Virus record (IMG/VR): IMGVR_UViG_3300033562_000573
Span: 5,287-69,286 of that record
From: a virus
Taxonomy: Duplodnaviria; Caudoviricetes
Reading direction: 5' to 3' (one strand)
DNA length: 64,000 nt
The notes beneath the pieces are model-generated. The model did no database searches. It saw only the letters and a program-made list of their open reading frames with translations, and was not told where the DNA came from. The position numbers were made by a program, and so were the translations under genes. Shown piece by piece: positions 1 to 64,000 of the stretch; within the stretch, counting starts at the first letter, position 1, and each line of letters starts with the position of its first letter.

Positions 1-163
1 CAATGTCAATTCAGTATGTATGCCCCAGCAATGGGGCTACTCATAGTGTAACGTTGAATGGTCCAATTATACGTAATGGGGAATATTTTGAAGATTGGTC
101 ATATCAGTACATTGAATTTAAATGCAAATTCTGTGGAAATAATCATAAATTTGAGTTATAAAA

Positions 164-994
164 ATGACACCCATTTCAATTGATCGACATATAATAATAT
201 CAGGTAATTATCTGACATTATGTATATTAAAAAATCAATTTTTTGATAATATAAAGAATTTTATGTTATCAAAATTTGATATCGAAGAATATAAAAATTC
301 TGTGATTGTAGTTGGTGGAAGTGATTTTTCATGTATTCAATATTGCAGAGAACAGCACACTAATAAAAAAATAATTGCATACAACTGGGAACAACTAGTT
401 GATTGTAATCAGTGGATAAATGTATCTCATGTAATATCAGAAATGAAAAAGGCTGATGAGATATGGGATTACGACCATTTGAATAAATTATATTTGAGTA
501 AATTTTATAATGTTTCTGTAAGTAAAGTGATGCCATTTGAGTATTATTCAAATATAGAGATGTTATCGAATAAGAAAAATCCAACTATTGATGTATTAGT
601 GTATGGATCTCTAAATGAAAGACGAGCACGGATACTGGCAAATATTCAGCTACAACTATATGATTCAGTATCTATAGTCATAGTTGCTGGAATGAGTAGA
701 GAGTCTACTTATAAGTATATAGAAAATAGCAAGATCGTTTTGAATTTACATGGATTTGAACCTTGGAGTAGACAAGAACAAGAACGCATTGGGTTTTTAT
801 TGGGTAATAAGAAGTGTGTAATTTCCGAAATATCACAAGAAAACTATTTCACTGATGCTATATTAGAATCACGATTGGATGATTTGATATATAATATTAA
901 TTATGCGTTGCATGATGATAATTGGAGACAGATTGGACTCAATGGATATGAAAAGTTCAAGAATGGCTCGTGTCAGAAAACCACAAATTACTAA
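164..994 (+). CDS. Glycosyltransferase-like protein (GT-B/CgeB-like C-terminal domain); true start may be 263
   Basis: SKIVLNLHG...EQERIGFLLGNKKCVISE resembles the C-terminal sugar-nucleotide-binding domain of GT-B proteins. Confidence 0.5.
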   Translation: MTPISIDRHIIISGNYLTLCILKNQFFDNIKNFMLSKFDIEEYKNSVIVVGGSDFSCIQYCREQHTNKKIIAYNWEQLVDCNQWINVSHVISEMKKADEIWDYDHLNKLYLSKFYNVSVSKVMPFEYYSNIEMLSNKKNPTIDVLVYGSLNERRARILANIQLQLYDSVSIVIVAGMSRESTYKYIENSKIVLNLHGFEPWSRQEQERIGFLLGNKKCVISEISQENYFTDAILESRLDDLIYNINYALHDDNWRQIGLNGYEKFKNGSCQKTTNY

Positions 995-1018
995 AAAGAA
1001 AAAAAAGTGAAAAAAGTT

Positions 1019-1047
1019 TTGACAAGATAACGAAAATAATCTATATT
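1019..1047 (+). promoter_or_regulatory. sigma70-type promoter for the leader and tRNA array
   Basis: TTGACA-N17-TATATT; the same architecture recurs before many genes in the left half. Confidence 0.8.
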
Positions 1048-1089
1048 AGTTTTATAAGAGAAAAGAAAAACCATCTCACAAGGAATAAA

Positions 1090-1185
1090 ATGCAAAAGTC
1101 AATCGTCATAACAACCATTACAGTAGCGATCATTGATCGTACTGCTACAGGTATGGGCGCAGGAGATATTGCATTGCGAGGTTAA
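1090..1185 (+). CDS. Putative attenuator leader peptide MQKSIVITTITVAIIDRTATGMGAGDIALRG (31 aa)
   Basis: AAGGA RBS; Ile/Thr-rich like thrL (TGMGAG vs TGNGAG); immediately followed by a terminator. Confidence 0.7.
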   Translation: MQKSIVITTITVAIIDRTATGMGAGDIALRG

Positions 1186-1206
1186 ATTCTATATAAAGAT
1201 AGAATG

Positions 1207-1240
1207 AAGCCTCGCAGAAAACTGCGAGGTTTTTCTTTTT
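1207..1240 (+). terminator. Intrinsic terminator (attenuator) before the first tRNA
   Basis: AAGCCTCGCAG-AAAA-CTGCGAGGTT followed by a U tract. Confidence 0.85.
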
Positions 1241-1250
1241 GGTAGATTAT

Positions 1251-1324
1251 GGATGTGTAGCTCGAATTGGTAGAGCATCTGATTTGCATTCAGAGGGTTA
1301 AGGGTTCGAATCCCTTCACGTCCA
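1251..1324 (+). tRNA. tRNA-Ala(UGC)
   Basis: Cloverleaf; TCTGA-TTTGCAT-TCAGA; GTTCGAAT T loop. Confidence 0.9.
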
Positions 1325-1326
1325 CT

Positions 1327-1400
1327 AGCGGAGTGATAGCAGATGGTAGCTTGCCAGGCTCATAACCTGGAGGTCGTGGGTTCGAGTCCCACCTCCGCAA
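1327..1400 (+). tRNA. tRNA-fMet(CAU), initiator type
   Basis: CCAGG-CTCATAA-CCTGG; 1:72 mismatch; resembles bacterial initiator tRNA. Confidence 0.85.
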
Positions 1401-1458
1401 TAACAATAACGCTTGCCGTTATTTGATGATTGAAAGTTTGGATTGAATAGTTTTTTAT

Positions 1459-1531
1459 GCGGTTGTATCTCAGTTGGTAGAGAGTCTGCTTGCCATGCAG
1501 AATGTCGTGGGTTCGAACCCCATCAACCGCT
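1459..1531 (+). tRNA. tRNA-Gly(GCC)
   Basis: TCTGC-TTGCCAT-GCAGA; cloverleaf. Confidence 0.9.
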
Positions 1532-1658
1532 TAAAGATATGATTATTGATAGTGAGTGTATGACACTGAAGAGTTGGGTGTATCCCGTGTATTCGGTTCT
1601 TGGTAGTTCGAAAGAATCAGGCAAAGCACCACAAAACTACCAATCATATCTTTTTTAT

Positions 1659-1927
1659 GCATCAGTAGCTCGAATTGGTAGAGCTACGGGAAATCTTATG
1701 ATGTCTTCAAACCCGTGTGTGAATAAATAGTAGTCTAATGGAAGTGCATAATGAACAATAAAGGAAAAATTAATTGAAATGGATTCTGATAACGACATTA
1801 TAAGATCAAAGAACCGTGAGCATCTGGAAGGGGTGACAGGTCGGAATTATAGTAGGTTAATGAGTAGCTTTTTTTAGTAGTTATGTAAATAAATTAGATG
1901 AGGTGGGTTCGACTCCCCTATGGTGCT
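1659..1927 (+). ncRNA. tRNA-like RNA with ~200-nt internal insert
   Basis: 5' GCATCAG + D arm (TAGCTCGAATTGGTAGAGC); 3' GGGTTCGACTCCC T arm + TGGTGC that pairs with the 5' end. Confidence 0.45.
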
Positions 1928-2039
1928 TGAATGTGTTCTGTCTGAGACGAGCGTGAATAAGGTCAGTTAACCTCGGTATGAGGGATATGTGCAAACATAT
2001 TTGACATCTCAGTGACAAGTAGGGAAAGACCTACATTAT

Positions 2040-2112
2040 GGGGTTATAGCTCAGTTGGTAGAGCATCTGACTTGCACTCAGAAGGTCGAGAGTTCGAATC
2101 TCTCTGGCTCCA
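2040..2112 (+). tRNA. tRNA-Ala(UGC)
   Basis: TCTGA-CTTGCAC-TCAGA; G3:U70 pair. Confidence 0.92.
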
Positions 2113-2122
2113 TTAAATTAAT

Positions 2123-2197
2123 GCGTCATTGGTGTTTAACGGTTCAGCATGAGACTCTTCCAAAGTCAAGGTGAGGGTTCGAATCCCTCATGACGCT
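2123..2197 (+). tRNA. tRNA-Gly(UCC)
   Basis: GACT-CTTCCAA-AGTC; acceptor stem pairs; T loop TTCGAAT. Confidence 0.85.
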
Positions 2198-2353
2198 TAC
2201 CACAAACTAGCAGTGTGCTACTGCCTATCATGCCGAAAGTATGATAGATACAACAAGTGATAAGGTCACTTGACAATAACAACAGCAAAAACGGACAGCG
2301 GTTGCAAACGCTAAGATCAAGTCCCTTGATGATGTTACTTTGGTCATCAATAT

Positions 2354-2424
2354 GCATCTATCGTATAAAGGTAATACCAGTGATTTCCAATCATTAGCTC
2401 TCAGTTCGATTCTGGGTAGATGCT
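2354..2424 (+). tRNA. tRNA-Gly(UCC)
   Basis: AGTGA-TTTCCAA-TCATT; GCATCTA/TAGATGC acceptor stem. Confidence 0.8.
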
Positions 2425-2487
2425 TTACTATAAAAATAATGAACTTTTATATAAACTATATAAACAGTTTATTAGAGGTTCGAATAT

Positions 2488-3171
2488 ATGAAATTTGATG
2501 AAAAGAAACATGCTCGTGAATTGAGAACACTTGGGTTTTCATTAAAAGAAATATCAAAAAAACTCAATGTTGCTAAAAGTAGTGTTAGTGTATGGGTCAG
2601 AGATATTAAGTTAGATGAAAATGCAATAAATAGAATTCAATTGAATAGAGAAAAATCGTATAAAATAAGAAATGAAGATCACTATAAAAAATTTACTGAT
2701 AAAAGAATGCAATGGAGAAAAGATGCATTATCTCTAATTACTAATAGAGATGCATTAGATGTTGCATTATTATATTGGTCAGAAGGGTATAAAAAGAATA
2801 ATAAAAATACAGTGGCTTTTACTAATAGTGATCCATCTATGATATTTATTTTTATGAATAAATTAGTTAATGGATACAATGTATCTAAATCTGATATAAA
2901 AATATCATTGAATGTGTATACCGATTTACATACACAAGATGAAATTAAATTATATTGGATGGATAAACTCAATATTTCCGATAATTCAATTTATGTAAAT
3001 AGTATAAATAATATATCGAAATATAGCAAAAATAAACGTTGTGGATTACTTGAATGGGGTACATGTAGATTAATGGTACACTCAACACAAGTATTACAAA
3101 AAATATATGGTGTACTTGATGCATATACAGAATTAAATGGTATGAAATCAGATTGCACTGGATATAACTAA
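2488..3171 (+). CDS. HTH + LAGLIDADG-like putative homing endonuclease
   Basis: N-terminal HTH (GFSLKEISKKLNVAKSSVSVW); LYWSEG...VAFTNSD; TATAAAC upstream; inserted between tRNAs. Confidence 0.55.
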   Translation: MKFDEKKHARELRTLGFSLKEISKKLNVAKSSVSVWVRDIKLDENAINRIQLNREKSYKIRNEDHYKKFTDKRMQWRKDALSLITNRDALDVALLYWSEGYKKNNKNTVAFTNSDPSMIFIFMNKLVNGYNVSKSDIKISLNVYTDLHTQDEIKLYWMDKLNISDNSIYVNSINNISKYSKNKRCGLLEWGTCRLMVHSTQVLQKIYGVLDAYTELNGMKSDCTGYN

Positions 3172-3193
3172 TATTGGTTATATTGTTAATTAT

Positions 3194-3265
3194 GCCCATG
3201 TAGCTCAGTGGTAGAGCTGCACCTTTGTAACGTGCGGGTCGGGGGTTCAAATCCCTTCGTGGGCT
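3194..3265 (+). tRNA. tRNA-Thr(UGU)
   Basis: TTTGTAA loop; cloverleaf. Confidence 0.85.
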
Positions 3266-3272
3266 TAAAAAC

Positions 3273-3345
3273 GCTACTATAGCATAACTGGTGATGCAGC
3301 TGACTTGTAATCAGCAGATTCTCGGTTCGAGTCCGAGTGGTAGCT
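3273..3345 (+). tRNA. tRNA-Thr(UGU)
   Basis: GCTGA-CTTGTAA-TCAGC. Confidence 0.9.
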
Positions 3346-3367
3346 TAACTAATTTTTACTATATCAT

Positions 3368-3454
3368 AGATGGATACTCGAATTGGTCTTCAGAGGGCAG
3401 TCTGATAAGCTGTTTGGTGCAAGCCTTATGTGGGTTCAAGTCCCACTCCATCTA
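3368..3454 (+). tRNA. tRNA-Ile(GAU) with long variable arm (copy 1)
   Basis: GCAGT-CTGATAA-GCTGT, ~15-nt variable region, GTGGG-TTCAAGT-CCCAC. Confidence 0.75.
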
Positions 3455-3563
3455 CTAAATACACAACCAAAGTAATTGGGTTAAATTCCCTTATCCGTAG
3501 CATAAATTCGTAGAAACGGATTGGTAGTATTGCTAACTCGTTGGCTCTGTGTATTTTAATTAT

Positions 3564-3636
3564 GTCCGTGTAGCTTAACTGGATAAGCCTCTCGCTACGA
3601 ACGAGAAGAGTATAGGTTCGACTCCTATCACGGATT
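3564..3636 (+). tRNA. tRNA-Arg(ACG)
   Basis: TCTCG-CTACGAA-CGAGA. Confidence 0.9.
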
Positions 3637-3638
3637 CT

Positions 3639-3787
3639 AGCAGAATAGAGGAATTATTGTACATATAAGTATATAATACTAGTAAATTTATATTTAGATG
3701 GACAACAACCAGACTCGCCCTCATCATAGAGAGGGAATAGATATCGACGGATATCGTTTGTAGGTGAAAGTCCTACTTCTGCAACCA
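3639..3787 (+). ncRNA. Atypical tRNA-Met(CAU)-like RNA with D-loop insert, long variable arm and encoded CCA
   Basis: AGCAGAA/TTCTGCA acceptor + ACCA; CCCTC-ATCATAGA-GAGGG; GTAGG-TGAAAGT-CCTAC. Confidence 0.5.
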
Positions 3788-3792
3788 TTTAC

Positions 3793-3865
3793 GCCCATTT
3801 AATTCAGTGGATAGAAAGCATGGCTTCGAACTATGTAGTCGGGGGTTCGAATCCCTCAGTGGGTA
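3793..3865 (+). tRNA. tRNA-Arg(UCG)
   Basis: CATGG-CTTCGAA-CTATG. Confidence 0.88.
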
Positions 3866-3885
3866 TAACAAAAATAGGGTTAATT

Positions 3886-4185
3886 ATGAAAAAGACACAT
3901 ATAAAATTTAATATTGTTGGCATAACACCCGAAGGCGTTCATGTAGTGGACAATGTTTTTAGAGTATTTGATACGGACGGTCTTCCATTGGATGAATTGT
4001 TTTATCAATGTAAAGAACATAATTTAATGCCTTCATGGACTAATTTTTATGAAGATGCAAGACTTCAAGGATGGAGTCATAAAACTATTATGAATAGATT
4101 AGAAGTTTCTATTCGTGATGCTTATGGTAAAGAATTTTCTGATGGTGTACTCGAAAGATTACAATTATTTTCAGAATTAACATAA
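3886..4185 (+). CDS. Small protein with an alanyl-tRNA-synthetase-like DTxGxPLD motif
   Basis: VFRVFDTDGLPLDEL resembles AlaRS AFKLYDTYGFPLDL; start reassigned to M23 of the listed ORF. Confidence 0.5.
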   Translation: MKKTHIKFNIVGITPEGVHVVDNVFRVFDTDGLPLDELFYQCKEHNLMPSWTNFYEDARLQGWSHKTIMNRLEVSIRDAYGKEFSDGVLERLQLFSELT

Positions 4186-4192
4186 AGAATTT

Positions 4193-4266
4193 GCTGTTGT
4201 AGCATAATTGGTTAATGCGCTGTCTTGGTATGACAGATAGTGGTGGTTCGATCCCACTCAATAGCT
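4193..4266 (+). tRNA. tRNA-Thr(GGU)
   Basis: CTGTC-TTGGTAT-GACAG. Confidence 0.88.
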
Positions 4267-4274
4267 TAAAATTT

Positions 4275-4346
4275 CGGCATGTAGCTCAATGGTGGAGCAG
4301 TGGTTTTACATACCATATGATGGGGGTTCAAGTCCCTCCATGCCGA
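4275..4346 (+). tRNA. tRNA-Val(UAC)
   Basis: GTGGT-TTTACAT-ACCAT; CGGCATG/CATGCCG. Confidence 0.88.
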
Positions 4347-4399
4347 TTATTCGAACTTGTTAATTATATAAACTAAGTATATAGATAAGGTGTTCGAAA

Positions 4400-4972
4400 A
4401 TGAAAATTAAATGCAAATTCTGCGAATGTGAATTTATTGGAGATAATACACGAAAATTTTGTAGTTCTGTGTGTTCTGCTAAATTTAATAATAAAGGTAT
4501 ATGCAGAAATAAAAAGAAAAAATTAGATAACTGTATTAATTGTGGTGGTAAATTAAATAAATCATCACAGAAAAAATTTTGTTCATTAAGTTGTTCAAAT
4601 GAATATAAGTGGTTACATAAAATGATTCCTTTAATTGAATCAGGTAAATGTACACAACAATTAACAGTTAAGAAATATTTGTTTATGACTCGTGGGGAGA
4701 AATGTGAATTATGTGGTCAATTACCAACATGGAATGGAAAGCCGTTAACATTACAAATCGATCATATAGATGGTAACTCTGATAACAATGAATTGAATAA
4801 TGTTAGAATATTATGCCCACATTGTCATAGTCAAACTGATACCTTTGTATCACGCAATATAAAAAATACTAATAGAAATAGTTATTTGCGTAGATATAAG
4901 AAAAAAGTAATGTACATGGAAAATATAATTAAAAAAAAAGATACAATATGCCGTATAGACAATGCGAATTAA
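4400..4972 (+). CDS. HNH homing endonuclease with zinc-binding N-terminus
   Basis: CELCG...LQIDHIDGNSDNNELNNVRILCPHCHSQT. Confidence 0.85.
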   Translation: MKIKCKFCECEFIGDNTRKFCSSVCSAKFNNKGICRNKKKKLDNCINCGGKLNKSSQKKFCSLSCSNEYKWLHKMIPLIESGKCTQQLTVKKYLFMTRGEKCELCGQLPTWNGKPLTLQIDHIDGNSDNNELNNVRILCPHCHSQTDTFVSRNIKNTNRNSYLRRYKKKVMYMENIIKKKDTICRIDNAN

Positions 4973-5175
4973 AGCGAAGTGAAAATGGTAATTCTCTTAC
5001 TACTGTAAGTTATATTCCATCTAAGTTAGCAAAAGTAGGTCGTAAAATTGAAGTTCAAGAGAATGAAATCTGGACTGCATGGACAGTTGATAAAATAAGT
5101 GATGTAGAAATTTCAGATGAAGTTGCCAAAAAGACACAGAAGATGTGGCATGGTGGCTGGAATAATAACATTTAA
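4948..5175 (+). CDS. Hypothetical protein
   Basis: ORF coupled to its neighbours; no recognised motif. Confidence 0.6.
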   Translation: MPYRQCELKRSENGNSLTTVSYIPSKLAKVGRKIEVQENEIWTAWTVDKISDVEISDEVAKKTQKMWHGGWNNNI

Positions 5176-5369
5176 TGGAATTAGACATGACATTAATGTT
5201 GAAAGTTATTATATCGTTATTTGGTGTTGTTTTTGTACTTGGGATTTATAATAAAATTCAAGAACGAAGAGAATATAAAAAAATGATGGATCAGATTCAG
5301 AAGGATAAAGAAAAAAATAGAAGACCATCTTCTAGTTATACTTTATCTTCTGAAGATGGTTATAAGTAA
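5175..5369 (+). CDS. Small single-pass membrane protein
   Basis: Hydrophobic N-terminus, basic tail. Confidence 0.55.
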   Translation: MELDMTLMLKVIISLFGVVFVLGIYNKIQERREYKKMMDQIQKDKEKNRRPSSSYTLSSEDGYK

Positions 5370-5374
5370 GATAT

Positions 5375-5461
5375 AGATGGATACTCGAATTGGTTCTCAG
5401 AGGGCAGTCTGATAAGCTGTTTGGCACAATCCTTATGTGGGTTCAAGTCCCACTCCATCTA
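5375..5461 (+). tRNA. tRNA-Ile(GAU) with long variable arm (copy 2)
   Basis: Near-identical to 3368-3454. Confidence 0.75.
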
Positions 5462-5467
5462 CGATAA

Positions 5468-5541
5468 GGGCATGTTTCCTAGTGGTTAAGGAGCCTGACT
5501 GTCTATCAGGATTTTCAGGGGTTCGAATCCCCTCATGCTCG
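5468..5541 (+). tRNA. tRNA-Asp(GUC)
   Basis: CCTGA-CTGTCTA-TCAGG. Confidence 0.9.
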
Positions 5542-5649
5542 TATTTTTTATCACATTATATTGATGTGATAATTATGGGTGGTTCATTCCCCATTAGATG
5601 TTTTTAGTTCATTCCCTATTTATTATAAACTATTATTTTAGGTGATTAC

Positions 5650-6414
5650 ATGATAAATAAGTTGAATGAATATAATAAAATATGCCCACGATGTGGTGGT
5701 GAATTTACTGTTAAGTGTAGAGAATCTGAAATACATAATCCTAAAAAAGTGCGTGTATATTGCAGTGATGTATGTAGTAGAGCTAGAATTCTAAGTGAGT
5801 GTACTAAACAGAAAATTGCATCATCGTTAAGAATAATAAGACCTTCTATAATATGTGTATGTTGTGGTGTATCATTTGTTCCCAAACGAAAGTCACAAGT
5901 TATGTGTTCATTAAAATGTGTTGGTATTGTAAATGGTAAAAAAATGACGGATGGTTCTGTTATTGATAAAAAGAATAACCCACAAAAATATTCAGATTTA
6001 CAAAAAACAATGTATGCAAATGGTATACAAAAAGTTGGTGGTGGTAAAACAAAATGGTATACCTATAATAATATTCGTGTACAGGGTACATATGAATTAA
6101 GATGTTGTATAATTCTTGATAAAATGAAATCACTAAATTGCATATATAACTGGGAATACACAAAAGACAGAATACCATACATAGGAATTGATGGAAATTT
6201 ACATAACTATTTACTAGATTTTAAAGTTTATTATTCGCCAACTGAATTCTATTATATAGAAGTTAAAGGATATGTAAAAGATGTCGATTTTCTTAAATGG
6301 AAAGCAGTTGATGATAATGGATTTGTTATGGAGATATGGTATAAAAATAATTTAGAATCACATGAAACTGAATATTTTATTCATAGTAATGAATATCTTC
6401 GATATACAAAATAG
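5650..6414 (+). CDS. Zinc-ribbon + TnsA-like PD-(D/E)XK putative homing endonuclease
   Basis: CxxC/CSxxC repeats; NYLLDFKV...YIEVKG. Confidence 0.7.
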   Translation: MINKLNEYNKICPRCGGEFTVKCRESEIHNPKKVRVYCSDVCSRARILSECTKQKIASSLRIIRPSIICVCCGVSFVPKRKSQVMCSLKCVGIVNGKKMTDGSVIDKKNNPQKYSDLQKTMYANGIQKVGGGKTKWYTYNNIRVQGTYELRCCIILDKMKSLNCIYNWEYTKDRIPYIGIDGNLHNYLLDFKVYYSPTEFYYIEVKGYVKDVDFLKWKAVDDNGFVMEIWYKNNLESHETEYFIHSNEYLRYTK

Positions 6415-6430
6415 TAAATGTAGTCTTTTT

Positions 6431-6505
6431 ATCGGATTAGCTCAGTTGGCTTAGAGCAGGTGCTTCATACGCACAAGGTCACTGGTTCAAGTCCAGTATC
6501 CGGTA
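6431..6505 (+). tRNA. tRNA-Met or Ile2 (CAU)
   Basis: GTGC-TTCATAC-GCAC; cloverleaf; identity not resolvable by eye. Confidence 0.8.
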
Positions 6506-6517
6506 CTATTTTTTCAT

Positions 6518-6592
6518 GCCCAGATAACACAATTGGTAGTGTGCTCGTTTCGTAAGCGAGAGGCTGGCTGGGTTCGAGTCCCCCTTTGGGCT
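6518..6592 (+). tRNA. tRNA-Thr(CGU)
   Basis: CTCGT-TTCGTAA-GCGAG. Confidence 0.8.
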
Positions 6593-6651
6593 TTTTTTAT
6601 TCAATCCAAACTGATTTTAATCTATATTTATAATAAATATTATAGGTTAAT

Positions 6652-7056
6652 ATGTTTACATTAATAGACAATCTTAAAGATCCAGTTGTACATTCAGATA
6701 TTGACGATAAATATCTAGCATCATTTTTTATTCAAATTCCGCTAGACTCATTTGTATTGCAATTTTACGATTGGCAAACAGGCGATGTAATTGAGTATGA
6801 TGAATCAATTAAACAATATGGAATTGAAAGAACTAGACGTAGATTTAGATGCTTATTTACCAATATCACTTCGAATACAGATGAATTAGATTTATTTGCT
6901 TTAATAGTTAAATCTGTAAATATTTGGTACAACGAGAATATTGCACAAATTGAATTACATCATTTAAGTGATTGGGATTATTCTATGTTTTTTAAATATT
7001 TTAAAATTACTAGAATATATAGAGAACCTGACTTAATATTATCATATAAAAGTTAA
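6652..7056 (+). CDS. Hypothetical protein
   Basis: 134-aa ORF followed by a terminator. Confidence 0.6.
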   Translation: MFTLIDNLKDPVVHSDIDDKYLASFFIQIPLDSFVLQFYDWQTGDVIEYDESIKQYGIERTRRRFRCLFTNITSNTDELDLFALIVKSVNIWYNENIAQIELHHLSDWDYSMFFKYFKITRIYREPDLILSYKS

Positions 7057-7068
7057 TAATACATAAAT

Positions 7069-7097
7069 AAAAAGCCATCGTTAGATGGCTTTTTTTA
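7069..7097 (+). terminator. Intrinsic terminator
   Basis: AAAAAGCCATC-GTTA-GATGGCTTTTTTT. Confidence 0.8.
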
Positions 7098-7163
7098 TTT
7101 GTATTCTAGTATAAATTGTGTTATTAAATAGTATATTTTGTGTATAGTTATAGGATAACATAA

Positions 7164-8420
7164 ATGAAATTTAGTATAATAACACCGACACATAATTTTA
7201 GATATATTAAAGAATTATATAATTCCATCATTGAACAAACTCATACCGATTGGGAATGGATATTATATGTGAATGGAAAAGCTATTCATGATAAATTACC
7301 TTCAGTTATACTTGAAGATGAACGAGTGAAAGTATACAAAGACATCTCAAAAAATAATAAAGTTGGCTATGTAAAAAATAAAGCATTCCATTTAGGCACT
7401 GGTGATATCCTAGTTGAAATGGATCATGATGATTTATTGGTTGAAACTTGCTTAGAAAAATTAAATAAAGTATATTCAGAAAATCCAGATGTAGGATTCG
7501 TGTATTCTGATGATGCAAAAATGCAAACAAATGCAGAATTTATACCATTTGGTTCTAGATTTGGATGGGAACCACCATATACATTTGAATATAAAGGCGT
7601 TAACTATCCAGTAATGGGTGGATTTGATGCTGATTCTGGGTCCATGTCATTTATATGGTATCAGCCAAATCATGTGAGAACATGGCGAAAAGAAATATAC
7701 ACTGATATAGGTGGACATGATATTAATTTTGATATTTTGGATGATCAAGATATTATATGTCGAACATATTTAAACACAAAATTTTATTTTATAAAAGAGC
7801 CATTATACATATATCGTGTAGACGGTAATAATACGTGTTACAAACCTGAAATAAATCAGAAAATACAAAACCTCACAGTGGAATTATTCCATAAGTATGC
7901 ATATCAGTTAGCAGAACGTGACGCTGATTTAAAAAATCTATTGAAAATTGATATAGGCGGTGGTATAAATCCAAGACCTGGTTATAAAACTCTTGATATG
8001 TATGACGCTGATTATATTTGTGATCTAAATGATGGTATTCCATTACCTGATAATTCAGTAGGTGTGATAAATGCAAGTCATGTTATTGAACATTTACATG
8101 ATAAACAAAAAACAATGGAAGAGATTTTCAGAGTATTGGTCGATGGAGGATGGGCATTCATCGAAGTTCCATCAACCGATGGAAGAGGTGCGTGGATGGA
8201 CCCAACTCATGTATCATACTGGAATCAGAATTCATTTTATTATTATACACGACAAGATCAAGCACAATATATCAGAAATGATAAAATAAAATTTCAAGAA
8301 TTTAGACTTGAAACTGCATTTCCATCTCAATGGTGGAAAGATAACAATATTCCAGTTGTATATGCATGGTTGCGTGTAATTAAAAGCAATAACCGCAGAC
8401 CAGGTACAAAATTCATTTAA
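7164..8420 (+). CDS. GT2 glycosyltransferase fused to a class I SAM-dependent methyltransferase domain
   Basis: FSIITPT...ILVEMDHDD (DxD); C-terminal DIGGG...ASHVIEHL...RVLVDGG. Confidence 0.8.
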   Translation: MKFSIITPTHNFRYIKELYNSIIEQTHTDWEWILYVNGKAIHDKLPSVILEDERVKVYKDISKNNKVGYVKNKAFHLGTGDILVEMDHDDLLVETCLEKLNKVYSENPDVGFVYSDDAKMQTNAEFIPFGSRFGWEPPYTFEYKGVNYPVMGGFDADSGSMSFIWYQPNHVRTWRKEIYTDIGGHDINFDILDDQDIICRTYLNTKFYFIKEPLYIYRVDGNNTCYKPEINQKIQNLTVELFHKYAYQLAERDADLKNLLKIDIGGGINPRPGYKTLDMYDADYICDLNDGIPLPDNSVGVINASHVIEHLHDKQKTMEEIFRVLVDGGWAFIEVPSTDGRGAWMDPTHVSYWNQNSFYYYTRQDQAQYIRNDKIKFQEFRLETAFPSQWWKDNNIPVVYAWLRVIKSNNRRPGTKFI

Positions 8421-8531
8421 AACCAAAAATAGTTTATAAAAAGCTAACATAATTTGCTAGATTTATTGAATAAATAAGTCTTATAAACAAACAGCACTTA
8501 TAGAAAAGATTAATAGGAGTAAAATATAAAA

Positions 8532-11102
8532 ATGTTACAAGAAATATCGAAAGAAGTATGGCACCACAATTATCAAGCACCAGGGGAAACCTCGGTTGAA
8601 GAAACATGGAAGCGTCAAGCAGTAACCGCAGCATCAATAGAAAAAGAAGATATAAGAAAATCAATTGAAAATGATTTCTATTGGTTATTGAATGATTTCA
8701 AGGGCATCGCTGGTGGAAGAATAACAGCTAATCTTGGTGTTAAAGGTCGTGAAGGTACTACCTTAATGAATTGTTTCGTGCATAATCCACGAGATTTGGG
8801 TTATAAAGATCCAGATAGCATCAATGGTATATATGATATGTTAAAGGCACAAGCACTAACATTAAAGTCTGAGGGTGGTTATGGGATGAATTTCTCATGG
8901 ATTCGTCCAGCAGGTATGTATGTTAGAGGTATTGATTCACGAACACCTGGTGTTGTACAGATGATGAGTTTGTGGAATCAAAGTTCTGCTGTTATTACAA
9001 TGGGAAGTGATAAAATTTTAGGTGAATCTTATTCTACTGAAAAGAAAAAGATTCGTAAGGGTGCTCAAATGGGTATTCTTGAAATTTGGCATCCTGAAAT
9101 TGAAAACTTTATTGATGCTAAGTTGGTACAAGGTCAATTAAATAAATTCAATATTTCAGTTGGTATCACCGATGGATTTATGGAAGCTGTTATTAATGAC
9201 GGTGATTGGGAATTGAAATTCCCTAATACCTCACATCCAGAATATTCAACTAAATGGTTTGGTAATATTTCTGAATGGGAAGAACAAGGATTGCCTGTTA
9301 CTGTGTATGCAGTAGTTAAGGCTAGAGATCTATGGGATAAGATCATGAAAGCAACATATACAAGAAATGATCCTGGTGTTCTTTTCTTGGATTTAGCAAA
9401 TAAATTGAATGCATTGTCATATTCCGAAAAGATTGCAACAACTAATCCATGTGGTGAAATTGCTATGTCCACTGGTGTATGTAATCTAATGTCATTGAAT
9501 CTTGTTAAGTATGTAATTAAAGATTCTAATGGTAAGTCAAAATTTGATTATGATACATTTAGAAAGGCAGTTGCCATTGCAGTTAGATTCTCCGATAACA
9601 TTAATGATATCAGCCGAGCACCACTTGAAGAATATAAAGACTCGATGGTTGATAAGAGACGTATTGGTATTGGTGTGTTATCATTAGGATCATTGCATTA
9701 TATTCTAGGAATTCGTTTTGGTTCACCTGAATCACTTGAATTAATTGAATCAATTATGAAATGCAAAGCCGAAAGTGAAATTCAAGCTAGTGCATTGCTA
9801 GGTGTAAAAAAGGGATCATTTAAATTATTCGATCAAGAAAAGTATTTCAATACTTACTGGTGGAAGACTTTAGATCTATCAGAAGAATTCAAAAAGAACA
9901 TTGAATCAATCGGTGCAATGAGAAATTCACATCGTAGTGCTAATGCCCCAACAGGTAACATGAGCATATACTGTGGAGTCGTTTCTGGTGGCATAGAACC
10001 TGTTTTCTTGCAAGAGTATGTACGTTGGGCTATCGTACCAGAACATGACCGTGCAGAGCTTAAAAAGCAGGGTTTAACATTCCCAGAAGCACCAAAGGGT
10101 GAATGGTTTGAAACTGATATTTTCAAGTTTACAAAGCGTGGAACTGACGATATCCTTAAAGGATCATTCAATGGTGTTGAATATGAAATTGATAGGGGTC
10201 GTGGTCTAGTTAAAGCATCCAATGTATCTGACTATGGTTGGTTGTATGCCAAGGAAAATTTCAGTGAAGTTGAATTAGCCGATATGACTGCAAGAGGTGT
10301 ATTCGCTACCACTGATAATTTAGGTGTTGATGACCACTTAAACACATTGAAAATCATTGCTAAATACACTGATATGTCTTCATCAAAGACTGTAAATCTA
10401 CCTGCTGATTATCCATATGAAGAGTTTAAAAATCTTTACTTAGATGCATGGAAATCAGGTATCAAGGGAATTACAACCTATCGTGATGGTACAATGACTG
10501 CTGTGTTGGAAAAGAAACAGGAAACCAGAGAACAACAAGCAGAATTGGAACATATATTTACTGGTGCTAAAGATGGTGTTATTTTGGAAGATGTTAAACT
10601 TCCAAATGAATGTCCTAGTAAGTTGTATGTAATCAAAGATAACAATAAAAAGAAATGGTATGTACATATTGCATTTGCTGACCAAGGATTAACTCGTCCA
10701 TGTGCACTTTTTGTTAATACCAATAGCAAAGAAAGTAATGAAGTTGCAGAAGAAACGATTGAATCATTGATGAAATTGGCAAAGAACAAAGGCATCAAGA
10801 AAAGTCTAATTGGTGATCAGTTGGAAAAATATCTTGGTCAAACCAATGTTACTAAGATTGCTCGTTCAATTGGATTCCTACTTCGCCACAACATTGCAAT
10901 TATTGATATAGTTGATGTATTGGATGAAGGCAAGTATCCATTATCATCATTTACATTCCATGTTAAGAGATTGATAAAACAATTTATTAAAGATGGTACA
11001 TCCGTAAGTGGAAAGAATGGAACCTGCCCTCAATGCGGTGGTACTATGATCTTCCAAGAGGGCTGTATCCTCTGTAAAGATTGTAGCTATTCAAAATGTT
11101 AA
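8532..11102 (+). CDS. nrdJ: Class II (adenosylcobalamin-dependent) ribonucleotide reductase
   Basis: TLMNCFV, TNPCGEI, APTG..GIEP, KGITTYRDG; C-terminal TSCPD-like domain and zinc ribbon; no small subunit nearby. Confidence 0.9.
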   Translation: MLQEISKEVWHHNYQAPGETSVEETWKRQAVTAASIEKEDIRKSIENDFYWLLNDFKGIAGGRITANLGVKGREGTTLMNCFVHNPRDLGYKDPDSINGIYDMLKAQALTLKSEGGYGMNFSWIRPAGMYVRGIDSRTPGVVQMMSLWNQSSAVITMGSDKILGESYSTEKKKIRKGAQMGILEIWHPEIENFIDAKLVQGQLNKFNISVGITDGFMEAVINDGDWELKFPNTSHPEYSTKWFGNISEWEEQGLPVTVYAVVKARDLWDKIMKATYTRNDPGVLFLDLANKLNALSYSEKIATTNPCGEIAMSTGVCNLMSLNLVKYVIKDSNGKSKFDYDTFRKAVAIAVRFSDNINDISRAPLEEYKDSMVDKRRIGIGVLSLGSLHYILGIRFGSPESLELIESIMKCKAESEIQASALLGVKKGSFKLFDQEKYFNTYWWKTLDLSEEFKKNIESIGAMRNSHRSANAPTGNMSIYCGVVSGGIEPVFLQEYVRWAIVPEHDRAELKKQGLTFPEAPKGEWFETDIFKFTKRGTDDILKGSFNGVEYEIDRGRGLVKASNVSDYGWLYAKENFSEVELADMTARGVFATTDNLGVDDHLNTLKIIAKYTDMSSSKTVNLPADYPYEEFKNLYLDAWKSGIKGITTYRDGTMTAVLEKKQETREQQAELEHIFTGAKDGVILEDVKLPNECPSKLYVIKDNNKKKWYVHIAFADQGLTRPCALFVNTNSKESNEVAEETIESLMKLAKNKGIKKSLIGDQLEKYLGQTNVTKIARSIGFLLRHNIAIIDIVDVLDEGKYPLSSFTFHVKRLIKQFIKDGTSVSGKNGTCPQCGGTMIFQEGCILCKDCSYSKC

Positions 11103-11172
11103 GCTAGTATAACAACAATCTCTACATTTATTTCATCCTCTTTTATAAACTATATAAAAGAGGATTTTTTAT

Positions 11173-11302
11173 ATGATTAATTGTAAACTATGTAATAAAG
11201 AATTTAAAACAAATGCTGGTGGTGATTTAACCAAGCATTTAGTAAATGACCATAACATATCATTAGCTGAATATGTTATAAAAACTGAATATAATGAAAT
11301 TA
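11173..11302 (+). pseudogene. Truncated zinc-finger (homing-endonuclease-like) N-terminus
   Basis: CKLC...KHL..DH; TATAAAC upstream; frame runs into a compositionally different segment at ~11303. Confidence 0.5.
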
Positions 11303-11412
11303 CTCATGTTGTCACCGTTAAAGTTTCGTTCTGTTTACCTAACGCCAAGTTTAACCGCAAGCTCCGCAATACTTTATGCACCTCGGAGCTTGTCGGTTAA
11401 ACGGTTGTTAGA

Positions 11413-11769
11413 CTACACCGTGTGTGTTCCCTCTACGCCTCGTGCCTTACGCTTGTTTGTACGGCGGTGCAACCAAAGCAAAGCCTCTTCTAGCTTCGTG
11501 ATTGCAATAGCATTTTCACGGCAGGAATAGGGGCTTGTTTGGAATCCCTCAAGTCGTGCCACCACGATATTGATTAGATCCTCATTGCAACATCCATTCA
11601 CGCCTGATTCAAGAATTGGACCTTCTTGCATATCGACCTTGGCAATTGTTTCACCATCAGATTTCCGCTTTACCTCAAAGTGATGCGGAGCATTAAATTT
11701 CGGTTCATCTTCATGGAAGATTTGGGTGTAGTTGTCGGTGTTCAAGTCGCTTACGGGAATCTGTTTCAT
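11413..11769 (-). CDS. tad1: Tad1-like anti-defence sponge protein
   Basis: DLINIVVARLEGFQTSPYSCRENAIAITKLEEALLWLHRR...RGVEGT matches my recollection of the Tad1 C-terminal half. Confidence 0.75.
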   Translation of the reverse strand: MKQIPVSDLNTDNYTQIFHEDEPKFNAPHHFEVKRKSDGETIAKVDMQEGPILESGVNGCCNEDLINIVVARLEGFQTSPYSCRENAIAITKLEEALLWLHRRTNKRKARGVEGTHTV

Positions 11770-11882
11770 GTGTTTTCCTTGTTTGTTGTTTTGGTCTTAC
11801 TCCGTACTCACGGATTAAGTTACTTGTGCTAGTCTAACGTCTAGGTTAGCTGCACTCACAGCTAGAGCCAATCGTGCTGAGA

Positions 11883-12233
11883 CTACTGTACACCGTCTGT
11901 TAGACGGAATTCTCGTATTGCCCTTTTTACCTCGGAAATAGGTGGTACATATGACCATAATCCGACGATATAGTAGAAATCACTCCACTCTGCCAGCCAT
12001 TCAATTTCAGGTAGCTTTCCCTCTTTGTGCTTTATCCCATAACAATCAAATTTACACAGGTCAACTACTCCAGCTACCATAGCCATATCCCAAATATCAA
12101 CGGCAACCACCGTGCAGATCTTTATCGCTTCGATATTGGTGTGCTTGGTTCCATCCCAGTTGCTTCTTGTTTGGTACGCCAGAATGTTTCCTGGTTTCAA
12201 TTCATTCCAGATATGTTCTAAAGTCTTTGGCAT
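11883..12233 (-). CDS. Hypothetical protein upstream of the tad1-like gene
   Basis: AAAGGA RBS; same GC-rich segment. Confidence 0.7.
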   Translation of the reverse strand: MPKTLEHIWNELKPGNILAYQTRSNWDGTKHTNIEAIKICTVVAVDIWDMAMVAGVVDLCKFDCYGIKHKEGKLPEIEWLAEWSDFYYIVGLWSYVPPISEVKRAIREFRLTDGVQ

Positions 12234-12342
12234 TTGGTTTCCTTTGTACCGTGCGGAGCATCCGTCTAACTATGCTTTAGACTGCATTTGAGTGAGATAT
12301 CAAGTTACGATATCACACAAATACAGTCATTTATTTGATATG

Positions 12343-12371
12343 AATATAGAATAATTTTATATAAATGTCAA
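12343..12371 (-). promoter_or_regulatory. sigma70-type promoter pointing into the tad1 segment
   Basis: TTGACA-N17-TATATT on the minus strand. Confidence 0.7.
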
Positions 12372-12480
12372 TGAAATAGTATGATTATACCGAATTTTCG
12401 GTTATATCAAGGTCATGATATCAAGGAATATTTAAAGTGTAATATCATGCATAAAAAAGCTAAAATATTAAATTCTTTCA

Positions 12481-12657
12481 TTATGTGCATTGTGATTTTG
12501 CCTTATCATTTACAATTTTTTCTTTCTGTAATTTCCAGCATGCTTTCGCCATAACATCTGTCTTGAAAGGACATTCGGTTGGTGGAACATCACCAATAGG
12601 TCTAAGTTCCAATATACATGGATGATTTATATAGCACACATTGCATTTATATCGCAT
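12481..12657 (-). CDS. Small Cys-rich hypothetical protein (58 aa)
   Basis: MRYKCNVC...; own TTGACA-N17-TATATT promoter and GGA RBS. Confidence 0.45.
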   Translation of the reverse strand: MRYKCNVCYINHPCILELRPIGDVPPTECPFKTDVMAKACWKLQKEKIVNDKAKSQCT

Positions 12658-12796
12658 ATTATCAGTTCCTTTTAGATTTAATTCTTATTTAATATAGAAT
12701 AATGGGTTTCTTTTGTCAATGAAAATATATAATGTCACTGTATTACCCTAAAAAAGCTAAAATATTAAACTTTTTTATTAAAATGATAAAAAGTTA

Positions 12797-12825
12797 TTGT
12801 CAAAGTGAATAAAAGTATCTATATT
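12797..12825 (+). promoter_or_regulatory. pncB promoter
   Basis: TTGTCA-N17-TATATT. Confidence 0.6.
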
Positions 12826-12853
12826 ACTAGTAACATTAACAAAAGGTGGTAAC

Positions 12854-14089
12854 ATGAGTGCTATTAATACCGAGGAAAATCTCAAAAACGTATATGTCAC
12901 CAAACCAAGGGAACGAATCATCCCTAGTTTGACTTATTGTGATTTTTACAAACTCACAATGCTTCAGTTTTTCTTTCATAAGTTCGCAACAGTCGAGGCA
13001 ACCTATGATTTGAAGGTTCGTTCTGATTTCGACTTTGCTCCACATATCGATGAAATCAATTATCAGATTGATTTGCTATGTGAATTGCGATTCACCGAAG
13101 ATGAATTGCAGAAGATGAGTGATATTCGTTTCTTCAAACCAACTTTCATTGAATTCCTTCGTGGATTTAGCATGAATCGTAAGTATATCCATGCTTATGT
13201 GGACGTTGATGGTAAATTTAAATGTTATTCTAAGGGTCCATTGACTCAAGCAAGTATGGCAGAAATCTATATTCTGACCATTCTCCAAGAAATTCGTAGC
13301 CGTGAAGTACTCACCAACGAAAATTTTGTTACTGGTGAAGAAATTCTCAGCAATAACATTAGTCAGATCAATGAATTTTCTAAGTACAAGCCTTTCAAGG
13401 TGTCTGACTTCTCTTGCCGCCGAGCTGCTTCTGTTCGTTGGTTGGATCATGTTATTAGCCGTTTGAACAAGGAAGTAAGTAATCGTAATTTCACTGGTAC
13501 TTCTTGTGTATACTATGCATTCAAGTACAATATTACTGCGATTGGTACTATGGCACATGAAGCAATGATGCTTGGTCAGGCTATGGTGCATCCATATGAT
13601 TCTCAAGAATTCATTCTTAATAAATGGACTGAAGAATATGAAGGTGATCTTGGTATTGCATTGGGTGATACTTTCGGTGCTGACTACTTCATTAAGAAAG
13701 TATTAAATAAGGGACTTGCATTGCAATTTACTGGTGTTCGTCATGACTCTGGTGATCCGTTCAAATTCGGTGATGATATCATTGACATGTATCGCAGATA
13801 TGGTATTAATGCAATGAATAAGACAATCGTATTCAGTGATGGTCTTACTGTTGAAAAGGCTTTTAAGTTGTGTGAATATTTCAATGGCTTGATTGATACG
13901 TCTTTCGGTATTGGAACTAACCTTGGAAATGCTATGGGGATTCCAGCTTTGCAGATTGTCATGAAGATGGTTGAAGCCAATGGAAAGTCCGTTGCCAAGG
14001 TTTCTGATACGGTTGGTAAGGGCATGTGCCGTGACATGGTTTATGAACAATTTGTCAAGAATCACATTGATACAGTGAACGCACAGTAA
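12854..14089 (+). CDS. pncB: Nicotinate phosphoribosyltransferase
   Basis: DFYKLTM, GTMAHE (phospho-His), RHDSGDP, VFSDGL, FGIGT, AKVSD. Confidence 0.92.
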   Translation: MSAINTEENLKNVYVTKPRERIIPSLTYCDFYKLTMLQFFFHKFATVEATYDLKVRSDFDFAPHIDEINYQIDLLCELRFTEDELQKMSDIRFFKPTFIEFLRGFSMNRKYIHAYVDVDGKFKCYSKGPLTQASMAEIYILTILQEIRSREVLTNENFVTGEEILSNNISQINEFSKYKPFKVSDFSCRRAASVRWLDHVISRLNKEVSNRNFTGTSCVYYAFKYNITAIGTMAHEAMMLGQAMVHPYDSQEFILNKWTEEYEGDLGIALGDTFGADYFIKKVLNKGLALQFTGVRHDSGDPFKFGDDIIDMYRRYGINAMNKTIVFSDGLTVEKAFKLCEYFNGLIDTSFGIGTNLGNAMGIPALQIVMKMVEANGKSVAKVSDTVGKGMCRDMVYEQFVKNHIDTVNAQ

Positions 14090-14129
14090 GCATTACTTAT
14101 GATTGTCAATGGGAATATTAAAATTTCCA

Positions 14130-14158
14130 TTGACAATCGTTTTATATATTTCTATATT
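14130..14158 (+). promoter_or_regulatory. nadE promoter within a 12-bp inverted repeat
   Basis: TTGACA-N17-TATATT. Confidence 0.7.
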
Positions 14159-14187
14159 AGATGAAAGAACAAACATGAGGTTTTATT

Positions 14188-16092
14188 ATGGATATCAGTA
14201 AAGGTGTTAAGATTCGATTGGTTCAAATGGAAATTACCTCAGCCAATCCACGCAAGAATTTTGATGAATGCAAGCGTTATGTTGATGAAGCAAAACGTGA
14301 TGGTATTCAAGTTGTCGTATTCCCAGAATTGTGTATCTCTGGTTATCTGATCGGTGATATGTGGGAAGAACTTTCTTTCCTTGAAGATTGTGAATACTAC
14401 GGTGAAATGCTTGCAAAGGAATCCACCGCAACTGCCATTGTATTTGGTAATGTCTTTGTTGATCGTAACCTTCATGGAACCGATGGTCGTGTTGTAAAAT
14501 TGAATGGTGCGTTTGTTGCACAGTATGGAACATTTGTAAAAAATCGATTTACTAACCTAAGTGTATACCCAAAGACCCTGCTACCAAACTATCGTGAATT
14601 TGAAGAACCTCGCCACTTCAAGGATTGTAAGTGGTATGCAGAAGCCACCGGAATTAATTTTAATCAGTTCTTCCAACCATATGAATTGTTTGATAATATG
14701 GTTGGTATTACTATCTGCGAAGATGCTTGGGATCGTGACTATAAGGATAAGCCTGTAAAAAAGGTTATTGCATGTGGTGCTGATATTGTTCTGAATCTTA
14801 GCTGTTCTCCATTTACTTTGAACAAGAATGTTTCTAGAGATCGTGTGTTTTCTGCGCATGCTAAAGATAATGAAGTTCCTCTTTGTTATGTTAATTCGAT
14901 TGGATTGCAAAACAATGGAAAGACATTGTTTGCCTTTGATGGTTCTACCGTTGCATACAACAGTACTGGTAATACAATTACCAGTACTGTTGATATGTTT
15001 ACATTAGGAACTACCGATGTAATGTTGTATAACGGTGATTTGTATCCTATTGGTGGAATTAATTACAATGAACCATCTGAAATTCAACAGGCATATGAAG
15101 CAATCATTTATGGTATTCGTAAGTACATGGAAATGTCTGGTTTGAAGAAGGTTGTAATTGGTTCTTCTGGTGGTGTTGATAGTGCAGTTAGCGCAGCCTT
15201 GTATGTTGATGCAATTGGTGCTGAAAATGTGTACCTTGTCAATATGCCAAGTCGTTTCAATTCTGCTACCACCAAGGGATTGTCTCAACAGCTTTCCGAT
15301 AATCTTGGCACTCCATACACTGTTGTTCCTATTGGTGACTCGGTTGATTTGACTAAGGCACAGATTGATGCTGTTAAGTTTAGTGATGTGAATGGCACAA
15401 GCTATCCAGATGTTAAGTTGTCTGCATTCAATCTTGAAAATGTACAGGCTCGTGATCGTTCTGCTCGTGTGTTGTCTGCAATTGCATCGGCTATCGGTGC
15501 AGTATTCACCAACAATGGCAACAAGACCGAAACTACAGTTGGGTACGCTACCCTTTATGGTGATGTTGCTGGCTTCATGGCTACCATTGCAGACTTGTGG
15601 AAGACTCAAGTTTATGCTCTTGGTGCATACATTAATGAACGTCATGGTAAGGAAGTTATTCCTACTGGTATCTTCACAATCGTTGCAAGTGCCGAACTTT
15701 CTAACGATCAAAACGTGGATGAAGGTAAGGGTGATCCGATTGTATATTGGTATCATGATTTCCTCTATCGTGCTTGGGTAGAAAAGTGGGATCGTGCAAC
15801 TCCAACCGAAATCATGGATCATTATGTTCAGGGTGATCTATTCAAATTCCTTGGTATTGATAAGGATGAAAAAGAAATTCATATCTTATTCCCTACTGCA
15901 CAGGAATTTGTATCTGACCTTGAACGTTGGTGGAAGCTATTCAAAGGCATGGCTGTGGCAAAGCGTGTACAAGCACCACCTGTACTTGCATTGACTCGTC
16001 GAGCATATGGATTTGATTATCGTGAAACGTTGAATGGTGTCTATTTTAGCAACAGATACCTGAAAATCAAAGAATTTCTTGGGGTAAAGTAA
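14188..16092 (+). CDS. nadE: Glutamine-dependent NAD+ synthetase
   Basis: Nitrilase domain (FPEL, PNYREFEE, ICEDAW) + synthetase domain (SGGVDS, ENVQARDR, NKTE, GYATLYGD). Confidence 0.95.
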   Translation: MDISKGVKIRLVQMEITSANPRKNFDECKRYVDEAKRDGIQVVVFPELCISGYLIGDMWEELSFLEDCEYYGEMLAKESTATAIVFGNVFVDRNLHGTDGRVVKLNGAFVAQYGTFVKNRFTNLSVYPKTLLPNYREFEEPRHFKDCKWYAEATGINFNQFFQPYELFDNMVGITICEDAWDRDYKDKPVKKVIACGADIVLNLSCSPFTLNKNVSRDRVFSAHAKDNEVPLCYVNSIGLQNNGKTLFAFDGSTVAYNSTGNTITSTVDMFTLGTTDVMLYNGDLYPIGGINYNEPSEIQQAYEAIIYGIRKYMEMSGLKKVVIGSSGGVDSAVSAALYVDAIGAENVYLVNMPSRFNSATTKGLSQQLSDNLGTPYTVVPIGDSVDLTKAQIDAVKFSDVNGTSYPDVKLSAFNLENVQARDRSARVLSAIASAIGAVFTNNGNKTETTVGYATLYGDVAGFMATIADLWKTQVYALGAYINERHGKEVIPTGIFTIVASAELSNDQNVDEGKGDPIVYWYHDFLYRAWVEKWDRATPTEIMDHYVQGDLFKFLGIDKDEKEIHILFPTAQEFVSDLERWWKLFKGMAVAKRVQAPPVLALTRRAYGFDYRETLNGVYFSNRYLKIKEFLGVK

Positions 16093-16118
16093 TTTTTTAT
16101 CAAAAAGATAAAAACTTT

Positions 16119-16163
16119 TTGACAAATTGATAAAAATAAGCTATATTATTATCAGATTGATAA
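16119..16163 (+). promoter_or_regulatory. pncA promoter and palindromic operator candidate
   Basis: TTGACA-N17-TATATT, then TTATCA-GAT-TGATAA. Confidence 0.6.
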
Positions 16164-16179
16164 AAACACGGAGTACAAT

Positions 16180-17007
16180 ATGAATATTACAAAGAAACTT
16201 GCAAATTTACTTTTGGTAGACCCACAGAGATGCTTCACTCAGAAGAATGGTGCTCTCTATGTAACTAATGCCGAAAAGGACATGGAAACCATTGCTGGCT
16301 TGATTAAAAGCTATATTGCCAATATTGCTTCTATCGCCATCACTGGTGATTTCCATCCTTCTGTCATGATTTCGTTCCCTAATTATTGGGTAAACGAAAA
16401 GGGTGAAAATCCAAACCCCTTTACGGTTATTTCGGTAAATGATGTTGAAACTGGTGTATGGAAAACAGTTGATCCAGCAAATCAGGAATGGGCTTTATTT
16501 TATGTTCGTCAGCTTGATGAAAATAACAAGACTAAGGCTAACAATTTCTTCGATCTTCGTATTTGGCCTTACCATGCAATAGCAGGTACTGAAGGTGCAA
16601 ATTTTGATCCTATTATTTTGGATGCAGTTGCTCCATATATGGCAGATAAGGTTACTATTGTTATGAAGGGAATGAATCCGCATACTGAACAACAAGGGGC
16701 ATTAGAAGCAGATGTTCCAGTTCCTGGTGATGCACAAACCGCAAAGAATACCGAGTTAGTAAATTGGATTGATAATGCAATTGATAATGGTGGTGATATT
16801 ATTATTGGTGGTGAAAGTCAAGATATATGTTTAGCATATACTGTATATTCTATTTTGAATTATTTACCCCAACAATTTCATAATAGAATTGTGTTATTAT
16901 CTGATTGCATGTCGCCAATTTATCCAAAGAATGGTATTAAATTCTTTAATGATATGCGTGATATATATAATATTAGAATATGTACTACCGATACATATTG
17001 GAAATAA
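16180..17007 (+). CDS. pncA: Nicotinamidase (isochorismatase family)
   Basis: LLVDPQ..F, GDFH, WPYH, KG, GESQDIC (Asp-Lys-Cys triad pattern); NAD gene context. Confidence 0.8.
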   Translation: MNITKKLANLLLVDPQRCFTQKNGALYVTNAEKDMETIAGLIKSYIANIASIAITGDFHPSVMISFPNYWVNEKGENPNPFTVISVNDVETGVWKTVDPANQEWALFYVRQLDENNKTKANNFFDLRIWPYHAIAGTEGANFDPIILDAVAPYMADKVTIVMKGMNPHTEQQGALEADVPVPGDAQTAKNTELVNWIDNAIDNGGDIIIGGESQDICLAYTVYSILNYLPQQFHNRIVLLSDCMSPIYPKNGIKFFNDMRDIYNIRICTTDTYWK

Positions 17008-17100
17008 TATAAATTAATTATGAGGATAGAGATTGCAACTCGATAAGCATATAAACCTAATATGTTTCCTCTTATATTTAGGTATTTACTGAGGCGTAAA

Positions 17101-17883
17101 ATGATCACATACCCACAAGAATATTGGCTCATTATTGATATTGGAAAGACTAGAACCTTAGATAAATCTGATTATAATTATTATACTGAATTGCATCATA
17201 TTATACCAAGATCACAAGGTGGTACAAACGACAAAACTAATTTAGTATTATTAACAGCAGTTGAACATTACAATGCCCATAAAATACTAGCATTAGCAAA
17301 TACACAAATTAATTCTATATATTATGCATGGCATATTATGGCATATAATCCATCAAAAAATAATAGTCGTATATATGAAATACAAGCAGAAGAATATGCA
17401 CAACTTCAAGAGATGCAATCAAAATTACAAAGTGGTGTTAAGCACAGTGCTGATAGAAAATTAAAAAATAGCATAGCAATACAAAATAAATGGAAAATTC
17501 CAGTGTATAGAAATGCTATAATAAAGCAATTGAAATTAAATAATACAGGCGTTAAAAATGGTATGTATGGAAAATCACATACCGATGAAGCTAAGAAAGC
17601 AATATCACTAAAAAATTCTGGATATGTACATACAACAGAGTTTTGTGAATTTCAGAGTAATAAACTCAAATTACAATGGAAATCAAGTGAATTTAGACAG
17701 AAATTAATTGATATGAATACAGGAAAACACAACAAACAATCTAAGCGAGTATGTATAGATGGTATTATATATGATAGCGCATCTGATGCATTTAGGGCTA
17801 TATCACCACCATACAAATTGGTAGCATTTTGTAAACGAATAAGATCAACAACCGAAAAATATAAAGAGTGGTATTATTTATGA
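17101..17883 (+). CDS. HNH/NUMOD3 homing endonuclease inserted in the NAD cluster
   Basis: ELHHIIPRSQGGTNDKTNLVLLTAVEHYNAH; GMYGKSHTDEAK. Confidence 0.85.
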   Translation: MITYPQEYWLIIDIGKTRTLDKSDYNYYTELHHIIPRSQGGTNDKTNLVLLTAVEHYNAHKILALANTQINSIYYAWHIMAYNPSKNNSRIYEIQAEEYAQLQEMQSKLQSGVKHSADRKLKNSIAIQNKWKIPVYRNAIIKQLKLNNTGVKNGMYGKSHTDEAKKAISLKNSGYVHTTEFCEFQSNKLKLQWKSSEFRQKLIDMNTGKHNKQSKRVCIDGIIYDSASDAFRAISPPYKLVAFCKRIRSTTEKYKEWYYL

Positions 17884-18509
17884 CACGAGTTGGAATCTAT
17901 GGTGGTGCGTTCAATCCACCACACAGCGGCCATAAGCATGTAGTAAATCATATTCTTGACGAGAATATCGTTGATGAAGTGTGGATTGTTCCTAGCTACC
18001 GTCATTTTCATGGAAAGGAGATGGTATCACACTCTAGCCGTTGCATGATGTGTGAGTTAATGTTTTCTGACATGGACTGTGTTAGAGTGGTTGATATTGA
18101 ATTTACTTTTTCTGATATGTATCCTGATTATGACGGTTCCACCATTCAATTTATGAAACATTTAAGAAAATCCGTTGACAAAGATCCACAGGATTTCTAT
18201 ATTATCATAGGTCAAGATAATGCAGAACATATGGATACATGGAATCGTGGTGATGAATTAATACAGAATGAAAAATTCATCACCGTTCCACGCAAGTATG
18301 AAGCAAAGTCTGAGCTAAACGGCAATGAATGGTATTTGAATGAGCCACACAAATATTTAACTCGTGTTCCTTATTTTAATGCTAGTTCAACTGAAGTTAG
18401 ACATTTATTTTCGTTAGTAAATGAGAATGGTGTTGATGATCGACTAAAAGCATTGCTTGGTCATGATGTATTTGCCTATACCCAATATAACAAACTTTAC
18501 ATGGAGTAA
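17880..18509 (+). CDS. nadD: Nicotinate/nicotinamide-nucleotide adenylyltransferase
   Basis: VGIYGGAFNPPHSGH, IIGQDN, SST. Confidence 0.9.
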   Translation: MTRVGIYGGAFNPPHSGHKHVVNHILDENIVDEVWIVPSYRHFHGKEMVSHSSRCMMCELMFSDMDCVRVVDIEFTFSDMYPDYDGSTIQFMKHLRKSVDKDPQDFYIIIGQDNAEHMDTWNRGDELIQNEKFITVPRKYEAKSELNGNEWYLNEPHKYLTRVPYFNASSTEVRHLFSLVNENGVDDRLKALLGHDVFAYTQYNKLYME

Positions 18510-18511
18510 AT

Positions 18512-19261
18512 ATGAGTGAAGAACTGAAAGACGATCTATCCAATTACAATAAAGATGTATATGAAAAACCATCTGTCACAGTTGATATTGGAATTTGTAG
18601 AATAATTAACAATAAATTGAGTGTATTACTTATCCAACGATCAAAGCCACCTTTTCGTGATCATTGGGCAATTCCTGGTGGATTTTTGGATGTAGGTCGT
18701 ACTGTATGTCATACTACAGGAGTGATCAAAGAACCAGATCCTTCATTAGAATTTGCTGCATTTCGTGAACTTAGTGAAGAGACTTCCGTTAAAGGCGTTC
18801 CTGTTCATCAATTGATGACTTATGGTGATATTAATCGTGATCCTCGTATGCGTGTAATCACTGTTGCATATTTTGCTGTTGTTAATGATGAATTAATGCA
18901 AGGTGTTACTGTTGAAGCTGGTGATGATGCTCGTGAGAATAGTGCTATATGGCATGATATGGATAATCTACCACCTCTTGCATTTGATCATGAACGGATT
19001 TTATCTGATCTTCGTGAACGCATTCAGGGAAGAATCCAATATACCGATTTGGCATTTCAATTTCTTCCAAAGGAATTTACTTGGACTGAATTGCAGAATG
19101 TTTATGAAATTATTTTAAAACGAAAGTTGATCGCATCTAATTTCCGTCGAAAGATTAAAGCTAGTTATAATATTCAAGATTTAAAGAAAACTAAAGAAAC
19201 CGAAGTTGGTAGACCTGCAAAGCTACTATCATACAACGGTCAAAAACCACTATTTTTCTAA
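18512..19261 (+). CDS. nrtR: NrtR-family Nudix-related transcriptional regulator
   Basis: PSVTVD, WAIPGGF, RELSEET, RDPRMRVITVAY, LAFDH; C-terminal wHTH FTWTELQNVYE...NFRRK...GRPAKL. Confidence 0.88.
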   Translation: MSEELKDDLSNYNKDVYEKPSVTVDIGICRIINNKLSVLLIQRSKPPFRDHWAIPGGFLDVGRTVCHTTGVIKEPDPSLEFAAFRELSEETSVKGVPVHQLMTYGDINRDPRMRVITVAYFAVVNDELMQGVTVEAGDDARENSAIWHDMDNLPPLAFDHERILSDLRERIQGRIQYTDLAFQFLPKEFTWTELQNVYEIILKRKLIASNFRRKIKASYNIQDLKKTKETEVGRPAKLLSYNGQKPLFF

Positions 19262-19266
19262 AAAAT

Positions 19267-19291
19267 AAAGACACTGAAAAGTGTCTTTTTT
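19267..19291 (+). terminator. Terminator closing the NAD cluster
   Basis: AAAGACAC-TGAAAA-GTGTCTTTT. Confidence 0.7.
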
Positions 19292-19314
19292 CATTCATAT
19301 TATAAACTAGGTAT

Positions 19315-19737
19315 ATGAATGAAAAAATACTAAAACAATTTATTGATTCCTTTATCACAAAGGAAAATGCTTCATTGATTGAAAGCATACATACAGGTTA
19401 TTCTTGTATATTTGAAGGTTATGCTGATGTGAGAGATATTGAAACAGAAGATGCAGTAACAATGTTTAATAGACAAGCAGCTTATAATAATTCATATGGA
19501 TCAAATCCAGTTTTAGCATTTTTACAACGATCTAGCGAAATATTACAAAATAAATATACCGAAGATCCGAATCCAGAATTAGATTCAATTAGAACCACTA
19601 TTCATTATGAACCAACTGATGATACACAAAGTTATGATAATGATTCATATGAAAATTATTATGAGATGCAAGCGAATAATGAAGATTACGATAATGGATT
19701 TGGTTTAACAAGTAGAGATTTAAAGGATCTTGTATAA
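19315..19737 (+). CDS. Acidic late protein with capsid-targeting-like N-terminus
   Basis: KQF...LIESI...IFE motif; TATAAAC at 19301. Confidence 0.55.
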   Translation: MNEKILKQFIDSFITKENASLIESIHTGYSCIFEGYADVRDIETEDAVTMFNRQAAYNNSYGSNPVLAFLQRSSEILQNKYTEDPNPELDSIRTTIHYEPTDDTQSYDNDSYENYYEMQANNEDYDNGFGLTSRDLKDLV

Positions 19738-19740
19738 TTA

Positions 19741-20064
19741 CTACTCTTTAAATTTGTGTCTATCATCAGGATCATAAAACCATTTAATACCATAATAATC
19801 CATATAATGTATAGACCATCCAGTAGTGGATTTAAATTTACCTAACAGTTGTATACTCTTTTCCGTATTTAGTGCATGCTGACCACTTTTAACTAATGGG
19901 TGATATATTAGTTTATGGCAGGTTGGGCATAAAGGAATTACAACCTTATTTAATGAAGATGGGTTTAATTCTCGTGGTGTAATATGATGGAATTCAATTA
20001 ACGACTTGTTATCGGTTTCATATACGCAGTCTGGAAACCAGCATTTATAGGTAGCTTTATTCAT
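19741..20064 (-). CDS. Small HNH-like protein
   Basis: CWFPDC...EFHHI...LCPTCHKLIY. Confidence 0.65.
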   Translation of the reverse strand: MNKATYKCWFPDCVYETDNKSLIEFHHITPRELNPSSLNKVVIPLCPTCHKLIYHPLVKSGQHALNTEKSIQLLGKFKSTTGWSIHYMDYYGIKWFYDPDDRHKFKE

Positions 20065-20124
20065 AACATAAAAATAATTTTTTATATAACAAAATATGTA
20101 TAAAAAAAGCTATATTCATAAAAA

Positions 20125-20679
20125 ATGAAGGTCATTATGGGTAAAAAATTTGTTATATCTTCTGTCTCTGCATCTGGTAAGACAACATTAGTAAATTTTC
20201 TCTTAACTTCACGTCCTGATATGTATAGATTGAAAACATGTACAACAAGACCAAAACGAGATGAAGAAAACGGAGATGAATATTATTTCTTAACTAAAGA
20301 ATTAGCAGAAGAAAAAATAAAGCAAAATCAATTCGTAGAACATTCAACGGTATATGGAAATGTGTACGGATTGACACGAGAAGAAGTTGAAGATCACAGT
20401 TCATTTAATACAGTTGTGATATTAGATGTCCAAGGTGCGAAGAAATTTAAAACATCATACCCAGATGCCTTAACTATATTTATAGAACCTCCCCCATTAG
20501 ATATTTTAGAATCCAGACTTAGAGAACGAAATACATCAGAGGATGATGTACAGAAACGATTAGCAGAAACAATGGCTGAATTAGAATACATGCCATCTTA
20601 CGATAATATCATTCGGTATGATACCTTGTTTCAAATGAAACGCAAATTCCTACGATATATAGATTTTTATATAAAATAA
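20125..20679 (+). CDS. gmk: Guanylate kinase
   Basis: SASGKTT, TTRPKR.EENG.EYYF, YGNVYG, LDVQGA. Confidence 0.9.
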   Translation: MKVIMGKKFVISSVSASGKTTLVNFLLTSRPDMYRLKTCTTRPKRDEENGDEYYFLTKELAEEKIKQNQFVEHSTVYGNVYGLTREEVEDHSSFNTVVILDVQGAKKFKTSYPDALTIFIEPPPLDILESRLRERNTSEDDVQKRLAETMAELEYMPSYDNIIRYDTLFQMKRKFLRYIDFYIK

Positions 20680-20713
20680 ATTCTTCTTTATTATAAACAT
20701 ATGCATATGGAGA

Positions 20714-21538
20714 ATGTATATGAAAAATAGTAAAGGTCAATTTATCAGACAGTATAAAATATTGAATGAATGTTTATTTAAAACTATAACACCCGAAAGT
20801 GCATGGTTATTAGGAATGTTATCATCAGATGGTAACATTCAAAACAATGTAATACGAATTACACAAAGTGACGATTGTGGTAAAATCAGAATAAATAAAA
20901 TACGAGATATATTTAAATGTGAAAATCCAATTTCTATATATAATCCAATAAAAGGTGCAACGGTTTATACGTTAGCGTTATCATCCAGTATTATAGTTAA
21001 TGATTTAAAATCATATAATGTACTTCCAAATAAAACACTATCATACGAATACCCAATCAATTTGCCTGATAATATGATTCCATTTTTTATTGAAGGTTAT
21101 ATAGAAGGTGATGGAACTATTGGGATATATAAATTTAATGATACTATTAAACGATTAACTGCATTGGTTGTTGGTACTAAATCATTTATAGAAACTATAA
21201 ATACTAAATGTATTATATCTGGTAGAGTTAGAAAAATACCAAATCAAAAAATTTATGAATTGAGATGGACAGGTAAGAAAGCCATTGATATATGTAATTG
21301 GATATACGCAAATCCAATATTTAAACAAAGCAAAAAATATAAAAAATACATTGAATATATTGATACAGTGCATAATATGGACATTAGATATGAAAAATAT
21401 GATAAATTAAAAGAAAAAGCCAAAAAACTCCTAATTGACGGATATTCCGTTAAGGATATAGCAATCCAATTGAATATGCATTTTCAACTTTTATATAAAT
21501 GGAAGAAATTAGGACTATTTGATAAAATACAACCTTGA
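20714..21538 (+). CDS. LAGLIDADG homing endonuclease
   Basis: WLLGMLSSDG and FIEGYIEGDG. Confidence 0.85.
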   Translation: MYMKNSKGQFIRQYKILNECLFKTITPESAWLLGMLSSDGNIQNNVIRITQSDDCGKIRINKIRDIFKCENPISIYNPIKGATVYTLALSSSIIVNDLKSYNVLPNKTLSYEYPINLPDNMIPFFIEGYIEGDGTIGIYKFNDTIKRLTALVVGTKSFIETINTKCIISGRVRKIPNQKIYELRWTGKKAIDICNWIYANPIFKQSKKYKKYIEYIDTVHNMDIRYEKYDKLKEKAKKLLIDGYSVKDIAIQLNMHFQLLYKWKKLGLFDKIQP

Positions 21539-21569
21539 CAAATATGACAGAAGTTTCTATATTATCAAT

Positions 21570-22721
21570 ATGAATACTTTAAACCTAGAAAACTTCTTAC
21601 AACGAGCTAATCTAACCTGCCAACGACAGGATGGATTGATTCTTTTCGACTACAATAAGACAGTCTCATTCACGTTTGACTGGGATTTAATCACCATCAA
21701 TGGTCGTGGAATTGTATTTGAAGAATCAACTGGAAGGATTGTAGCCAGACCATATAAAAAATTTTGGAATGTCGAGGAATTATTTTTTGATAATAACTTG
21801 ACTGATCGTGCTAAGTTACTACCAGTAGAGTACCAACCTAACTTTAAGGGTCGATTCCGTGTGCTTGAAAAAGCTGATGGAAGTTGTGCTGTTGTATATT
21901 TCTACAATGGTGAATGGCATGTAAATACTCGTGGTTCGTTCAAGTCAGATCAAGCGATTTGGGCAAAGGCTTGGATGGATTCGCATATCAGAACCGATTT
22001 GATGAATGTAAAGCATACTTACTTATTCGAAATCATCTATCCTGATAACAGAATCGTAGTTGATTACGGTAACAAGGAATCCCTTGTATTAACTGGAATC
22101 ATCGATACTGAATCGGGTGAAGAATTTGATGTTGATTACTTACAGGCTGAATCTGAAAAGATTGGCTGTGAAATGGTTAAAGTATTTGTGTTCGAAAAGT
22201 TCGAAGATTTGTTCATGACTCGTGATCTTTTGACCGTGAACGAAGAAGGATTTGTTATTACTTTTGATAATGGCTACAAGTGCAAACTGAAAGGTGCCGC
22301 ATACTGTGCTGTTCATAAAAAGATGAATAACCTTACGCCACTTGCTTTTTGGAATGCATTTGATGTTGACGCATTCAAGATGCCAGAGTCATTCTTATCT
22401 GAATTGCCCGAAGAATTTAGAGAAAGTGTGGATGAATTGACTGAAGTAACTGAACGAATGCATAACGAAAGTTATGATCGTTTGAAGGCGTTGGCTTCAA
22501 CTATTCCACAGTTTGAAAGCGATGTGGCTGGTAGAAAGAAACGGTTTGACTACATCACCTTACACATCGAACCTCAAGATGTTGGGTTTGTATTGTCTAT
22601 CTTGAATGGAAATGTAAGAAAGACAAAGGAAAGCATTCATCGTATGGTTCGTCCATTCAAAAACTCATACGATGGTGTTACACTTAACAATAGATTGCAG
22701 AGAATTTTTAGTGAAAGCTGA
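21570..22721 (+). CDS. T4 Rnl1-like RNA ligase
   Basis: RGIVF...VARPYKKFWN, LEKADGS, TRGSF, FEII, EGFV, KLKG; promoter TTGACA-N17-TATATT at 21535. Confidence 0.85.
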   Translation: MNTLNLENFLQRANLTCQRQDGLILFDYNKTVSFTFDWDLITINGRGIVFEESTGRIVARPYKKFWNVEELFFDNNLTDRAKLLPVEYQPNFKGRFRVLEKADGSCAVVYFYNGEWHVNTRGSFKSDQAIWAKAWMDSHIRTDLMNVKHTYLFEIIYPDNRIVVDYGNKESLVLTGIIDTESGEEFDVDYLQAESEKIGCEMVKVFVFEKFEDLFMTRDLLTVNEEGFVITFDNGYKCKLKGAAYCAVHKKMNNLTPLAFWNAFDVDAFKMPESFLSELPEEFRESVDELTEVTERMHNESYDRLKALASTIPQFESDVAGRKKRFDYITLHIEPQDVGFVLSILNGNVRKTKESIHRMVRPFKNSYDGVTLNNRLQRIFSES

Positions 22722-22900
22722 TTCTCTGCTTTCTTTTTGGTTTTTTATATGACAAAAGATGAAAAAGTTTCTATATTACTAGCAAATGGATGGTTAGAAT
22801 ATCATGGGAATACATGGTATAATAAAAAAGAATGGGCTGATGCAGGTTGAACCACATCCATTTGATAAATATCGCCAGAAGGCATTAGAGGAATCTAAAA

Positions 22901-24032
22901 ATGACTGAACAAGAAATTGACCAAAATTTAATTTTTTCATTCGTGCGTGGATCACATGCATACGGATTGAATAATGCTGATAGTGATGAAGATATTGGTT
23001 CCGTAGCACTACCTAATCTTGCTGTTATTACTGGATTTGATTCCTTTGAACAGAAAGATGACTATGTGGATGAAAAGGGTGAAAAGACCGATAAGGTTGT
23101 ATATAATATTATGAAGGCATTGGATTTGATTGAAAATAACAATCCAAACGCTTGACTTTTTGTATGCACCAGATCATTGCATTCGTATGTTACGTCCTGA
23201 ATGGGAAACCATCATGTCTGTGCGAGATCAGTTCCTTTGTAAGAAAGCAAAATGGGCATATCAAGGGTATGCGTTATCTCAATTGAGTAGAATTGAAACC
23301 CATCGTGGTTATCTATTGAATCCAATGAAGAAACCAACTCGTGAACAGTTCAAGTTACCATCTGAAAGTATTTTTCCAGCTAACCAATTGGCAGTTATTG
23401 CTCGGTTGGCAAGTGATTATATTGAAGAACCAAAAATGCAAGATAAATTCTATTCGGATATGTCTGCATTATTTGATCATGAAGGTGCAATTTTGTTTAA
23501 GAAGTATATCAATCGTGATATGACTCATTTTGCAATTGCAGATTTCAAACAGCGTCAGGATGCTTTCTTGCGTACCATTACTAGCGTATCTCAAAAATTC
23601 TTGAAAGATGAATTTCAAGATATTGCTAGACGAGAATTAAAATTCTTAGCGGCTGAAAAGCAATGGACTGATTATAAGCGTTGGGATAAAGAACGTAATC
23701 CAAAGCGTAAGTTGTTGGAACAAAAATGCGGATATGATGCAAAACATGCTGGACATCTTGTTAGACTACTTAAAGTTGGTCTTGAAATTATGGAAGGTAA
23801 AGGCGTTCAGGTTGATAGAACTAATATTGACCGAGACGAATTGTATGAAATCCGTATGGGTAATGTAAAATTTGATATTGTAATGCAGAAAGCAAAGGAT
23901 CTAAACGATGCTATCGAAAATGCATACAAAACAAATAATATTTTACCACTAACGCAAGATCCAAAATTGACACTTGAATTGAAAAAGAATATTGTCAATC
24001 TTATCTTAGCTAAAGGTGATTGGGTTGTATGA
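22901..24032 (+). pseudogene. Pol-beta-superfamily nucleotidyltransferase, split by an apparent frameshift near 23150
   Basis: GSHAYGLNNADSDED in frame 1; NNPN|LDFLY continues in another frame to GYDAKHAGHLVRLL. Confidence 0.7.
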
Positions 24033-24253
24033 GTATCGAAATTCGCATGAATGAAGTGGATATGCCTCCACTTGATAAACAACGGTATCAGAAAAAATGT
24101 GATCGCACAAAATTTTCTGAACCGTGGCATGTACTCGATACCCATACAAATACAGTTGTGTATACAGGTAAAGGTAAGTTTGAAAATGTTGCCATTGCAT
24201 GTCACAACCTAAATAAAAACTATTACCGAGAATTAAACAAAGCCAGTGTATAA
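24020..24253 (+). CDS. Hypothetical protein
   Basis: ORF coupled to the upstream gene. Confidence 0.5.
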   Translation: MGCMSIEIRMNEVDMPPLDKQRYQKKCDRTKFSEPWHVLDTHTNTVVYTGKGKFENVAIACHNLNKNYYRELNKASV

Positions 24254-24267
24254 CTGGCTTTTTTATT

Positions 24268-24645
24268 ATGATACTAACAAAATGTATAAAAAATCCTATC
24301 GAACCATCCGATGGCATTCGAATATCGGTGATGTCATCGCATACGATTGATGGTATTATTCCAGATACAGAAATTACTGAAAATATGTATGATATACATA
24401 TACCAGAATTGTCAGCACCTAATAAATTGTTAGGTGATTATTATAAAAGAGGAATATCCTGGTCAGAATACGAAACCAGATATTTAGAACATATTAGAAC
24501 ACCATATATACAATCGATAATAATTAATATATTATCAAAATATGATATAATTACATTTTTATGTATAGAATCAGATGATTCTATGTGTCATAGACGATTA
24601 TTGAAAGAAGAATGTAATAGGTTAAAAAGAGTGACCTGCTTGTGA
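24268..24645 (+). CDS. DUF488/YeaO-like protein
   Basis: DGIRISVM, PELSAP..LL, W.EYETRYL, LC.E......CHRRLL. Confidence 0.75.
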   Translation: MILTKCIKNPIEPSDGIRISVMSSHTIDGIIPDTEITENMYDIHIPELSAPNKLLGDYYKRGISWSEYETRYLEHIRTPYIQSIIINILSKYDIITFLCIESDDSMCHRRLLKEECNRLKRVTCL

Positions 24646-24996
24646 TTGATTAAATACATAATTTAAACAATCCATACCTTCACTTTCCAAATTCTGTCCA
24701 CCAGACTCACCGCAACAATTTTTCTGATACTTGGGTCCATTACTGCTTAAATTGTATGATGATGGTATATAACCCTTTGCAATAACATCACACCCACCTT
24801 CCTCAAAGAATACAGCACGAGCACTGTTGTTTAATACTTCGTGACTGTCAATTATTTTTCTAGTGCCTACGATCTCTGGGCAATTACATGAGCAGCCACA
24901 ATTATTGCTAAGTGGAGAAGGTGCCTGTTTTAAATAGACAGGTGCTGATGAGCACTGACAATTTATGTTATTAGTATTACAACTTCCACATGACAT
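24622..24996 (-). CDS. Cys-rich hypothetical late protein
   Basis: Many Cys residues; TATAAAC upstream on the minus strand. Confidence 0.5.
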   Translation of the reverse strand: MSCGSCNTNNINCQCSSAPVYLKQAPSPLSNNCGCSCNCPEIVGTRKIIDSHEVLNNSARAVFFEEGGCDVIAKGYIPSSYNLSSNGPKYQKNCCGESGGQNLESEGMDCLNYVFNQSQAGHSF

Positions 24997-25045
24997 AATT
25001 TAATTACCATTATTTACTATAGTTTATAAACTATAGAAAAAGACG

Positions 25046-25375
25046 GTGGTGATTATGACAAATTTTATAAAAACAATATTTAAAGCCATAAATGCTGTAA
25101 AACTAGCATTATTATACGAAAATGATAAGTTATCATCTGGTAGATTGATGGTACATTTTGTGTTTTTAATGCTTAATGTGTTCTGGATATCGACATTTTG
25201 GATCAGTGTTGAAGTTCCATCTTCGATGGAAAATGTATTCTATGCCTTACTTGCCTATGTATTTGGTACTAAGGGTGTAAATATAGCTAAAACAACCGTA
25301 GCCGCTAAAACAGCACAAACAAAACCAGTAGCACAACCAGAACAGAAAACCGCTAATGTAGACTCACCAGACTAA
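25046..25375 (+). CDS. Putative holin
   Basis: Two hydrophobic segments, KLSSGRLM motif, upstream of the endolysin. Confidence 0.6.
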   Translation: MVIMTNFIKTIFKAINAVKLALLYENDKLSSGRLMVHFVFLMLNVFWISTFWISVEVPSSMENVFYALLAYVFGTKGVNIAKTTVAAKTAQTKPVAQPEQKTANVDSPD

Positions 25376-25385
25376 GGAAGTAAAT

Positions 25386-26081
25386 ATGAACTATATAAAA
25401 GATCCAAAAAATATAATAATTGCGTTATTAATAATGTTCGTAATTGGCAGTGGCATATTTGTACAGAAAAAGAAAACAGAGATTGAAACATATCACCGAC
25501 AAGAAATTCATGTATTAGATTCTACATACAAATCTGATAGTGTTGCATTTATGCAAAAATATACATCTTTAGATAGTGTATATAATGTTACTCTACATCA
25601 AAAAGATTCATTATCTGTTAAAGATAGTGTGAATTCAAAGACAACAAAAACATTAATAAAATACATATATAGAGATAGCACAATAGAGATATATGTAGAA
25701 AATACAGAATATGTAGCAGTAACACAAAAAACAATAACATCACTGAAAGACTCTATTTCTAACGGTGAAAAGAAATTAACTGAATTAAATACAGAAATAA
25801 CAACATTGAAGAAACAATTAGCAGTTAAAAAAGTTGATACTGTCACAGTCGATAGTACAAAAACAGTTATTATCGAGCCAGTAGAAAAGAAATTTGTTGT
25901 ATATGGAAATGTATTTGGTAAATCTACCCAAGACATATCACTAGGAGTTGGTGCTGAAGTTGGCGGTGAATACAAAATATTATCACCAATGTATATAGGT
26001 GCATCGATACGAAAAGATGGTGTTTCATCAACTGATGGATATAACGCACTTGTTAAAGTTGGCGTTAAATTTGAATTCTAA
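25386..26081 (+). CDS. Membrane-anchored coiled-coil protein (spanin-like)
   Basis: N-terminal TM segment, coiled coil; sits between holin and endolysin. Confidence 0.4.
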   Translation: MNYIKDPKNIIIALLIMFVIGSGIFVQKKKTEIETYHRQEIHVLDSTYKSDSVAFMQKYTSLDSVYNVTLHQKDSLSVKDSVNSKTTKTLIKYIYRDSTIEIYVENTEYVAVTQKTITSLKDSISNGEKKLTELNTEITTLKKQLAVKKVDTVTVDSTKTVIIEPVEKKFVVYGNVFGKSTQDISLGVGAEVGGEYKILSPMYIGASIRKDGVSSTDGYNALVKVGVKFEF

Positions 26082-26755
26082 TGTTTGCTAATTTGAGGTT
26101 AATTATGGCTATACTAACAAAATTATTTCAATTGTTCTCTGTATTAAAAACTCTATTCGCTTCTAAGTCGGTAGAAAATACAACAGAAACAGTAAAGGAA
26201 GTTGTAGAAACAGTACAACAAGCAATTCAAACACCAGAACCAAAGGTGGTTGATGTAGAGTCACCAGTAATAGAAGTTAAAGAAGAAACAAAAATAGAGG
26301 AAACTATTATGTACACACCAAGCGATAAATGTTATGACTTAATAAAAACATTCGAAGGCTTTAAATCAAAACCTTATAAATGTCCAGCAGGGGTTCCAAC
26401 AATTGGGTATGGTTCTACTTTTTATGAAGATGGAACTAAAGTAAAGATTACTGATGCCCCAATTACAGAAGCTCGTGCAATGGACTTGTTAGGAAATGTC
26501 GTTAATGATTTTTCTAAGCAAGTTAATAAGTTAATTAAAGTGGAAGTCACTCAACATCAATATGATGCCTTAGTTGATTTTGCTTATAATGTAGGTGTGG
26601 GTAATTTAGCTAGTAGTACACTATTAAAAAAATTAAATGCTAAGTTATACGCTGAAACTGCTGAACAATTTCTTCGCTGGAACAAAGCAGGTGGTGTCGT
26701 ACTAGCTGGTTTAACAAAAAGAAGAAATGCTGAAAAAGAATTATTCTTGAGTTAA
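26081..26755 (+). CDS. GH24 lysozyme (endolysin) with N-terminal extension
   Basis: FEGF..KPYKCPAGVPTIGYG, DALVDFAYNVG, GLTKRRNAE. Confidence 0.92.
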   Translation: MFANLRLIMAILTKLFQLFSVLKTLFASKSVENTTETVKEVVETVQQAIQTPEPKVVDVESPVIEVKEETKIEETIMYTPSDKCYDLIKTFEGFKSKPYKCPAGVPTIGYGSTFYEDGTKVKITDAPITEARAMDLLGNVVNDFSKQVNKLIKVEVTQHQYDALVDFAYNVGVGNLASSTLLKKLNAKLYAETAEQFLRWNKAGGVVLAGLTKRRNAEKELFLS

Positions 26756-27190
26756 GTTATCCATATATACTGAATGAATTCCTTCTCGATATGCTGCGTT
26801 GAAAAACTCAGCATATTTTTTTATATACCGTTCTTCGCTACATTTCATGAAAAATTCTCGGTTGTAATTAATCACTGTAGTTTTAAACCATAATTTATCA
26901 ATAACATCAACAGTGAATGGTGTAATCATTAACAAATCTGGATATGTCATTAGTAAATTAGTTTTCTTAGCAAAATTGATGCCTGTGTAATACGCTCTAT
27001 TCAATTGATCTATTAACTGTGTAATCATACGCTTGCTACTATACATATTACCCCATGTGCATCGGAATTCCCATATAGGTGTAAATTCCTCAAACATGAT
27101 ATACATGGATGCCTTGTTGGTATCGAATGTATATGGTTTGTATATAGTATCTTCAGACATATAATCTCCTTTTCTGTAATATAGAAACAT
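26741..27190 (-). CDS. Hypothetical protein with an internal repeat
   Basis: Two similar halves ending LNRAYYTG / FNAAYREG. Confidence 0.55.
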   Translation of the reverse strand: MFLYYRKGDYMSEDTIYKPYTFDTNKASMYIMFEEFTPIWEFRCTWGNMYSSKRMITQLIDQLNRAYYTGINFAKKTNLLMTYPDLLMITPFTVDVIDKLWFKTTVINYNREFFMKCSEERYIKKYAEFFNAAYREGIHSVYMDNLTQE

Positions 27191-27282
27191 ATCGAGTATT
27201 TGTCAATAACAATGTTTGAAGTATTATAAAAAACGTAAAAATAATTATGTAATGATTGTTATTAATTTTGTATATTTAATTT

Positions 27283-27825
27283 ATGATTAACGAAAGACAA
27301 GACCAAAAAGATGCTGTCTACTCTAATATGGCTAGAGAGATATCTAAGTTATCAAAAGATAAAAACACGCATGTAGGTTCTATTATAGTTGCTAGTGATG
27401 GCACACCCGTTTCATGGGGGTATAATGGAACCGTATCTGGATTTAACGATAGTAGAGTGCCTCATTCAAGAGACACAGAAACTCTAACGTATATGGTATT
27501 GGATGAAGATACATCGGATATAACTGTATGTGCATTCGAATCTAATAAGTATCCATTTATGTCACATGCTGAATCTAATGCGATATTTTTTGGTAATAAA
27601 GATAAACTCATTGGATCTACAATATATGTAACTGGATTTCCATGTGAGAATTGTGCATTACAAATAGCAAGAGCACAGATCGCACGTGTTGTAGTTACCG
27701 ATATTAATACAGATAGTGGATCTACTATAAATAATGATAATCATAGATCCATGTTCATATTTTCTCAACATAATATGAAACTTACTGTCAATGGTAAACA
27801 TTATAAATTATTATTATCAACCTAA
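27283..27825 (+). CDS. dCMP deaminase
   Basis: SKD..THVGS, GYNG, HAESNAI, FPCENCA. Confidence 0.9.
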   Translation: MINERQDQKDAVYSNMAREISKLSKDKNTHVGSIIVASDGTPVSWGYNGTVSGFNDSRVPHSRDTETLTYMVLDEDTSDITVCAFESNKYPFMSHAESNAIFFGNKDKLIGSTIYVTGFPCENCALQIARAQIARVVVTDINTDSGSTINNDNHRSMFIFSQHNMKLTVNGKHYKLLLST

Positions 27826-27897
27826 CCGACAGGTAAGTTATTTAGAATATATGTTATTATAAACAACTTATGTAACGCCTAAAAAAGAGAGATATAA

Positions 27898-29922
27898 ATG
27901 GCAAACACACCAAAGTATCATGGGACCCCAATTATCGAAGATAAACATGGGAAAATATTAAGACCAATAACAAGAGGACAACAAGACTTATTAGAGGCAA
28001 TGGAATCTAATGATATTATTTTTGTTAATGGACCTGCCGGAACAGGCAAAGCACAACCATTAACATCAAAACTATTAACACCATCAGGATGGAAATTAAT
28101 GGGTGATGTTAATATAGGAGATAAAATATTTGCCTTTGATGGTTCAATTTGTGATATTACCGGTATATTTCCACAAGGCAATAAAGATATATATGAGGTT
28201 ATATTTGACGATAATTCAAAAACTCATTGTTGCCTTGAGCATTTATGGGAAACAAAAACTGAATTAGAACGAGATAAACGACTTCTATCTTACGGTACAC
28301 CAAGCATAAAAAACTTAGCAGTTATAAAAGATACTTTATATGGACATGATAATAGATTAAATCATAGCATACCAATGGTGAGTAACATTAATTTTATTGG
28401 ATTAGAATTACCATTAGATCCGTATTTTATTGGGTTTCTATTAGGAGATGGTTCTACCAGAGGTGGTAGAGTAAGCATAACAACAGTAGATGATGAGATT
28501 AGTGATTATTGTTATGATATTGCTAAAAAATATAATGGTGATATTCGAAAAGATGGAATTTCATATATATTTAAAAAATTATTTAGAAGTTCATCTAGTA
28601 AATGTGAAATACATGAAATTATTTCATCCATTGGATTAATGAATAAATTATCGTATGATAAATTTATACCTGATATATATAAGTACACCTCATTAGATAA
28701 TAGAATTGCATTATTACAAGGATTATTAGATAGTGATGGTAGTATTGATAAATCTGGACATGTTATTGAATATTCAACCTCATCAAAAACATTGTCGGAT
28801 GATGTTAAATTAATAATACAATCATTAGGTGGGAAGGTATCAGTTACAGAAAAAATACCATCATATTCATATAAAGGTGTTAAAAAAAATGGACATGTAT
28901 CATATAGAATGATTATTAAATTACCACCTGATATAATTCCATTCAGATTAAGTAGAAAAATAGAACGATATATACCCAAATCTAAATATGTACCAGTTAG
29001 ATACATAAAAGAAATTAATTTTGTCGGTAATGATAAATGTCAATGTATTTCTATCGATCATCCTAGACATTTATATATAACAGATGATTTTATAGTGACT
29101 CATAATACGGTTATAGCAACATGGTACGGAATTGCTGGGATAGATGCAGGTCTTTATGATCAACTGGTGCTAACTAGACCAATTGTAGAAGCAGGTGAAG
29201 AATTAGGTTTCTTACCTGGAACGTTTGAAGAAAAAGTTGCTCCTTATATGCAACCATTATATGAAGCTATTGAAGTTGTTAAGGGCAAACGTATTACATC
29301 AGAAATGGATACAAAAATAGGTGCAACACAACAACAGAATTCTTATCGAGATAAGAAGGGAATGTTAAAAAAGAAGCCAGCAAACGATGCCCCATCTAAA
29401 AAGTCTCAGAATGAAGATTTTTATAAAAGAGTAAATGTATGTCCATTAGCTTATCTACGAGGATCTACAAAATCAAAGTCATTCATTATTCTTGATGAAG
29501 CACAAAATGTTACTACAACACAAATGAAATTAATGCTAACTCGTCTTGGACAAGGTTCTAAATTAATTGTATGTGGTGACATAAATCAATCAGATTTGGA
29601 AAGATCGTCAATGTCTGGATTTAGAGAAGCCCAGAAACTTTTGCAGAAAGTTGATAGAATTGGATTCGTTCATCTTGACATAAATGATATTGTCAGACAT
29701 AAGCTAATTCGTGATATTATTATACGTTACGAAAGTAAACAAGCTAAACGAAATAGTGATGTATACAGTAACCGATTTGATAATGAACATGACAATGAAA
29801 ATTTCAGAGATTTAAGAAATTTTGATTGTGATCTTGACGAGGATGCTGATACTGATGAAACAGGTACAGAATATCCTGATAATGAATCAGAGTATGAAGA
29901 AGATAATGTAGAAACAAAATAA
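27898..29922 (+). CDS. phoH: PhoH-family ATPase containing an intein
   Basis: GPAGTGK, LTRPIVEAGEELGFLPG, LAYLRG, DEAQN, LTRLG, GDINQSD. Confidence 0.92.
   Translation: MANTPKYHGTPIIEDKHGKILRPITRGQQDLLEAMESNDIIFVNGPAGTGKAQPLTSKLLTPSGWKLMGDVNIGDKIFAFDGSICDITGIFPQGNKDIYEVIFDDNSKTHCCLEHLWETKTELERDKRLLSYGTPSIKNLAVIKDTLYGHDNRLNHSIPMVSNINFIGLELPLDPYFIGFLLGDGSTRGGRVSITTVDDEISDYCYDIAKKYNGDIRKDGISYIFKKLFRSSSSKCEIHEIISSIGLMNKLSYDKFIPDIYKYTSLDNRIALLQGLLDSDGSIDKSGHVIEYSTSSKTLSDDVKLIIQSLGGKVSVTEKIPSYSYKGVKKNGHVSYRMIIKLPPDIIPFRLSRKIERYIPKSKYVPVRYIKEINFVGNDKCQCISIDHPRHLYITDDFIVTHNTVIATWYGIAGIDAGLYDQLVLTRPIVEAGEELGFLPGTFEEKVAPYMQPLYEAIEVVKGKRITSEMDTKIGATQQQNSYRDKKGMLKKKPANDAPSKKSQNEDFYKRVNVCPLAYLRGSTKSKSFIILDEAQNVTTTQMKLMLTRLGQGSKLIVCGDINQSDLERSSMSGFREAQKLLQKVDRIGFVHLDINDIVRHKLIRDIIIRYESKQAKRNSDVYSNRFDNEHDNENFRDLRNFDCDLDEDADTDETGTEYPDNESEYEEDNVETK
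28051..29106 (+). mobile_element. Ala1 (class 3-like) intein with LAGLIDADG endonuclease, 352 aa
   Basis: GK|AQPL ... VTHN|T; IGFLLGDG and LQGLLDSDG. Confidence 0.9.
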
Positions 29923-29932
29923 TATAAACTAG

Positions 29933-30403
29933 TTGCATATCGAGGTTTATGCAACTTTTTTTATGCTTGGTGGATCATTCATATTAATGTTTAATAAATC
30001 ATGCAATTCCATATTGCTTGGTTATAGATCATCCAATACTAATTGGAATCCTAATACATGGTGTCCATTCGGTGGAACTATTGAAGATGGTGAAATTCCA
30101 CTAGAAACCGCAAAACGTGAATATCAAGAAGAAACTGGTATATCACCAGAATCATATGAAATTTCTAAAAAACCTATATTTATTAAAGAAGATGAAGATT
30201 CTTCTGGACATTTACATCAAATGTTTCTATATTTAGGAATACTCTTACATGGAATAGAACCAGTTATCAATGATGAGCATGAACAATATAAATGGGTTGA
30301 GCTTGGTGATTTATTATCAATGAAATTACACCCTATAATACTCGAAATGCTATCGTGTGATAGATCTGTTGAATATATAAAGGATTTTTTATCTGATTAT
30401 TGA
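29933..30403 (+). CDS. Nudix hydrolase
   Basis: GGTIEDGEIPLETAKREYQEETG. Confidence 0.88.
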   Translation: MHIEVYATFFMLGGSFILMFNKSCNSILLGYRSSNTNWNPNTWCPFGGTIEDGEIPLETAKREYQEETGISPESYEISKKPIFIKEDEDSSGHLHQMFLYLGILLHGIEPVINDEHEQYKWVELGDLLSMKLHPIILEMLSCDRSVEYIKDFLSDY

Positions 30404-30410
30404 GGGGAAT

Positions 30411-30599
30411 ATGGAAGATAAAATTTGTAATAATATACAAGAATTTACTAATTTTCTGCAATTACAAGCAGAAGAAATGAAAAAATATAAATGGATAGAA
30501 TCCGAAAAAGTTGGTCATGATTTAGGCAACAATGCTATTAGCGACTGGATACAAAAATACGCTAAAGATTTTCGTGAACAATATTTACATTCACATTAA
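30411..30599 (+). CDS. Small conserved-looking hypothetical protein
   Basis: EEMKKYKWIESEKVGHDLG...W. Confidence 0.6.
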   Translation: MEDKICNNIQEFTNFLQLQAEEMKKYKWIESEKVGHDLGNNAISDWIQKYAKDFREQYLHSH

Positions 30600-31196
30600 T
30601 ACCTTTCTAAACAATGCCTCATATTGTCGAGGTAATCTACTATAATCTAATGAATATAAATCGGTTGGCATTTCGTCAACAATCTCTTTATCATATATAG
30701 AGCCTTTAAAATCCCACGTTCTAACTTTCTTCACAAAATTATAACTCAATATATATGAATTTGCCGCTTGACAATATTTATTAATGTCAAGATGTAAGTT
30801 AAATTGTTTTATTACATTTATGGTTCGTCTTTCACAATTTAATTCACATTCTCGATTGAGAGATAATGCTTTATTTACAGTAGATTTTTTATATTCATGA
30901 CCTTCAATCCATTTATTCATTATTGTTATTGAATCAATACCACCACGTAATTTAGTTTTAAAATATGCTGGATCTAATTCAATCCACTGTAGTAAATGTG
31001 AATATTCATGCGCTAATGTTCTGATAACCCAACCGTCTGATCCTGATGATACTGCTATTTTTTCTTCATCAAAATAACCACCGTATGTATGTATGCCATC
31101 TCGTAGTATTTGTTTTTTTGATAGTAATAATCTCATGTCGTGAGTTCGACATTCTTGTTTTACGTGAGAAATAAAAGCAAGATGATTAGGGTGCAT
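30591..31196 (-). CDS. HEXXH metalloprotein-like hypothetical protein
   Basis: LAHEYSHLLQW...ELNCE. Confidence 0.5.
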   Translation of the reverse strand: MHPNHLAFISHVKQECRTHDMRLLLSKKQILRDGIHTYGGYFDEEKIAVSSGSDGWVIRTLAHEYSHLLQWIELDPAYFKTKLRGGIDSITIMNKWIEGHEYKKSTVNKALSLNRECELNCERRTINVIKQFNLHLDINKYCQAANSYILSYNFVKKVRTWDFKGSIYDKEIVDEMPTDLYSLDYSRLPRQYEALFRKVLM

Positions 31197-31208
31197 AACA
31201 TAATTAGT

Positions 31209-32027
31209 TTATACATAAATATAATTAACAAATTTTGGGTTTTTTGATAATAGTCTCCATCTAATTACGGTAGTTGATATATTTAATTTATTGGAAGCAT
31301 CCTGTAATGATTCATATTTTATATTATCTATGATAAATGGTTTTTTATTAGGTGGAATGAAATTTCTTTCTTTATTCTTTTTTGATATAAGTTCTTTAGT
31401 TTTGTTTGAGTGTTGTTTTCCATAAAATGGATTCAATGCTCCTGTTTTTTGTTTGGCTAATTCACTCAATTGCAATCTTCGGATATTGGTAAATGATTGT
31501 TTCATACAGGTCTTCGTTTTATCTGATAGTTTTCTTCCTGTTAATTTTGTTTTTATTATTTCTTTTGTTTCAAGTGAATGTTTTTTACCAAACATTCCGT
31601 TATTACTACCAGTATGTAATTCAATCCATTTATTGCGAGTTTCGTTGGTCATGTTAACCCACTTAGTTTTCATGGTATTTGATAGTTTTTCTCGTATAAT
31701 TGCATTATTTGGGTGGTTTGATATTATATCACCTCCAGATGCATTAGCTAAATTATATCCATATGTATAATTTTTAACATTTAATGCTGTTATATAAAAA
31801 TCCTCTCGCTCTAATAGGTTTGATATATCATCTACTATTTCTATTATATCAAAGACGAAAGATGATTCTCCATATTTATTGAAACTTCTCTGTAAGTAAA
31901 TATTTATGTGTATATTATGACGTAAGTTATATAAATGTTGTTTAATTCTTGTATTAAAATTTTTCGTACTTCCTATATATTTCTTATTATTTGCTATATT
32001 TGTAATAGAATAAATGCATGATATCAT
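31209..32027 (-). CDS. GIY-YIG homing endonuclease with NUMOD3 repeats
   Basis: CIYSITN...KKYIGST; MFGKKHS, PFYGKQHS; start reassigned to M71. Confidence 0.88.
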   Translation of the reverse strand: MISCIYSITNIANNKKYIGSTKNFNTRIKQHLYNLRHNIHINIYLQRSFNKYGESSFVFDIIEIVDDISNLLEREDFYITALNVKNYTYGYNLANASGGDIISNHPNNAIIREKLSNTMKTKWVNMTNETRNKWIELHTGSNNGMFGKKHSLETKEIIKTKLTGRKLSDKTKTCMKQSFTNIRRLQLSELAKQKTGALNPFYGKQHSNKTKELISKKNKERNFIPPNKKPFIIDNIKYESLQDASNKLNISTTVIRWRLLSKNPKFVNYIYV

Positions 32028-32080
32028 AAAGAACCTTTTATTGGTATTGTGTTTAATGTTTATAATATCGGAGAAATAAA

Positions 32081-33103
32081 ATGAAAACGTATTTAGATTT
32101 AGTATCTGATGTACTAAAAAATGGTGAATTAGTTGGTAATAGAACAGGAATTCGTACAAAAATGGTTGTTGGTAGACATTTTGTACATGATATGAGAACT
32201 GGATTTCCGCTATTGACAAGCAAAAAGATAAATCCACAAACCATATTCACCGAATTGGAGGGATTTATCAAAGGAATAACTGATAAAAAATGGTATCAGG
32301 AGCGAAAGTGTTATATTTGGGATGAATGGTGTAATCCACAAGCAATAAATGTAATATATGGACATTCAATGGATGCTGATGTTCAATTAGATATATTATT
32401 GAAAAGACAAAAGGAAAATCCGTCACTATCTCCAAAAATGGTGCCAATGTTAACTCAATTATGTAATAATCATCGCAGTGTATCTTTTGCGATTGATGTT
32501 AACAAAGCTATACAGTTATATGAAACCGACTTAGGTCCGATTTATGGATATCAATGGAGATCATTTGGTAAACAATATAAAGTTGACAAGAACAATGATA
32601 CTGAATATTCATATAATGCATTTGATGGTATAGATCAATTAAAAAATTTAGTTGATAGAATGAAAACAAATCCACTTGATCGCAGAATGATTGTAAGTGC
32701 ATGGAATCCAATTGAAATTGAAGCTAATACGATGGCATTACCTCCATGTCATTGGGCATTTGAAGTACATTCAAATGGAACTGAGTTTGATTTAATATGG
32801 CATCAACGATCAGTGGATGTATTCTTGGGATTGCCATATAATATAGCAAGCTATGGTATGTTGATGAAATTATTGGAAAAAGAAACAGGGTTAACTGCAC
32901 GATATCTTAATGGTTTTTTGGCTAATACTCATATTTATGAGAACCATATGGATCAGATAAATATACAATTGTCTCGTGAACCATATGAATTACCAACATT
33001 AAAATTACCAGATGATGTAAACATATTCACGTGGGAATCACATCAATGGGAATTAATTAATTATCAGCATCACCCATTTATTAAAGCACCTGTAGCAGTA
33101 TGA
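32081..33103 (+). CDS. thyA: Thymidylate synthase
   Basis: FPLLT.KK, LGPIYGYQWR, RRMIVSAWN, LPPCH, QRSVD..LGLPYNIASY, HIYENH. Confidence 0.95.
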   Translation: MKTYLDLVSDVLKNGELVGNRTGIRTKMVVGRHFVHDMRTGFPLLTSKKINPQTIFTELEGFIKGITDKKWYQERKCYIWDEWCNPQAINVIYGHSMDADVQLDILLKRQKENPSLSPKMVPMLTQLCNNHRSVSFAIDVNKAIQLYETDLGPIYGYQWRSFGKQYKVDKNNDTEYSYNAFDGIDQLKNLVDRMKTNPLDRRMIVSAWNPIEIEANTMALPPCHWAFEVHSNGTEFDLIWHQRSVDVFLGLPYNIASYGMLMKLLEKETGLTARYLNGFLANTHIYENHMDQINIQLSREPYELPTLKLPDDVNIFTWESHQWELINYQHHPFIKAPVAV

Positions 33104-33198
33104 AAAATAAATCGATCATATTTAAATATATGATCGATTTTCATTTACAAATACAAAACATTTTTCTATATTGATGTCAAGAAAAAACTGGAGAACCC

Positions 33199-33951
33199 AT
33201 GAGTAGAGATTATAAATGCAAAAACCACACAGTACTATCAATTCAAGAAGAGTTCGAAATATTCGATCAATATAAAAATACATCAGACGAAAATCTTAAA
33301 GAGAAGCTACGAAATAAAATAATAGAGCACAATATGAAGTTCGCTATGGGTTGTGCTTTAGTCTATATGAAACGGTGGAAGCAGGTAGATCCAAATGACT
33401 TGAAAGGATATGCCGTGATGGGTTTAATAGAAGCATTTGATAATTTCGATCATACACGAAATGTTAAATTTTCATCATACGCTTCATGGTGGATAAAATG
33501 CACTATAAATCGTAATGCCGAAAGTAATGAAAGTTTGATCCGTTATCCAAGCAACAAACACAGAGAACTGTATTTGCATTATGTAGATACTGTCAATGAT
33601 GAAGAAAATAATGCAAGTGATGAATTTGATGTTATCAGTAGTAATATTTTTGGTGGTGTATCAATAGAACAACCATTAGATAATACAGATTTGACAATAG
33701 GTGATACACTAAGTGATGTATGCAATATCGAATCCGATTTTGTGGCATCAGAAACAATACGAAATGCTTTGAATGGATTATCACCTATACAACGAAGAGT
33801 GGTTGAAGGTATTTTTGGTTTTGATGACGGTGAAAAAAAGACTGTTCGTGAATTGGCAGAAATTTTAAATATATCACATGAAAATGTTAGAACTATAAAA
33901 AACAAGGCAATTGTGTTATTGATTAATCGAAATAATAAGGGTGAGCTGTAA
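33199..33951 (+). CDS. Phage sigma70-family sigma factor
   Basis: Region 2 GLIEAFDNFD...KFSSYASWWI; region 4 HTH KTVRELAEILNISHENVR. Confidence 0.85.
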   Translation: MSRDYKCKNHTVLSIQEEFEIFDQYKNTSDENLKEKLRNKIIEHNMKFAMGCALVYMKRWKQVDPNDLKGYAVMGLIEAFDNFDHTRNVKFSSYASWWIKCTINRNAESNESLIRYPSNKHRELYLHYVDTVNDEENNASDEFDVISSNIFGGVSIEQPLDNTDLTIGDTLSDVCNIESDFVASETIRNALNGLSPIQRRVVEGIFGFDDGEKKTVRELAEILNISHENVRTIKNKAIVLLINRNNKGEL

Positions 33952-34253
33952 TGGCTAAAACCTGTAAACTGTGTTTTATCTCTACGGCAGAATCGCTGAA
34001 ATCACCGATTGAATGTAATAGTATTGCACAGGTTTTATTGCATTTCAACTACGTTGAACGTTGGGGAAATGCAAAAATTGTACAAGATAACTTACCCGAT
34101 GATTCAAAGAATGTTCTTTCCTTTTTTAGTGCAATTAAGAAAATGAGTTCCGATGGATTTCAAGTAAAAAAATTTCACGAACTTTGGGAACTCTGTAATA
34201 TGACTGAAATAACAGATTATATTATAGACAAACCACTGGTATTAAGTAGTTAG
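33951..34253 (+). CDS. Hypothetical protein
   Basis: ORF coupled to the sigma gene. Confidence 0.55.
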   Translation: MAKTCKLCFISTAESLKSPIECNSIAQVLLHFNYVERWGNAKIVQDNLPDDSKNVLSFFSAIKKMSSDGFQVKKFHELWELCNMTEITDYIIDKPLVLSS

Positions 34254-34260
34254 GAGTATT

Positions 34261-34782
34261 ATGGGAATTGAGATTGAAAGAAAATATTTAATAAAAAATA
34301 ATAAATGGAAATCACATATATTGAGTCATTTTACTAAGATAATAACCCAAGGTTATATATCATCTAGTAACGGCAAAGTGGTGCGTGTGAGATCTGTTAG
34401 TTCAGGTGATGATCATACAGGATTTATTACAATTAAAGGTCCAACTAAAGGTATTTCACGTCCTGAATATGAATACAAAATTCCATATCAAGATGCTCGT
34501 GATATGATTAATACGTTATGTACAGATACCATAAAAAAGACTAGATATATGGTTAATGTAACTGGTGTGATAGTACCAAATCCTGATATGGATGATGAGT
34601 TATATTGGGAGATAGATGTTTTTCATGCTAAGAATAAAGGCTTGGTTATTGCTGAAATTGAACTTCCTCATAGTAAAACTAAATATGATCTACCCGAATG
34701 GATTTTACGAGATGTAAGTGATCAACGTAAATATTCAAATACAAATCTAATAAAATCACCATATAAATCATGGTCTAAATAA
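34261..34782 (+). CDS. CYTH-domain protein
   Basis: EIERKYL, ITQGY, VRVR, ITIKG, EYEY, KTRY, WEIDVF, AEIE. Confidence 0.9.
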   Translation: MGIEIERKYLIKNNKWKSHILSHFTKIITQGYISSSNGKVVRVRSVSSGDDHTGFITIKGPTKGISRPEYEYKIPYQDARDMINTLCTDTIKKTRYMVNVTGVIVPNPDMDDELYWEIDVFHAKNKGLVIAEIELPHSKTKYDLPEWILRDVSDQRKYSNTNLIKSPYKSWSK

Positions 34783-34784
34783 TC

Positions 34785-36021
34785 ATGTTTAATAATCGAT
34801 TATCAAAATATAAGAAAGCATTATTGTTAGGTACTGGTGGTGGTAATGACATCGTAAGTGCTACCTTAATTGCCGACTATTTAATAGCACAAGGAATATC
34901 ATGTTGTATTAAGTCCAGGTGCTATACATGAGTTTGCTGGTTATTCAGAACTTGCTGTGAATGAAATAACTAATACACCAGTTAGACGATATTTAAATAG
35001 ACCACTTAATAGACTAGAAATATCATTTTTGGATTCACTATTACCAGAAACAGCACGGAATGCTGGATATAAGGTTGGTAAATTTTTTGAATTATCTACT
35101 AAATTTGGAACCGAGAATTTAGTAACTGAACTCAATAAGCTAATCGAGCGTGAAGAATACGATGTATTCATAGAAGTTGATGTTGGTGGTGACATATTAG
35201 GTAGACGATGTGATAAAACTATCCTGTCACCTCTTATGGATTTCACATCACTATACCTATTAGATAAAGTATCAATAGATTCCTATTTAATTGAATTTGG
35301 ACTTGGTACTGATGGCGAATTGCGTCCATTAGGAATACAAGAAATATTTCAAGCACTTGTTATGAAGAATGCCTATCTAGGTGAGGATGATATCGATATA
35401 ACAGATCCTGAAATAGACAGATTTAAAAAGGTATTGGAAACAATAAATAAAGTCAGAATTGGACATACAGCAACAATGACATTAGAAACCTTGACCAACA
35501 AAGGTAAATCTGATATACATACCCAATATTATTCCACATGGAAAGTAGGTGGGAAGACTTGGAAAAATTATTATGATGTGACTTTACCAGCATCTTCATT
35601 TGGTAAAGTATATTTGTTTGATGGACGTATACTACCTTCCTTACGAACCGATACAGCATTTTCTTATGAAACACCATTGGAACAATTCATTAAGTTGAAG
35701 AAAACCAAAGATTGGAAAACTGAATTAGATATGTGCTATATTGACAATGGAAGTGTGTTATGTTTAACTCCATCATTACAAGTACCCGAAGATATGCGTA
35801 TTGAAATGATTAAACATGGGTTAGATTACCAGTTTAATACGCTAAGATTCGGACAAGTTTTAATGTTACGCAACGATGCACATCTATGTGGTAATTATCA
35901 TGTTAAATACTGTAAAGATTTTATCATCGTAGCTAATAACGAATTAAAATTTATAATTGATGAAGAAGAATGCAGTTCATTTGATGTACTGTTTGAACAA
36001 ATAACTAAATATGAGAAATAA
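34785..36021 (+). pseudogene. DUF1152-like protein, split by an apparent frameshift near 34905
   Basis: LLLGTGGGNDIVSA (34785-34931) then VLSPGA...VDVGGDIL...GTDGEL in another frame. Confidence 0.6.
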
Positions 36022-36534
36022 ATGAATTACTATACAAGCGACTTACATTTCGATCACTTCAACATAATAAAATTTTGTGATCGACCTTACGCAACTGCCG
36101 AAGAAATGAATCAGGCATTGAAAGATAAATGGAATGCACGAGTAAAACCAGAAGATCATGTGTATGTTCTAGGTGATATATGCATGCAGGTAGATGGTTT
36201 TATTAAACACATGGAATCATTAAATGGATTTAAGCATATTGTCCGTGGAAACCATGATCCAAAAAACATTCTATCTAAGAAGATAAAGAATACATTTTTT
36301 ACAGAACTTATTCATATTGTTCATGATTGCAATAATAAAATTGTATTATGTCATTATCCAATGTATGAATGGAACGGTTATTATAACGGTGTATATCACT
36401 TCTATGGACATGTACACGGAACTAGACCATCTTTCCATGAACGTGCATTTGAAGTTGGTGTAGATATGCAAGATTATGAACCAAAGACATTTCAAGAAAT
36501 AATTTCAAAGGTGCAATATGTCAACAAAGACTAA
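36022..36534 (+). CDS. Calcineurin-like metallophosphoesterase
   Basis: TSDLHFDH, LGD, GNHD, HYP, GHVH. Confidence 0.88.
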   Translation: MNYYTSDLHFDHFNIIKFCDRPYATAEEMNQALKDKWNARVKPEDHVYVLGDICMQVDGFIKHMESLNGFKHIVRGNHDPKNILSKKIKNTFFTELIHIVHDCNNKIVLCHYPMYEWNGYYNGVYHFYGHVHGTRPSFHERAFEVGVDMQDYEPKTFQEIISKVQYVNKD

Positions 36535-36683
36535 ATTAATTTTACTGGCATTCCTGTTAATTTTTATTGTTGTTATAATAAAGACAACTGCTATGCTAAT
36601 AACTTGGCTATTCAGTAAATTAATTATATTAGCAGTAGTTGCATTTATTGTATATTTGTTAGTATCATCAATGAGGAAATGAT

Positions 36684-36902
36684 ATGAAAGCACTTATTAA
36701 AAACTTAACAGTATTAGCAGCCTACGGCACAATGTTTTTCCTTGTGATTAATAAGGTATTAAAAATAGATACTAAAAAATCAATTGGATTGGCGTTTATT
36801 ATTGCGTTTGTTACTGGCATATTAAATGCAATTTACATACAAGTAAGTGATATAAATAACAAGGTAAAATCTAATGATATTACCAAGTCAAATATTTCCT
36901 GA
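36684..36902 (+). CDS. Small membrane protein
   Basis: Two hydrophobic segments. Confidence 0.45.
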   Translation: MKALIKNLTVLAAYGTMFFLVINKVLKIDTKKSIGLAFIIAFVTGILNAIYIQVSDINNKVKSNDITKSNIS

Positions 36903-37386
36903 AAGGGAATATCACCGAATATGGAATAAATTTTGGAACAGTGCCGAGGGAGGGAATTACAATTCTCTCACCGCTGACGAATCTATAATTATACGCCATA
37001 TTTATACTGAATTATTGAGGCTCAATTTTTCCGATTATAAGGACTCTGGAGCCTTTAATTTACCAATTCGATTGAATGATGGTACTCCTTTATTAAATGG
37101 CTACAATCGCATTGTAATCGGAAATCATGGGGCATATATAGAGTTTGATGCACATAACTTATTGTTACCAATTCAAACTAAGATAGGTCAGGAATTTCGA
37201 GAACAAGAAACATATAAATGTAAATATCACTGGAAAAATCCATTTGTAAATGGTGCACCCGTTGATGTTAAAATATATTACCAGATCGAGAAAGTTAATT
37301 ACGCTGATTACCTGGTTGGGATGTATTACATAGATCCATATGAAATACAACACACACCACCAGCAACCAACTTCGATTTATTATGA
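36874..37386 (+). CDS. Hypothetical protein
   Basis: YNRIVIGNHGAYIEF; followed by a bidirectional terminator. Confidence 0.6.
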   Translation: MILPSQIFPEREYHRIWNKFWNSAEGGNYNSLTADESIIIRHIYTELLRLNFSDYKDSGAFNLPIRLNDGTPLLNGYNRIVIGNHGAYIEFDAHNLLLPIQTKIGQEFREQETYKCKYHWKNPFVNGAPVDVKIYYQIEKVNYADYLVGMYYIDPYEIQHTPPATNFDLL

Positions 37387-37415
37387 AAAAAGCCACTTAT
37401 TAAGTGGCTTTCTTG

Positions 37416-39071
37416 TTATATACTTTTCTTGAATTTATTCAATTTCTCTTGGAGTTGTTTGCTATTGTTTAGCAAGGTTTCCAGTTCGGATTGAATAGAT
37501 GCAATCATTTCGTTATTCTTTCCATTATCAAATCTAATAGATTCATATAATTTCTTGTATAATTTACTATTGGTTTTTGCATATATATTTTTCAAGATAT
37601 CTTCTTGATAGTATTTAAACAATCTAGATGACGCTCCTGATCGTTCAACATAATTAATAAAGTTATTAGGCATTGTAAAGAAATCACCTGCACTATCCAT
37701 ACTAAGTATTCCTGAATTTTCAACATAACTTTCACTTGTATTCCCTGTGAAATTTATAACTTTATCACCAAGTACTTCATCACGCTTTTTATTATATGCC
37801 ATTAGATCATCGATAAATTCATCAACATAAGAAGTGAATATTCTATTATTCTTTATCATAGAACGCATTATTAGAATTACATCCAATGAATCTCTATATT
37901 TTTTAACGAATTTTAATGATGGTACTTGCGTTTCTGATATTAATGTCATTATATCACGAGTAGATATAGTTATTAATTTTTCTAAGTTTGAATCATGTAA
38001 GTAATTGGCTTTCATGTATTCTGTAAGGTAATTATGTCTCATTAAACATACACCAACGCCTTCATATACTACCATAAATAATTCTTCAGGTAATGCTCGC
38101 AATAATGTTGATGTCTTATGGAGTGACTTAATATCTGTATGTGTTGCCATATATTCGATACAAAAATGAATTATTCTAGCTTTGAATTTAGATATTATAT
38201 TCTTATCTAATCTATAACCATAATTTAACATACGTGGAATTACATAGTATGTATATAAATATTCAGTATATTCTTCTACATCAAACCAATCAGGTGACAA
38301 TTTTATTGAATTTGCTATATGTGGATATTGTATAGTAATTTGTTTAAATTCATCCATTGTTAATATATTAGATGCTAATGACAATTCATTTGTCGATGTG
38401 TATATTAAAAATGCAGGTGAATGAATGAAATTTACTATCGATATATTTTCTTTATTGCGTATCAATTCCACAAATGGAAGGGTTGGATTTAATGCAATAC
38501 TATCCCAATTTACCGTAAGCACCTTTTTAATTAATTTTACTGTATTATCCTTTATACCATTCAAATCATTAATAACATTATCTAGATCGTTGTCATCTAT
38601 ATCGTCGTATACAACAGTATCGGTTGCTTTAATATTTTTAAGCATCTCTTCTGTAAGATGTAAGGTAGCTAATACAGGAACTTCTGGTATTGGTTTCTTG
38701 TATATAACCGATTGCAAATTTGTAAATGGATTTACATGGTTATTTATTGAAGATATTTTTGTCTCATACTTGTCCACTATTTTCATAGCAATAACTTCAT
38801 CAGAATCCTCCGTGAAATTAATATCATTCTCATCTACCTTTGGTTCTACCTTTGGTGCTTCTTTCTTATGTCTACCTTCATATCCGCATTTAGGACATCC
38901 TTCGGTTTTTAAGTGATTCATTGGAGACTGCTTAAATTCGCCATGTTTTTTGCATATTATGGTAATCGGCTTTCTCATATTCACATATATTGTTTTTTCA
39001 TATGAATACTTTGATCCATGTACATCTTTTGATTTTTGTATAAATTGTTCTTTTGTTAATGTGGAAGCCAT
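37416..39071 (-). CDS. Large protein with N-terminal DUF723-like zinc module
   Basis: FIQKSK.VHG.KYSY...IICKKHGEF.QSP.NHL...GCPKC; remainder not recognised. Confidence 0.6.
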   Translation of the reverse strand: MASTLTKEQFIQKSKDVHGSKYSYEKTIYVNMRKPITIICKKHGEFKQSPMNHLKTEGCPKCGYEGRHKKEAPKVEPKVDENDINFTEDSDEVIAMKIVDKYETKISSINNHVNPFTNLQSVIYKKPIPEVPVLATLHLTEEMLKNIKATDTVVYDDIDDNDLDNVINDLNGIKDNTVKLIKKVLTVNWDSIALNPTLPFVELIRNKENISIVNFIHSPAFLIYTSTNELSLASNILTMDEFKQITIQYPHIANSIKLSPDWFDVEEYTEYLYTYYVIPRMLNYGYRLDKNIISKFKARIIHFCIEYMATHTDIKSLHKTSTLLRALPEELFMVVYEGVGVCLMRHNYLTEYMKANYLHDSNLEKLITISTRDIMTLISETQVPSLKFVKKYRDSLDVILIMRSMIKNNRIFTSYVDEFIDDLMAYNKKRDEVLGDKVINFTGNTSESYVENSGILSMDSAGDFFTMPNNFINYVERSGASSRLFKYYQEDILKNIYAKTNSKLYKKLYESIRFDNGKNNEMIASIQSELETLLNNSKQLQEKLNKFKKSI

Positions 39072-39229
39072 TTTTCATATCCTTTGTAGTTTCCGTTATC
39101 ATACAACATAATTTAATTATTGTATTAAGATAGATTATTTTCATCTTAGTATACTAAAATTAAAGATAATACAAAAAAAGACCCCCAATTTACATTGGAG
39201 GTCATAAATTTAGATATTTTTATTACATA

Positions 39230-39718
39230 TTAACGCATTGCTACGCTATATTGTCCTAATGCTTTTACGATATTATCATCAGGCGTACCTAATTTGAATT
39301 GATTTCGGAATCTACCGCATTCAGAAAGAGCAACTGTTTTTAAATCTTCAGGTAATGAATTAATGTAGTCTGCTAATTTCTCTACATTTTCAGAACCCAT
39401 AAAACTGTTAGTTTCAATAAAATCATCACCAACCAATTGTAGTAATTGTTTAGTATGCTTCTGTACTGCTTCTGGTGATTGCTCTGCAACCATTTCTGTT
39501 TTTGAGTTATCTGAATCAAACCATCCAGCATGTGCAGTTTGTGGTGCAACACCCATTAAACCTAATCCTAGACCAGCAGTAGCCAATGCTCTACCAATCT
39601 TACCTTCGGTTAATGTATCACCGTATATTAACTTATGTGCCTCAATAACGGATTCAGCTAAAATAGCATCTTTACCTGCTATAGTTTTAACGAATGTGTA
39701 GAATTTTTCTGAATTCAT
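39230..39718 (-). CDS. Late protein with capsid-targeting-like N-terminus and a hydrophobic segment
   Basis: KFYTFV...ILAESV...LTEG; TATAAAC upstream. Confidence 0.55.
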   Translation of the reverse strand: MNSEKFYTFVKTIAGKDAILAESVIEAHKLIYGDTLTEGKIGRALATAGLGLGLMGVAPQTAHAGWFDSDNSKTEMVAEQSPEAVQKHTKQLLQLVGDDFIETNSFMGSENVEKLADYINSLPEDLKTVALSECGRFRNQFKLGTPDDNIVKALGQYSVAMR

Positions 39719-39766
39719 AATATCTCCAATAATTATAATTAGTTTATAAAAAATAATTATTGGAGA

Positions 39767-40404
39767 TCAGTTACTATATTTTTTTACCATGTCTAAAATA
39801 ACAGCATATGGAATATTATCTAAATCCACCACTTCACCAGTTGATTTATCCACTACTGATATGAGGGGACTTTCCATCCCCTTTACAGTTTTAAAGATTT
39901 CGGATACCGTTTCTGTAACAGGAGATGAATTCTTTCGAGCTTCTAATATCTTTTTAAACCCACGAATTACTCGATCACCCTCTATATCGGTTTTTTCACC
40001 TGCATCAACCAGTCGTTTTACATAATTTATGGAATTTTCTAAATGTTTGTTATCCATGTCATTAGGATCTAACTCTTTAGTTCCTGATCGCCATTTGAAA
40101 TCAACCTTAACATATGGATATCCTTCTACACCAGTTGTTCTATCTGGTGCATAGGTTAATTTTTTAGGTGGTGTTCCATTAGACATTTTTATTTCTGTTA
40201 TTTTGCTATTTGGATATCTGTCTTTAAGTTCGTTTATAATACCTTTACCTACAGTTTCAGCACAGTGATAAGACAGATTGCGTCTTAACGCATGATCATT
40301 GAGTATATCATGTATGGTATCGTTGGGATAAATGGCATGCAATCATCTAGAAAGCCATCACCATCGTCAGAATCAAACATTAGCGCATGTTGTAAATTAT
40401 CCAT
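39767..40404 (-). pseudogene. Hypothetical protein with a probable 1-nt frameshift near 40343
   Basis: ATG at 40404 (MDNLQHALM...FLD) joins the 191-aa frame if one base is added. Confidence 0.4.
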
Positions 40405-40454
40405 AAAAATAATATAGAAAATTATACCCAAAAAATAGTGGATTATTTCTATAT

Positions 40455-40949
40455 TTGGTAACAACCCCTAAAAAAGAAGGTAATATGAGTCAGTATAAAT
40501 TTACAACCGATGTTAGCGAACCAATGTTTGGATCTTTTACTAAAGAATATCCAGATCAGTTTACTACCAAAAGAAAGAACAATACAATTCACCTGTTTAA
40601 GATTGTAGCAATTTCCGATGATGGATTGTCTATAAAAAGTTTACTAGATAAACATGTTGATATTGTTCCATTCGCAGAAATAACAAAAATTAAAAATCAT
40701 CTAACTGGTGAAATTGTCAAAGTTGAAAAATTTGGCAAAATTACCAAGGAAGAATTGGTGCAATTGTTCTTGAATAAAGGCGAAGAACCAATAACTCTAT
40801 ATGTTGCAGGTGAGTCCAATGAACTAACTGAAAAACAATTTAACGAATTCACGATAAAATCGGGAACCGTTTATGTCGTTGATGCAGAAGGCACAAGCAC
40901 ACTAATAGAAAGTATTGTGAAGAAAGAAGCTGACATTAGCTTCGGTTGA
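40455..40949 (+). CDS. Hypothetical protein (start likely 40485)
   Basis: ORF with GAAGG RBS. Confidence 0.6.
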   Translation: MVTTPKKEGNMSQYKFTTDVSEPMFGSFTKEYPDQFTTKRKNNTIHLFKIVAISDDGLSIKSLLDKHVDIVPFAEITKIKNHLTGEIVKVEKFGKITKEELVQLFLNKGEEPITLYVAGESNELTEKQFNEFTIKSGTVYVVDAEGTSTLIESIVKKEADISFG

Positions 40950-40983
40950 TAATATATAAACTATAGACAGGAGATTCAGCTTC

Positions 40984-41418
40984 ATGAAAATTAATAATGT
41001 CGATGATCTAATGTCTATAGTTAAATGTAGTTCATATGCAAATGCCTTCCTTTCTATGAAGGCATATTTCTTATATATAGAGCTTAATAAAATACATCCT
41101 GATTTAGATACACTTGCTGTATTCCTTTATAAAACATATTTTGAATACAATGACGCTATAACAAGTGTATTATGTAATATACATGGTGATATTCTCATAC
41201 GAACCATAAAAATATCACAAGATATTTATAATGATACACCCGAATCATATTCATTAGATCAGTATAATGCGGTATTACCTAAAGATGATTATGAATTCCT
41301 GTACAGTGTATTTGGTGATAACTTACTTATATCTCTCAATGTTTTAGTTGGATTAACTAAATATAATGCACTATATCATCGCATAAAAGATTATTTTGTA
41401 CCAATGTATTGTAAATAA
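40984..41418 (+). CDS. Hypothetical late protein
   Basis: TATAAAC upstream, GGAG RBS. Confidence 0.6.
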   Translation: MKINNVDDLMSIVKCSSYANAFLSMKAYFLYIELNKIHPDLDTLAVFLYKTYFEYNDAITSVLCNIHGDILIRTIKISQDIYNDTPESYSLDQYNAVLPKDDYEFLYSVFGDNLLISLNVLVGLTKYNALYHRIKDYFVPMYCK

Positions 41419-41451
41419 ATTGCTATATTTGTAATATAACGGAGATTTACA

Positions 41452-41727
41452 ATGTCTACACTAGATAAATTGATAGAATTAACAAAAATAGAAAAAATAA
41501 CCTGGTACTCATCACAGGATGGAATTTATAAAACATTCAATAACGATATTTGTATTCGTTTAGAATATGATGGTTATGGTGGATTTGCATTAAAGATTGA
41601 TACCGTGTATGCACTAGTTACGGTTGACGGAACCGATGAAAGCGATAAGTTAGAACTTCTGTATAAAGAAGTGTTACCACGATCACAAAAATCAGCAGAA
41701 GCTAGATTCTTTGAAGGACTAATATGA
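41452..41727 (+). CDS. Hypothetical protein
   Basis: GGAG RBS. Confidence 0.6.
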   Translation: MSTLDKLIELTKIEKITWYSSQDGIYKTFNNDICIRLEYDGYGGFALKIDTVYALVTVDGTDESDKLELLYKEVLPRSQKSAEARFFEGLI

Positions 41728-42101
41728 TAGATCCAGAAATCGAACATTATCTAAAAGCTGAATGGAATTTAGATACTCAATATAAAGTAAATGACCAGCA
41801 CTTACCTGTTGTATTTGATCTAGAATCGATACATACATTTAATGAGGTTAACAATTTACATAATATTGGTTTAGATTTTGAAACTAATTATTGGTTATGT
41901 AAAGAATGGATGCTGGTGAGTTGGTATTGTAAACTACAGCGTAGATACGATTTAATGCAAGAAATAGTCAATCATATGCAAAAAGAAATACAATCCGAAA
42001 TGGATAAAGAAATTTTTGCTAGTATGGATAAATATATAACATCAAACAAATCTAAATCGTTTAGTCTTTTCAACTGGCTTAAATCCATGTGGAAGCATTG
42101 A
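41724..42101 (+). CDS. Hypothetical protein
   Basis: ORF coupled to the upstream gene. Confidence 0.55.
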   Translation: MIDPEIEHYLKAEWNLDTQYKVNDQHLPVVFDLESIHTFNEVNNLHNIGLDFETNYWLCKEWMLVSWYCKLQRRYDLMQEIVNHMQKEIQSEMDKEIFASMDKYITSNKSKSFSLFNWLKSMWKH

Positions 42102-42407
42102 TCTAGTAACGGTGGCTATAGAGAATGGTATTACTTCAATACCATTAATAGACATATCAAATATTTTATGATTGGTAACAGCATCAAAAAAAGCTGAACG
42201 TAATTCGGTTTCAAACTTTTTAGGAACGAAAAACTCAACACTAACTAATCCATTATCACCGATATATGTACAATGTGTTGATATTTCATAGGATAATACA
42301 TCCAGTACAAGTGGAATTTTTTTATGGACTAATTTATATATTGAATTCAGTCCATTTTTTGTATCTACAAAGTCAAATTCAATTCTAAGTAATGTGTTGC
42401 GTTTCAT
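42042..42407 (-). CDS. Hypothetical protein
   Basis: ORF. Confidence 0.5.
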   Translation of the reverse strand: MKRNTLLRIEFDFVDTKNGLNSIYKLVHKKIPLVLDVLSYEISTHCTYIGDNGLVSVEFFVPKKFETELRSAFFDAVTNHKIFDMSINGIEVIPFSIATVTRSMLPHGFKPVEKTKRFRFV

Positions 42408-42453
42408 AACATAAAATATACAATAAAAAAGTCGATTTCTCGACTTTTAGTGT

Positions 42454-42804
42454 TTAAATGCGTGTTAATGAAGTGGTTTTGAATTTCTGTATATTAGTTT
42501 CCAGAGACTCAATTAATTTTGCACCTTCAACACTCAACCCAAGCATACACCCAGATCTAGTTAATGCTACAATGATAAATTTCTCAGGCATCTTATATAC
42601 AGAATACCCTAATTTACTCATTTCCTTTTTAGTCCTTATAGTATATAACATATAAGAATCATTATTTTGCATCGGACAACCTTTCTTCATAACAATAACA
42701 GGTCCGATTGTATTCAATGATACCATGTCAATAACCACTGACCATAAATCAACAGGAAATTCACCGCTGATTTTTATTGGTTTTTCAATTCTCTGCTTTG
42801 CCAT
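42454..42804 (-). CDS. Hypothetical protein
   Basis: AAAGGA RBS. Confidence 0.6.
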   Translation of the reverse strand: MAKQRIEKPIKISGEFPVDLWSVVIDMVSLNTIGPVIVMKKGCPMQNNDSYMLYTIRTKKEMSKLGYSVYKMPEKFIIVALTRSGCMLGLSVEGAKLIESLETNIQKFKTTSLTRI

Positions 42805-42814
42805 TTATTTCCTT

Positions 42815-43261
42815 TTATATTCTGTCTAATGTTATATGAATACAATAACCAATAACAGATCCTATGTAAACAAGTATAGCTAATTTTAGGTCGATTTCAC
42901 CAATATATTTTAAGTAAAATACACAACTAGGTAACACAAGGGCTGTTATGGGTGAATGAAAGATCCCTCGATGAGAAACAACCTGTGGTATAATCGCAAT
43001 TATAGCCAATAAGTTACCTAATTTATACAACCCACTCAAATACAGGTACAACAAAGCACCCAAGATTACTGTATAAAATATCTTTGATGGTGTGGATTTA
43101 ATATCAATGTCTGGGAATAATGAAAACACAAGCATTAACATACTTGGTATTATTATATCATCAACAGATAAATTCCATTTGCTTTTGACAAAAAACAATG
43201 AACCAGCATATATAGAAGATGCTACAATACCAGCAGTTGCATGTCCAGCAAAATTACTCAT
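42815..43261 (-). CDS. Membrane metal-dependent hydrolase (YdjM-like)
   Basis: GHAT, FPDID, HRGIFHS, HITLD; several TM segments. Confidence 0.8.
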   Translation of the reverse strand: MSNFAGHATAGIVASSIYAGSLFFVKSKWNLSVDDIIIPSMLMLVFSLFPDIDIKSTPSKIFYTVILGALLYLYLSGLYKLGNLLAIIAIIPQVVSHRGIFHSPITALVLPSCVFYLKYIGEIDLKLAILVYIGSVIGYCIHITLDRI

Positions 43262-43316
43262 ATAATGAATATAGAAAAATTCACCAAATTGTCAAGAAAT
43301 TTTCTATATTAGGAAC

Positions 43317-43619
43317 ATGAAATACAATTATAAAGAATTGAGAGAACTATCAGAGCATCTAGTTCGGCAAATAATAATATCAATGTTTAAACGACATACC
43401 GATGTTGGAATTAGAGAAATCCTTGTTGGAAAATTTGAACCAAACCAATGCAGAAATTCAAAATATCATGTCGAAGATGATTGCATCAAAATAGGATATT
43501 ATGAAGGATGGGATGATGACGAAGTATATGTGGTTCTGTATGAAAATAGAATTGAATACACCCATCAAAATAAATTTTATCCATTCAGTAAAAAAATTTT
43601 AATTGACTTTAGAAAGTAA
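43317..43619 (+). CDS. Hypothetical protein
   Basis: ORF with RBS. Confidence 0.55.
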   Translation: MKYNYKELRELSEHLVRQIIISMFKRHTDVGIREILVGKFEPNQCRNSKYHVEDDCIKIGYYEGWDDDEVYVVLYENRIEYTHQNKFYPFSKKILIDFRK

Positions 43620-44112
43620 GGAGTTACTTATGGGATATCAAGACAGTAATTATAAAGGATTTTATATACTTGTTACACCAAATAATAAAGATGTGGAGTA
43701 CCAAGAAACTAGATGCACAAATGCAGAATGCGAAAACAATAAGAAAGAAGTATCTGATAAGTTCAATTTTTGTCCTATATGCGGTTCAAAAATTGATTGG
43801 TTAGATTTCACAGAACAAGAACCTAATTCATTTAATTCTAATTCCGATGATGTAGTATCTGATGCACACTTATATGATTGGTTTTATTCACCTGAATTTG
43901 TCAATGAAATGATTGATGAAGATTGGAATAAAATTAATCTATCAAAAGAAGAATTTAAAACCAGTGAAGTGATAATATGTAATAGAAATTTTGGTGCAAA
44001 ATTGCCAATCGATAGAGAGATATTCACTAATCATCCAGCAACTAAATTATTACTGGAAAAAATGAATTGTAAATATGAAATTAAATATGGATTAGTCGCC
44101 TATAGCGCATGA
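43603..44112 (+). CDS. Zinc-ribbon hypothetical protein (start likely 43630)
   Basis: CTNAEC...FCPICGS. Confidence 0.6.
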   Translation: MTLESKELLMGYQDSNYKGFYILVTPNNKDVEYQETRCTNAECENNKKEVSDKFNFCPICGSKIDWLDFTEQEPNSFNSNSDDVVSDAHLYDWFYSPEFVNEMIDEDWNKINLSKEEFKTSEVIICNRNFGAKLPIDREIFTNHPATKLLLEKMNCKYEIKYGLVAYSA

Positions 44113-44208
44113 GGAAGTATGCAAACAAATTTAATAGAAGCATTAACTGACGCTACCTTAAATGAGCAAATTATATGACATGAAGATACTAATATATCAC
44201 CGCCATTA

Positions 44209-44445
44209 TTGCATTTATGGTCATGTACATACAATGGAGTAACAGCCAACGTATATGAGATTGATATACGTGTAAATAAATATCAAATGACTCTAACTGA
44301 TGGTAATGAAAGACTTATATTTAGTGATGTATATCCATTAGTATATGCAATAAAAAATGGTAAAGAGGTAGTTAAGCCATATACCATGATGGAAAGATTT
44401 ATAATAGGAATTAGAGATGACATACACAAAAATAAAGAACATTGA
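44209..44445 (+). CDS. Hypothetical protein (start uncertain)
   Basis: ORF. Confidence 0.4.
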   Translation: MHLWSCTYNGVTANVYEIDIRVNKYQMTLTDGNERLIFSDVYPLVYAIKNGKEVVKPYTMMERFIIGIRDDIHKNKEH

Positions 44446-44746
44446 TAATGACACTTTTTGGGATATAATCACTCCCGATGGAAATAAACTAGTTACTGTA
44501 ACTAATGAAGCATCTGCTGATAAGTTATTGGAACAATTAAATAAGGATATAAATAATGGATAACAATTCTAATAAATTTAAAGATTTTCTCGAATTTGCA
44601 GAAGAAAATCCAGTTCTGACGTTCTTTTTATTCCTTATCGTATGCACTACAATAGGCGAAATTGGCGTGGCTGCATTTAATGCACTTGGTAAGTTGGTGT
44701 AAATTATAGAATGATATAAACAGATGTATATAACAAATAATATACA

Positions 44747-45175
44747 ATGTTTAAATCATTCTTAACCACACTAAAACCACATAACCCAGCACTAATTGAA
44801 TCAATCGAAACTGCATATTCATTATGCTTTGAAAATGTAGATGGTGATGAAACTATTACCAATGAATACCAATCTAGATGGGGAATGTGGAAAATATCAG
44901 TGAACAAATCAGGAAATGAGATAGCACACCTAATATATTCAGTAAATCCAATTACTACATATACAACACGAGAAGGTAGAGATCCTGAAAATTATATCAA
45001 TATTGAAATGATTCATACCGATGATAAATACCAACGAATGGGTTATGCAACCAAATTACTAAAAGAATTACTTAATATTAAAGCCGATAACTTCCCAGAT
45101 AAGCAGATAATTGCCACTGGAAATATACAAAGTCGGGATCTACTACGCAAATTTGGCATTCTAAATCTAGCATAA
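44747..45175 (+). CDS. GNAT-like acetyltransferase with capsid-targeting-like leader
   Basis: KSFL...LIESI...CFE leader; IHTDDKYQRMGYATKLL (acetyl-CoA motif A). Confidence 0.6.
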   Translation: MFKSFLTTLKPHNPALIESIETAYSLCFENVDGDETITNEYQSRWGMWKISVNKSGNEIAHLIYSVNPITTYTTREGRDPENYINIEMIHTDDKYQRMGYATKLLKELLNIKADNFPDKQIIATGNIQSRDLLRKFGILNLA

Positions 45176-45206
45176 TATAAACTATTATCAAAATAGGAAT
45201 ATTATT

Positions 45207-45818
45207 ATGACCGATACATTTAAACAATTCTTATCTTCATTAGAAGATTATGACAAACCACTTATTGAATCAATCCGTAATGGATTTAGTGTAATATACG
45301 AAGCCAGTAAAGCACGTCAATTTACAGATAGATACTATCCTAAAGATAATACATACGAACTAATTTCAGAATCCCCTGAATATATTATTGCATTAATACA
45401 ACAATCCCCAACAATGATAAGTGCGATACAACAGAATAATATACAACCAGAAACTATTACAAAACTTGAATTATATGTAGCAGATATTACTGGTGAAGGT
45501 AGTGGATACTACGGTGGAAGCAAAGGCTCATGGGATGAACCAGGCGAAGGTTCAATGTTTGAAGATGGCATCGAAGTTACTATGTCAAATATAATGGTTA
45601 ATATATACACATCAACAGGCGAAGCAGTCGAAGAACTTGAAATAGAAGAAACTACAGACCCTGAAATAACTAGCACCATAAAACAAAAAATAGAACATGA
45701 TGACAGTTTGAATGAACAATTATTAAATGATTATGAAAGTGGTGCCTCTGATAGTCGTGCTGAGTATCAAGCAGAAAATAGAGAAGCTAGATGGCAACGA
45801 AATTTAGATAAATACTAA
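45207..45818 (+). CDS. Acidic late protein with capsid-targeting-like leader
   Basis: FKQFL...LIESI...IYE; TATAAAC at 45176. Confidence 0.55.
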   Translation: MTDTFKQFLSSLEDYDKPLIESIRNGFSVIYEASKARQFTDRYYPKDNTYELISESPEYIIALIQQSPTMISAIQQNNIQPETITKLELYVADITGEGSGYYGGSKGSWDEPGEGSMFEDGIEVTMSNIMVNIYTSTGEAVEELEIEETTDPEITSTIKQKIEHDDSLNEQLLNDYESGASDSRAEYQAENREARWQRNLDKY

Positions 45819-45942
45819 TAAAAAAAGGACTCGTTAGAGTCCTTTTTCATAATGTGGTAATTCAATACATTCAATTGATTCAGATTTTGTGGCTTTATAA
45901 ATTCCAAATGTCTTACTTAATTGATAGTTATTGAATTCCATA

Positions 45943-46350
45943 TTACCAACTAGAATAAGTATATAAACCAATTACCTTCAATCCCTCAATCAATACCATA
46001 GTCTGCGTAGGACTAAATCCTCGACGATCACTCAGCCAAGTAACCTCATCTATACCCACTGGTCGATTTAACCTAATCCACATGTCAAACTCTTGCCTAA
46101 CTAATTGATTCCATTTCCATACATCATCATCACTCAAACTCATAGACAATAACTCAGGTACTATCTTAGTATTCCACCACTCAGCATACTTACTATGATT
46201 CTCTCCCATAAGAATTAATGAATTCTTACGATTCTGTACCAACTCACCTATAACTACACCAAAACTATCAAGATTACTTAATATATCATCACAGGATTCC
46301 ACCGTAGGAATCTGTATGCGAAGCTCATCACCATCTACTCTAATACCCAT
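45943..46350 (-). CDS. Hypothetical protein
   Basis: GGAG RBS. Confidence 0.6.
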   Translation of the reverse strand: MGIRVDGDELRIQIPTVESCDDILSNLDSFGVVIGELVQNRKNSLILMGENHSKYAEWWNTKIVPELLSMSLSDDDVWKWNQLVRQEFDMWIRLNRPVGIDEVTWLSDRRGFSPTQTMVLIEGLKVIGLYTYSSW

Positions 46351-46543
46351 ATTACTCTCCTAATTCCTTTACCGTACCATCTTGCTGATTAATCAACTCA
46401 TTGTACAATGCTACCAACTGCTCCTGATTATATCCACCCATGCCATTAACAATGCATAAGGAATCCTTCAATACTGCCATCAACGCTATAATCTGCCTAT
46501 TCGATATTCTCATACGTGTACCTTAACCTTCTCATGTAAATAA

Positions 46544-46879
46544 TCAATATATGCCAACGCTATCGCACCAATCAAAAACATAACATGTATCACTACCCTG
46601 AGTTATTAATCTATATCCCTCTGATGTTTTTACATACATCGCAAATGACATATTCGGTGTCATCGCCATGTACCATCCCGATACTCCACTATTATCATTT
46701 ATCGATACAATTTCATACGATTCCATATATGATGTCGTATCATGTGTTACTGGCATGGCAGAAAACAATGCAATACAAACACCAACCAATGCACCTAGTA
46801 TAGATAACATGATTTGACACTCTCTTATCATTAATCCAATTATCAACCCAATAATAGCGCATATAATTATTGTATACAT
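46544..46879 (-). CDS. Membrane protein
   Basis: Two N-terminal TM segments; GGAG RBS. Confidence 0.6.
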   Translation of the reverse strand: MYTIIICAIIGLIIGLMIRECQIMLSILGALVGVCIALFSAMPVTHDTTSYMESYEIVSINDNSGVSGWYMAMTPNMSFAMYVKTSEGYRLITQGSDTCYVFDWCDSVGIY

Positions 46880-47361
46880 AGTGTACTCCAGTTCATGTTA
46901 AATTCATTCACAAATTCAAATATAGCAAAGTCGCCTGATTATTGCAGGGTGGGGGGTCAAAAAATTTTTTATAAATCACTTTCCAATTTCAATAAGGGGG
47001 TAGGGTCTGACAAAAACTCACGTACATCAATTATACCCCTACCCAAAATTTTTTATAGAAATAGAAAGTAACTCTAAATCATTTTTCCCTTTTTTGTCCC
47101 CCACTTATAATATCTGTTATTTTTATATGGTGCTCGGCTGTGCAGTGTATGCTATCATGATGACATGTTATGTTGATGTGTTGATGATAAGATGCTATCA
47201 TGATAACATAGTGTTGTCGAGTGTGCATAATAAAACATCAAGTTGTTACACTATTCACACATTATAAACATACCCCCCTATACGGGCTTTTGGGGGAGGG
47301 GGGTCAGCGACTGGCTGTGGATAGATCGTTGATACATCTATCCACATACTGTCCACCTATG

Positions 47362-47643
47362 TTAGTAGTCCTCGTGTCGTTGTGTCGCAGTGTTGATAGA
47401 TATAACCAACAGACTATCAACATCCCTTGTGCATCCTGTGCTATGTATGTCAGACTCAAACGCACACGCATCACCCAAGCTATGAGCAGAGCGAGGGAAC
47501 ATATAGTGTACCTCTGTGCAGTTGTGGAATGTACGAGCAGAGCCATCCTTATCAATGACTGTCACATCAACGCCATGTCCATCAGCATTGATCTCATGCT
47601 CAAGGGTAGGGTCAAGAGTGATGCCGTTATTGAGTAGTAGCAT
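47362..47643 (-). CDS. Hypothetical protein under a reverse copy of the repeat element
   Basis: AGGAG RBS; element at 47683-47710 on the minus strand. Confidence 0.65.
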   Translation of the reverse strand: MLLLNNGITLDPTLEHEINADGHGVDVTVIDKDGSARTFHNCTEVHYMFPRSAHSLGDACAFESDIHSTGCTRDVDSLLVISINTATQRHEDY

Positions 47644-47932
47644 GGTAGCTCCTAGTGGGGTGGGGTGGGGTAGTGTTTCTCTCTACTATACTATAAGCAT
47701 CAAAGTAAAAATGTTATGAGCCTAGTCAGAGTTGTTTAAGTATCATACATATATAAGCATACAAGTAAAAAACCCAGCGTCTATGATTTCTTACTTTGTT
47801 GCTTATATATGTATGATGGGCATTTAAGGAATGGGGGTCGATGACATTTTTAGTTCCTCCTTTGGTTGTAACATTTTTACTTTGGTGCTTATAGTATAGT
47901 ATCAAAGGGATTACACAACTTAGGAGTTAATT

Positions 47933-48040
47933 ATGAAAACACTTGCTATTCTTGCTATATCGGCATTACTTATTTTGTTCATTAATATGTGGGTAGGAAT
48001 TGCTCTTATTGGCGGTTATGTTTTGGGTGGAAAGAAGTAA
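47933..48040 (+). CDS. 35-aa membrane peptide
   Basis: Element + AGGAG RBS; hydrophobic. Confidence 0.6.
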   Translation: MKTLAILAISALLILFINMWVGIALIGGYVLGGKK

Positions 48041-48087
48041 CAATTTTACTTTGGTGCTTATAGTATAGTACAACAAAGGAGATCAAA

Positions 48088-48330
48088 ATGGTATCAATTA
48101 CTCACTGCGCTTATTCTGAAACTATCCGTCAAATGCCACAAAATTATTGCCTAGCTGTTCATCGCAATAATGAATGGCTTATGTCACCCGATTTGGCAGC
48201 CGATAAGGGCATTGTAGTTGCCTTGACACTTTCCCTCATGGTACATGAAAATAAGTGGTCTAAAAGCCCTGCAAAGGCAATTTGCGGAATGGCTCCCTAT
48301 ATGGATATAGTCATTCCCGAAATTAAATAG
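48088..48330 (+). CDS. Early-module hypothetical protein
   Basis: Element + AAAGGAG RBS + terminator. Confidence 0.7.
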   Translation: MVSITHCAYSETIRQMPQNYCLAVHRNNEWLMSPDLAADKGIVVALTLSLMVHENKWSKSPAKAICGMAPYMDIVIPEIK

Positions 48331-48489
48331 TTCCGTTCTCTCGTTGGGGAAGGTGGGTAGAAATACTCGCCTTCTTTTTGCTTTAGTGCTTATTATATGT
48401 ATGATGGGCATTTATAGAATAGGGGTCTGTGACTTTTTACTTTGGTGCTTATAGTATAACAGAGAGAAACAACAACTTTGGAGCCTACT

Positions 48490-48804
48490 ATGCTTACACA
48501 TACCCAATACATGAAAAAAGAATGCACTCACCAAGAATACTATGAACAATTTATCACCTCTAGTATTCGTTGGTTTGTTGAGTCAAATTACACAAGGGAA
48601 TTTTTGCAACAATGTTTTGCAACCGATAAACACCTAAATAATTTGGGTGGAAATTGGATGAAAACCTTTGACGCTTTCGCCCTTCAAATTAAGGGCGAAA
48701 TAGCAAGAGTAAACAAGCGTTTAAATGGTTCGTCTGTTTATAGCTTGTGTGATGGTACTTGTGCTATAAAGGCTTATATGCGCCTTTATGCTGATCTTAA
48801 ATAG
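48490..48804 (+). CDS. Early-module hypothetical protein
   Basis: Element + GGAG RBS + terminator. Confidence 0.7.
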   Translation: MLTHTQYMKKECTHQEYYEQFITSSIRWFVESNYTREFLQQCFATDKHLNNLGGNWMKTFDAFALQIKGEIARVNKRLNGSSVYSLCDGTCAIKAYMRLYADLK

Positions 48805-48894
48805 TTCCGTTCTCTAGTTGGGGAAGGTGGGTAGAAATACCCACTTTCTTTTTACTTTGGTGCTTATAGTATAGTATCAACAAAGGAGATCAAA

Positions 48895-49083
48895 ATGGCT
48901 TATGTACGCAAGACTACTGACACTTGGGAAATTCAAGGTTTCTATCATGGTTCATGGGAACTTGAAACAACTGAAACAAGTCGTAAGGACGCAAAGCAAG
49001 CATTAAGGGATTATCGTAAGAATATGCCAAATATCACTCACAGAAGCGTATATAAAAGGGAAAAAATAGAAAAGGGTGCATAA
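48895..49083 (+). CDS. Early-module hypothetical protein
   Basis: Element + AAAGGAG RBS. Confidence 0.7.
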   Translation: MAYVRKTTDTWEIQGFYHGSWELETTETSRKDAKQALRDYRKNMPNITHRSVYKREKIEKGA

Positions 49084-49240
49084 CCCTTTTTTTACTTTGG
49101 TGCTTATATATGTATGATGAGGTGATAAAAAATAGGTTGGGTTGTGCTTTATTAGCTTTTTGCTTTGGTGCTTATGGTTTTTTAGGTAGACTTCTTTTAC
49201 TTTGGTGCTTATAGTATAGTATCAAAAAGGGGGGTACTAT

Positions 49241-49360
49241 ATGGAACAAGAGGAAGAATTTTATACAGAAGAATCTACCGATTATGGTAGTATTGGATTG
49301 AGTTTATTTGGTGCTTTTATTATGGGTGCATTTTGTTTAGGTGGTATGTTGTTTAGATAG
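49241..49360 (+). CDS. 39-aa acidic/hydrophobic peptide
   Basis: Element + G-rich RBS. Confidence 0.55.
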   Translation: MEQEEEFYTEESTDYGSIGLSLFGAFIMGAFCLGGMLFR

Positions 49361-49422
49361 TTTTTACTTTGGTGCTTATAAGTAATCAAGAGAGAGAAAC
49401 AAATCAACTAGGTAGGTATCAA

Positions 49423-49698
49423 ATGGCTATTAAACTCATTCAATTATCATGTAAGTTTGGTGCTCCTATGGGTCGTGCTAACGATCATATTTCTGGAAAG
49501 TGCAAGCTCCAAAAATGCCCAATGGTAGATGGTGGTGCTTATGATAATGGTGGTGCTTATTGGGGAATAGGTACTACTCTTTGGGTATGTCAAGATTTAG
49601 ATGGTGGATTCTTTTTTGTTCGTGCCAAAAATCGCAATGAAGCAAAAAAACTCATTCAAGAGGATATGCTTGCCGATGATGTAACTTTCTACCGATAA
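49423..49698 (+). CDS. Early-module hypothetical protein (GAPMGR...YDNGGAYWG)
   Basis: Element + RBS; motif recalls a widespread phage family. Confidence 0.7.
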   Translation: MAIKLIQLSCKFGAPMGRANDHISGKCKLQKCPMVDGGAYDNGGAYWGIGTTLWVCQDLDGGFFFVRAKNRNEAKKLIQEDMLADDVTFYR

Positions 49699-49771
49699 AA
49701 AAGGGGAACATTCCCCTTTTTACTTTGGTGCTTATAGTATAGCAGAGAGAAACAACAACTTTGGAGTTAAT

Positions 49772-50041
49772 ATGAGTCACGAAAGTCTTTCCCCTAGCCT
49801 TCTCAAGAATCTTTCCTTAATCAAAAAGGAACTAAAAGGAATAGGAGCAACTGAAATAAAGGTATCCAAGGGGTATCAATATGTATATTGTTTCTATACC
49901 ATTGGTACGCAAGTTTGGTACTTTAACCTTAATAATGACGGAATGTTTTATTTCCGAAAAGCAAAGGATTACAAGGATTATACAGGGGAATCTAACCGAT
50001 TCACAAAAATTCAAAAGGGAATGGGTGAATATATGAAATAA
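49772..50041 (+). CDS. Early-module hypothetical protein
   Basis: Element + GGAG RBS + terminator. Confidence 0.7.
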   Translation: MSHESLSPSLLKNLSLIKKELKGIGATEIKVSKGYQYVYCFYTIGTQVWYFNLNNDGMFYFRKAKDYKDYTGESNRFTKIQKGMGEYMK

Positions 50042-50506
50042 AGATAGGGGAGAAATCCCCTATTTTTTACTTTGACGCTTATATGAGTATGATGTGCTTT
50101 TTATAGCTAGGAAATTACCTTCTTATCACTTTGATAATAAACCCGTTTTAAGGTACTTTCTAGGCACTTTCTAACTAGGTTATATGTTTGCCTACCCTAT
50201 TGCAAAGAATAGGCTAGAATGCCCTTAAATGGGAAAATTAGCCTATATAGTGCTATATATTGGCAATGGGATAATATAAAAAGGCATTGACAAAAGGCTA
50301 AAAAATAGCTATATTACTTTTACTTTGGTGCTTATATTAGTATGATGACCAGAGTTGAAACGGCTTTAGTAAATTGAGTCTATGTATTTTTACTTTGGTG
50401 CTTATAGTATAGTAGAGAAAAGCAACAAGGTTAAAAAAGAAACGACAAACTTTTTACTTTGGTGCTTATAAGTAATCAAGAGAAACAAACAACAACGGGG
50501 ACAAAA

Positions 50507-51076
50507 ATGAACACAATTACTCACACTGAATTGGCAATCCGCATGGCTTCTGTAAAGTCTTCCTTCATTGGAATCAAGGCTTTGACAAAGCAAAACAAGC
50601 TAAACAAAGGTCGTGGCACAAGTGCAATGACTACAAAGCTAGGCATTGACCCTGAAAACATTAAGAAGTGCTTTGAAGGGGTTGTGTACTGCGGTTCCGA
50701 TTATGAAACCCTCGTGAACAATCGCTTGGCAAAGGAAAACGCTGGTTCCCAGATCAAGGTTACTTTTGAAGCTGGTGAAATGTCTGGTGTTGAATGGATC
50801 AAGGGTGCAGAAGGCAAGGTGCTTCGCAATGGCAAGGGTGAACTTCAGCTTCGCACCTATGCCGATATTTCCAACAACAAGCCAAAGGTTAGCTACCTTT
50901 TGGAAGGTGCCGAAATTGACCTCAAGGCAAGCAAGTTTGACGAATATCGCAAGCCTGCTCCCAAGGATGCCGAAAATCAAGGATTGGAAAAGACAATCAA
51001 GCCTCGTAACTATGGATTCAATTCCTTGCTTGAAATCACTTTGGACGGTGAAACATTCAAGGTCATTAACGACTAA
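50507..51076 (+). CDS. Early-module hypothetical protein
   Basis: Tandem elements + RBS + terminator. Confidence 0.75.
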   Translation: MNTITHTELAIRMASVKSSFIGIKALTKQNKLNKGRGTSAMTTKLGIDPENIKKCFEGVVYCGSDYETLVNNRLAKENAGSQIKVTFEAGEMSGVEWIKGAEGKVLRNGKGELQLRTYADISNNKPKVSYLLEGAEIDLKASKFDEYRKPAPKDAENQGLEKTIKPRNYGFNSLLEITLDGETFKVIND

Positions 51077-51260
51077 AGAAAAGGGCGAAAGCCCTTTTTT
51101 ATTTTTATTTTTTTTTTATTTTTGATTTGCGAATTGCGAATTTTATTTTTTGGTTTTTGACATCATACTTATATAAGCACTAAAGTAAAAAGAATTGTGC
51201 TTAATATATTTTTTATTTTTTACTTTGGTGCTTATAGTATAGTAACAGAGGAGAATAAAT

Positions 51261-51464
51261 ATGTTAGTAGTCAATCAAAAATTTTATGATTTTTCTGGTA
51301 ATGAAATTTTTATTACTTCTATTGATAATTTATTTTTTATTTTCTCCAATGGGGAAAAGTGGTTGAAATTTGAAATTGAATTGAAAATGAAGAATGAGAG
51401 AACTACAAAAGCGGTATCTATTTCTAATCGTATTGAGTTAGAAAGAAGGCTGAATAAATTTTAA
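51261..51464 (+). CDS. Early-module hypothetical protein
   Basis: Element + GAGGAG RBS. Confidence 0.6.
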   Translation: MLVVNQKFYDFSGNEIFITSIDNLFFIFSNGEKWLKFEIELKMKNERTTKAVSISNRIELERRLNKF

Positions 51465-51509
51465 TTTTTTACTTTGGTGCTTATAGTATAGTATCAAAAG
51501 GAGACTATC

Positions 51510-51830
51510 ATGCAAGTAACATTCGCAATATCCATTCAAGAAGCCACTGCAATTCTTTCCGAGCATTTTTCGGTTCGTCATGGTATGATGCGTACTGAAA
51601 TTAATGTTGTGATTGGTGAGGTGGATCATGTACAGAACATTCAAGAGGCTACTATCAAGATGCGTAGTGACTTGATTAATCGCATTGAAAGCCTGTTACC
51701 AAGCACAAAAATTTCGGCTATCAAGGAATTTCGTCAAATGAATCAAAATGCTGATTTGAAACAATCAAAGATTTTTATAGAAAGTCCTCATATGTGGGAA
51801 CAGTATATCAAAACAGGTGAGTATATGTAA
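51510..51830 (+). CDS. Early-module hypothetical protein
   Basis: Element + AGGAG RBS. Confidence 0.7.
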   Translation: MQVTFAISIQEATAILSEHFSVRHGMMRTEINVVIGEVDHVQNIQEATIKMRSDLINRIESLLPSTKISAIKEFRQMNQNADLKQSKIFIESPHMWEQYIKTGEYM

Positions 51831-52319
51831 GATTTTTACTTCTCCCCTAATAGTATAATATAAAGAGATTTGAACAACTATGTGGATTCCTTCTGCCTTA
51901 TAATGTTTTGGTTAACGCATTAAAATTGTCCTCCTAGTTTGAATCCTTGGCAAGTCCTTTTTTGTTGGATACTACCAAGATTCTAAATAGTGGTAATACT
52001 TTGGTGCATAGTTGTTTATTTGTTTTGTACATTCCAAAGGAAAGGACAAATAACCGATCAAAAAAGAACTCTAGAAATAGGGTTCCTTCTTTTTACTTTG
52101 GTGCTTATATAAGTATGATGCTTATTACTAATTTGGTTAGTATATTAGTGCTAAATTATGTATGGGGAAATCATAACATAATTAGCAAGGTTTTTACTTT
52201 GGTGCTTATAGTATAGTATCAAAAGAAAGCAACAAAGAAAAACTAACTAACTAACTTTTTACTTTGATGCTTATAGTATAATATCAAAAGAAACAACAAC
52301 CAAACAATGGAGATACAAC

Positions 52320-52697
52320 ATGAAAAAGTCAATCACAACCATCGCAAACACTCTCACTTCCAACACTGCCTATGTTCGTGCATATGGTGAGAATGGTAAG
52401 ACCATCACTAGCAAGCGTGGTCAAGCCATCCTTGAAATGCTTTCTTTCGTCAAGAATGATTCGCTTCTCAAGGCTCACAAGCGTTACAAGCGCAAGAACA
52501 AGGGTGCTGTGTCCTACATTCGTTTCAGCGTGTTCGTGAATGCTTTCCGTGACATTGTTCACACTTCGCACGGTAAGAAGTTGATTATGTTGCTTGACAC
52601 CATGCCTTCAATTACCTATCAATCTGTTATCAAGAATGCAAGTGATTACAAAACTTTCCTTGATAGTGCAGGTGAGGTGATGAGTCGGGTAACTTAA
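52320..52697 (+). CDS. Basic early-module protein
   Basis: Element + GGAG RBS + terminator. Confidence 0.7.
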   Translation: MKKSITTIANTLTSNTAYVRAYGENGKTITSKRGQAILEMLSFVKNDSLLKAHKRYKRKNKGAVSYIRFSVFVNAFRDIVHTSHGKKLIMLLDTMPSITYQSVIKNASDYKTFLDSAGEVMSRVT

Positions 52698-52799
52698 TTC
52701 TCTCTCTCCCTAGTTGGGAAGGAATCCTAGAAATAGGGTTCCTTCTTTTTACTTTGGTGCTTATAGTATAACAGGAAACAACAAACAACGGAGAACAAA

Positions 52800-53195
52800 A
52801 TGGAAATTGTCATCATCGGAATCCTCGCCCTTGCACTTCTCGCTGGACTCGCACTTTTCGTATTCAAAAATGCAGCCAAGATCGTTGCTCTTGTGCTTGT
52901 GCTTGTGGTGTTCATTGGTTACATTGGGTGGCATATTTATCTAAAGGATAAAGGAATCAGCCCAAAGCAAGGAATTGAATCGGTAAACAAGAAAGGAGAA
53001 AAGATTTTTAATGGTGTGATGGATTCAATGATTGGAAGCGTGTCTAGTGCATCTACAAAGGCACTTGATACAGCCAAAGAAAAGGCATTAGAAGCCACTG
53101 ACAAGGCAAAGGAAACAACCAAGAATAAAGCAACTGAAATCACCACTAAAGCCAAGAAAAAGGCAAAGGATAAGGTTAATGAAGTATTAGAATAA
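52800..53195 (+). CDS. Membrane protein with Lys/Ala/Thr-rich tail
   Basis: Two TM segments; element + GGAG RBS. Confidence 0.7.
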   Translation: MEIVIIGILALALLAGLALFVFKNAAKIVALVLVLVVFIGYIGWHIYLKDKGISPKQGIESVNKKGEKIFNGVMDSMIGSVSSASTKALDTAKEKALEATDKAKETTKNKATEITTKAKKKAKDKVNEVLE

Positions 53196-53284
53196 TTCTC
53201 TCATTCTCTCTAGTTGGAATCCCCTAGCAATAGGGGATTTTTTACTTTGGTGCTTATAGTATAGTATCAACAAAGGAGATTAAT

Positions 53285-53494
53285 ATGAATCAATTACTAG
53301 AAAAGTTCTTCAAAACTGAAATCGAACAGGCTAAACATGAGCTTCGCTTAAACTCTATAAAAATCACTTCTATGGCTGATACACAAAGAGGACTTAAAAA
53401 GCGTATTAAGTACCTTAATATGGCTAGAAAAGAAGCTGAAAAGGATGCTACCATTAACGAATTGGTAAAAAGGAAACCTAAATCAACTAAGTAA
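53285..53494 (+). CDS. Coiled-coil early-module protein
   Basis: Element + AAAGGAG RBS. Confidence 0.65.
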   Translation: MNQLLEKFFKTEIEQAKHELRLNSIKITSMADTQRGLKKRIKYLNMARKEAEKDATINELVKRKPKSTK

Positions 53495-53534
53495 TTTTAC
53501 TTTGATGCTTATAGTATAGTATCAAAGGAGATTT

Positions 53535-53696
53535 ATGGAAAACTTCATAGCATTTACATTCTTGTGGGTAGTGGCACTTGCAATAGTGTTATCAATACTC
53601 AATACTATATGGAAAAATATAGGATGTATTTTTATTGGTGCTGTGGTTTGTCTTATATCTGCTATTATGTTTCTTTCACTTGGATTACATTTCTAA
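53535..53696 (+). CDS. 53-aa membrane peptide
   Basis: Element + AAAGGAG RBS; hydrophobic. Confidence 0.6.
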   Translation: MENFIAFTFLWVVALAIVLSILNTIWKNIGCIFIGAVVCLISAIMFLSLGLHF

Positions 53697-53752
53697 CTTT
53701 TTACTTTGATGCTTATAGTATAGTATCAAAAGAAACAACAACGGAGAATATT

Positions 53753-54139
53753 ATGAGCGCATATATGGTAAGTGACAAACAAATTTCAGCGGTTCTTCAC
53801 ACTGCTATTGAAATGGGATTCCTTCCAAAAAAAGATGCCAAGCAAATTGGGCAAATTATTGTGGATGCCAATGTAAAATCTTTGGTTGCTCTGTATGGTG
53901 ATAATTCACAACAGCATAAATTTTGTTTGAGGCGTGTTCCAAAAATCTCAAAAAAGCAAGCTCATAAATATGCTCATTGCATAGAATATCAATGTTGTGA
54001 ATATAACACTTGGAAGAAAAGCAAGGCATATAAATTTCTCATGTTGCTTTGCGCCAAAATTGAAGAAAATTACGGCTTGACTTATAATGAAGTGAGTACA
54101 AAACTTTGGGAAGGTCTTAACTGGGGTTACAGAGCCTAG
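53753..54139 (+). CDS. Early-module hypothetical protein
   Basis: Element + GGAG RBS; MSAYMV...YQCCEY..W. Confidence 0.7.
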   Translation: MSAYMVSDKQISAVLHTAIEMGFLPKKDAKQIGQIIVDANVKSLVALYGDNSQQHKFCLRRVPKISKKQAHKYAHCIEYQCCEYNTWKKSKAYKFLMLLCAKIEENYGLTYNEVSTKLWEGLNWGYRA

Positions 54140-54215
54140 AAATAGGCTTTTTACTTTGGTGCTTATAGTATAGTAGAGAGAAACAACAACAACAACAACA
54201 ACAACGGAGAATCAA

Positions 54216-54587
54216 ATGAACATGGAACAAATTTTTACAGAAGCTCGTTTGGCTGGAATCACCGCTGGTAACAATGCCAAGCCTATTCCAATGACTGTTA
54301 TGGCTTGCCATCCTATCACCAATGAGCCTATTGCTGTGGTTGATGTGGTATCGGAAGGCGTTTGTGGATTCGCATGGATCAGCATGAAGGCAAACACTCC
54401 CGAAAATCGCAAGTTTATTTCTTGGGGAAAAAAGAATCAGGTACTTTCCAAATGTTCAGAAGGTTTTTGGATTTGGGTACATGAGTACAATCAGTCAATG
54501 GCTCGCAAGGAAGCCTATGCCTATGCCTTTGCAAATGTTTTGCAGAATCATGGTATCAAGTGCTATGCAAGCTCAAAAATGGACTAA
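54216..54587 (+). CDS. Early-module protein (GVCGFAW...NQSMARKEAYA family)
   Basis: Element + GGAG RBS; motif recalls a widespread phage family. Confidence 0.75.
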   Translation: MNMEQIFTEARLAGITAGNNAKPIPMTVMACHPITNEPIAVVDVVSEGVCGFAWISMKANTPENRKFISWGKKNQVLSKCSEGFWIWVHEYNQSMARKEAYAYAFANVLQNHGIKCYASSKMD

Positions 54588-54829
54588 AACGCAAGGAATG
54601 AGGCAAGGGAAACCCCTTGCCTTTATTCATTTATACCTAAATTAAATATGGGTATAAGTTAATAATAAATTTTATTTTTATCTTTTACATCATACTTATA
54701 TAAGCGACAAAGTAAAATAATGTTTGAATTCCTAGACATTACACTACATTTTGTTTGTATTATTGAACATTATTTTTTATTTTTATTTTTTACTTTGGTG
54801 CTTATAGTATAGTAACAAAGGAGAACACA

Positions 54830-55075
54830 ATGTTTACACAAGAAGAAAGACAAGCAATCTATGATTTTCTAAAGGAAATTCACGGCTATTCCCCTGCCTA
54901 TATTCGGGTTCGTGTCATGGAGTTTGTTCGTGCTATGGGTGTTCTTCGTAATACCAATAGTGAAAACATAATTGAATTTTCCAAGTGGTTGAATAACAAA
55001 TTTTGTCGCTATGAATGTAATCCCGATCATGGTGATTGGGAAGCATTGGAAGAATCAATTTTCAATGTCAAGTAA
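54830..55075 (+). CDS. Early-module hypothetical protein
   Basis: Element + AAAGGAG RBS. Confidence 0.7.
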   Translation: MFTQEERQAIYDFLKEIHGYSPAYIRVRVMEFVRAMGVLRNTNSENIIEFSKWLNNKFCRYECNPDHGDWEALEESIFNVK

Positions 55076-55131
55076 TTTTACTTTGATGCTTATAGTATAG
55101 TATCAAAAGAAACCAAACAACGGAGTCAAAA

Positions 55132-55578
55132 ATGTTCTATTGGATCTACACAAAGAAGAATGAAGTCAAGCCTATCATTTCTCGCAATTTCGCAACATCG
55201 GCTGAAGCTGTAAAGTTTGCAACTCGCAATGCCAATGATTGGACTCATGGGGATATGTTGCAAAAAGGTGAACGCTATGGTGAGTACCTTAATGGAAAGA
55301 TTCGGATTGGTTCCAAGATTGAAAGTTCTGTGAAGCCAAAAATCAAGGCTCCAAAGAAACGAATTGCAAAGAATTGTGATGTGATTGTGAGCACTAAATT
55401 TGATTTGCAAAAGGTGCTGTATTCCTTGGATTCTACTTGTGCAAAGTGGAAAGGAACCAATGCAAAGCCTAGTTCAACTATGCCCGATTTGTTCCCTATG
55501 GTTATCCATGTTCATAGTAATCGTATTTCATGGGAACCCTGTATCAATGCCGTTGATATTAACAAAAAGATCAAGTAA
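55132..55578 (+). CDS. Early-module hypothetical protein
   Basis: Element + GGAG RBS + terminator. Confidence 0.7.
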   Translation: MFYWIYTKKNEVKPIISRNFATSAEAVKFATRNANDWTHGDMLQKGERYGEYLNGKIRIGSKIESSVKPKIKAPKKRIAKNCDVIVSTKFDLQKVLYSLDSTCAKWKGTNAKPSSTMPDLFPMVIHVHSNRISWEPCINAVDINKKIK

Positions 55579-55737
55579 CTTTTTCTCTCCCTAGTTGGGA
55601 ACTCACTTGGAAACAGGTGAGTTCTTTTTTACTTTGGTGCTTATATTAGTATGATGCTATCATTTGATACTATCATTAACTTTTTACTTTGGTGCTTATA
55701 GTATAGTAGAGAGAAACAACAACAACGGAGAATTATC

Positions 55738-56232
55738 ATGGAACCTGTACTACTTTCCAAATATCGCCCAAATAAGTCCCAAGTTGCTCGTACTTGGGGT
55801 GAAGTGAATAATATCAACAAATCCACTGATCGTCGTGCCTCTTGGTATGATTGTTCTGGTCATGGTGGATATGTAGCAAATCCTTCCGATTTTACCAAAG
55901 AAGAATTGGAAAAGTTGGGTGATTTTGCAAAGGGTAATTATGATGTTCGTGTTGCCGTTGCAAAAGAGCGTTCTACTGGTGAACTCTATGTAATTGGCGC
56001 AAACTATGAACATTCCAAAAGGCGTTCTTTCAAGTATGATTCTTGGCGGTTTGAATCCGTTGAATGGAAAACAATTTCAATGATGATTTTTGAGGAAGAT
56101 TGTAATTGGGCAATTCTTACCTACAAACTTGGAATTGACTTACTTGAATGGGAAAAGCGTGGATTCACCAAAGAACAACGCATGGAAACTGTAAGACAAT
56201 CCATAGAACAATGGAATCCTAGCTATCTATAA
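55738..56232 (+). CDS. Early-module protein with GHGGY...FEEDC motif (DUF7007-like)
   Basis: Element + GGAG RBS. Confidence 0.65.
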   Translation: MEPVLLSKYRPNKSQVARTWGEVNNINKSTDRRASWYDCSGHGGYVANPSDFTKEELEKLGDFAKGNYDVRVAVAKERSTGELYVIGANYEHSKRRSFKYDSWRFESVEWKTISMMIFEEDCNWAILTYKLGIDLLEWEKRGFTKEQRMETVRQSIEQWNPSYL

Positions 56233-56407
56233 AAAGAATCCCCTTAATTGGGGATTTTTTATTTTAATTTTTATTTTTTATTATTTGTCATCATACTTAT
56301 ATAAGCATCAAAGTAAAATTTTTTGTTTTTACCTGGTTAATAATATTTTTTACTTTTGTGCTTATAGTATAGTATCAAAAGAAACCACTCACGAAACGGA
56401 GAATACA

Positions 56408-56677
56408 ATGAATCAAGCCTTTACAACCGATATGCAGAATCTTTGCTTTGATCTTGAGGGAACCACTTTCAATCGGACAAATCGTAGCAAGGGTTATGAT
56501 AACGATTGTTCTGATGATGAGCGTGATGATGCGTTCTATGAAGATCGTACTGCTATCTTTTATAGTTGGGCGAATCCTATCATTGCCAAGGTGAAAGAAC
56601 TTGCCAAGAAACATTCTGTGAAAATTTCCATTGATACAAGTGCTGAATATGGCATGATTGATGTGGAAGTTAAGTAA
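56408..56677 (+). CDS. Acidic early-module protein
   Basis: Element + GGAG RBS + terminator. Confidence 0.7.
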   Translation: MNQAFTTDMQNLCFDLEGTTFNRTNRSKGYDNDCSDDERDDAFYEDRTAIFYSWANPIIAKVKELAKKHSVKISIDTSAEYGMIDVEVK

Positions 56678-56907
56678 ATTTCGTTCTCCCTAGTTGGGAA
56701 AGGTGGGTGGAAACACTCACCTTTCTTTTTACTTTGATGCTTATATATGTATGATATAATAATACAATCGTATATCTATTATATACATTTTTACTTTGAT
56801 GCTTATAGTATAGTAGAGAAAAGCAACAAGGTTAAAAAAGAAACGACAAACTTTTTACTTTGGTGCTTATAAGTAATCAAGAGAAACAAACAACAACGGA
56901 GACAAAA

Positions 56908-57534
56908 ATGGCAAACTTCAAATACTCAATTGGTAACTTAAAAATCGGCAATGATACCTTGATTTTCAATATGGGATCGGCTACAAATTGCCCTAGCGCA
57001 AAATTGGGATTGTGTAAGATTCTAAAGTGCTATGCAAAAAAGGCTGAATACCTTTACCCAAATGTCCTCCCCTATCGCAATGAGCAAGAGGCTTTTTGGC
57101 TTGCTAATGATGCCTTCACTATTGCTGAAAATATCCAAGGTGCATTCATGCGCCACAAGGGATTGAAGTATGTTCGTGTGAATGAAGCTGGTGACTTCCA
57201 TTCTCGTGAATGCCTTAACAAGCTGATTGCAATTGCAAAAATGCTTCCTCAAATCAAGTTATATACCTACACTCATCGCAAGGATCTCATTGATTCTCGC
57301 ACTTGGGTAAAGTTGCCAAAGAATCTTGTAATCAATACAAGTAACTTCACTCGCAAGAATCTCAATTCTTTCAATGGTGTTGGTACTGTTAAGGTTCATC
57401 GTTTGGCTGATTTTGTAAAGGTCAAGGCTCATATCATTCGTGCAGGTTATGACTATGCTTGCTTGGGTGACTGCTCTGCTTGCTCACTTTGCAAGGTGCG
57501 TCATGGTAAGAAGATTGGTGTTCCGATGCACTAA
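56908..57534 (+). CDS. GP88-like Cys-rich phage protein
   Basis: GN.K, CP....C...CYA, VRVNEAGDF, YTYT, C.GDC..C..C. Confidence 0.7.
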   Translation: MANFKYSIGNLKIGNDTLIFNMGSATNCPSAKLGLCKILKCYAKKAEYLYPNVLPYRNEQEAFWLANDAFTIAENIQGAFMRHKGLKYVRVNEAGDFHSRECLNKLIAIAKMLPQIKLYTYTHRKDLIDSRTWVKLPKNLVINTSNFTRKNLNSFNGVGTVKVHRLADFVKVKAHIIRAGYDYACLGDCSACSLCKVRHGKKIGVPMH

Positions 57535-57605
57535 TCTTTTAGGGAATGAGAAATAATTTTTTATTTTTCATTCCCTTAATTTTATTTTTTAATTTTTGAG
57601 GCACT

Positions 57606-57875
57606 ATGAAAAAGAAAAAGAAAAATTCTGCTATGCAATTGGTTGAAATGTTGAATCCATATTTCAAAAATAAGGATATAAAATTTTTAAAATTTCATTT
57701 TTCAGCCTATCAAAGAAATTTTATTATTCCTTTGTTAGTTCAGCCTATTAAATCGGCTTTGGTTCATGGTAAAACAAAAATAGCCAAACAAAGATTTGAT
57801 AAATTATTTTTTGAATTAGGCTTGAAATATGATTATGATGCTCTTATGCTTGCTCAATATGTAAAGAATCCTTAA
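57606..57875 (+). CDS. Basic hypothetical protein
   Basis: GAGG RBS; no element directly upstream. Confidence 0.5.
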   Translation: MKKKKKNSAMQLVEMLNPYFKNKDIKFLKFHFSAYQRNFIIPLLVQPIKSALVHGKTKIAKQRFDKLFFELGLKYDYDALMLAQYVKNP

Positions 57876-58015
57876 AGGATTCTTTTTTATTTTTTTAATT
57901 TTTTGTTATTTCCCATCATACTTATATAAGCATCAAAGTAAAAATCACTAGCCGATAAAATTATTTTTATTTTTACTTTGATGCTTATAGTATAGTAACA
58001 ACAAAGGAGTTACTT

Positions 58016-58324
58016 ATGAACGCAATTTTACCAGCTACCCTTGACCTAGTTAATTTTCGTCCTATTGGGAAATTTTCTTTTTCTTTCTCCAAGAAAACTC
58101 ATGAACGCAAAACTGGTGCTATCATACTCTTTACAGGTGAATGTAATACTACTCACCTTCCCTTTACCATTGATGATAAGGGTATGGCATACTTGATCGC
58201 AATGATGAAGCGTGAAAAAACTGATGTATTCTTTGATGGAATGCACTGCTATACTACTGGAAATAATAGCTTGGTTATGATTAAACATCCCCTCATTTCG
58301 GAATGGATCAAGGAAAATCTTTAA
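58016..58324 (+). CDS. Early-module hypothetical protein
   Basis: Element + AAAGGAG RBS. Confidence 0.7.
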   Translation: MNAILPATLDLVNFRPIGKFSFSFSKKTHERKTGAIILFTGECNTTHLPFTIDDKGMAYLIAMMKREKTDVFFDGMHCYTTGNNSLVMIKHPLISEWIKENL

Positions 58325-58371
58325 TTTTTACTTTGATGCTTATAGTATAGTATCAAACAAAGGAGTTCATT

Positions 58372-58617
58372 ATGAAGATTATCACTCACGAAGATCATGC
58401 AACACTCAAGAAGCTCATTGACAAGACCTTTGACAATAGCGCAATTGCTTGTCACAATGAAGCTCGTAAGGGAAGAGTTTGCATTGATGATCCCAAACTT
58501 TGGAAGGGTGCGCATTCCCCCAAGGCAATTGCTGTGATTATCTGTGATGGGGTATCCTTTGCAATCATGCCCAATACTGAATTTCTATTGGCTTATGAAA
58601 AGGAAAATAAGGGGTAA
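58372..58617 (+). CDS. Early-module hypothetical protein
   Basis: Element + AAAGGAG RBS. Confidence 0.7.
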   Translation: MKIITHEDHATLKKLIDKTFDNSAIACHNEARKGRVCIDDPKLWKGAHSPKAIAVIICDGVSFAIMPNTEFLLAYEKENKG

Positions 58618-58663
58618 TTTTACTTTGGTGCTTATAGTATAGTATCAAACAAAGGAGAACATC

Positions 58664-59017
58664 ATGTTTAGATTCACCGAACTTTCTGAAACCAATAACT
58701 TCCGAATTATTCAAGTAGATTACTATCAAACTAATGGGTTCTCTGGTCCCGATACCAACTATAGCTATGCTATCATGTTTGACAGTGAATTGAATAAGTG
58801 GGTAAAGTATCATGGTGATATGAAAACAATAATTCAATTCATGCATCAATCAAGGGATGTGATCTATTCCACACTTAACAACTATACGCAACATTTGGTA
58901 AGTGATTACCTTGACTCTCGTTTATCGGAGTATTCCAAAGATTATGAAATGCGTTGGCTTAATAACATTTGTTTGCCTCATATTGGACAAGGTTGGACAA
59001 ACGAATGGAAACGGTAA
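58664..59017 (+). CDS. Early-module hypothetical protein
   Basis: Element + AAAGGAG RBS. Confidence 0.7.
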   Translation: MFRFTELSETNNFRIIQVDYYQTNGFSGPDTNYSYAIMFDSELNKWVKYHGDMKTIIQFMHQSRDVIYSTLNNYTQHLVSDYLDSRLSEYSKDYEMRWLNNICLPHIGQGWTNEWKR

Positions 59018-59072
59018 TTTTACTTTGATGCTTATAGTATAGTATCAAAAGAAACCAACAAAGGAGTTAATC

Positions 59073-59468
59073 ATGGCAACTGCAAATTTCAAAGTCATTA
59101 TTGATATGAACATCGAACTTCCCGAAGGTGATACCGAAATCACCGAAAAAGAAAAGTGTGCAATTCTTGATCGCATTCATGGTTATCTCACTGATATTGG
59201 AACAACTAGCGACGATTATGAAGGTTGCCTTGCGGGTTCTATTACCCCTCTTGGAAGTGAGTTTGAATTGGTTGTTACCGAATATCCACAGAATCCAGAA
59301 ATCTGTTTATCCCTATCGGAAGGGATTGTGCAGGGTGCTCGTGCTAATGTCCCTATCAAGGTTGATATCTTTGATATGGATGACAAGAAAGCAGAAGGCA
59401 AGAATGGCAAGGAAATCTTTGCTGAATGGTGCGTGGTTGAAAGCAAACTTTCTATTCCTGTGTTCTAA
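59073..59468 (+). CDS. Acidic early-module protein
   Basis: Element + AAAGGAG RBS + terminator. Confidence 0.7.
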   Translation: MATANFKVIIDMNIELPEGDTEITEKEKCAILDRIHGYLTDIGTTSDDYEGCLAGSITPLGSEFELVVTEYPQNPEICLSLSEGIVQGARANVPIKVDIFDMDDKKAEGKNGKEIFAEWCVVESKLSIPVF

Positions 59469-59538
59469 ACAAAAGTCCCTTAAATGGGACTTTTTTACTT
59501 TGGTGCTTATAGTATAGTATCAAACAAAGGAGTTCAAA

Positions 59539-59859
59539 ATGAAAACAGCATTCCAAGTCATTGAAAAGTCTATCAAGAATAGTTCCATGAGACTTACAGC
59601 TATTGCAGAAAATTCTGTTGATGAAGTTCGTCTATATGCAACCGATGGTGCAGGTCTTACTATCATGGTGGAATATGATCGCATCCATCCCGAAGATTGT
59701 TCTATTGAAGGTGATGACAATCATTCTCGCTTGGTTATTACTGATGAATGCAGTGAAGGTAACTTTGCTATCCTGATTCCAAAGCGTGGTAATATGCGTT
59801 CCCTTTCCGCTTGTATGCGCATGGGAATGGATAACATCATTGAAAATGCAGAGGCTTAA
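59539..59859 (+). CDS. Early-module hypothetical protein
   Basis: Element + AAAGGAG RBS. Confidence 0.7.
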   Translation: MKTAFQVIEKSIKNSSMRLTAIAENSVDEVRLYATDGAGLTIMVEYDRIHPEDCSIEGDDNHSRLVITDECSEGNFAILIPKRGNMRSLSACMRMGMDNIIENAEA

Positions 59860-59861
59860 TT

Positions 59862-60104
59862 ATGAATAAGGATGAATTGATACCTATGTGTTGTTTGGCT
59901 CTTGGTATTGCCATTGGTGGATTTTCTGTCATGGGCGATACCAAACAAGACAAGCAATCATCACCTTACTTTGTAGTGACTGATATGGTGCAATGTAAGG
60001 GAAACATTTGCAATGCAGTCCTTACTATGGATGATATTGCAATCCTTGTTCCTTATGATTCCTCAACGGTTCATGTAGGTGATAAGTTATACTTGGTGAA
60101 ATAA
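59862..60104 (+). CDS. Small membrane-anchored protein
   Basis: N-terminal hydrophobic segment; coupled to the upstream ORF. Confidence 0.6.
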   Translation: MNKDELIPMCCLALGIAIGGFSVMGDTKQDKQSSPYFVVTDMVQCKGNICNAVLTMDDIAILVPYDSSTVHVGDKLYLVK

Positions 60105-60148
60105 TTTTTACTTTGATGCTTATAGTATAGTATCAAAAGGAGATCAAA

Positions 60149-60430
60149 ATGGAAAAGACTACTCTCATCGTTCTAATCGCAATTCGCCCAAGTACATCAT
60201 ATACAACTGATGTTCGTAAAATCTGCAATGAAATTGAAGGAATTGAAATTCAAGTTCCTAATCACATTGTGAAGGCAGGTGAATTTGTACATACTCATAT
60301 TCGCAATGAATATCCAACACTTGCCTATGATGATGTACAAGTATATGGATTGGGTGATTTCATGGCATTGAATAATGATGAAGAATATCATGCTGATGAG
60401 TGGTTTATGAGCTACGTATTCAGTAAGTAA
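60149..60430 (+). CDS. Early-module hypothetical protein
   Basis: Element + AAAGGAG RBS. Confidence 0.7.
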   Translation: MEKTTLIVLIAIRPSTSYTTDVRKICNEIEGIEIQVPNHIVKAGEFVHTHIRNEYPTLAYDDVQVYGLGDFMALNNDEEYHADEWFMSYVFSK

Positions 60431-60484
60431 TTTTACTTTGGTGCTTATAGTATAACAGAGACAAATAAACAAACGGAGAACACA

Positions 60485-60769
60485 ATGCAGAAGAAAGAAG
60501 TGATTGACCCTCGTATCGTTGCAAAGAATCAACAGGAAGCCAAGAATGGTATCAAGGGATTTGGTGTAAATCCACAAGAAATTGCCAAGCTCAAGAAGGC
60601 AATTCTCACACTTGGTAAGAATGGTGAAGTGAGTGCAGTATATGACAAGTTCAATTCTGCTGTGAAGAAGTTCCCTATCATTGGTAAATACAGGTGGTGT
60701 AAGGGTTGTGAAGCCGATACCCCAAACATTGATGGTGATTGTGCCATTTGTGGGAAGTTCTATAAGTAA
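60485..60769 (+). CDS. Early-module protein with C-terminal zinc ribbon
   Basis: WCKGC...DCAICG; element + GGAG RBS. Confidence 0.7.
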   Translation: MQKKEVIDPRIVAKNQQEAKNGIKGFGVNPQEIAKLKKAILTLGKNGEVSAVYDKFNSAVKKFPIIGKYRWCKGCEADTPNIDGDCAICGKFYK

Positions 60770-60944
60770 TAAATCATCCATCATCTAGAAATAGGTGATG
60801 GATTTTTTGTACCTGGTCGAAACTTTTTACTTTGGTGCTTATATAAGTATGATGTCAAAAGTGAAAACATAATGGTGTATGTATGCTTTTTTACTTTGAT
60901 GCTTATAGTATAGTAGGAAAAGAAACCAAACAAAGGAGTTAATC

Positions 60945-61271
60945 ATGGTTACAATTACTCTCACTCTCAATATCAATGAAGAAGAACTTCGCAACATTCG
61001 CAATGCTCTTACCACATTGCAAGGAAAGGATGTGTTGAATGAGTTGGAAGCCGAAGCCGTGGAAGGCTTACTCACCCTCACTGATACTATCAAGGATGCT
61101 GTGGACAATGTACAGGACGATTCCAAGTGTCCTGAATGTGGTGCAACCGATGAAGTTGAATGGGGTTCTACTTTGGTGGACGGTGGTAGTGCAGGGCAAG
61201 AAGCTACCTGCAATAAGTGTGGATGTCATTGGAACAATCTTTACTACTTTACAAAGGTAGAAATCTTGTAA
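60945..61271 (+). CDS. Early-module protein with C-terminal zinc ribbon
   Basis: CPECG...CNKCG; element + AAAGGAG RBS. Confidence 0.7.
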   Translation: MVTITLTLNINEEELRNIRNALTTLQGKDVLNELEAEAVEGLLTLTDTIKDAVDNVQDDSKCPECGATDEVEWGSTLVDGGSAGQEATCNKCGCHWNNLYYFTKVEIL

Positions 61272-61276
61272 AATCA

Positions 61277-61305
61277 TTGACAAGAACGATTGAAATTTCT
61301 ATATT
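61277..61305 (+). promoter_or_regulatory. sigma70-type promoter for tRNA-Lys
   Basis: TTGACA-N17-TATATT. Confidence 0.7.
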
Positions 61306-61371
61306 AGTATTCTAGGGAAATGAGTTGGTAACAAGTCGCTTGCGTCATGGAAACAAATCAGAGTACCTTAT

Positions 61372-61444
61372 GAGATTGTAGCTCAGTTGGTAGAGCAGTT
61401 GACTTTTAATCAACGGGTCGAGCGTTCAAATCGCTCCAGTCTTA
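61372..61444 (+). tRNA. tRNA-Lys(UUU)
   Basis: GTTGA-CTTTTAA-TCAAC; GAGCG-TTCAAAT-CGCTC. Confidence 0.92.
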
Positions 61445-61596
61445 TTCTCCCAATGCTCCCTAGAGAGGTTTAGTGATTTACGCTCTAGGGAGCATTGACA
61501 CGATTCTATTTAATCAACGGGTCGAGCGTTCAAATCGATCCAGTCTCATTCTCCCAATGCTCCCTAGAGAGGTTTAGTGATTTACTCTCTAGGGAG
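61405..61596 (+). repeat. Direct repeat (~88 bp, period 104) of the tRNA-Lys 3' half plus downstream hairpin
   Basis: 61405-61492 vs 61509-61596, three mismatches seen. Confidence 0.85.
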
Positions 61597-61657
61597 TATT
61601 TTTTTTATTTTTTACTTTCGTGCTTATATAGATACAGAAACAACAAAGGAGTTTAAT

Positions 61658-61996
61658 ATGAAGCGTCCAGCTAATTATTGGGAACTTGTTAAGAAATATT
61701 ATCCAGATTATAATACATGCAATCGAATTAAATTGACAGTTAAATTATTTACAATGATTCGAGACAAGAAGCAAATCACTGATGATGGTGATATGTTTAT
61801 ATTTGGTAAATTTACTACTTCCGAATATTTTGCGATGCTAGAAATCACAAATGAAAATATGTCATCATACTATGATGCATCATGCGATTATATTTATCGT
61901 GTTACATTAGATTCTATGCTGACGAAACTAGCTGAAAATATGGATAATGACAAGATTGATGTATTTGATATTGACTATATGTTAGATAATGTGTAA
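61658..61996 (+). CDS. Early-module hypothetical protein
   Basis: Variant element + AAAGGAG RBS. Confidence 0.65.
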   Translation: MKRPANYWELVKKYYPDYNTCNRIKLTVKLFTMIRDKKQITDDGDMFIFGKFTTSEYFAMLEITNENMSSYYDASCDYIYRVTLDSMLTKLAENMDNDKIDVFDIDYMLDNV

Positions 61997-62047
61997 TGCG
62001 TTAATTTTTACTTTCGTGCTTATAGTATAGTATCAAAAGGAGATTAT

Positions 62048-62299
62048 ATGGTAGACAAGGAAATCAAAGCAAGAGAATCTATGATGGCACAATTGCTTGT
62101 ACTTCAAGCTCGTGTTGCATATCGTCAAACTCGTATCTTGAGTGGATTCTATAAGGGTCGTGAGGTTCGTATTGGTGGGCATGACGGTCGTTTACTCACC
62201 GAAGATGAACTGCTCAAGGATGAATTCCAAGTCATGGAAGCACATATCAAATTGATGCAAGATATTCAAGATGACCTTGCACCATCGGAGAATGACTAA
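62048..62299 (+). CDS. Early-module hypothetical protein
   Basis: Element + AAAGGAG RBS. Confidence 0.7.
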   Translation: MVDKEIKARESMMAQLLVLQARVAYRQTRILSGFYKGREVRIGGHDGRLLTEDELLKDEFQVMEAHIKLMQDIQDDLAPSEND

Positions 62300-62628
62300 T
62301 GAGCCAAGTTGATATTATCCTTGCTCGGTGCAAGATTGGTCAAGCTATTCTTGACAAGCTGATGACCATGAGAGATAGCGAAATCAAGGACTTTCTACAT
62401 AAGGTAGTAATATCCAAGAACATTCATGATATTATCTGGGATGGCTCTGTAATCCGTACAATTCAAAATGAAATAGTACAGAGTATTGAACTATGTTACT
62501 TTGATCGCATTGAAGTGTGTGCAAATGGTATCAAGCACATTCCCGAACATCGGGATTCTGAATTCTTGATCCTGTTTGATGATAACTTTATCACAACCTC
62601 AATCAAGCGTGAATTGGGTATTGAGTAA
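62299..62628 (+). CDS. Hypothetical protein
   Basis: TAATG-coupled to the upstream ORF. Confidence 0.65.
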   Translation: MSQVDIILARCKIGQAILDKLMTMRDSEIKDFLHKVVISKNIHDIIWDGSVIRTIQNEIVQSIELCYFDRIEVCANGIKHIPEHRDSEFLILFDDNFITTSIKRELGIE

Positions 62629-62671
62629 CTTTTTACTTTGATGCTTATAGTATAGTATCAAAGGAGAGTAT

Positions 62672-62863
62672 ATGACACTGAATGAAGTAAGTCAATTGCG
62701 TGTGGGATCAACACTGCTTACTAAGGATGGTAAACAATGCCACCTTGTATTGCCTACCGATTATCCACACTCAATAAGGGAATCCCCTAATGGTACTAAA
62801 TATGTTCCATTGACTACTACAATCGGTTCTATGTATCCTTCAAACCAACTAACAAAGGTGTAA
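62672..62863 (+). CDS. Early-module hypothetical protein
   Basis: Element + AAAGGAG RBS. Confidence 0.65.
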   Translation: MTLNEVSQLRVGSTLLTKDGKQCHLVLPTDYPHSIRESPNGTKYVPLTTTIGSMYPSNQLTKV

Positions 62864-62865
62864 AC

Positions 62866-63075
62866 ATGACTTGGAAACCGATTGCAGAACTACCACAAGA
62901 CTACCAAACCAACCGCAGAATGTTTGTGGTGATTGGTATCAATGTTCACCCTGTATCACCAGAACACAAGTACACTACTGATCCTGTATGTGTATGGATG
63001 GATGATGGTGCGTTTATTCGTTGGGAATGGGAATTCAAACCAACCCACTTCTACGAAATCCCCAATACTCGATAA
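62866..63075 (+). CDS. Small hypothetical protein (MTWKPI...P...W...PTHF type)
   Basis: AAAGG RBS; common phage small-domain pattern. Confidence 0.6.
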   Translation: MTWKPIAELPQDYQTNRRMFVVIGINVHPVSPEHKYTTDPVCVWMDDGAFIRWEWEFKPTHFYEIPNTR

Positions 63076-63252
63076 TATTTTTACTTTGATGCTTATATAA
63101 GTATGATACTCAAACTCAAATCTATCAACATTCTATCAACATGATACATTTTTACTTTAGTGCTTATATATAAATGTAAAAGAAGTTAAAAGGGAAACCA
63201 TGAATGGTTCTATCTTTTACTTTGATGCTTATATGTAACTAAGGAGAACTTT

Positions 63253-63849
63253 ATGTACAACGAAACTGATCTTGACATTCGCAATCGTGACAATGTTCGC
63301 AACAATGGCGAAGTATTCACACCTACTAAAATCGTAGATGATATGAACGCATTGATTCCTGATTCCGCTTGGAAAGATTCTTCTTATGTATTCATTGAAC
63401 CCACTTGTGGTAATGGTCAGTTCCTTGTCCGTATATTTGAAAAGCGTATCGCTAATGGTCTATCCATTGAAGAAGCATTGAATACCATGATCGGCATGGA
63501 TATTACCAATGACAACATTCTAGATAGTCATAAGCGTTTGTTTGAACTTGCTTGCAATGCTATGATTGAACAAGGCATTAAACCTAAGTCTAAAGAATGG
63601 TTTGAAAATGCTGTACGATTTGTTGCCATTGTTCGCAATAACATTTTTCTAGTGAAAGATTCTTTGAAGGTTATGGCTGATTATGGTAAAGGTTCTGGTG
63701 ATCTAACTAAGAAAAAATTTGTTTTTTCTGATCCTACTGGAAATAAACAAACTATGAAACCTTCTGATAGGGATGCTAAAATTTTGGTTATCCAAAAAGC
63801 ATTCAAGGATCATAAGAACACAAAAACCCTTTCACCTTTCTTTAAATAA
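63253..63849 (+). CDS. Amino-methyltransferase-like SAM-binding fragment (Eco57I-like N-terminus)
   Basis: GEVFTP, FIEPTCGNGQFL, GMDI; no NPPY/DPPY catalytic motif seen. Confidence 0.65.
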   Translation: MYNETDLDIRNRDNVRNNGEVFTPTKIVDDMNALIPDSAWKDSSYVFIEPTCGNGQFLVRIFEKRIANGLSIEEALNTMIGMDITNDNILDSHKRLFELACNAMIEQGIKPKSKEWFENAVRFVAIVRNNIFLVKDSLKVMADYGKGSGDLTKKKFVFSDPTGNKQTMKPSDRDAKILVIQKAFKDHKNTKTLSPFFK

Positions 63850-63878
63850 TTTTTTTTATTTTTTCGGAGAACTTGATT

Positions 63879-64000
63879 ATGCTTACTGAAAAAGATTTAG
63901 AAATATTCAACGCAATGCCCACTTTTGCCGATGGTCGCAAGCGTCTTATTGAAATGACTACAATCAAGCATGAGAATAACTGGCAAGATGTGGCTACTCC
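63879..64000 (+). CDS. Partial ORF running off the window
   Basis: GGAG RBS, ATG, open to the end. Confidence 0.5.
   Translation, partial: MLTEKDLEIFNAMPTFADGRKRLIEMTTIKHENNWQDVAT

Follow-up and report, generated by a model that had tools for sequence, protein, structure and literature searches.

The window analysed here is a stretch of 64,000 nt of viral DNA (IMGVR_UViG_3300033562_000573, 5287-69286). Its source is an uncultured giant phage without a cultured relative. On the plus strand lies an array of 17 tRNA genes (1251-6592), which begins with a tRNA-Ala gene at 1251, covers only Ala, Met, Gly, Thr, Ile, Arg, Val and Asp, and is interspersed with homing-endonuclease-like and small ORFs; no further terminator-like site was found on the plus strand at 1240-6576. 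Ahead of the array, on the same strand, is a compact element of about 220 nt from promoter to terminator. Its sigma-70-type promoter (1019-1047) has the hexamers TTGACA (1019-1024) and TATATT (1042-1047), 17 nt apart, and a score of 11 of 12 matches that is equalled but not exceeded among promoter-like sites of the first 9 kb. The stretch directly 5' of the -35 hexamer (991-1018) is A-rich and may act as an UP element, and similar tracts precede the promoters of the other attenuators described below. Transcription is predicted to start at about 1054. The Shine-Dalgarno sequence AAGGA (1080-1084) stands 5 nt 5' of the ATG at 1090, which opens a leader ORF of 31 codons (1090-1185, stop codon 1183-1185). 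An intrinsic terminator (1206-1240) follows, composed of a 12-bp stem (1206-1233, about -18 kcal/mol), a GAAA-type loop and a T tract that runs to 1240, and no second promoter of comparable quality was found in the 10-nt gap between it and the first tRNA gene.

The 9-mer at 1175-1183, comprising the last leader codons and the first base of the stop codon, has the same sequence as 1223-1231 and is complementary to 1208-1216. In the minimum-free-energy (MFE) fold it pairs as the 5' arm of an antiterminator, whose stem encloses an inner 7-bp hairpin (1186-1205). The terminator 5' arm (1207-1216) is common to both structures, so that the two hairpins are mutually exclusive, and the alternative hairpin (1175-1216) is the stronger competitor. 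Among 2000 shuffles of the pre-terminator segment none paired as well with the terminator 5' arm, and the leader region as a whole folds 6 sd better than shuffles. A protector segment competing for the antiterminator arm was not found in the folds, and the untranslated RNA folds into the antiterminator. A previous sequence-only reading had set out this order of promoter, 31-aa leader, terminator and tRNAs, and had noticed that the leader's last codons repeat the terminator 3' arm; every part was present where it had been placed, and the repeat and its pairing were recovered in the sequence and in the MFE fold. The comparison of the two hairpins that it proposed shows the antiterminator to be the stronger.

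Matching between leader codons and tRNA genes

Of the 31 leader residues, 27 fall among the eight amino acids served by the array (I6, T5, A4, G4, V2, D2, R2, M2), as had been counted previously. These amino acids account for 43.3% of residues in the phage's ORFs (binomial P = 5.6e-7). Among 255 small ORFs of the genome the leader alone exceeds 67% in this content, and none of 14,251 protein windows of 31 residues reaches 27 matches. At the codon level, 24 of the 30 codons after the start are cognate to tRNAs of the downstream array under strict wobble rules, and the earlier list of synonymous codons (all three for Ile; ACA/ACC/ACT; GCG/GCT/GCA; GGT/GGC/GGA; CGT and CGA for Arg) proved exact. 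The composition match between leader and array is beyond chance.

The same design is found in relatives at six other tRNA blocks. A 165-kb relative, G001, carries 57 tRNAs for all 20 amino acids and seven attenuators of this kind, each matching its own block; in such relatives most tRNA blocks appear to have one gauge apiece. An Asn4-Glu-Arg-Glu leader stands ahead of three tRNA-Asn genes and tRNA-Arg(UCU); a Glu-rich leader precedes five tRNA-Glu genes, and also occurs 4.5 kb upstream of the window in the same contig; and a Ser/Leu/His/Cys/Trp leader, in which 15 consecutive codons are all cognate, precedes Leu, Ser, Trp, Cys and His tRNAs. Matching leaders were also predicted, before the sequence was read, for the Tyr, Phe, Lys and Gln tRNAs that make up the fifth array of G001, and three were found (one rich in Tyr, Lys and Phe, one with Lys4 and Gln4, and one with Gln6), each with a terminator and a competing arm. 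In an 8 x 8 leader-by-array matrix of the relative, each of the eight arrays has its column maximum on the diagonal (Fisher's combined P 6e-17), and of the 40,320 permutations of leaders over arrays the true pairing scores highest. The matching reaches isoacceptor codons, e.g. AAA with AAG, CAA with CAG and GAA with GAG. The Glu leader also contains some codons outside the reading range of its own block (Arg CGN, Ile, Ala, Thr and Val), P for the Lys leader taken alone is 0.06, and the Asn leader is without a clear Shine-Dalgarno sequence. Gating does not cover all tRNAs: a tRNA-Lys gene at 61371 has a promoter and no leader, and at the two tRNA-Pro genes in G001 there is a short ORF but no terminator.

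Conservation and turnover of homologous leaders

We compared six copies of the leader (the window, L049, L053, L069, L055 and L059), which represent about three independent lineages with regard to covariation. Where comparable (L049, L053, L055), the flanking protein is 53-83% identical. The layout of promoter, ribosome-binding site and ORF is found in all five homologous copies, with the same promoter hexamers and spacing, and these hexamers and spacing also head other tRNA blocks in G001. The Shine-Dalgarno sequence AAGGA is kept in L049 and L055, a weaker GAGG/GAGA-type site is present in L053 and L069, and the L049 leader has been called as a 31-aa gene.

Both alternative structures are maintained. 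Across the six copies 97% of cells are paired in the terminator, versus 31-49% when partners are slid, and 87% in the antiterminator taken together with its inner hairpin; for both hairpins together the slid-partner controls range over 25-49%. In L055 and L059 a U-to-C change in the shared arm is compensated in both partners, including an A-to-G change in the antiterminator arm (1175-1183), giving a three-way covariation at alignment columns 90, 124 and 139. In L069 the inner hairpin has a different sequence and retains its pairing. An AUGC/GCAU closing stem is present without covariation. A 6-bp hairpin within the leader ORF (1126-1140) is paired in all six copies and offers no covariation because its sequence is invariant; it could be a pause site for RNA polymerase.

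The encoded peptide has changed extensively. L055 differs from the window at 17 of 28 codons, with 15 residues replaced and the peptide only about 40% conserved. Thirteen replacements exchange one amino acid of the array set for another and two lead into the set, so that all 15 residues in L055 lie within it, with a chance, by our arithmetic, of 0.433^15 or about 4e-6. The check proposed earlier, whether leader composition follows array content in related phages, gives agreement both in these replacements and in the other leaders that match their own blocks.

Predicted geometry of a ribosome on the leader

In nine attenuators the competing arm starts between 15 nt before and 2 nt after the stop codon, and the stop codon lies 21 to 34 nt ahead of the terminator stem. 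We modelled the ribosome footprint on the assumption that it extends 12 nt downstream of the A site. Because of the distance of 21-34 nt, a terminating ribosome with this reach of about 12 nt would stay clear of the terminator stem. When the footprint at the stop codon is masked, the terminator is predicted in all nine attenuators, and when a stall at matching codons is masked, the antiterminator is predicted, at -14 to -25 kcal/mol. In this model 18 of the 24 matching codons of the window's leader leave the antiterminator arm free. Shuffles equalling the observed pairing numbered 0-30 of 2000 per attenuator (combined P about 1e-15).

Proposed mechanism

Judging from the sequence, the element is very probably a ribosome-mediated (leader-peptide) transcription attenuator controlling the phage tRNA operon. 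The earlier suggestion of such an attenuator, with codons mirroring the tRNAs it controls, gains support from hairpin conservation, peptide turnover, recurrence and ribosome geometry. We infer leader translation, the direction of the switch and its physiological trigger as follows. Host RNA polymerase would initiate at the promoter and a ribosome would begin to translate the 31-codon leader. With fast decoding of its Ile, Thr, Ala, Gly, Val, Asp, Arg and Met codons, the ribosome would reach the stop codon and cover 1175-1183, the terminator stem (1206-1233) would form, and transcription would stop ahead of the first tRNA. If any sensed codon were decoded slowly, the ribosome would stall upstream and leave 1175-1183 free to pair with 1208-1216; the terminator would not form, and polymerase would enter the 17 tRNA genes. 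Because the array tRNAs read the leader's own codons, the circuit would be a negative-feedback gauge of tRNA supply. With tRNA blocks placed behind codon-matched leaders and a switchable stop, each tRNA set is probably made only when decoding of those codons is slow. The trigger could be a host tRNA shortage for AT-rich phage codons, tRNA loss in infection or an anticodon-nuclease defence. The phage also encodes an Rnl1-like RNA ligase, whose best match among cultured phages is 31% identical, and a nucleotidyltransferase.

Comparison with known systems

Leader attenuators of enterobacteria include thr (Thr and Ile), ilvGMEDA (Ile, Val and Leu), trp, his, leu, phe and pheST. The phage element resembles them in its promoter-proximal short ORF with regulatory codons, in mutually exclusive terminator and antiterminator, in a choice made by ribosome position and in sensing more than one amino acid; in composition the window's leader is similar to the thr leader. 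It differs from them in controlling tRNA genes, whereas they control enzymes or synthetases, in apparently sensing as many as eight amino acids, and about a dozen isoacceptors, simultaneously, and in being phage-encoded and repeated as block-specific gauges, sometimes two in series per transcription unit. Unlike in trp and his, no protector (1:2) hairpin was found, and because of this the predicted default of the untranslated phage RNA is read-through. Against Rfam, Thr_leader (RF00506) scored 23.5 bits versus a gathering threshold of 55, and His_leader (RF00514) 20 versus 49; the architecture is analogous to these families, and by sequence the element belongs to none of the Rfam leader families.

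Without any translation, T-box riboswitches use a specifier codon and a conserved T-box sequence to bind uncharged tRNA directly, and they control synthetase and amino-acid genes. They likewise report on a specific tRNA by a choice between terminator and antiterminator, but the phage element has an ORF that is probably translated. No T-box match was found in positions 1-8000 of the window even at E up to 10, nor at the gathering threshold in 60 kb of G001. Phage tRNA clusters, e.g. those of T4 and T5, have been proposed to serve codon compensation or escape from anticodon nucleases, and share with the present arrays the clustering of genes, interspersed homing endonucleases and accompanying RNA ligase genes. 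Our literature search found no leader-peptide control for phage tRNA clusters or tRNA genes. By comparison, an unrelated phage array (L033) directly follows a protein gene without a leader, and the tRNAs of GAP32 are scattered singly. In Anabaena sp. PCC 7120 the trn operon, a long tRNA array, is induced by translational stress (PMC8421152); as proposed for the phage arrays, this accessory array is normally off and comes on under impaired translation, and tRNA repair functions are associated with it (PMC8421152). It is regulated at the promoter, where the repressor TrcR binds direct repeats, and no leader peptide, terminator or attenuation is described in the two papers (PMC8421152, PMC10272220). 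The Anabaena array is bacterial and not isoacceptor-specific, whereas the phage element is viral and block-specific.

Alternative explanations

The same switch might answer to a different signal, namely amino-acid starvation or the general state of host translation, with the arrays serving as a general translational-stress response. Leader-peptide attenuators respond to charged tRNA, as in trp, his and thr attenuation, so starvation would stall the leader ribosome too; and since the ribosome-free folds predict read-through, a global loss of translation would also turn the arrays on, as general translational stress induces the Anabaena array (PMC8421152). We regard this reading as unlikely, however: extra tRNA gives no relief of amino-acid starvation, a general sensor would not need block-specific leaders matched to isoacceptor codons, and the Rnl1-like ligase and nucleotidyltransferase point to tRNA damage and repair. 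The geometry bears on a reversed polarity, in which leader translation would promote read-through and stalling would terminate, so that the tRNAs would be made only while translation runs well. Ribosomes close behind polymerase can suppress terminators, pyrBI being a precedent, but here the stop codon lies 21 to 34 nt ahead of the terminator stem, out of reach of a terminating ribosome, which is predicted to cover the antiterminator arm in nine of nine cases, and this polarity is very unlikely.

A further reading takes the short ORF as the gene of a functional micro-protein that has a terminator to itself, with the tRNAs expressed independently and the composition match incidental. This would account for the good promoter, ribosome-binding site and terminator and for an ORF conserved in six contigs. 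It is extremely improbable in view of a peptide that has diverged to about 40% between the window and L055 while keeping set membership fully, of seven leaders of unrelated composition (Gln6, Asn4, Ser/Leu-rich etc.) that match their own blocks, of final codons constrained as an RNA arm competing with the terminator, and of the terminator-to-tRNA gap of 10 nt without a comparable promoter. Hardly any credence can be given to an untranslated structured RNA with an accidental open frame, whether it served in processing or stability, as a small RNA or as a tRNA-binding switch like the T-box. The alternative hairpins would be there with or without ORF translation, and terminated attenuator RNAs can act in trans in other bacteria (PMC6614838), but the only Rfam families above threshold in positions 1-8000 of the window and in 60 kb of G001 are tRNAs, the stop codon holds its place with respect to the arm in nine cases, and Gln6, Asn4 and 15 consecutive Ser/Leu/His/Cys/Trp codons ahead of exactly those tRNAs would not be found in an accidental frame.

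Returning to leader-peptide attenuation, we tentatively suggest, as a reading that is plausible though short of probable, that the attenuators together form a distributed, per-isoacceptor tRNA homeostat that doubles as a counter-defence sensor: by the speed of the ribosome over a small sample of codons each attenuator would register that particular host tRNAs were missing and switch on the matching replacement block, which would go off once they were restored. The tRNA loss could arise from codon-usage mismatch, host shut-off or anticodon-nuclease cleavage.

Biological significance

For why phages carry tRNA genes, and when they use them, the current proposals are that the genes compensate for codon usage, replace host tRNAs that have been degraded or allow escape from anticodon nucleases. 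The compact elements (about 220 nt) should be testable in E. coli or in the PURE system without phage culture, and they could serve as natural sensors of individual tRNA pools. If the attenuators work as their sequences imply, phage tRNA expression would be demand-driven and isoacceptor-specific, the phage would monitor decoding speed directly, and the leaders would reveal which codons it anticipates as limiting; a mechanism known from amino-acid biosynthesis, leader-peptide attenuation would then extend to RNA genes and to viruses.

Anatomy of the element and tests against chance

The sequence-only reading had placed a promoter, a short leader ORF and a terminator ahead of the phage tRNA array; this observation was confirmed when the sequence was read again, with coordinates, residue counts and codon lists all exact. 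A glycosyltransferase-like gene ends at 994 and, after an A-rich tract, is followed by a promoter (1019–1047; TTGACA, 17 nt, TATATT) that shares the top rank among promoter-like sites in 9 kb. An AAGGA motif (1080–1084) precedes the leader ORF of 31 codons (1090–1185), and then come an inner hairpin of 7 bp (1186–1205), a terminator with a 12-bp stem (1206–1233), whose T tract runs to 1240, and 17 tRNA genes, the first of which is tRNA-Ala at 1251 and the last of which ends at 6592. These tRNAs serve only Ala, Met, Gly, Thr, Ile, Arg, Val, and Asp, hereafter the sensed set. Two additional structures were noticed, both conserved and both without covariation: a hairpin within the ORF (1126–1140), which is invariant and may be a pause site, and an AUGC/GCAU stem closing the leader, which may limit re-initiation.

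The sensed set accounts for 43.3% of residues in the long ORFs of this phage and for 27 of the 31 leader residues (binomial P = 5.6e-7). Among the 255 small ORFs of the genome the leader is the sole one with more than 67% of such residues, and no 31-residue window of the phage proteins reaches 27. The pairing proposed between the end of the leader and the terminator 5′ arm is also predicted by folding: relative to dinucleotide shuffles the region folds better by 6 standard deviations, its minimum-energy fold is the antiterminator, with 1176–1183 paired to 1208–1215 and the inner hairpin enclosed, and none of 2000 shuffles of the pre-terminator segment pairs as well with the terminator 5′ arm as the native sequence.

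The IMG/VR virus record that contains the window has 69,286 bases, with a completeness estimate of 19%, and is AT-rich (G+C about 32%). It carries genes of the large-phage type, including ribonucleotide reductase, NAD salvage genes, thymidylate synthase and many homing endonucleases. An Rnl1-like RNA ligase (phrog_562) and a nucleotidyltransferase (phrog_388) are found at 21519–24032, 15 kb away from the array; they possibly constitute a tRNA repair or maturation module, which would fit a phage investing in tRNA supply.

Homologous copies of the leader

Relatives were located via homologues of the upstream protein, and two further copies via pattern scans; the pattern scan of metagenomes gave one new copy, L069. 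There are six distinct copies, in the window and in the related contigs L049, L053, L069, L055 and L059, and the identity of the flanking protein is 53–83% where it is comparable (L049, L053 and L055). Every copy retains the promoter hexamers and the ORF, with the competing arm at its stop codon, an inner hairpin and the terminator. Across this alignment, 97% of cells are paired for the terminator and 87% for the antiterminator plus inner hairpin, while a control with partners slid by 1–3 columns gives 25–49%. The strand shared by the two structures has changed from U to C in L055 and L059, and the facing bases in the antiterminator and in the terminator have each changed from A to G; in L069 the inner hairpin is of unrelated sequence, with pairing retained. 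Independent events of this kind are few, but they are the ones expected of a two-state switch.

Turnover of the leader codons is high: 17 of the 28 codons aligned between the window and L055 differ. Thirteen of the replacements stay within the sensed set, and the other two exchange Lys and Ser for Val and Thr, so that 15 of 15 replaced positions in L055 are inside the set (chance 0.433 each, about 4e-6 overall by our own arithmetic). It is on the choice of tRNAs called, and not on the peptide, that selection appears to act.

At the site following the upstream-gene homologue, neither leader nor array was found in L050–L052, L054, L057 and L058. The upstream protein of L054 is 71% identical, and its glycosyltransferase-like gene is followed by a promoter and a gene for a 67-aa membrane protein (1620–1871), with leader and array absent within this short contig. 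In L053 (2425–2545) the attenuator is followed first by a gene whose sequence resembles tRNA-Ala(UGC) and which ARAGORN did not call; a small hairpin-forming segment precedes it, and the same segment is present in L055 and L059. When the downstream glycosyltransferase-methyltransferase gene was used as bait, 47 loci were obtained, none with the array beside that gene. In cultured phages the leader had no sequence match, the first 8 kb of the window being matched through tRNAs only, and when the class-C and Ser/Leu leaders were compared by blastn with 50,697 phage records, no match rose above chance level.

Other tRNA blocks with their own leaders

Other tRNA blocks are also headed by their own leaders in L055 and in G001, a relative of 164,708 bases. 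A leader with four Asn codons and then Glu-Arg(AGA)-Glu stands ahead of three tRNA-Asn and tRNA-Arg(UCU), and a further attenuator, placed in series and marked by the motif YEREEER, ahead of five tRNA-Glu (UUC and CUC). The opposite strand has a leader with 15 consecutive Ser/Leu/His/Cys/Trp codons; this leader precedes Leu, Ser, Trp, Cys and His tRNAs and has a cognate codon for 10 of the 11 anticodons of its block. The Glu attenuator is found also in the window's own contig (618–740 in contig coordinates, 4.5 kb upstream of the window start), where a 17-codon leader with YEREEER, a competing arm across the stop codon and a terminator stand ahead of tRNA-Glu genes; its homologue in L055 is at 3969–4080.

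G001 has 57 tRNAs for all 20 amino acids, sorted in isotype blocks, most of which lie behind their own leader (in its pieces L072, 17424–19170, minus strand; L065, 1848–4254, minus; and L066, 736–14343, plus). Two pairs of attenuators are arranged in series within one unit, namely Asn then Glu, and Tyr/Phe then Lys. For the fifth array of this genome (Tyr, Phe, Lys, Gln), matching leaders were predicted before the region was read, and three were then found, all with a terminator and a competing arm: a Tyr/Lys/Phe-rich leader ahead of the Tyr and Phe tRNAs, one with Lys and Gln codons (four of each) ahead of the Lys tRNAs, and one with six consecutive Gln codons ahead of the Gln tRNAs. Between the last attenuator and its three tRNA-Gln lies a small, zinc-ribbon-like ORF whose four Cys form CxxC pairs (L072 17690–17760, minus).

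The expectation that leader composition follows array content in relatives was examined by scoring every leader against every block under strict wobble rules. Each of the eight blocks scored highest with its own leader (Fisher's combined P 6e-17), and among all 40,320 permutations the true assignment ranked first. Conservation and covariation, codon turnover, the prospective prediction and the permutation test all support the interpretation as an attenuator.

Geometry and energetics of the proposed switch

Nine attenuators of seven classes were examined. The competing arm starts from 15 nt before to 2 nt after the stop codon, i.e., beneath a terminating ribosome, and its pairing with the terminator 5′ strand is matched by 0–30 of 2000 shuffles in each case (combined about 1e-15). 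In fold prediction, masking a ribosome on the stop codon gives the terminator in all nine (9–12 bp formed; hairpins of −14 to −19 kcal/mol), while masking it at codons read by the downstream tRNAs, before the terminator 3′ arm is made, gives the antiterminator (−14 to −25 kcal/mol). Most of these codons, 18 of 24 in the window, are far enough upstream to free the arm.

Exceptions and public sequencing runs

Gating of this kind is not universal: tRNA-Lys(UUU) at 61371–61445 has a TTGACA-17-TATATT promoter without leader or terminator. About 60 nt past this gene its 3′ half is repeated (around 61500–61555), with an inverted repeat between the copies. In the tRNA-Pro block of G001, which has two genes, a short ORF carrying two Pro codons comes with a promoter but no terminator, and the block was rejected as an attenuator. 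Some leaders include codons unread by their own block, and the array of an unrelated phage (L033) has no leader. The cultured jumbo phage GAP32, which has similar tRNAs, was set aside as a comparison, its tRNAs being scattered singly among small genes in an organisation that is not comparable. A scan of genome contigs yielded only one match, due to chance, in a Planctomycete MAG that is GC-rich and has no tRNAs; it is uninformative on the host.

Public runs containing relatives are assembled contigs, from which transcript ends or levels cannot be read. In one run labelled RNA-seq, which was rated by software as probably DNA, an L053-like leader is present on contigs of high depth, and one of these contigs runs across the terminator into tRNA-Ala; since the run is probably DNA, no conclusion on expression is drawn from these contigs. 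Another observation in this run concerns a split tRNA-like gene, where a contig joins 1655 directly to 1930, omitting a 274-nt insert that another contig of the run keeps. The junction may reflect splicing or, alternatively, a strain that has no insert, the run being possibly DNA.

Comparison with known systems and proposed working

In its proposed mechanism the phage element corresponds to the multivalent leader-peptide attenuators that control amino-acid operons in enterobacteria. In Rfam it scores only below threshold with Thr_leader and His_leader and has no T-box match; it would therefore work like the leader families and is a sequence member of none. Among published accessory tRNA arrays under regulation, the Anabaena trn operon comes nearest. 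It is on under translational stress, but its control is by the promoter-bound repressor TrcR, with attenuation unmentioned (PMC8421152, PMC10272220). The E. coli tRNA-Phe genes pheU/pheV were considered as a precedent with a Phe-rich leader and dropped, since neither an ORF of this kind nor an attenuator is present at pheV in MG1655. Full-text literature searches gave no description of tRNA genes, phage or bacterial, under the control of a leader peptide.

We infer translation of the leader, the direction of the switch and its trigger as follows. Under fast decoding the ribosome would arrive at the stop codon and cover the arm, and the terminator would form and leave the array off. Slow decoding of any sensed codon would stall the ribosome upstream, allowing the arm and the terminator 5′ strand to pair and the polymerase to enter the tRNA genes, whose products would make these codons faster to decode, closing the switch. 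Unlike in trp or his, no protector hairpin was found in the folds, and an untranslated transcript should therefore read through; the arrays would then open also on a global collapse of translation.

Follow-up and report, generated by a model that had tools for sequence, protein, structure and literature searches.

NAD genes and their phage context

The window, the whole 64-kb stretch of DNA that we analyzed, comes from an IMG/VR virus record and carries pncB, nadE, pncA, nadD and nrtR on one strand (plus) between positions 12854 and 19261, with a homing endonuclease gene between pncA and nadD. All six genes, the glutamine-dependent nadE included, lie where the original prediction had placed them. 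A Tad1 homologue lies nearby.

11413..11769, minus strand: homologue of Tad1, the Thoeris anti-defense sponge; a neighbor of the module, outside the operon
12854..14089, plus strand: pncB, nicotinate phosphoribosyltransferase (nicotinate + PRPP to NaMN); NF003704, Pfam NAPRTase and NAPRTase_N
14188..16092, plus strand: nadE, glutamine-dependent NAD+ synthetase (NaAD to NAD+); CN_hydrolase and NAD_synthase domains
16180..17007, plus strand: pncA, divergent nicotinamidase (nicotinamide to nicotinate); conserved residues and fold model
17062..17883, plus strand: free-standing HNH homing endonuclease (HNH, NUMOD3 and I-TevI-type DNA-binding domain), inserted between pncA and nadD
17880..18509, plus strand: nadD, nicotinate-mononucleotide adenylyltransferase (NaMN to NaAD); TIGR00482 and motifs
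18512..19261, plus strand: nrtR, Nudix-related transcriptional regulator; NUDIX (PF00293) and NrtR_WHD (PF21906)

PncB passes two curated full-length cut-offs (NF003704, 395.6 bits against 379; TIGR01514, 323.4 against 269.55), placing it among the type I nicotinate phosphoribosyltransferases. NadE is a fusion of an N-terminal nitrilase-type glutaminase and an ATP-pyrophosphatase domain that has the SGGxDS loop. It matches PDB structure 4f4h (E = 1.8e-47), to which its glutaminase triad E47/K129/C177 aligns, and the SGGVDS at 327 is intact. With 318 bits against an NCBIfam equivalog cut-off of 479 (NF010588), NadE is, by sequence, a divergent family member. NadD has the (H/T)xGH and ISSTxxR-type motifs (GGAFNPPHSGH at 9-22 and SSTEVR near 173) and scores 99.5 bits against the TIGR00482 equivalog cut-off of 112.45; its probable start codon, the ATG at 17880, overlaps the stop of the HNH gene (ATGA).

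PncA has no match in Pfam, the Isochorismatase model included, although more distant members of its family carry PF00857, and its NCBIfam match is weak (NF008623, 35.1 bits against a cut-off of 174; E = 1e-8). In a comparison of 19 sequences, among them canonical PncAs, the triad D14, K163 and C217 and the metal site D57, H59 and H132 are all conserved. In addition, the best 20 PDB fold matches of its AlphaFold model (pLDDT 94.4) are all nicotinamidases, with target-normalized TM scores of ~0.8. Based on these residues and this model, the pncA product is a nicotinamidase with its catalytic residues intact, and its predicted substrate is nicotinamide.

With four families identified and their catalytic residues in place, the enzyme set from nicotinamide to NAD+ is complete and looks catalytically intact, in agreement with the original prediction. 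The profile searches proposed along with it confirmed PncB at full length and the domains of NadE and NrtR; they did not place PncA in Pfam, and NadE, NadD and NrtR all stayed below the curated NCBIfam equivalog cut-offs.

Elsewhere, the window encodes ribonucleotide reductase, ThyA, a sigma factor, lysozyme, dCMP deaminase, homing endonucleases and a T4-type RNA ligase, and we counted 18 tRNA genes. Phage structural genes are absent from the 64 kb. About 25 of the window's open reading frames, spanning more than 18 kb, are syntenic with a 164.7-kb IMG/VR contig (L002/G001) that encodes a T4 gp23 capsid protein (E = 7.7e-69) and a terminase. Judged by this synteny, the window derives from an uncultivated giant T4-like phage, with a genome estimated at ~360 kb. 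The five-gene order recurs in two IMG/VR contigs besides that of the window, with proteins 36-79% identical, and is thus kept in three separate virus records, which argues that the clustering is not due to chance. Neither an NAD-dependent ligase (PF01653) nor a PRPP synthetase (PF13793; Prs) was found in the three phage fragments, but each of these is at most 39% complete, so that the absences show little. When deposited phages were searched at the nucleotide level with the whole region, the sole match was the HNH gene, at ~72% identity to Klebsiella and Escherichia T4-like phages. An IMG/VR scan with PncA as a single protein gave no match, and a pattern search from a narrow PncA alignment (A3) returned the L002 contig alone.

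The HNH endonuclease is a real mobile insertion, because it is absent from the pncA-nadD junction in the relatives L002 and L003 and in L018, and near-identical metagenome contigs join position 16815 directly to 17880 without it. The last ~70 residues of PncA are a recombinant tract, the identities of the mosaic to P0122 being 97.6% versus 57%. The element thus combines nuclease and DNA-binding modules, is polymorphic in its presence at a single site, and is flanked by a co-conversion tract, as expected for a homing endonuclease.

The Tad1 homologue lies 1.1 kb upstream of the NAD cluster. By phmmer, it matches PDB 8kbb ("Thoeris anti-defense 1") over residues 8-116 of 118 (E = 1.9e-33), that is, over essentially its full length, and five further Tad1 chains at ~5e-14; its match to Pfam Acb2_Tad1_hairpin is weak (25.2 bits). 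Since no Tad1 homologue was found in the examined parts of two related contigs, nor beside their clusters, the adjacency may be accidental. The cluster's neighbors also include nucleotide-metabolism genes (ribonucleotide reductase, gmk, ThyA and dCMP deaminase). Two further open reading frames, at 11883-12233 (minus strand) and 19315-19737, have no match in Pfam, PHROG or PDB sequences.

NrtR and its candidate operators

NrtR has an N-terminal Nudix-like domain and a C-terminal winged-helix DNA-binding domain, scores 148.7 bits against NF050029, and aligns over its full length with Shewanella NrtR (3gz5; E = 4.7e-27). The winged-helix domain and an NFRRKI segment are conserved in all phage copies. 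Within the Nudix box, the RE-x2-EE part is kept and the G-x5-E part is interrupted by a variable loop. The best bacterial matches in a pattern-limited scan of bacterial genome contigs were ~50% identical and came from Spirochaetota and Leptospirales MAGs; similarity of this kind does not establish a donor or host. The following promoter, terminator and operator features accompany the genes.

12775..12789, no strand: distal NrtR-box candidate upstream of the pncB -35, TTATTAAAATGATAA, one mismatch; position also occupied in relatives
12797..12825, plus strand: putative pncB promoter, sigma-70-like TTGTCA-N17-TATATT, by consensus match only
14099..14140, plus strand: hairpin with an 18-bp stem, then a T-run; likely pncB terminator
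14130..14158, plus strand: nadE promoter, TTGACA-N17-TATATT; no NrtR box in the window's phage
16097..16111, no strand: distal NrtR-box candidate of the pncA promoter, TTATCAAAAAGATAA, centered near -50
16119..16147, plus strand: promoter of the pncA-(HNH)-nadD-nrtR unit, TTGACA-N17-TATATT
16149..16163, no strand: proximal NrtR-box candidate at the pncA promoter, TTATCAGATTGATAA, spaced 52 bp from its distal partner
19267..19288, plus strand: intrinsic terminator-like hairpin closing the pncA-(HNH)-nadD-nrtR unit

A conserved palindrome, TTATCA-N3-TGATAA, occurs at NAD promoters in six loci, usually as a pair with ~52-bp spacing, one copy on either side of the -35 and -10 elements; the consensus derived from 20 sites is aTTaTTATCAaAaTGATAAAAA, and a conserved palindrome of ~21 bp is expected for NrtR. 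In 676 kb of NrtR-encoding loci, the exact form TTATC-N5-GATAA was found at 17 sites against 0.83 expected, and 8 pairs of sites had a spacing of 49-55 bp, compared with 0 such pairs in 30 Markov shuffles. The pairs enclose the promoters of pncA in the window, nadE and pncA in L002, and pncB and pncA2 in L003, and salvage operons in L021 (bacterial), L023 (bacterial, 63% GC) and L029 begin with the same layout. Beyond the window, it is found in two related phages and three more contigs, one of them phage-like and two bacterial, and the NrtRs encoded with it are 47-68% identical to that of the window. Eight further promoters of this class in the window have no such box. A GT-N7-AC core is common to most of the NrtR motifs described (PMC2330246); a scan for 21-bp palindromes of that kind found three in the window, none near the NAD cluster. 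Divergent boxes are known in other NrtR clades (PMC2330246, PMC6800001).

We read TTATCA-N3-TGATAA as the candidate operator of this NrtR clade, and pncA-(HNH)-nadD-nrtR would thus form an autorepressed unit. Its proximal box lies directly against the -10 and extends over the probable start site. The distal box position of pncB is occupied likewise in L002 (position 2386) and L003 (478). The nadE promoter, whose -35 lies in the 3' arm of the preceding hairpin, has both boxes in L002. Based on this arrangement, NrtR very probably controls the NAD cluster, as predicted. Judged by the boxes, this control is partial: pncB has the distal box alone, and nadE in the window has its own operator-free promoter, so that the whole route would not be under the NrtR switch. 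The predicted control by the sensor would therefore hold for the likely operators at pncB and pncA, conserved in relatives, but not for nadE.

Several candidates were set aside. A promoter-like site at 18175 inside nadD, followed by TTATC-N9-GATAA, has no counterpart in L002 or L003 and is probably due to chance. The exact boxes at 50123 and 52937 lie outside any promoter context. Run X5 is labeled cDNA but is probably DNA, and its high contig depth is uninformative on expression.

ADP-ribose (ADPR) releases the NrtRs of Shewanella, Synechocystis and Mycobacterium from DNA (PMC2330246, PMC6800001), at very high concentrations in Mycobacterium (PMC6800001). By analogy with these characterized proteins, we infer that ADPR is also the effector of the phage NrtR. 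The claim that the cluster is induced by ADPR, itself drawn from bacterial NrtRs, was overstated. The phage arrives without repressor, so the module would be on at first, and a circuit that is active from the outset and is silenced if ADPR does not last is more likely than simple induction.

Relation to known NAD+ systems

Bacterial NrtR-regulated pncA-pncB-nadE(-nadD) operons (Rodionov et al. 2008, PMC2330246) have the same enzymes, the same repressor family and palindromic promoter operators, with nrtR inside or beside the operon, as in the phage cluster; the Pseudomonas aeruginosa pncA-pncB1-nadE operon is one example (PMC7318152). The bacterial loci L021 and L023 share even the box and its two-site layout. 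The phage cluster differs in residing in a lytic-type giant phage, in its division into three transcription units that all have early promoters of phage style, in its interruption by a homing endonuclease, and in a box without the common core.

The original prediction presented the route as chemically distinct from those described in phages, but the literature already holds precedents. "NAD-jumbo phages", giant phages with clustered genes of the deamidated (Preiss-Handler) route (pncB-nadD-nadE; for example, Kuafu_71), were published in Microbiome in 2024 (PMC11662467). That paper has no occurrence of NrtR, mentions pncA only in passing in its Discussion, and describes no operator, whereas in the window pncA moves the starting point of the route to nicotinamide, and there is a regulator with candidate sites. 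In addition, the cultured 497-kb Bacillus phage G (NC_023719) has all five functions annotated within 8 kb, at gp273-gp283: an NrtR-like Nudix protein (36% identical to the window NrtR over residues 12-246), isochorismatase/PncA, NAPRTase, NaMN adenylyltransferase and NAD synthetase. Phage G differs in gene order, in a NadE that by its length is of the short ammonia type, and in belonging to an unrelated lineage. Its gp273-gp283 region contains no TTATC-N5-GATAA pair, and our literature search found no functional study of its NAD genes. The gene set as such has thus been seen before in giant phages; its wiring by operators and its Tad1 neighbor have not been described previously.

Phage NAD+ resynthesis that counters NAD+-depleting defenses is known as NARP1 (Adps + Namat), NARP2 (Nampt + Nmnat) and NARP3 (PnuC + NadR). 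The original prediction correctly called the first two amidated, but its list lacked NARP3 (PMC13464706). NARP2, which also starts from nicotinamide, counters NADase defenses (bioRxiv 10.1101/2024.02.11.579819). All three are amidated, two-step routes with no dedicated regulator described. The predicted route in the window is likewise phage encoded, but it has four steps, is deamidated via nicotinate, NaMN and NaAD, ends in a glutamine-dependent amidation, and comes with an ADPR-type repressor. We saw no homology to Adps, Namat, PnuC or NadR, and PncB is related to Nampt only distantly (phrog_448, E = 5e-14). With its four steps, the route consumes more ATP than NARP2 does with two, and it requires host PRPP and glutamine.

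Proposed role and alternatives

On balance, and by a modest degree of confidence, we favor a phage version of the bacterial NrtR-controlled nicotinamide salvage operon, which would supply NAD+, above all against NAD+-depleting defenses. Because of the four enzyme families, the chemistry would be that of salvage: PncA would deamidate nicotinamide to nicotinate, PncB would couple nicotinate to PRPP to give NaMN, NadD would adenylate NaMN to NaAD, and NadE would amidate NaAD to NAD+ with glutamine. Transcription would start from sigma-70-like early promoters. NrtR, made from the last gene of the pncA unit, would bind as a dimer to the two boxes around the pncA promoter and the one upstream of the pncB promoter, repressing the pncA unit, nrtR itself included. 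ADPR, the other product of NAD+ cleavage, would free NrtR from DNA, and the module would later be turned down unless ADPR stays high, as when a SIR2, TIR or SEFIR NADase fires. The likely benefit is that NAD+ is kept available during infection, above all against such defenses, and the adjacent Tad1 gene would fit the same anti-NADase role. More tentatively, the phage's own NrtR may read ADPR as a damage-sensing switch, allowing resynthesis only while immunity burns NAD+, together with Tad1 as the sponge for the Thoeris signal. Such a route would be the fourth of the NARP type, chemically distinct from the others, and the first with a described metabolite-gated regulator, a possibility that we raise without favoring it.

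The five genes are typical of bacteria and the window has no structural phage gene, as would be expected of a bacterial contig or mis-binned chimera with an ordinary chromosomal operon. Such an origin is nevertheless highly improbable, given the synteny with a contig carrying gp23 and terminase, the gene order conserved in three virus records, and the window's tRNA array, homing endonucleases, T4-type RNA ligase and lysozyme; the predicted phage origin held up. It is also improbable, if less extremely so, that a host NrtR is the main reader of the boxes, with the phage genes silent until host ADPR rises and the phage NrtR acting as a decoy or as an ADPR-binding or -hydrolyzing Nudix protein. 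The box and its two-site layout are shared with bacterial NrtRs of ~50% identity, and the phage protein keeps the RE-x2-EE part of a signature that, when intact, is tied to ADPR pyrophosphatase activity in some NrtRs (PMC2330246). However, the G-x5-E part is broken, and the conserved winged-helix domain and NFRRKI segment argue for retained DNA binding.

A general auxiliary metabolic module, boosting or stabilizing the NAD+ pool for a long replication cycle and NAD+-using enzymes, with NrtR in ordinary homeostasis and no specific link to immunity, is in our view the less likely reading. Complete salvage or Preiss-Handler sets in 174 of 668 gut jumbo phages were read as an independent NAD+ supply, and many jumbo-phage metabolic genes are unlinked to defense (PMC11662467). 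The same operon and operators also occur in ordinary bacterial genomes, and the neighbors here serve nucleotide metabolism. On the other hand, the amidated phage routes were long read as metabolic too, before they were shown to be counter-defense (bioRxiv 10.1101/2024.02.11.579819), a Tad1 gene lies close by, and the three fragments yielded no NAD-dependent ligase. The metabolic and counter-defense readings do not exclude each other.

NAD+ depletion is among the commonest bacterial anti-phage strategies. NARP1, 2 and 3 have each altered the interpretation of host range and of failures in phage therapy, and the salvage operon described here is a concrete candidate for a fourth NAD+ route, through nicotinate. 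Its candidate operator motif fills in the regulon of a so far uncharacterized bacterial NrtR clade, and its defined set of promoters, operators and repressor raises the question of whether a phage tunes its counter-defense to the chemical trace of immune attack.

Salvage genes and predicted chemistry

We confirmed that the region at 12854-19261 is an NAD salvage cluster that includes nrtR. All six gene calls of the original prediction were borne out by an open reading frame (ORF) listing and profile searches, with the following features identified:

12854-14089, plus strand: pncB, matching the NCBIfam nicotinate phosphoribosyltransferase model at 395.6 bits (curated cut-off, 379)
14188-16092, plus strand: nadE, with both domains of the glutamine-dependent enzyme
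16180-17007, plus strand: pncA, the weakest call of the cluster by sequence profiles
17062-17883, plus strand: homing endonuclease, with HNH, NUMOD3, and an I-TevI-type DNA-binding domain
18512-19261, plus strand: nrtR, with a Nudix domain and the NrtR winged helix
19267-19288: predicted terminator closing pncA-(HNH)-nadD-nrtR

The remaining gene, nadD, most likely starts at the ATG at 17880, sharing ATGA with the stop of the upstream gene, and its product carries the motifs GGAFNPPHSGH and SSTEVR. NadE retains the nitrilase triad E47/K129/C177 in an alignment with the Burkholderia structure 4f4h, and the SGGVDS ATP-pyrophosphatase loop is present. The phage NrtR aligns over its full length with Shewanella NrtR (3gz5; E 4.7e-27).

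PncA had no match in Pfam, and its best sequence matches were weak (NCBIfam, E 1e-8; PDB, E 7e-4). A database search placed it in a small family found on large contigs of 70-195 kb, the more distant members of which carry an Isochorismatase domain. In an alignment including canonical bacterial PncAs, the catalytic Asp-Lys-Cys (D14, K163, and C217) and the metal ligands D57, H59, and H132 are kept. The AlphaFold model has a pLDDT of 94.4, and its 20 best PDB matches are all solved nicotinamidases, from yeast, Acinetobacter, Leishmania, Drosophila, Pyrococcus, Streptococcus, Bacillus, and Mycobacterium. By these three tests, PncA is a divergent nicotinamidase whose active site is intact, with nicotinamide as its predicted substrate.

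Based on these enzyme families, PncA would convert nicotinamide to nicotinate, PncB would convert nicotinate to NaMN (consuming PRPP and ATP), NadD would convert NaMN to NaAD (consuming ATP), and NadE would convert NaAD to NAD+ (consuming ATP and glutamine).

Phage origin and genomic context

The window represents most of a 69-kb IMG/VR record with a completeness rating of 19%. It encodes 18 tRNAs, ribonucleotide reductase (RNR), ThyA, a sigma factor, PhoH with an insert, GIY-YIG and HNH endonucleases, a T4-type RNA ligase, guanylate kinase, phage lysozyme, and dCMP deaminase; no structural phage gene was found within the 64 kb. Using an NrtR alignment, we found two more IMG/VR contigs with ORFs collinear with the window over more than 18 kb. 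One of these (L002; 164.7 kb, with a completeness rating of 39%) carries genes for a terminase and for the T4 gp23 major capsid protein (E 7.7e-69). This shared order places the cluster in a giant T4-like phage lineage, upholding the assignment of the contig to a phage rather than a bacterium. From the completeness estimates, we infer a genome size of roughly 360-420 kb for the lineage. One metagenome run, from a microbial mat, contains the entire window and may be where it came from.

Two window genes may contain inteins or other insertions: that of the RNR large subunit (8532-11102; 856 aa) and a PhoH-like gene (27898-29922; 674 aa). The first 420 residues of the latter also match terminase, primase, and helicase-loader families, and its counterpart in L002 is 342 aa long.

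Three radical-SAM-domain genes separate pncB from nadE in L002 (3721-6452). In a 59-kb relative (L003), nadE and pncA are separated (3616-8060) by a second pncA paralogue together with an ORF of glycyl-radical-like type and genes for a PP2C phosphatase and a protein-kinase-like product; the L020 cluster likewise has a kinase-like gene. Following nrtR in all three phages, at 47-72% identity, are an ORF of 140 aa without a recognizable family (19315-19737, plus strand) and one of 107 aa that faintly matches HNH (19741-20064, minus strand), and then come gmk and an RnlA-type RNA ligase.

In the relatives, pncA directly adjoins nadD, without an endonuclease between them. Contigs from two other public runs link 16815 to 17880 via just 200 other letters, and one of them is about 96% identical to the window across pncB-pncA; these joined contigs represent an endonuclease-free allele. 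Over residues 1-205, the window PncA shares 97.6% identity with its closest relative, but over residues 206-275 it shares only 57%. This break coincides with the 16815 joint at the edge of the HNH insertion (mosaic region, 16795-17883), and the mosaic looks like a co-conversion tract left by homing. The exchanged segment includes the catalytic C217, which is retained.

Promoters and candidate NrtR operators

A TTGACA-N17-(C)TATATT promoter, of a class that recurs across the window, precedes each of pncB, nadE, and pncA. The control elements around these promoters are as follows:

12775: TTATC-N5-GATAA box at the pncB promoter, distal position, one mismatch
14099-14158: hairpin with an 18-bp stem and T-run, 3' of pncB, together with the nadE promoter
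16097-16111: distal box at the pncA promoter, just upstream of the -35
16149-16163: proximal box at the pncA promoter, abutting the -10 and covering the likely start site

The nadE promoter has its -35 hexamer within the descending arm of the hairpin, a predicted terminator-promoter fusion between pncB and nadE. Inside nadD lies a further TTGACA-N17-TATATT promoter-like site (18175-18225), followed by TTATC-N9-GATAA. This site is absent from the relatives and may be due to chance or be a promoter newly acquired by nrtR once the HNH gene had been inserted.

The two boxes flanking the pncA promoter have centers 52 bp apart, equal to five helical turns. The nadE promoter in the window has no such box. 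Eight further promoters of this class in the window also lack the palindrome, which is thus not part of the generic promoter. L002 has the two-box layout at nadE and pncA and a distal copy at pncB; in L003, pncB and the second pncA paralogue each have the layout. When metagenomes were scanned with the NrtR alignment, the two-site layout headed three more operons that contain or end in an NrtR 47-53% identical to the phage protein: pncA-pncB-nrtR (L021), pncA-pncB-nadE-nrtR (L023), and pncB-nadE-pncA-nrtR (L029). Neighboring two-component, GGDEF, and murein-transglycosylase genes indicate that L021 is bacterial, and the L023 contig is 63% G+C, a composition that makes a chance AT-rich palindrome very unlikely. 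Across 676 kb of these NrtR loci, we counted 17 exact sites, and 8 pairs had a spacing of 49-55 bp, compared with a mean of 0.83 sites and no pairs in 30 first-order Markov shuffles.

The consensus of 20 sites is aTTaTTATCAaAaTGATAAAAA, that is, TTATCA-N3-TGATAA. Judged by the comparative reasoning that established NrtR regulons (PMC2330246), this motif is the predicted operator of the present NrtR clade. The GT-N7-AC core common to most described NrtR boxes is missing from it; boxes specific to one clade are on record, including those of Mycobacterium and Streptococcus (PMC6800001). The arrangement of boxes suggests that pncA-(HNH)-nadD-nrtR is an autorepressed unit, with pncB partly controlled and nadE unregulated in this phage.

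The NrtRs of Shewanella, Synechocystis, and Mycobacterium come off DNA with ADP-ribose (ADPR) (PMC2330246, PMC6800001). The Nudix box of the phage NrtR keeps RELSEE, and its G-x5-E part is broken by a variable loop; the protein may have residual hydrolase activity. The original prediction had the cluster induced by ADPR. Since the repressor is absent from an incoming genome, we prefer a scheme in which the module would be on at phage entry and NrtR would later shut it down unless ADPR stays present. The phage boxes could also be a target for a host-encoded NrtR belonging to this clade.

Possible anti-defense role and precedent

An anti-defense purpose for the cluster is plausible because NARP2 (Nampt and Nmnat), which starts from nicotinamide too, defeats several NADase systems (bioRxiv 10.1101/2024.02.11.579819), and because a homologue of Thoeris anti-defense 1 (Tad1) is encoded nearby:

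11413-11769, minus strand: solid Tad1 homologue, nearly full length (E 1.9e-33 to PDB 8kbb)

This adjacency is not conserved in the two relatives, and a purely metabolic role is a serious rival to the anti-defense reading. Tad1 sits among minus-strand genes between RNR and pncB that form a block of slightly higher GC content, and this block is missing from both related contigs.

The original prediction set the pathway apart from described phage routes. The chemical distinction stands: NARP1 (Adps and Namat), NARP2, and NARP3 (PnuC and NadR; 2026, PMC13464706) are all amidated routes, and the papers describing them make no mention of PncA, NadE, or a phage NrtR. Deamidated-route clusters in phages have precedent: Preiss-Handler clusters such as pncB-nadD-nadE were reported in "NAD-jumbo phages" in 2024 (PMC11662467). 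Cultured Bacillus phage G has five functions annotated within 8 kb (an NrtR-like Nudix protein, isochorismatase, NAPRTase, NaMN adenylyltransferase, and NAD synthetase), and Agrobacterium phage Atu_ph07 has NAPRTase and NAD synthetase. Glutamine-type NadE is rare in deposited phages (12 of 50,697 records). The searchable literature does not describe a repressor with conserved two-site operators on phage promoters, operator wiring common to phage and bacterial operons, or a Tad1 neighbor of an NAD salvage cluster. Overall, the gene cluster is confirmed and the interpretation in the original prediction is partly supported. The locus makes a regulated counter-defense directly testable.

Follow-up and report, generated by a model that had tools for sequence, protein, structure and literature searches.

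A hyperplastic module of small ORFan cassettes in an uncultivated giant phage, probably built from PeSL-type units with a phage-specific promoter

Described cassette systems and the array

In T4-type phages, units made of a promoter and a stem-loop (PeSLs) flank indels, and the crossovers fall between the -10 hexamer and the ATG (PMC2839356, PMC4122927). PeSL and PmSL cassettes are exemplified by RB49/phi1, PST/T4 and nt-1/KVP40 (Arbiol et al. 2010, PMC2839356; Comeau et al. 2014, PMC4122927). The idea of cassette shuffling put forward in the earlier note on the present DNA is not new, but the same as the PeSL concept of Arbiol et al. and Comeau et al. The array discussed here occupies the last 16 kb of a fragment from an uncultivated giant phage. 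Like the PeSL and PmSL regions, it is a hyperplastic region with clustered units, each combining a stem-loop terminator, a conserved promoter, a Shine-Dalgarno sequence and a small ORFan. In both cases the units flank the indels, replacements and displacements that distinguish close relatives, with crossovers between promoter and ATG. The array is thus a case of the PeSL-type shuffling known from T4-like phages, here with an unusual promoter. Such shuffling, described in cultured T4-like phages, is thereby extended to an uncultivated giant phage, whose relatives in environmental metagenomes show the turnover directly.

The differences mostly concern the promoter. In contrast to PeSLs, the main promoter class of the array is not sigma-70-like, and in contrast to PmSLs, there is no Mot box at the right distance. 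The 19-bp element that heads the cassettes is far more uniform than its PeSL and PmSL counterparts (43 of 54 copies are exact) and denser (one copy per 290 bp), and the same core also occurs, lengthened by 3 bp, in a second class that is gene-less. Moreover, the phage is not demonstrably T4-like.

The SPO1 takeover module and the T5 pre-early region carry canonical host-sigma promoters and are located in terminal repeats. Numerous small genes, with takeover functions or unknown ones, strong promoters and ribosome binding sites, and the grouping in a single module are common to these regions and the array. However, the promoter geometry of the array is non-canonical, and the contig stops before genome ends can be placed. 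Integrons, too, are rows of single-gene units with a repeated site between them, at which genes are gained and lost. They depend on the IntI integrase and attC imperfect dyads, and their promoterless cassettes lie behind one Pc, whereas every cassette of the array has a putative promoter and often a terminator of its own. Family searches of the 40 local proteins detected no recombinase, integrase or DNA-binding family, and inspection of the 19-mer revealed neither dyad symmetry nor an attC-like inverted repeat. In view of the cassettes' own promoters and the lack of an attC-like dyad and of a recombinase, the description of the array as integron-like is overstated and an analogy only.

Anatomy of the cassettes

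The window, a stretch of 64,000 nucleotides, ends where the 69,286-bp contig ends. The contig is estimated to be 19% complete, so that about 80% of the genome is missing. Among the sequencing runs listed as matching, none of them an RNA run, one DNA run from a microbial mat contained 97% of the sequence words and is probably the source, and the others contained 13% or less. A motif search allowing up to 3 mismatches located 54 copies of the 19-mer (48 on the plus and 6 on the minus strand) between positions 47692 and 63233, in agreement with the earlier count of about 48 forward and 6 reverse copies. Shuffled sequences contained 0.16 copies on average and 2 at most (100 shuffles). When the search was extended over the whole contig, as the earlier note had advised, all copies fell within the array and none, at the same threshold, in the remaining 53 kb. 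Within the array (47692..63233, plus strand), the plus strand also carries 37 small genes and about 20 terminator hairpins. The last 19-mer lies 770 bp from the end of the contig.

Two classes of the element can be distinguished. A-type copies consist of the 19-mer and an AT-rich 8-mer with a pyrimidine and A at its end, 27 bases in total. Among the 40 window copies without the class B tail, the tail is GTATAGTA in 27, GTATAACA in 3 and AGTAATCA in 3; the rest are single variants and three degenerate copies. The 14 class B copies have the tail T-N-N-GTATGAT and, with 3 extra bp, the arrangement TTTACT-N16-TATGAT. They are gene-less, and are found upstream of A-type copies or divergent from them. 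As judged from its motifs, the class B promoter looks like the host type.

A-type copies contain TATAGT twice, in overlapping occurrences at positions 16-21 and 21-26, so that TTTACT is 8 or 13 bp away. The 13-nt spacing given in the earlier note is literally correct, but TATAGT is doubled, and the analysis of the leaders (see below) favours the first copy (16-21). The statement that the main class departs from sigma-70 geometry is upheld with either copy: judged by its hexamers, the A-type spacing matches no known geometry of the sigma-70 family, and the position upstream of the 19-mer where a canonical -35 would fall is unconserved. A sigma-70 early promoter (-35, N17, -10) of the kind that characterizes PeSLs is absent from the 33 gene-heading A-type units. 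Only the 14 gene-less class B copies, with N16, come near the sigma-70 consensus.

Directly behind an A-type copy lie 33 of the 37 plus-strand genes, with starts 12-41 nt past element position 27. The other 4 are second genes in two-gene units, and what had been described as about 40 one-gene cassettes is hence an array of small-gene units, as claimed, but with about 33 units, some of them two-gene. In a typical A-type unit (59493..59538, plus strand), the 19-mer is followed by GTATAGTA and a leader that is free of T, rich in A and contains AAGGAG; the start codon (ATG) comes at 59539, and the upstream terminator (59471-59494) has its T-tract in common with the element. The leaders are generally T-free, A-rich, 12-41 nt long and unstructured, with a strong Shine-Dalgarno sequence. 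Between terminator and ribosome binding site, nothing but the element is conserved, and its orientation and distance to the Shine-Dalgarno sequence and the ATG are fixed.

On the upstream side, the gap between the end of a gene and the following element is 0-3 nt for 13 genes. There are 30 terminator-like hairpins, against 10.6 +/- 3.5 expected, and in about 12 of them the T-tract continues straight into the TTTTAC of the element. Both arrangements had been noticed before, as a U tract that supplies the first Ts or a stop codon that abuts the element. A repeated 3' module (56673..56748, plus strand) consists of the motif TCTCCCTAGTTGGGAA, a GAAA-loop terminator and a U-tract leading to the element; further copies are at 48323-48398, 48797-48872, 52695-52765 and 55585-55645. 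With its excess of hairpins, common T-tracts and repeated 3' modules, the array shows the coupling of promoter and terminating stem-loop that is typical of PeSLs.

The array is also rich in ORFans, as expected of a hyperplastic region. Pfam matches were obtained for 2 of the 40 local proteins and PHROG matches for at most 9, nearly all of unknown function. No pair of array ORFs matched in BLASTP at E<1e-3, which bears out the earlier impression that they are unrelated, and many ORFs of the relatives are absent from the contig.

Cassette turnover among relatives

Eight short metagenome contigs represent relatives of the array. Their 19-mers are 97.4% identical (21 of 30 copies are exact), whereas the genes that they have in common with the window are only 69-88% identical at the nucleotide level. 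The 8-mer tail differs between lineages, but the 19-mer does not. The conservation of the 19-mer above that of the genes suggests selection. Multi-copy carriers of the 19-mer were not found in IMG/VR, GenBank phages, 185,579 prokaryote genomes or 63 viral sigma-homologue loci, and a locus scan with a GP88-like cassette protein returned the phage's own contig as the sole match. No paper with the element sequence was found in published full text.

Single cassettes have been gained, lost, replaced and relocated among these relatives, as the earlier note predicted. Contig L105, which is 99-100% identical to the window, contains one extra cassette bounded exactly by two 19-mers, at the site where class B and class A follow each other in tandem (55627..55737, plus strand), and a different ORF behind a leader common to both. 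Around the cassettes g58372, g58664 and g59073 (58326..59538, plus strand), L012 lacks g58664 and joins the homologues of g58372 and g59073 via one element, in addition to two replacements, and L094 has the homologue of g58016 placed after that of g59073. L053 is without two cassettes, and in L108 one cassette is missing and one replaced. Among the 23 cassette ORFs of the relatives, 12-14 lack a homologue in the 69-kb contig; for two short membrane peptides the match is only weak.

In the gene-order comparison that the earlier note had called for, the breakpoints thus fall in the element or its leader, as for PeSLs, at base level in L105 and at cassette level in L012, L053, L094 and L108. The relatives are 1-2-kb contigs, and apparent rearrangements could result from chimeric assembly over a repeat of 19-60 bp, but three independent data sets agree on them. 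A further caveat is that, whatever the mechanism, indels of whole genes would be seen in intergenic DNA, as selection eliminates all others, and base-level junctions come from L105 alone. Since the units of 60-130 bp are nearly identical, homologous recombination between them could delete, insert, replace or relocate single genes, with expression and insulation kept. For the G/A polymorphism at position 11 of the element, the evidence of clustering, a possible sign of local gene conversion, is weak (runs test, P=0.54; post-hoc comparison of halves, P=0.018).

Possible readers of the element

Taken together, we consider it probable that the region is a hyperplastic ORFan module of PeSL-type terminator-promoter-leader units, with a phage-specific promoter and recombination-driven turnover. 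What the earlier note observed is confirmed, and what it concluded is partly supported, including the proposal, favoured by the position of the element, that it is the promoter part of self-contained promoter/RBS/ORF/terminator units. The early timing that the note assumed is conjectural, and its anti-defence role for the ORFs is a guess, as Pfam and PHROG matches reveal hardly any function. About 12 strong U-tract hairpins end in the element, so that the genes 3' of these terminators need a new start. As the A-type geometry fits no spacing of the sigma-70 family, it is this context that points to a promoter function. The 19-mer would then be the sequence-specific recognition block of the promoter, with the U-tract of the preceding terminator as its 5' end, and the AT-rich 8-mer with its final pyrimidine-A would place the start at element position 27.

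Judging from base conservation, A27 is the most likely transcription start. Y26 is present in 60 of 61 copies and A27 in 57 of 61, and T is nearly absent from positions 29-35 (0-2 of 61 copies). In 9 of 33 cassettes the Shine-Dalgarno core starts at element position 35 or before, in one of them at 29. If the -10 were at positions 21-26, transcription would begin at 32-35, and the Shine-Dalgarno sequence would be cut off. This second -10 was rejected, as 5-9 cassettes would lose the Shine-Dalgarno sequence.

Several other known promoter types were considered and rejected. The Mot box TGCTT(T/C)A is centred near -30, 12 +/- 1 bp upstream of the -10. In the element, TGCTTA is at positions 12-17 and the -10-like hexamers overlap it or lie at most 6 bp downstream, too near for this geometry. 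A sigma-54 promoter would require a GG/GC pair at the correct spacing, which is missing. The Bacteroidota -33/-7 promoter is at odds with TACTTTG in place of TAnnTTTG, and the strong Shine-Dalgarno sequences speak against such a host.

A candidate reader of the A-type element may be the phage's own sigma-70-family factor, with regions 2 and 4, which is encoded at 33199..33951 (plus strand) behind a TTTACA-N17-TATATT promoter. This sigma departs from primary sigmas at contact positions of regions 2.4 and 4.2, which we take to be the equivalents of E. coli positions 437 and 440, and 584 and 589, respectively. The link is weakened by the distribution of the 19-mer, which is absent from the 53 kb with metabolic genes and from the 165-kb relative G001, whose sigma is 52% identical. 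Promoters under the control of a sigma should also occur at genes outside the array, and the confinement of the 19-mer therefore counts against the link. G001 contains no other dispersed repeat either; the canonical and TATAAAC motifs are present in it.

The cascade that we prefer would begin with host RNA polymerase, which would read the canonical TTGACA-N17-TATATT and class B promoters. There are 11 canonical promoters in the window, and the one ahead of the sigma gene would drive its expression. The phage sigma or another phage factor would then read the A-type copies. More tentatively, the 19-bp core in its two registers might serve as a temporal switch. Class B would be a host-sigma promoter, and class A would be used only by a phage-specified holoenzyme; the recognition block would be directly adjacent to the -10, and transcription would begin at A27. 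Class A would be read by the altered sigma or by another factor or polymerase, and the same units would be the recombination seams of a giant-phage cassette library. Four class B copies would make short A-rich RNAs against the preceding terminator. These solo copies on the minus strand (56252..56318, 51124-51190, 54651-54717 and 57877-57943) each face the bidirectional terminator of the preceding gene, and the predicted RNA of 50-80 nt would end in that hairpin. If true, the switch would be a promoter architecture undescribed for sigma-70-family factors. If a new factor or the phage's own sigma reads the element, the 19-mer would be a compact and orthogonal promoter, very uniform and paired with a defined terminator. 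The about 33 cassettes, together with the novel ones of the relatives, would then be co-regulated small proteins of unknown function and candidates for screens for host takeover or counter-defence.

Alternatively, all A and B copies could be early promoters for the unmodified holoenzyme with the host primary sigma (strict PeSLs), read right after infection as in the takeover by T4, SPO1 and T5, and the array would be an ordinary early-gene region if host RNA polymerase alone reads the element. The left half of the element, TTTTACTTT, is similar to the early -35 of T4 and PST (TTTACW), the class B arrangement and the good TATAGT in A-type copies would suit the host enzyme, and, as is typical of early takeover regions, the copies are restricted to a single module of tiny ORFans. 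In A-type copies, however, 8 or 13 bp separate the -35-like hexamer from TATAGT, and the canonical -35 position is unconserved. Moreover, the same genome uses textbook TTGACA-N17-TATATT promoters elsewhere, and the preference of the host enzyme is therefore apparently canonical. We regard this explanation as rather unlikely, though worth serious consideration.

It is less likely still that a phage-encoded RNA polymerase or a virion-delivered factor, encoded in the missing part of the genome, uses the element as its promoter, with a T7-like layout in which the 19-mer is bound, the 8-mer is melted and transcription starts at A27. This would explain the long invariant block that is followed by an AT-rich variable block with a fixed start dinucleotide, the variation between lineages of the tail but not of the 19-mer, and the geometry unlike that of sigma-70 promoters. 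Against it, no RNA polymerase gene is present in the 69 kb, and U-tract hairpin terminators and the -10-like TATAGT suit a bacterial polymerase. T7-type promoters have an invariant block of about 20 bp whose final TATA directly precedes a purine at +1. In the element the invariant block ends in TATA, but the conserved pyrimidine-A is 7-8 nt further on, and a start right behind TATA (position 20) was rejected, as the next base varies (G, A or T). Finally, it is very improbable that the 19-mer is mainly an operator, for a shut-off repressor over weak promoters, or the site of a dedicated recombinase: its conservation exceeds the usual need of a promoter and it occurs in gene-less copies and in both orientations, but its fixed placement ahead of the genes, the lack of a dyad and of a recombinase or DNA-binding family among the local proteins, and the genes behind terminators that would be left promoterless all argue otherwise.

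Apart from the phage-specific promoters proposed here, the array contains some composite control regions. At its left edge (47692..47893, both strands), A(-) at 47692 and B(-) at 47752 are proposed to drive the leftward gene 47643-47362, and the rightward array begins with B(+) at 47789 and A(+) at 47875. Four putative promoters in tandem (50287..50506, plus strand) precede the gene 50507-51076, namely a canonical TTGACA-N17-TATATT promoter (50287), class B (50318), A (50388) and A' (50452). The segment 50369-50509 is duplicated at 56770-56910 with 94% identity. Another canonical TTGACA-N17-TATATT promoter lies inside the array (61277..61445, plus strand) together with a tRNA-Lys(UUU), which was the sole match in an Rfam search.

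The repeated element and the units that it heads

When up to three mismatches are allowed, the 19-mer TTTTACTTTGRTGCTTATA occurs 54 times between positions 47692 and 63233 of the window, in 48 forward and 6 reverse copies, of which 43 are exact. Dinucleotide shuffles predict a mean of 0.16 copies by chance, and the repetition described in the earlier note is thus real and strongly non-random. The search was run on the entire 69,286-bp IMG/VR contig (CheckV completeness 19%), of which the window represents bases 5287-69286. It placed all copies in the array, with no further copy at up to three mismatches in the other 53 kb. As the contig ends at most 770 bp past the array, the array may extend beyond it.

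Forty copies in the window lack the tail T-N-N-GTATGAT, which defines class B. The 8-mer that follows the 19-mer is GTATAGTA in 27 of them, GTATAACA in 3 and AGTAATCA in 3; three of the others are degenerate, and the rest are single variants. The majority of the 40 belong to class A, in which the 19-mer and its AT-rich 8-mer precede a T-free, A/C-rich leader and then AAGGAG or GGAG. Counting element positions from the first base of the 19-mer, the distance from position 27 to the gene start is 12-41 nt (median 22) for 33 of the 37 plus-strand genes; the other four are second genes in two-gene units.

Terminator-like hairpins are present in threefold excess (30 observed, 10.6 +/- 3.5 expected). 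In about 12 plus-strand hairpins, most of them with GAAA loops, the U-tract continues straight into the TTTTAC of the element, and 13 other genes have their stop codon 0-3 nt ahead of the next element. Several hairpins have a 70-76-nt 3' module in common (48323-48398, 48797-48872, 52695-52765, 55585-55645 and 56673-56748), in which the motif TCTCCCTAGTTGGGAA can fold into a small extra hairpin before the GAAA-tetraloop terminator. A 141-bp block with two predicted promoters is present twice in the window, 6.4 kb apart and with 94% identity. Simple repeats are found in the leader of the gene at 54216, which holds (CAA)x8 (54176-54205), and ahead of the leftward gene at 47643, where CCCCA is repeated three times (47643-47680, minus strand). 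The length of such repeats may vary among strains.

Two registers of predicted promoters

The start-site analysis used a pool of 61 copies without the class B tail, taken from both the window and its relatives. There is no variation at positions 1-9 and almost none at 12-19; positions 10-11 vary, and positions 20-25 are restricted to A, T or G. A pyrimidine occupies position 26 in 60 of the 61 copies, and an A occupies position 27 in 57. T is nearly absent from positions 29-35 (0-2 of 61). Bacterial RNA polymerase start sites are usually marked by a pyrimidine-purine step at a fixed distance. The earlier note had combined TTTACT with the TATAGT at positions 21-26, the second of two overlapping copies, across a 13-bp spacer. 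It was right about the non-sigma-70 geometry, but the pairing itself is disfavoured, because the sigma-70-type start that it implies, at about 32-35, would remove the Shine-Dalgarno (SD) sequence from the mRNAs of cassettes in which it begins early (at position 35 or before in 9 of 33 cassettes, and at 29 in one). A start at A27 would preserve the SD sequence in every cassette, and the -10-like element would then be the first TATAGT (positions 16-21), separated from TTTACT by 8 bp. For this start, a canonical -35 would lie in the unconserved sequence upstream of the 19-mer, and class A is not a promoter of sigma-70 geometry under either choice of TATAGT. We infer that it would act as a promoter, since a gene located after a strong terminator requires a start of its own, and since the element is the sole conserved sequence between terminator and ribosome binding site.

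The 14 class B copies read TTTACT-N16-TATGAT, a sigma-70-like arrangement that was also caught by the consensus scan. None of them directly heads a gene. Ten precede an A-type copy on the same strand by 55-100 bp. The other four, all on the minus strand, are divergent to an A-type copy at a distance of about 46 bp and are aimed at the bidirectional terminator of the preceding gene. These four predicted promoters (51124-51190, 54651-54717, 56252-56318 and 57877-57943) would yield RNAs of 50-80 nt with an A-rich, unstructured 5' part and a terminal hairpin with U-tail, which could be sRNAs, insulators or supercoiling partners of the divergent A promoter. The array also contains stretches of 200-260 nt without a convincing ORF (50065-50287, 51830-52091, 54587-54788 and 61445-61610), of which two are downstream of a class B promoter and could thus encode non-coding RNAs. 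An Rfam search of the ORF-free stretches gave no match.

A further 11 near-perfect promoters in the window, of the very uniform type TTGACA-N17-(T/G)CTATATT, are located at 1019, 12343(-), 12691(-), 14130, 16119, 18175, 21535, 27178(-), 43268(-), 50287 and 61277. This canonical class precedes the tRNA array, NAD-salvage genes, RNA ligase and tRNA-Lys, and the copy at 50287 is inside the array. It is found 14 times in the 165 kb of the relative G001. Other genes are preceded by a TATAAAC motif. The phage encodes a sigma-70-family protein of 250 aa that has regions 2 and 4 (33199-33951), preceded by a terminator-like hairpin and a TTTACA-N17-TATATT promoter, and homologues with 52-93% identity are found on short metagenome contigs. 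Its best solved relatives are cyanobacterial SigA proteins, and in the same alignment it has WWIKCTINR in place of WWIRQAITR of the primary sigmas, and SHENVRT in place of TRERIRQ. The altered residues, which we take to be equivalent to E. coli positions 437/440 and 584/589 that contact -12 and the -35, make an altered promoter specificity plausible. The data suggest a cascade, in which host RNA polymerase would read the canonical and class B promoters, the phage sigma would then be produced, and the A-type copies would be read next. However, a class under sigma control would be expected to serve other genes as well, and the 19-mer is confined to the array: it is missing from the 53 kb of metabolic genes on its own contig, and from the 165 kb of G001, despite a 52% identical sigma and the canonical and TATAAAC motifs in common.

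Cassette turnover and the relation to PeSLs

When metagenome contigs were scanned for the element, 100 stretches were returned, nearly all of them lone matches due to chance. There are 2-9 copies on each of eight short contigs, which come from at least three data sets (OGVR01, with six contigs, Ga0116183 and Ga0137347). The 19-mers of these relatives are 97.4% identical to the consensus (21 of 30 exact), whereas the genes shared with the window have just 69-88% nucleotide identity, which points to strong selection on the 19-mer and not merely to recent duplication. The A-type tails vary by lineage (TATAATCA, TAGTAACA, ATAATACA, TGTAATCA), and the class B tail is conserved.

The suggestion that the element serves as a recombination seam is supported by the gene order in the relatives, which differ from the window by whole cassettes that were gained, lost, replaced or moved, with breakpoints at the element or leader. 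The breakpoints are base-exact in contig L105, which is 99-100% identical to the window but carries one additional unit, made up of an A tail, an 81-aa ORF and its own terminator. Identity ends at the last base of one 19-mer and returns a few bases ahead of the next. The following ORF is replaced as well, with divergence from 4 nt before the ATG and a fully shared promoter and leader. Contig L012 lacks g58664 (cassette genes are named by window start coordinate), with the neighbours joined via one element, and has other genes in place of g58016 and g59539. In L094, the g58016 homologue directly follows the g59073 homologue and its conserved terminator. L053 lacks g48490 and g48895 and carries extra units, and L108 lacks g53285 and has g53753 replaced. 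A cassette gene beginning MN[A/T]PIKVLTNGNKRLEI, absent from the window, has changed slots between two relatives: in L012 (1243-1839, reverse complement) it stands after the g59073 homologue, and in L105 (958-1150) it takes the g55738 slot, two cassettes past g55132. Clear homologues in the 69-kb contig exist for 9 of 23 cassette ORFs from the relatives; another 2, both for short membrane peptides, have weak matches there, and the other 12 have no homologue. Surviving indels fall in intergenic DNA whatever the mechanism, and short-read assembly can mis-join at repeats, but two observations favour real recombination between repeats: one indel in a near-identical background is bounded exactly by 19-mers, and independent data sets agree.

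The comparison with integrons drawn in the earlier note fails on all three defining features. The array instead has the design of the promoter-early stem-loop (PeSL) cassettes of T4-type phages, for which the recombination seam is already known. Each of these small cassettes couples a strong early promoter to a stem-loop that terminates transcription. PeSLs cluster in hyperplastic ORFan regions, and when close T4-type phages are compared, they border the insertions, deletions, replacements and displacements; crossovers have been mapped between -10 and ATG, and excised mini-circles have been detected (Arbiol et al. 2010, PMC2839356; Comeau et al. 2014, PMC4122927). The -35 of T4/PST PeSLs, TTTACW, agrees with the left half of the element and is in keeping with class B. 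In contrast to PeSLs, the class that heads genes resembles neither sigma-70 nor Mot-box promoters, copies of the core are exceptionally uniform and closely spaced, and the identical core also occurs in a second, gene-less register. The carrier also differs, being an uncultivated giant phage. The nearest relatives of its ribonucleotide reductase, at about 40% identity, come from the metagenomic phage records LR756501-3 of 642-735 kb, and the contig also encodes 18 tRNAs and NAD-salvage genes. What is new here is the predicted promoter architecture with its two registers.

Cassette proteins and neighbouring genes

No pair among the 37 array proteins is related at E<1e-3. Pfam matches were obtained for 2 of 40 local proteins (GP88 and DUF7007), and PHROG matches for at most 9 of 40, nearly all of unknown function. 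Recognisable domains are present in only two cassette proteins, encoded at 56908-57534 and 63253-63849. One belongs to the GP88 family and has Cys clusters; the other, of 198 aa, has an N6-methyltransferase-like FxEPxCGxGxF motif, and its match to the methyltransferase model is limited to the N-terminal part of that model.

A 92-nt direct duplication with 96% identity (61405-61496 and 61509-61600) comprises the 3' part of the tRNA-Lys(UUU) gene (61371-61445) and about 50 nt of downstream sequence that contains a CCCTAGAGAG/CTCTAGGG hairpin, and leaves a partial tRNA copy. Mobile endonucleases are absent from the array and present outside it: an HNH endonuclease is encoded at 37416-39071, and a GIY-YIG homing-endonuclease ORF (31209-32237, minus strand) overlaps the start of the thymidylate synthase gene (32081-33103).
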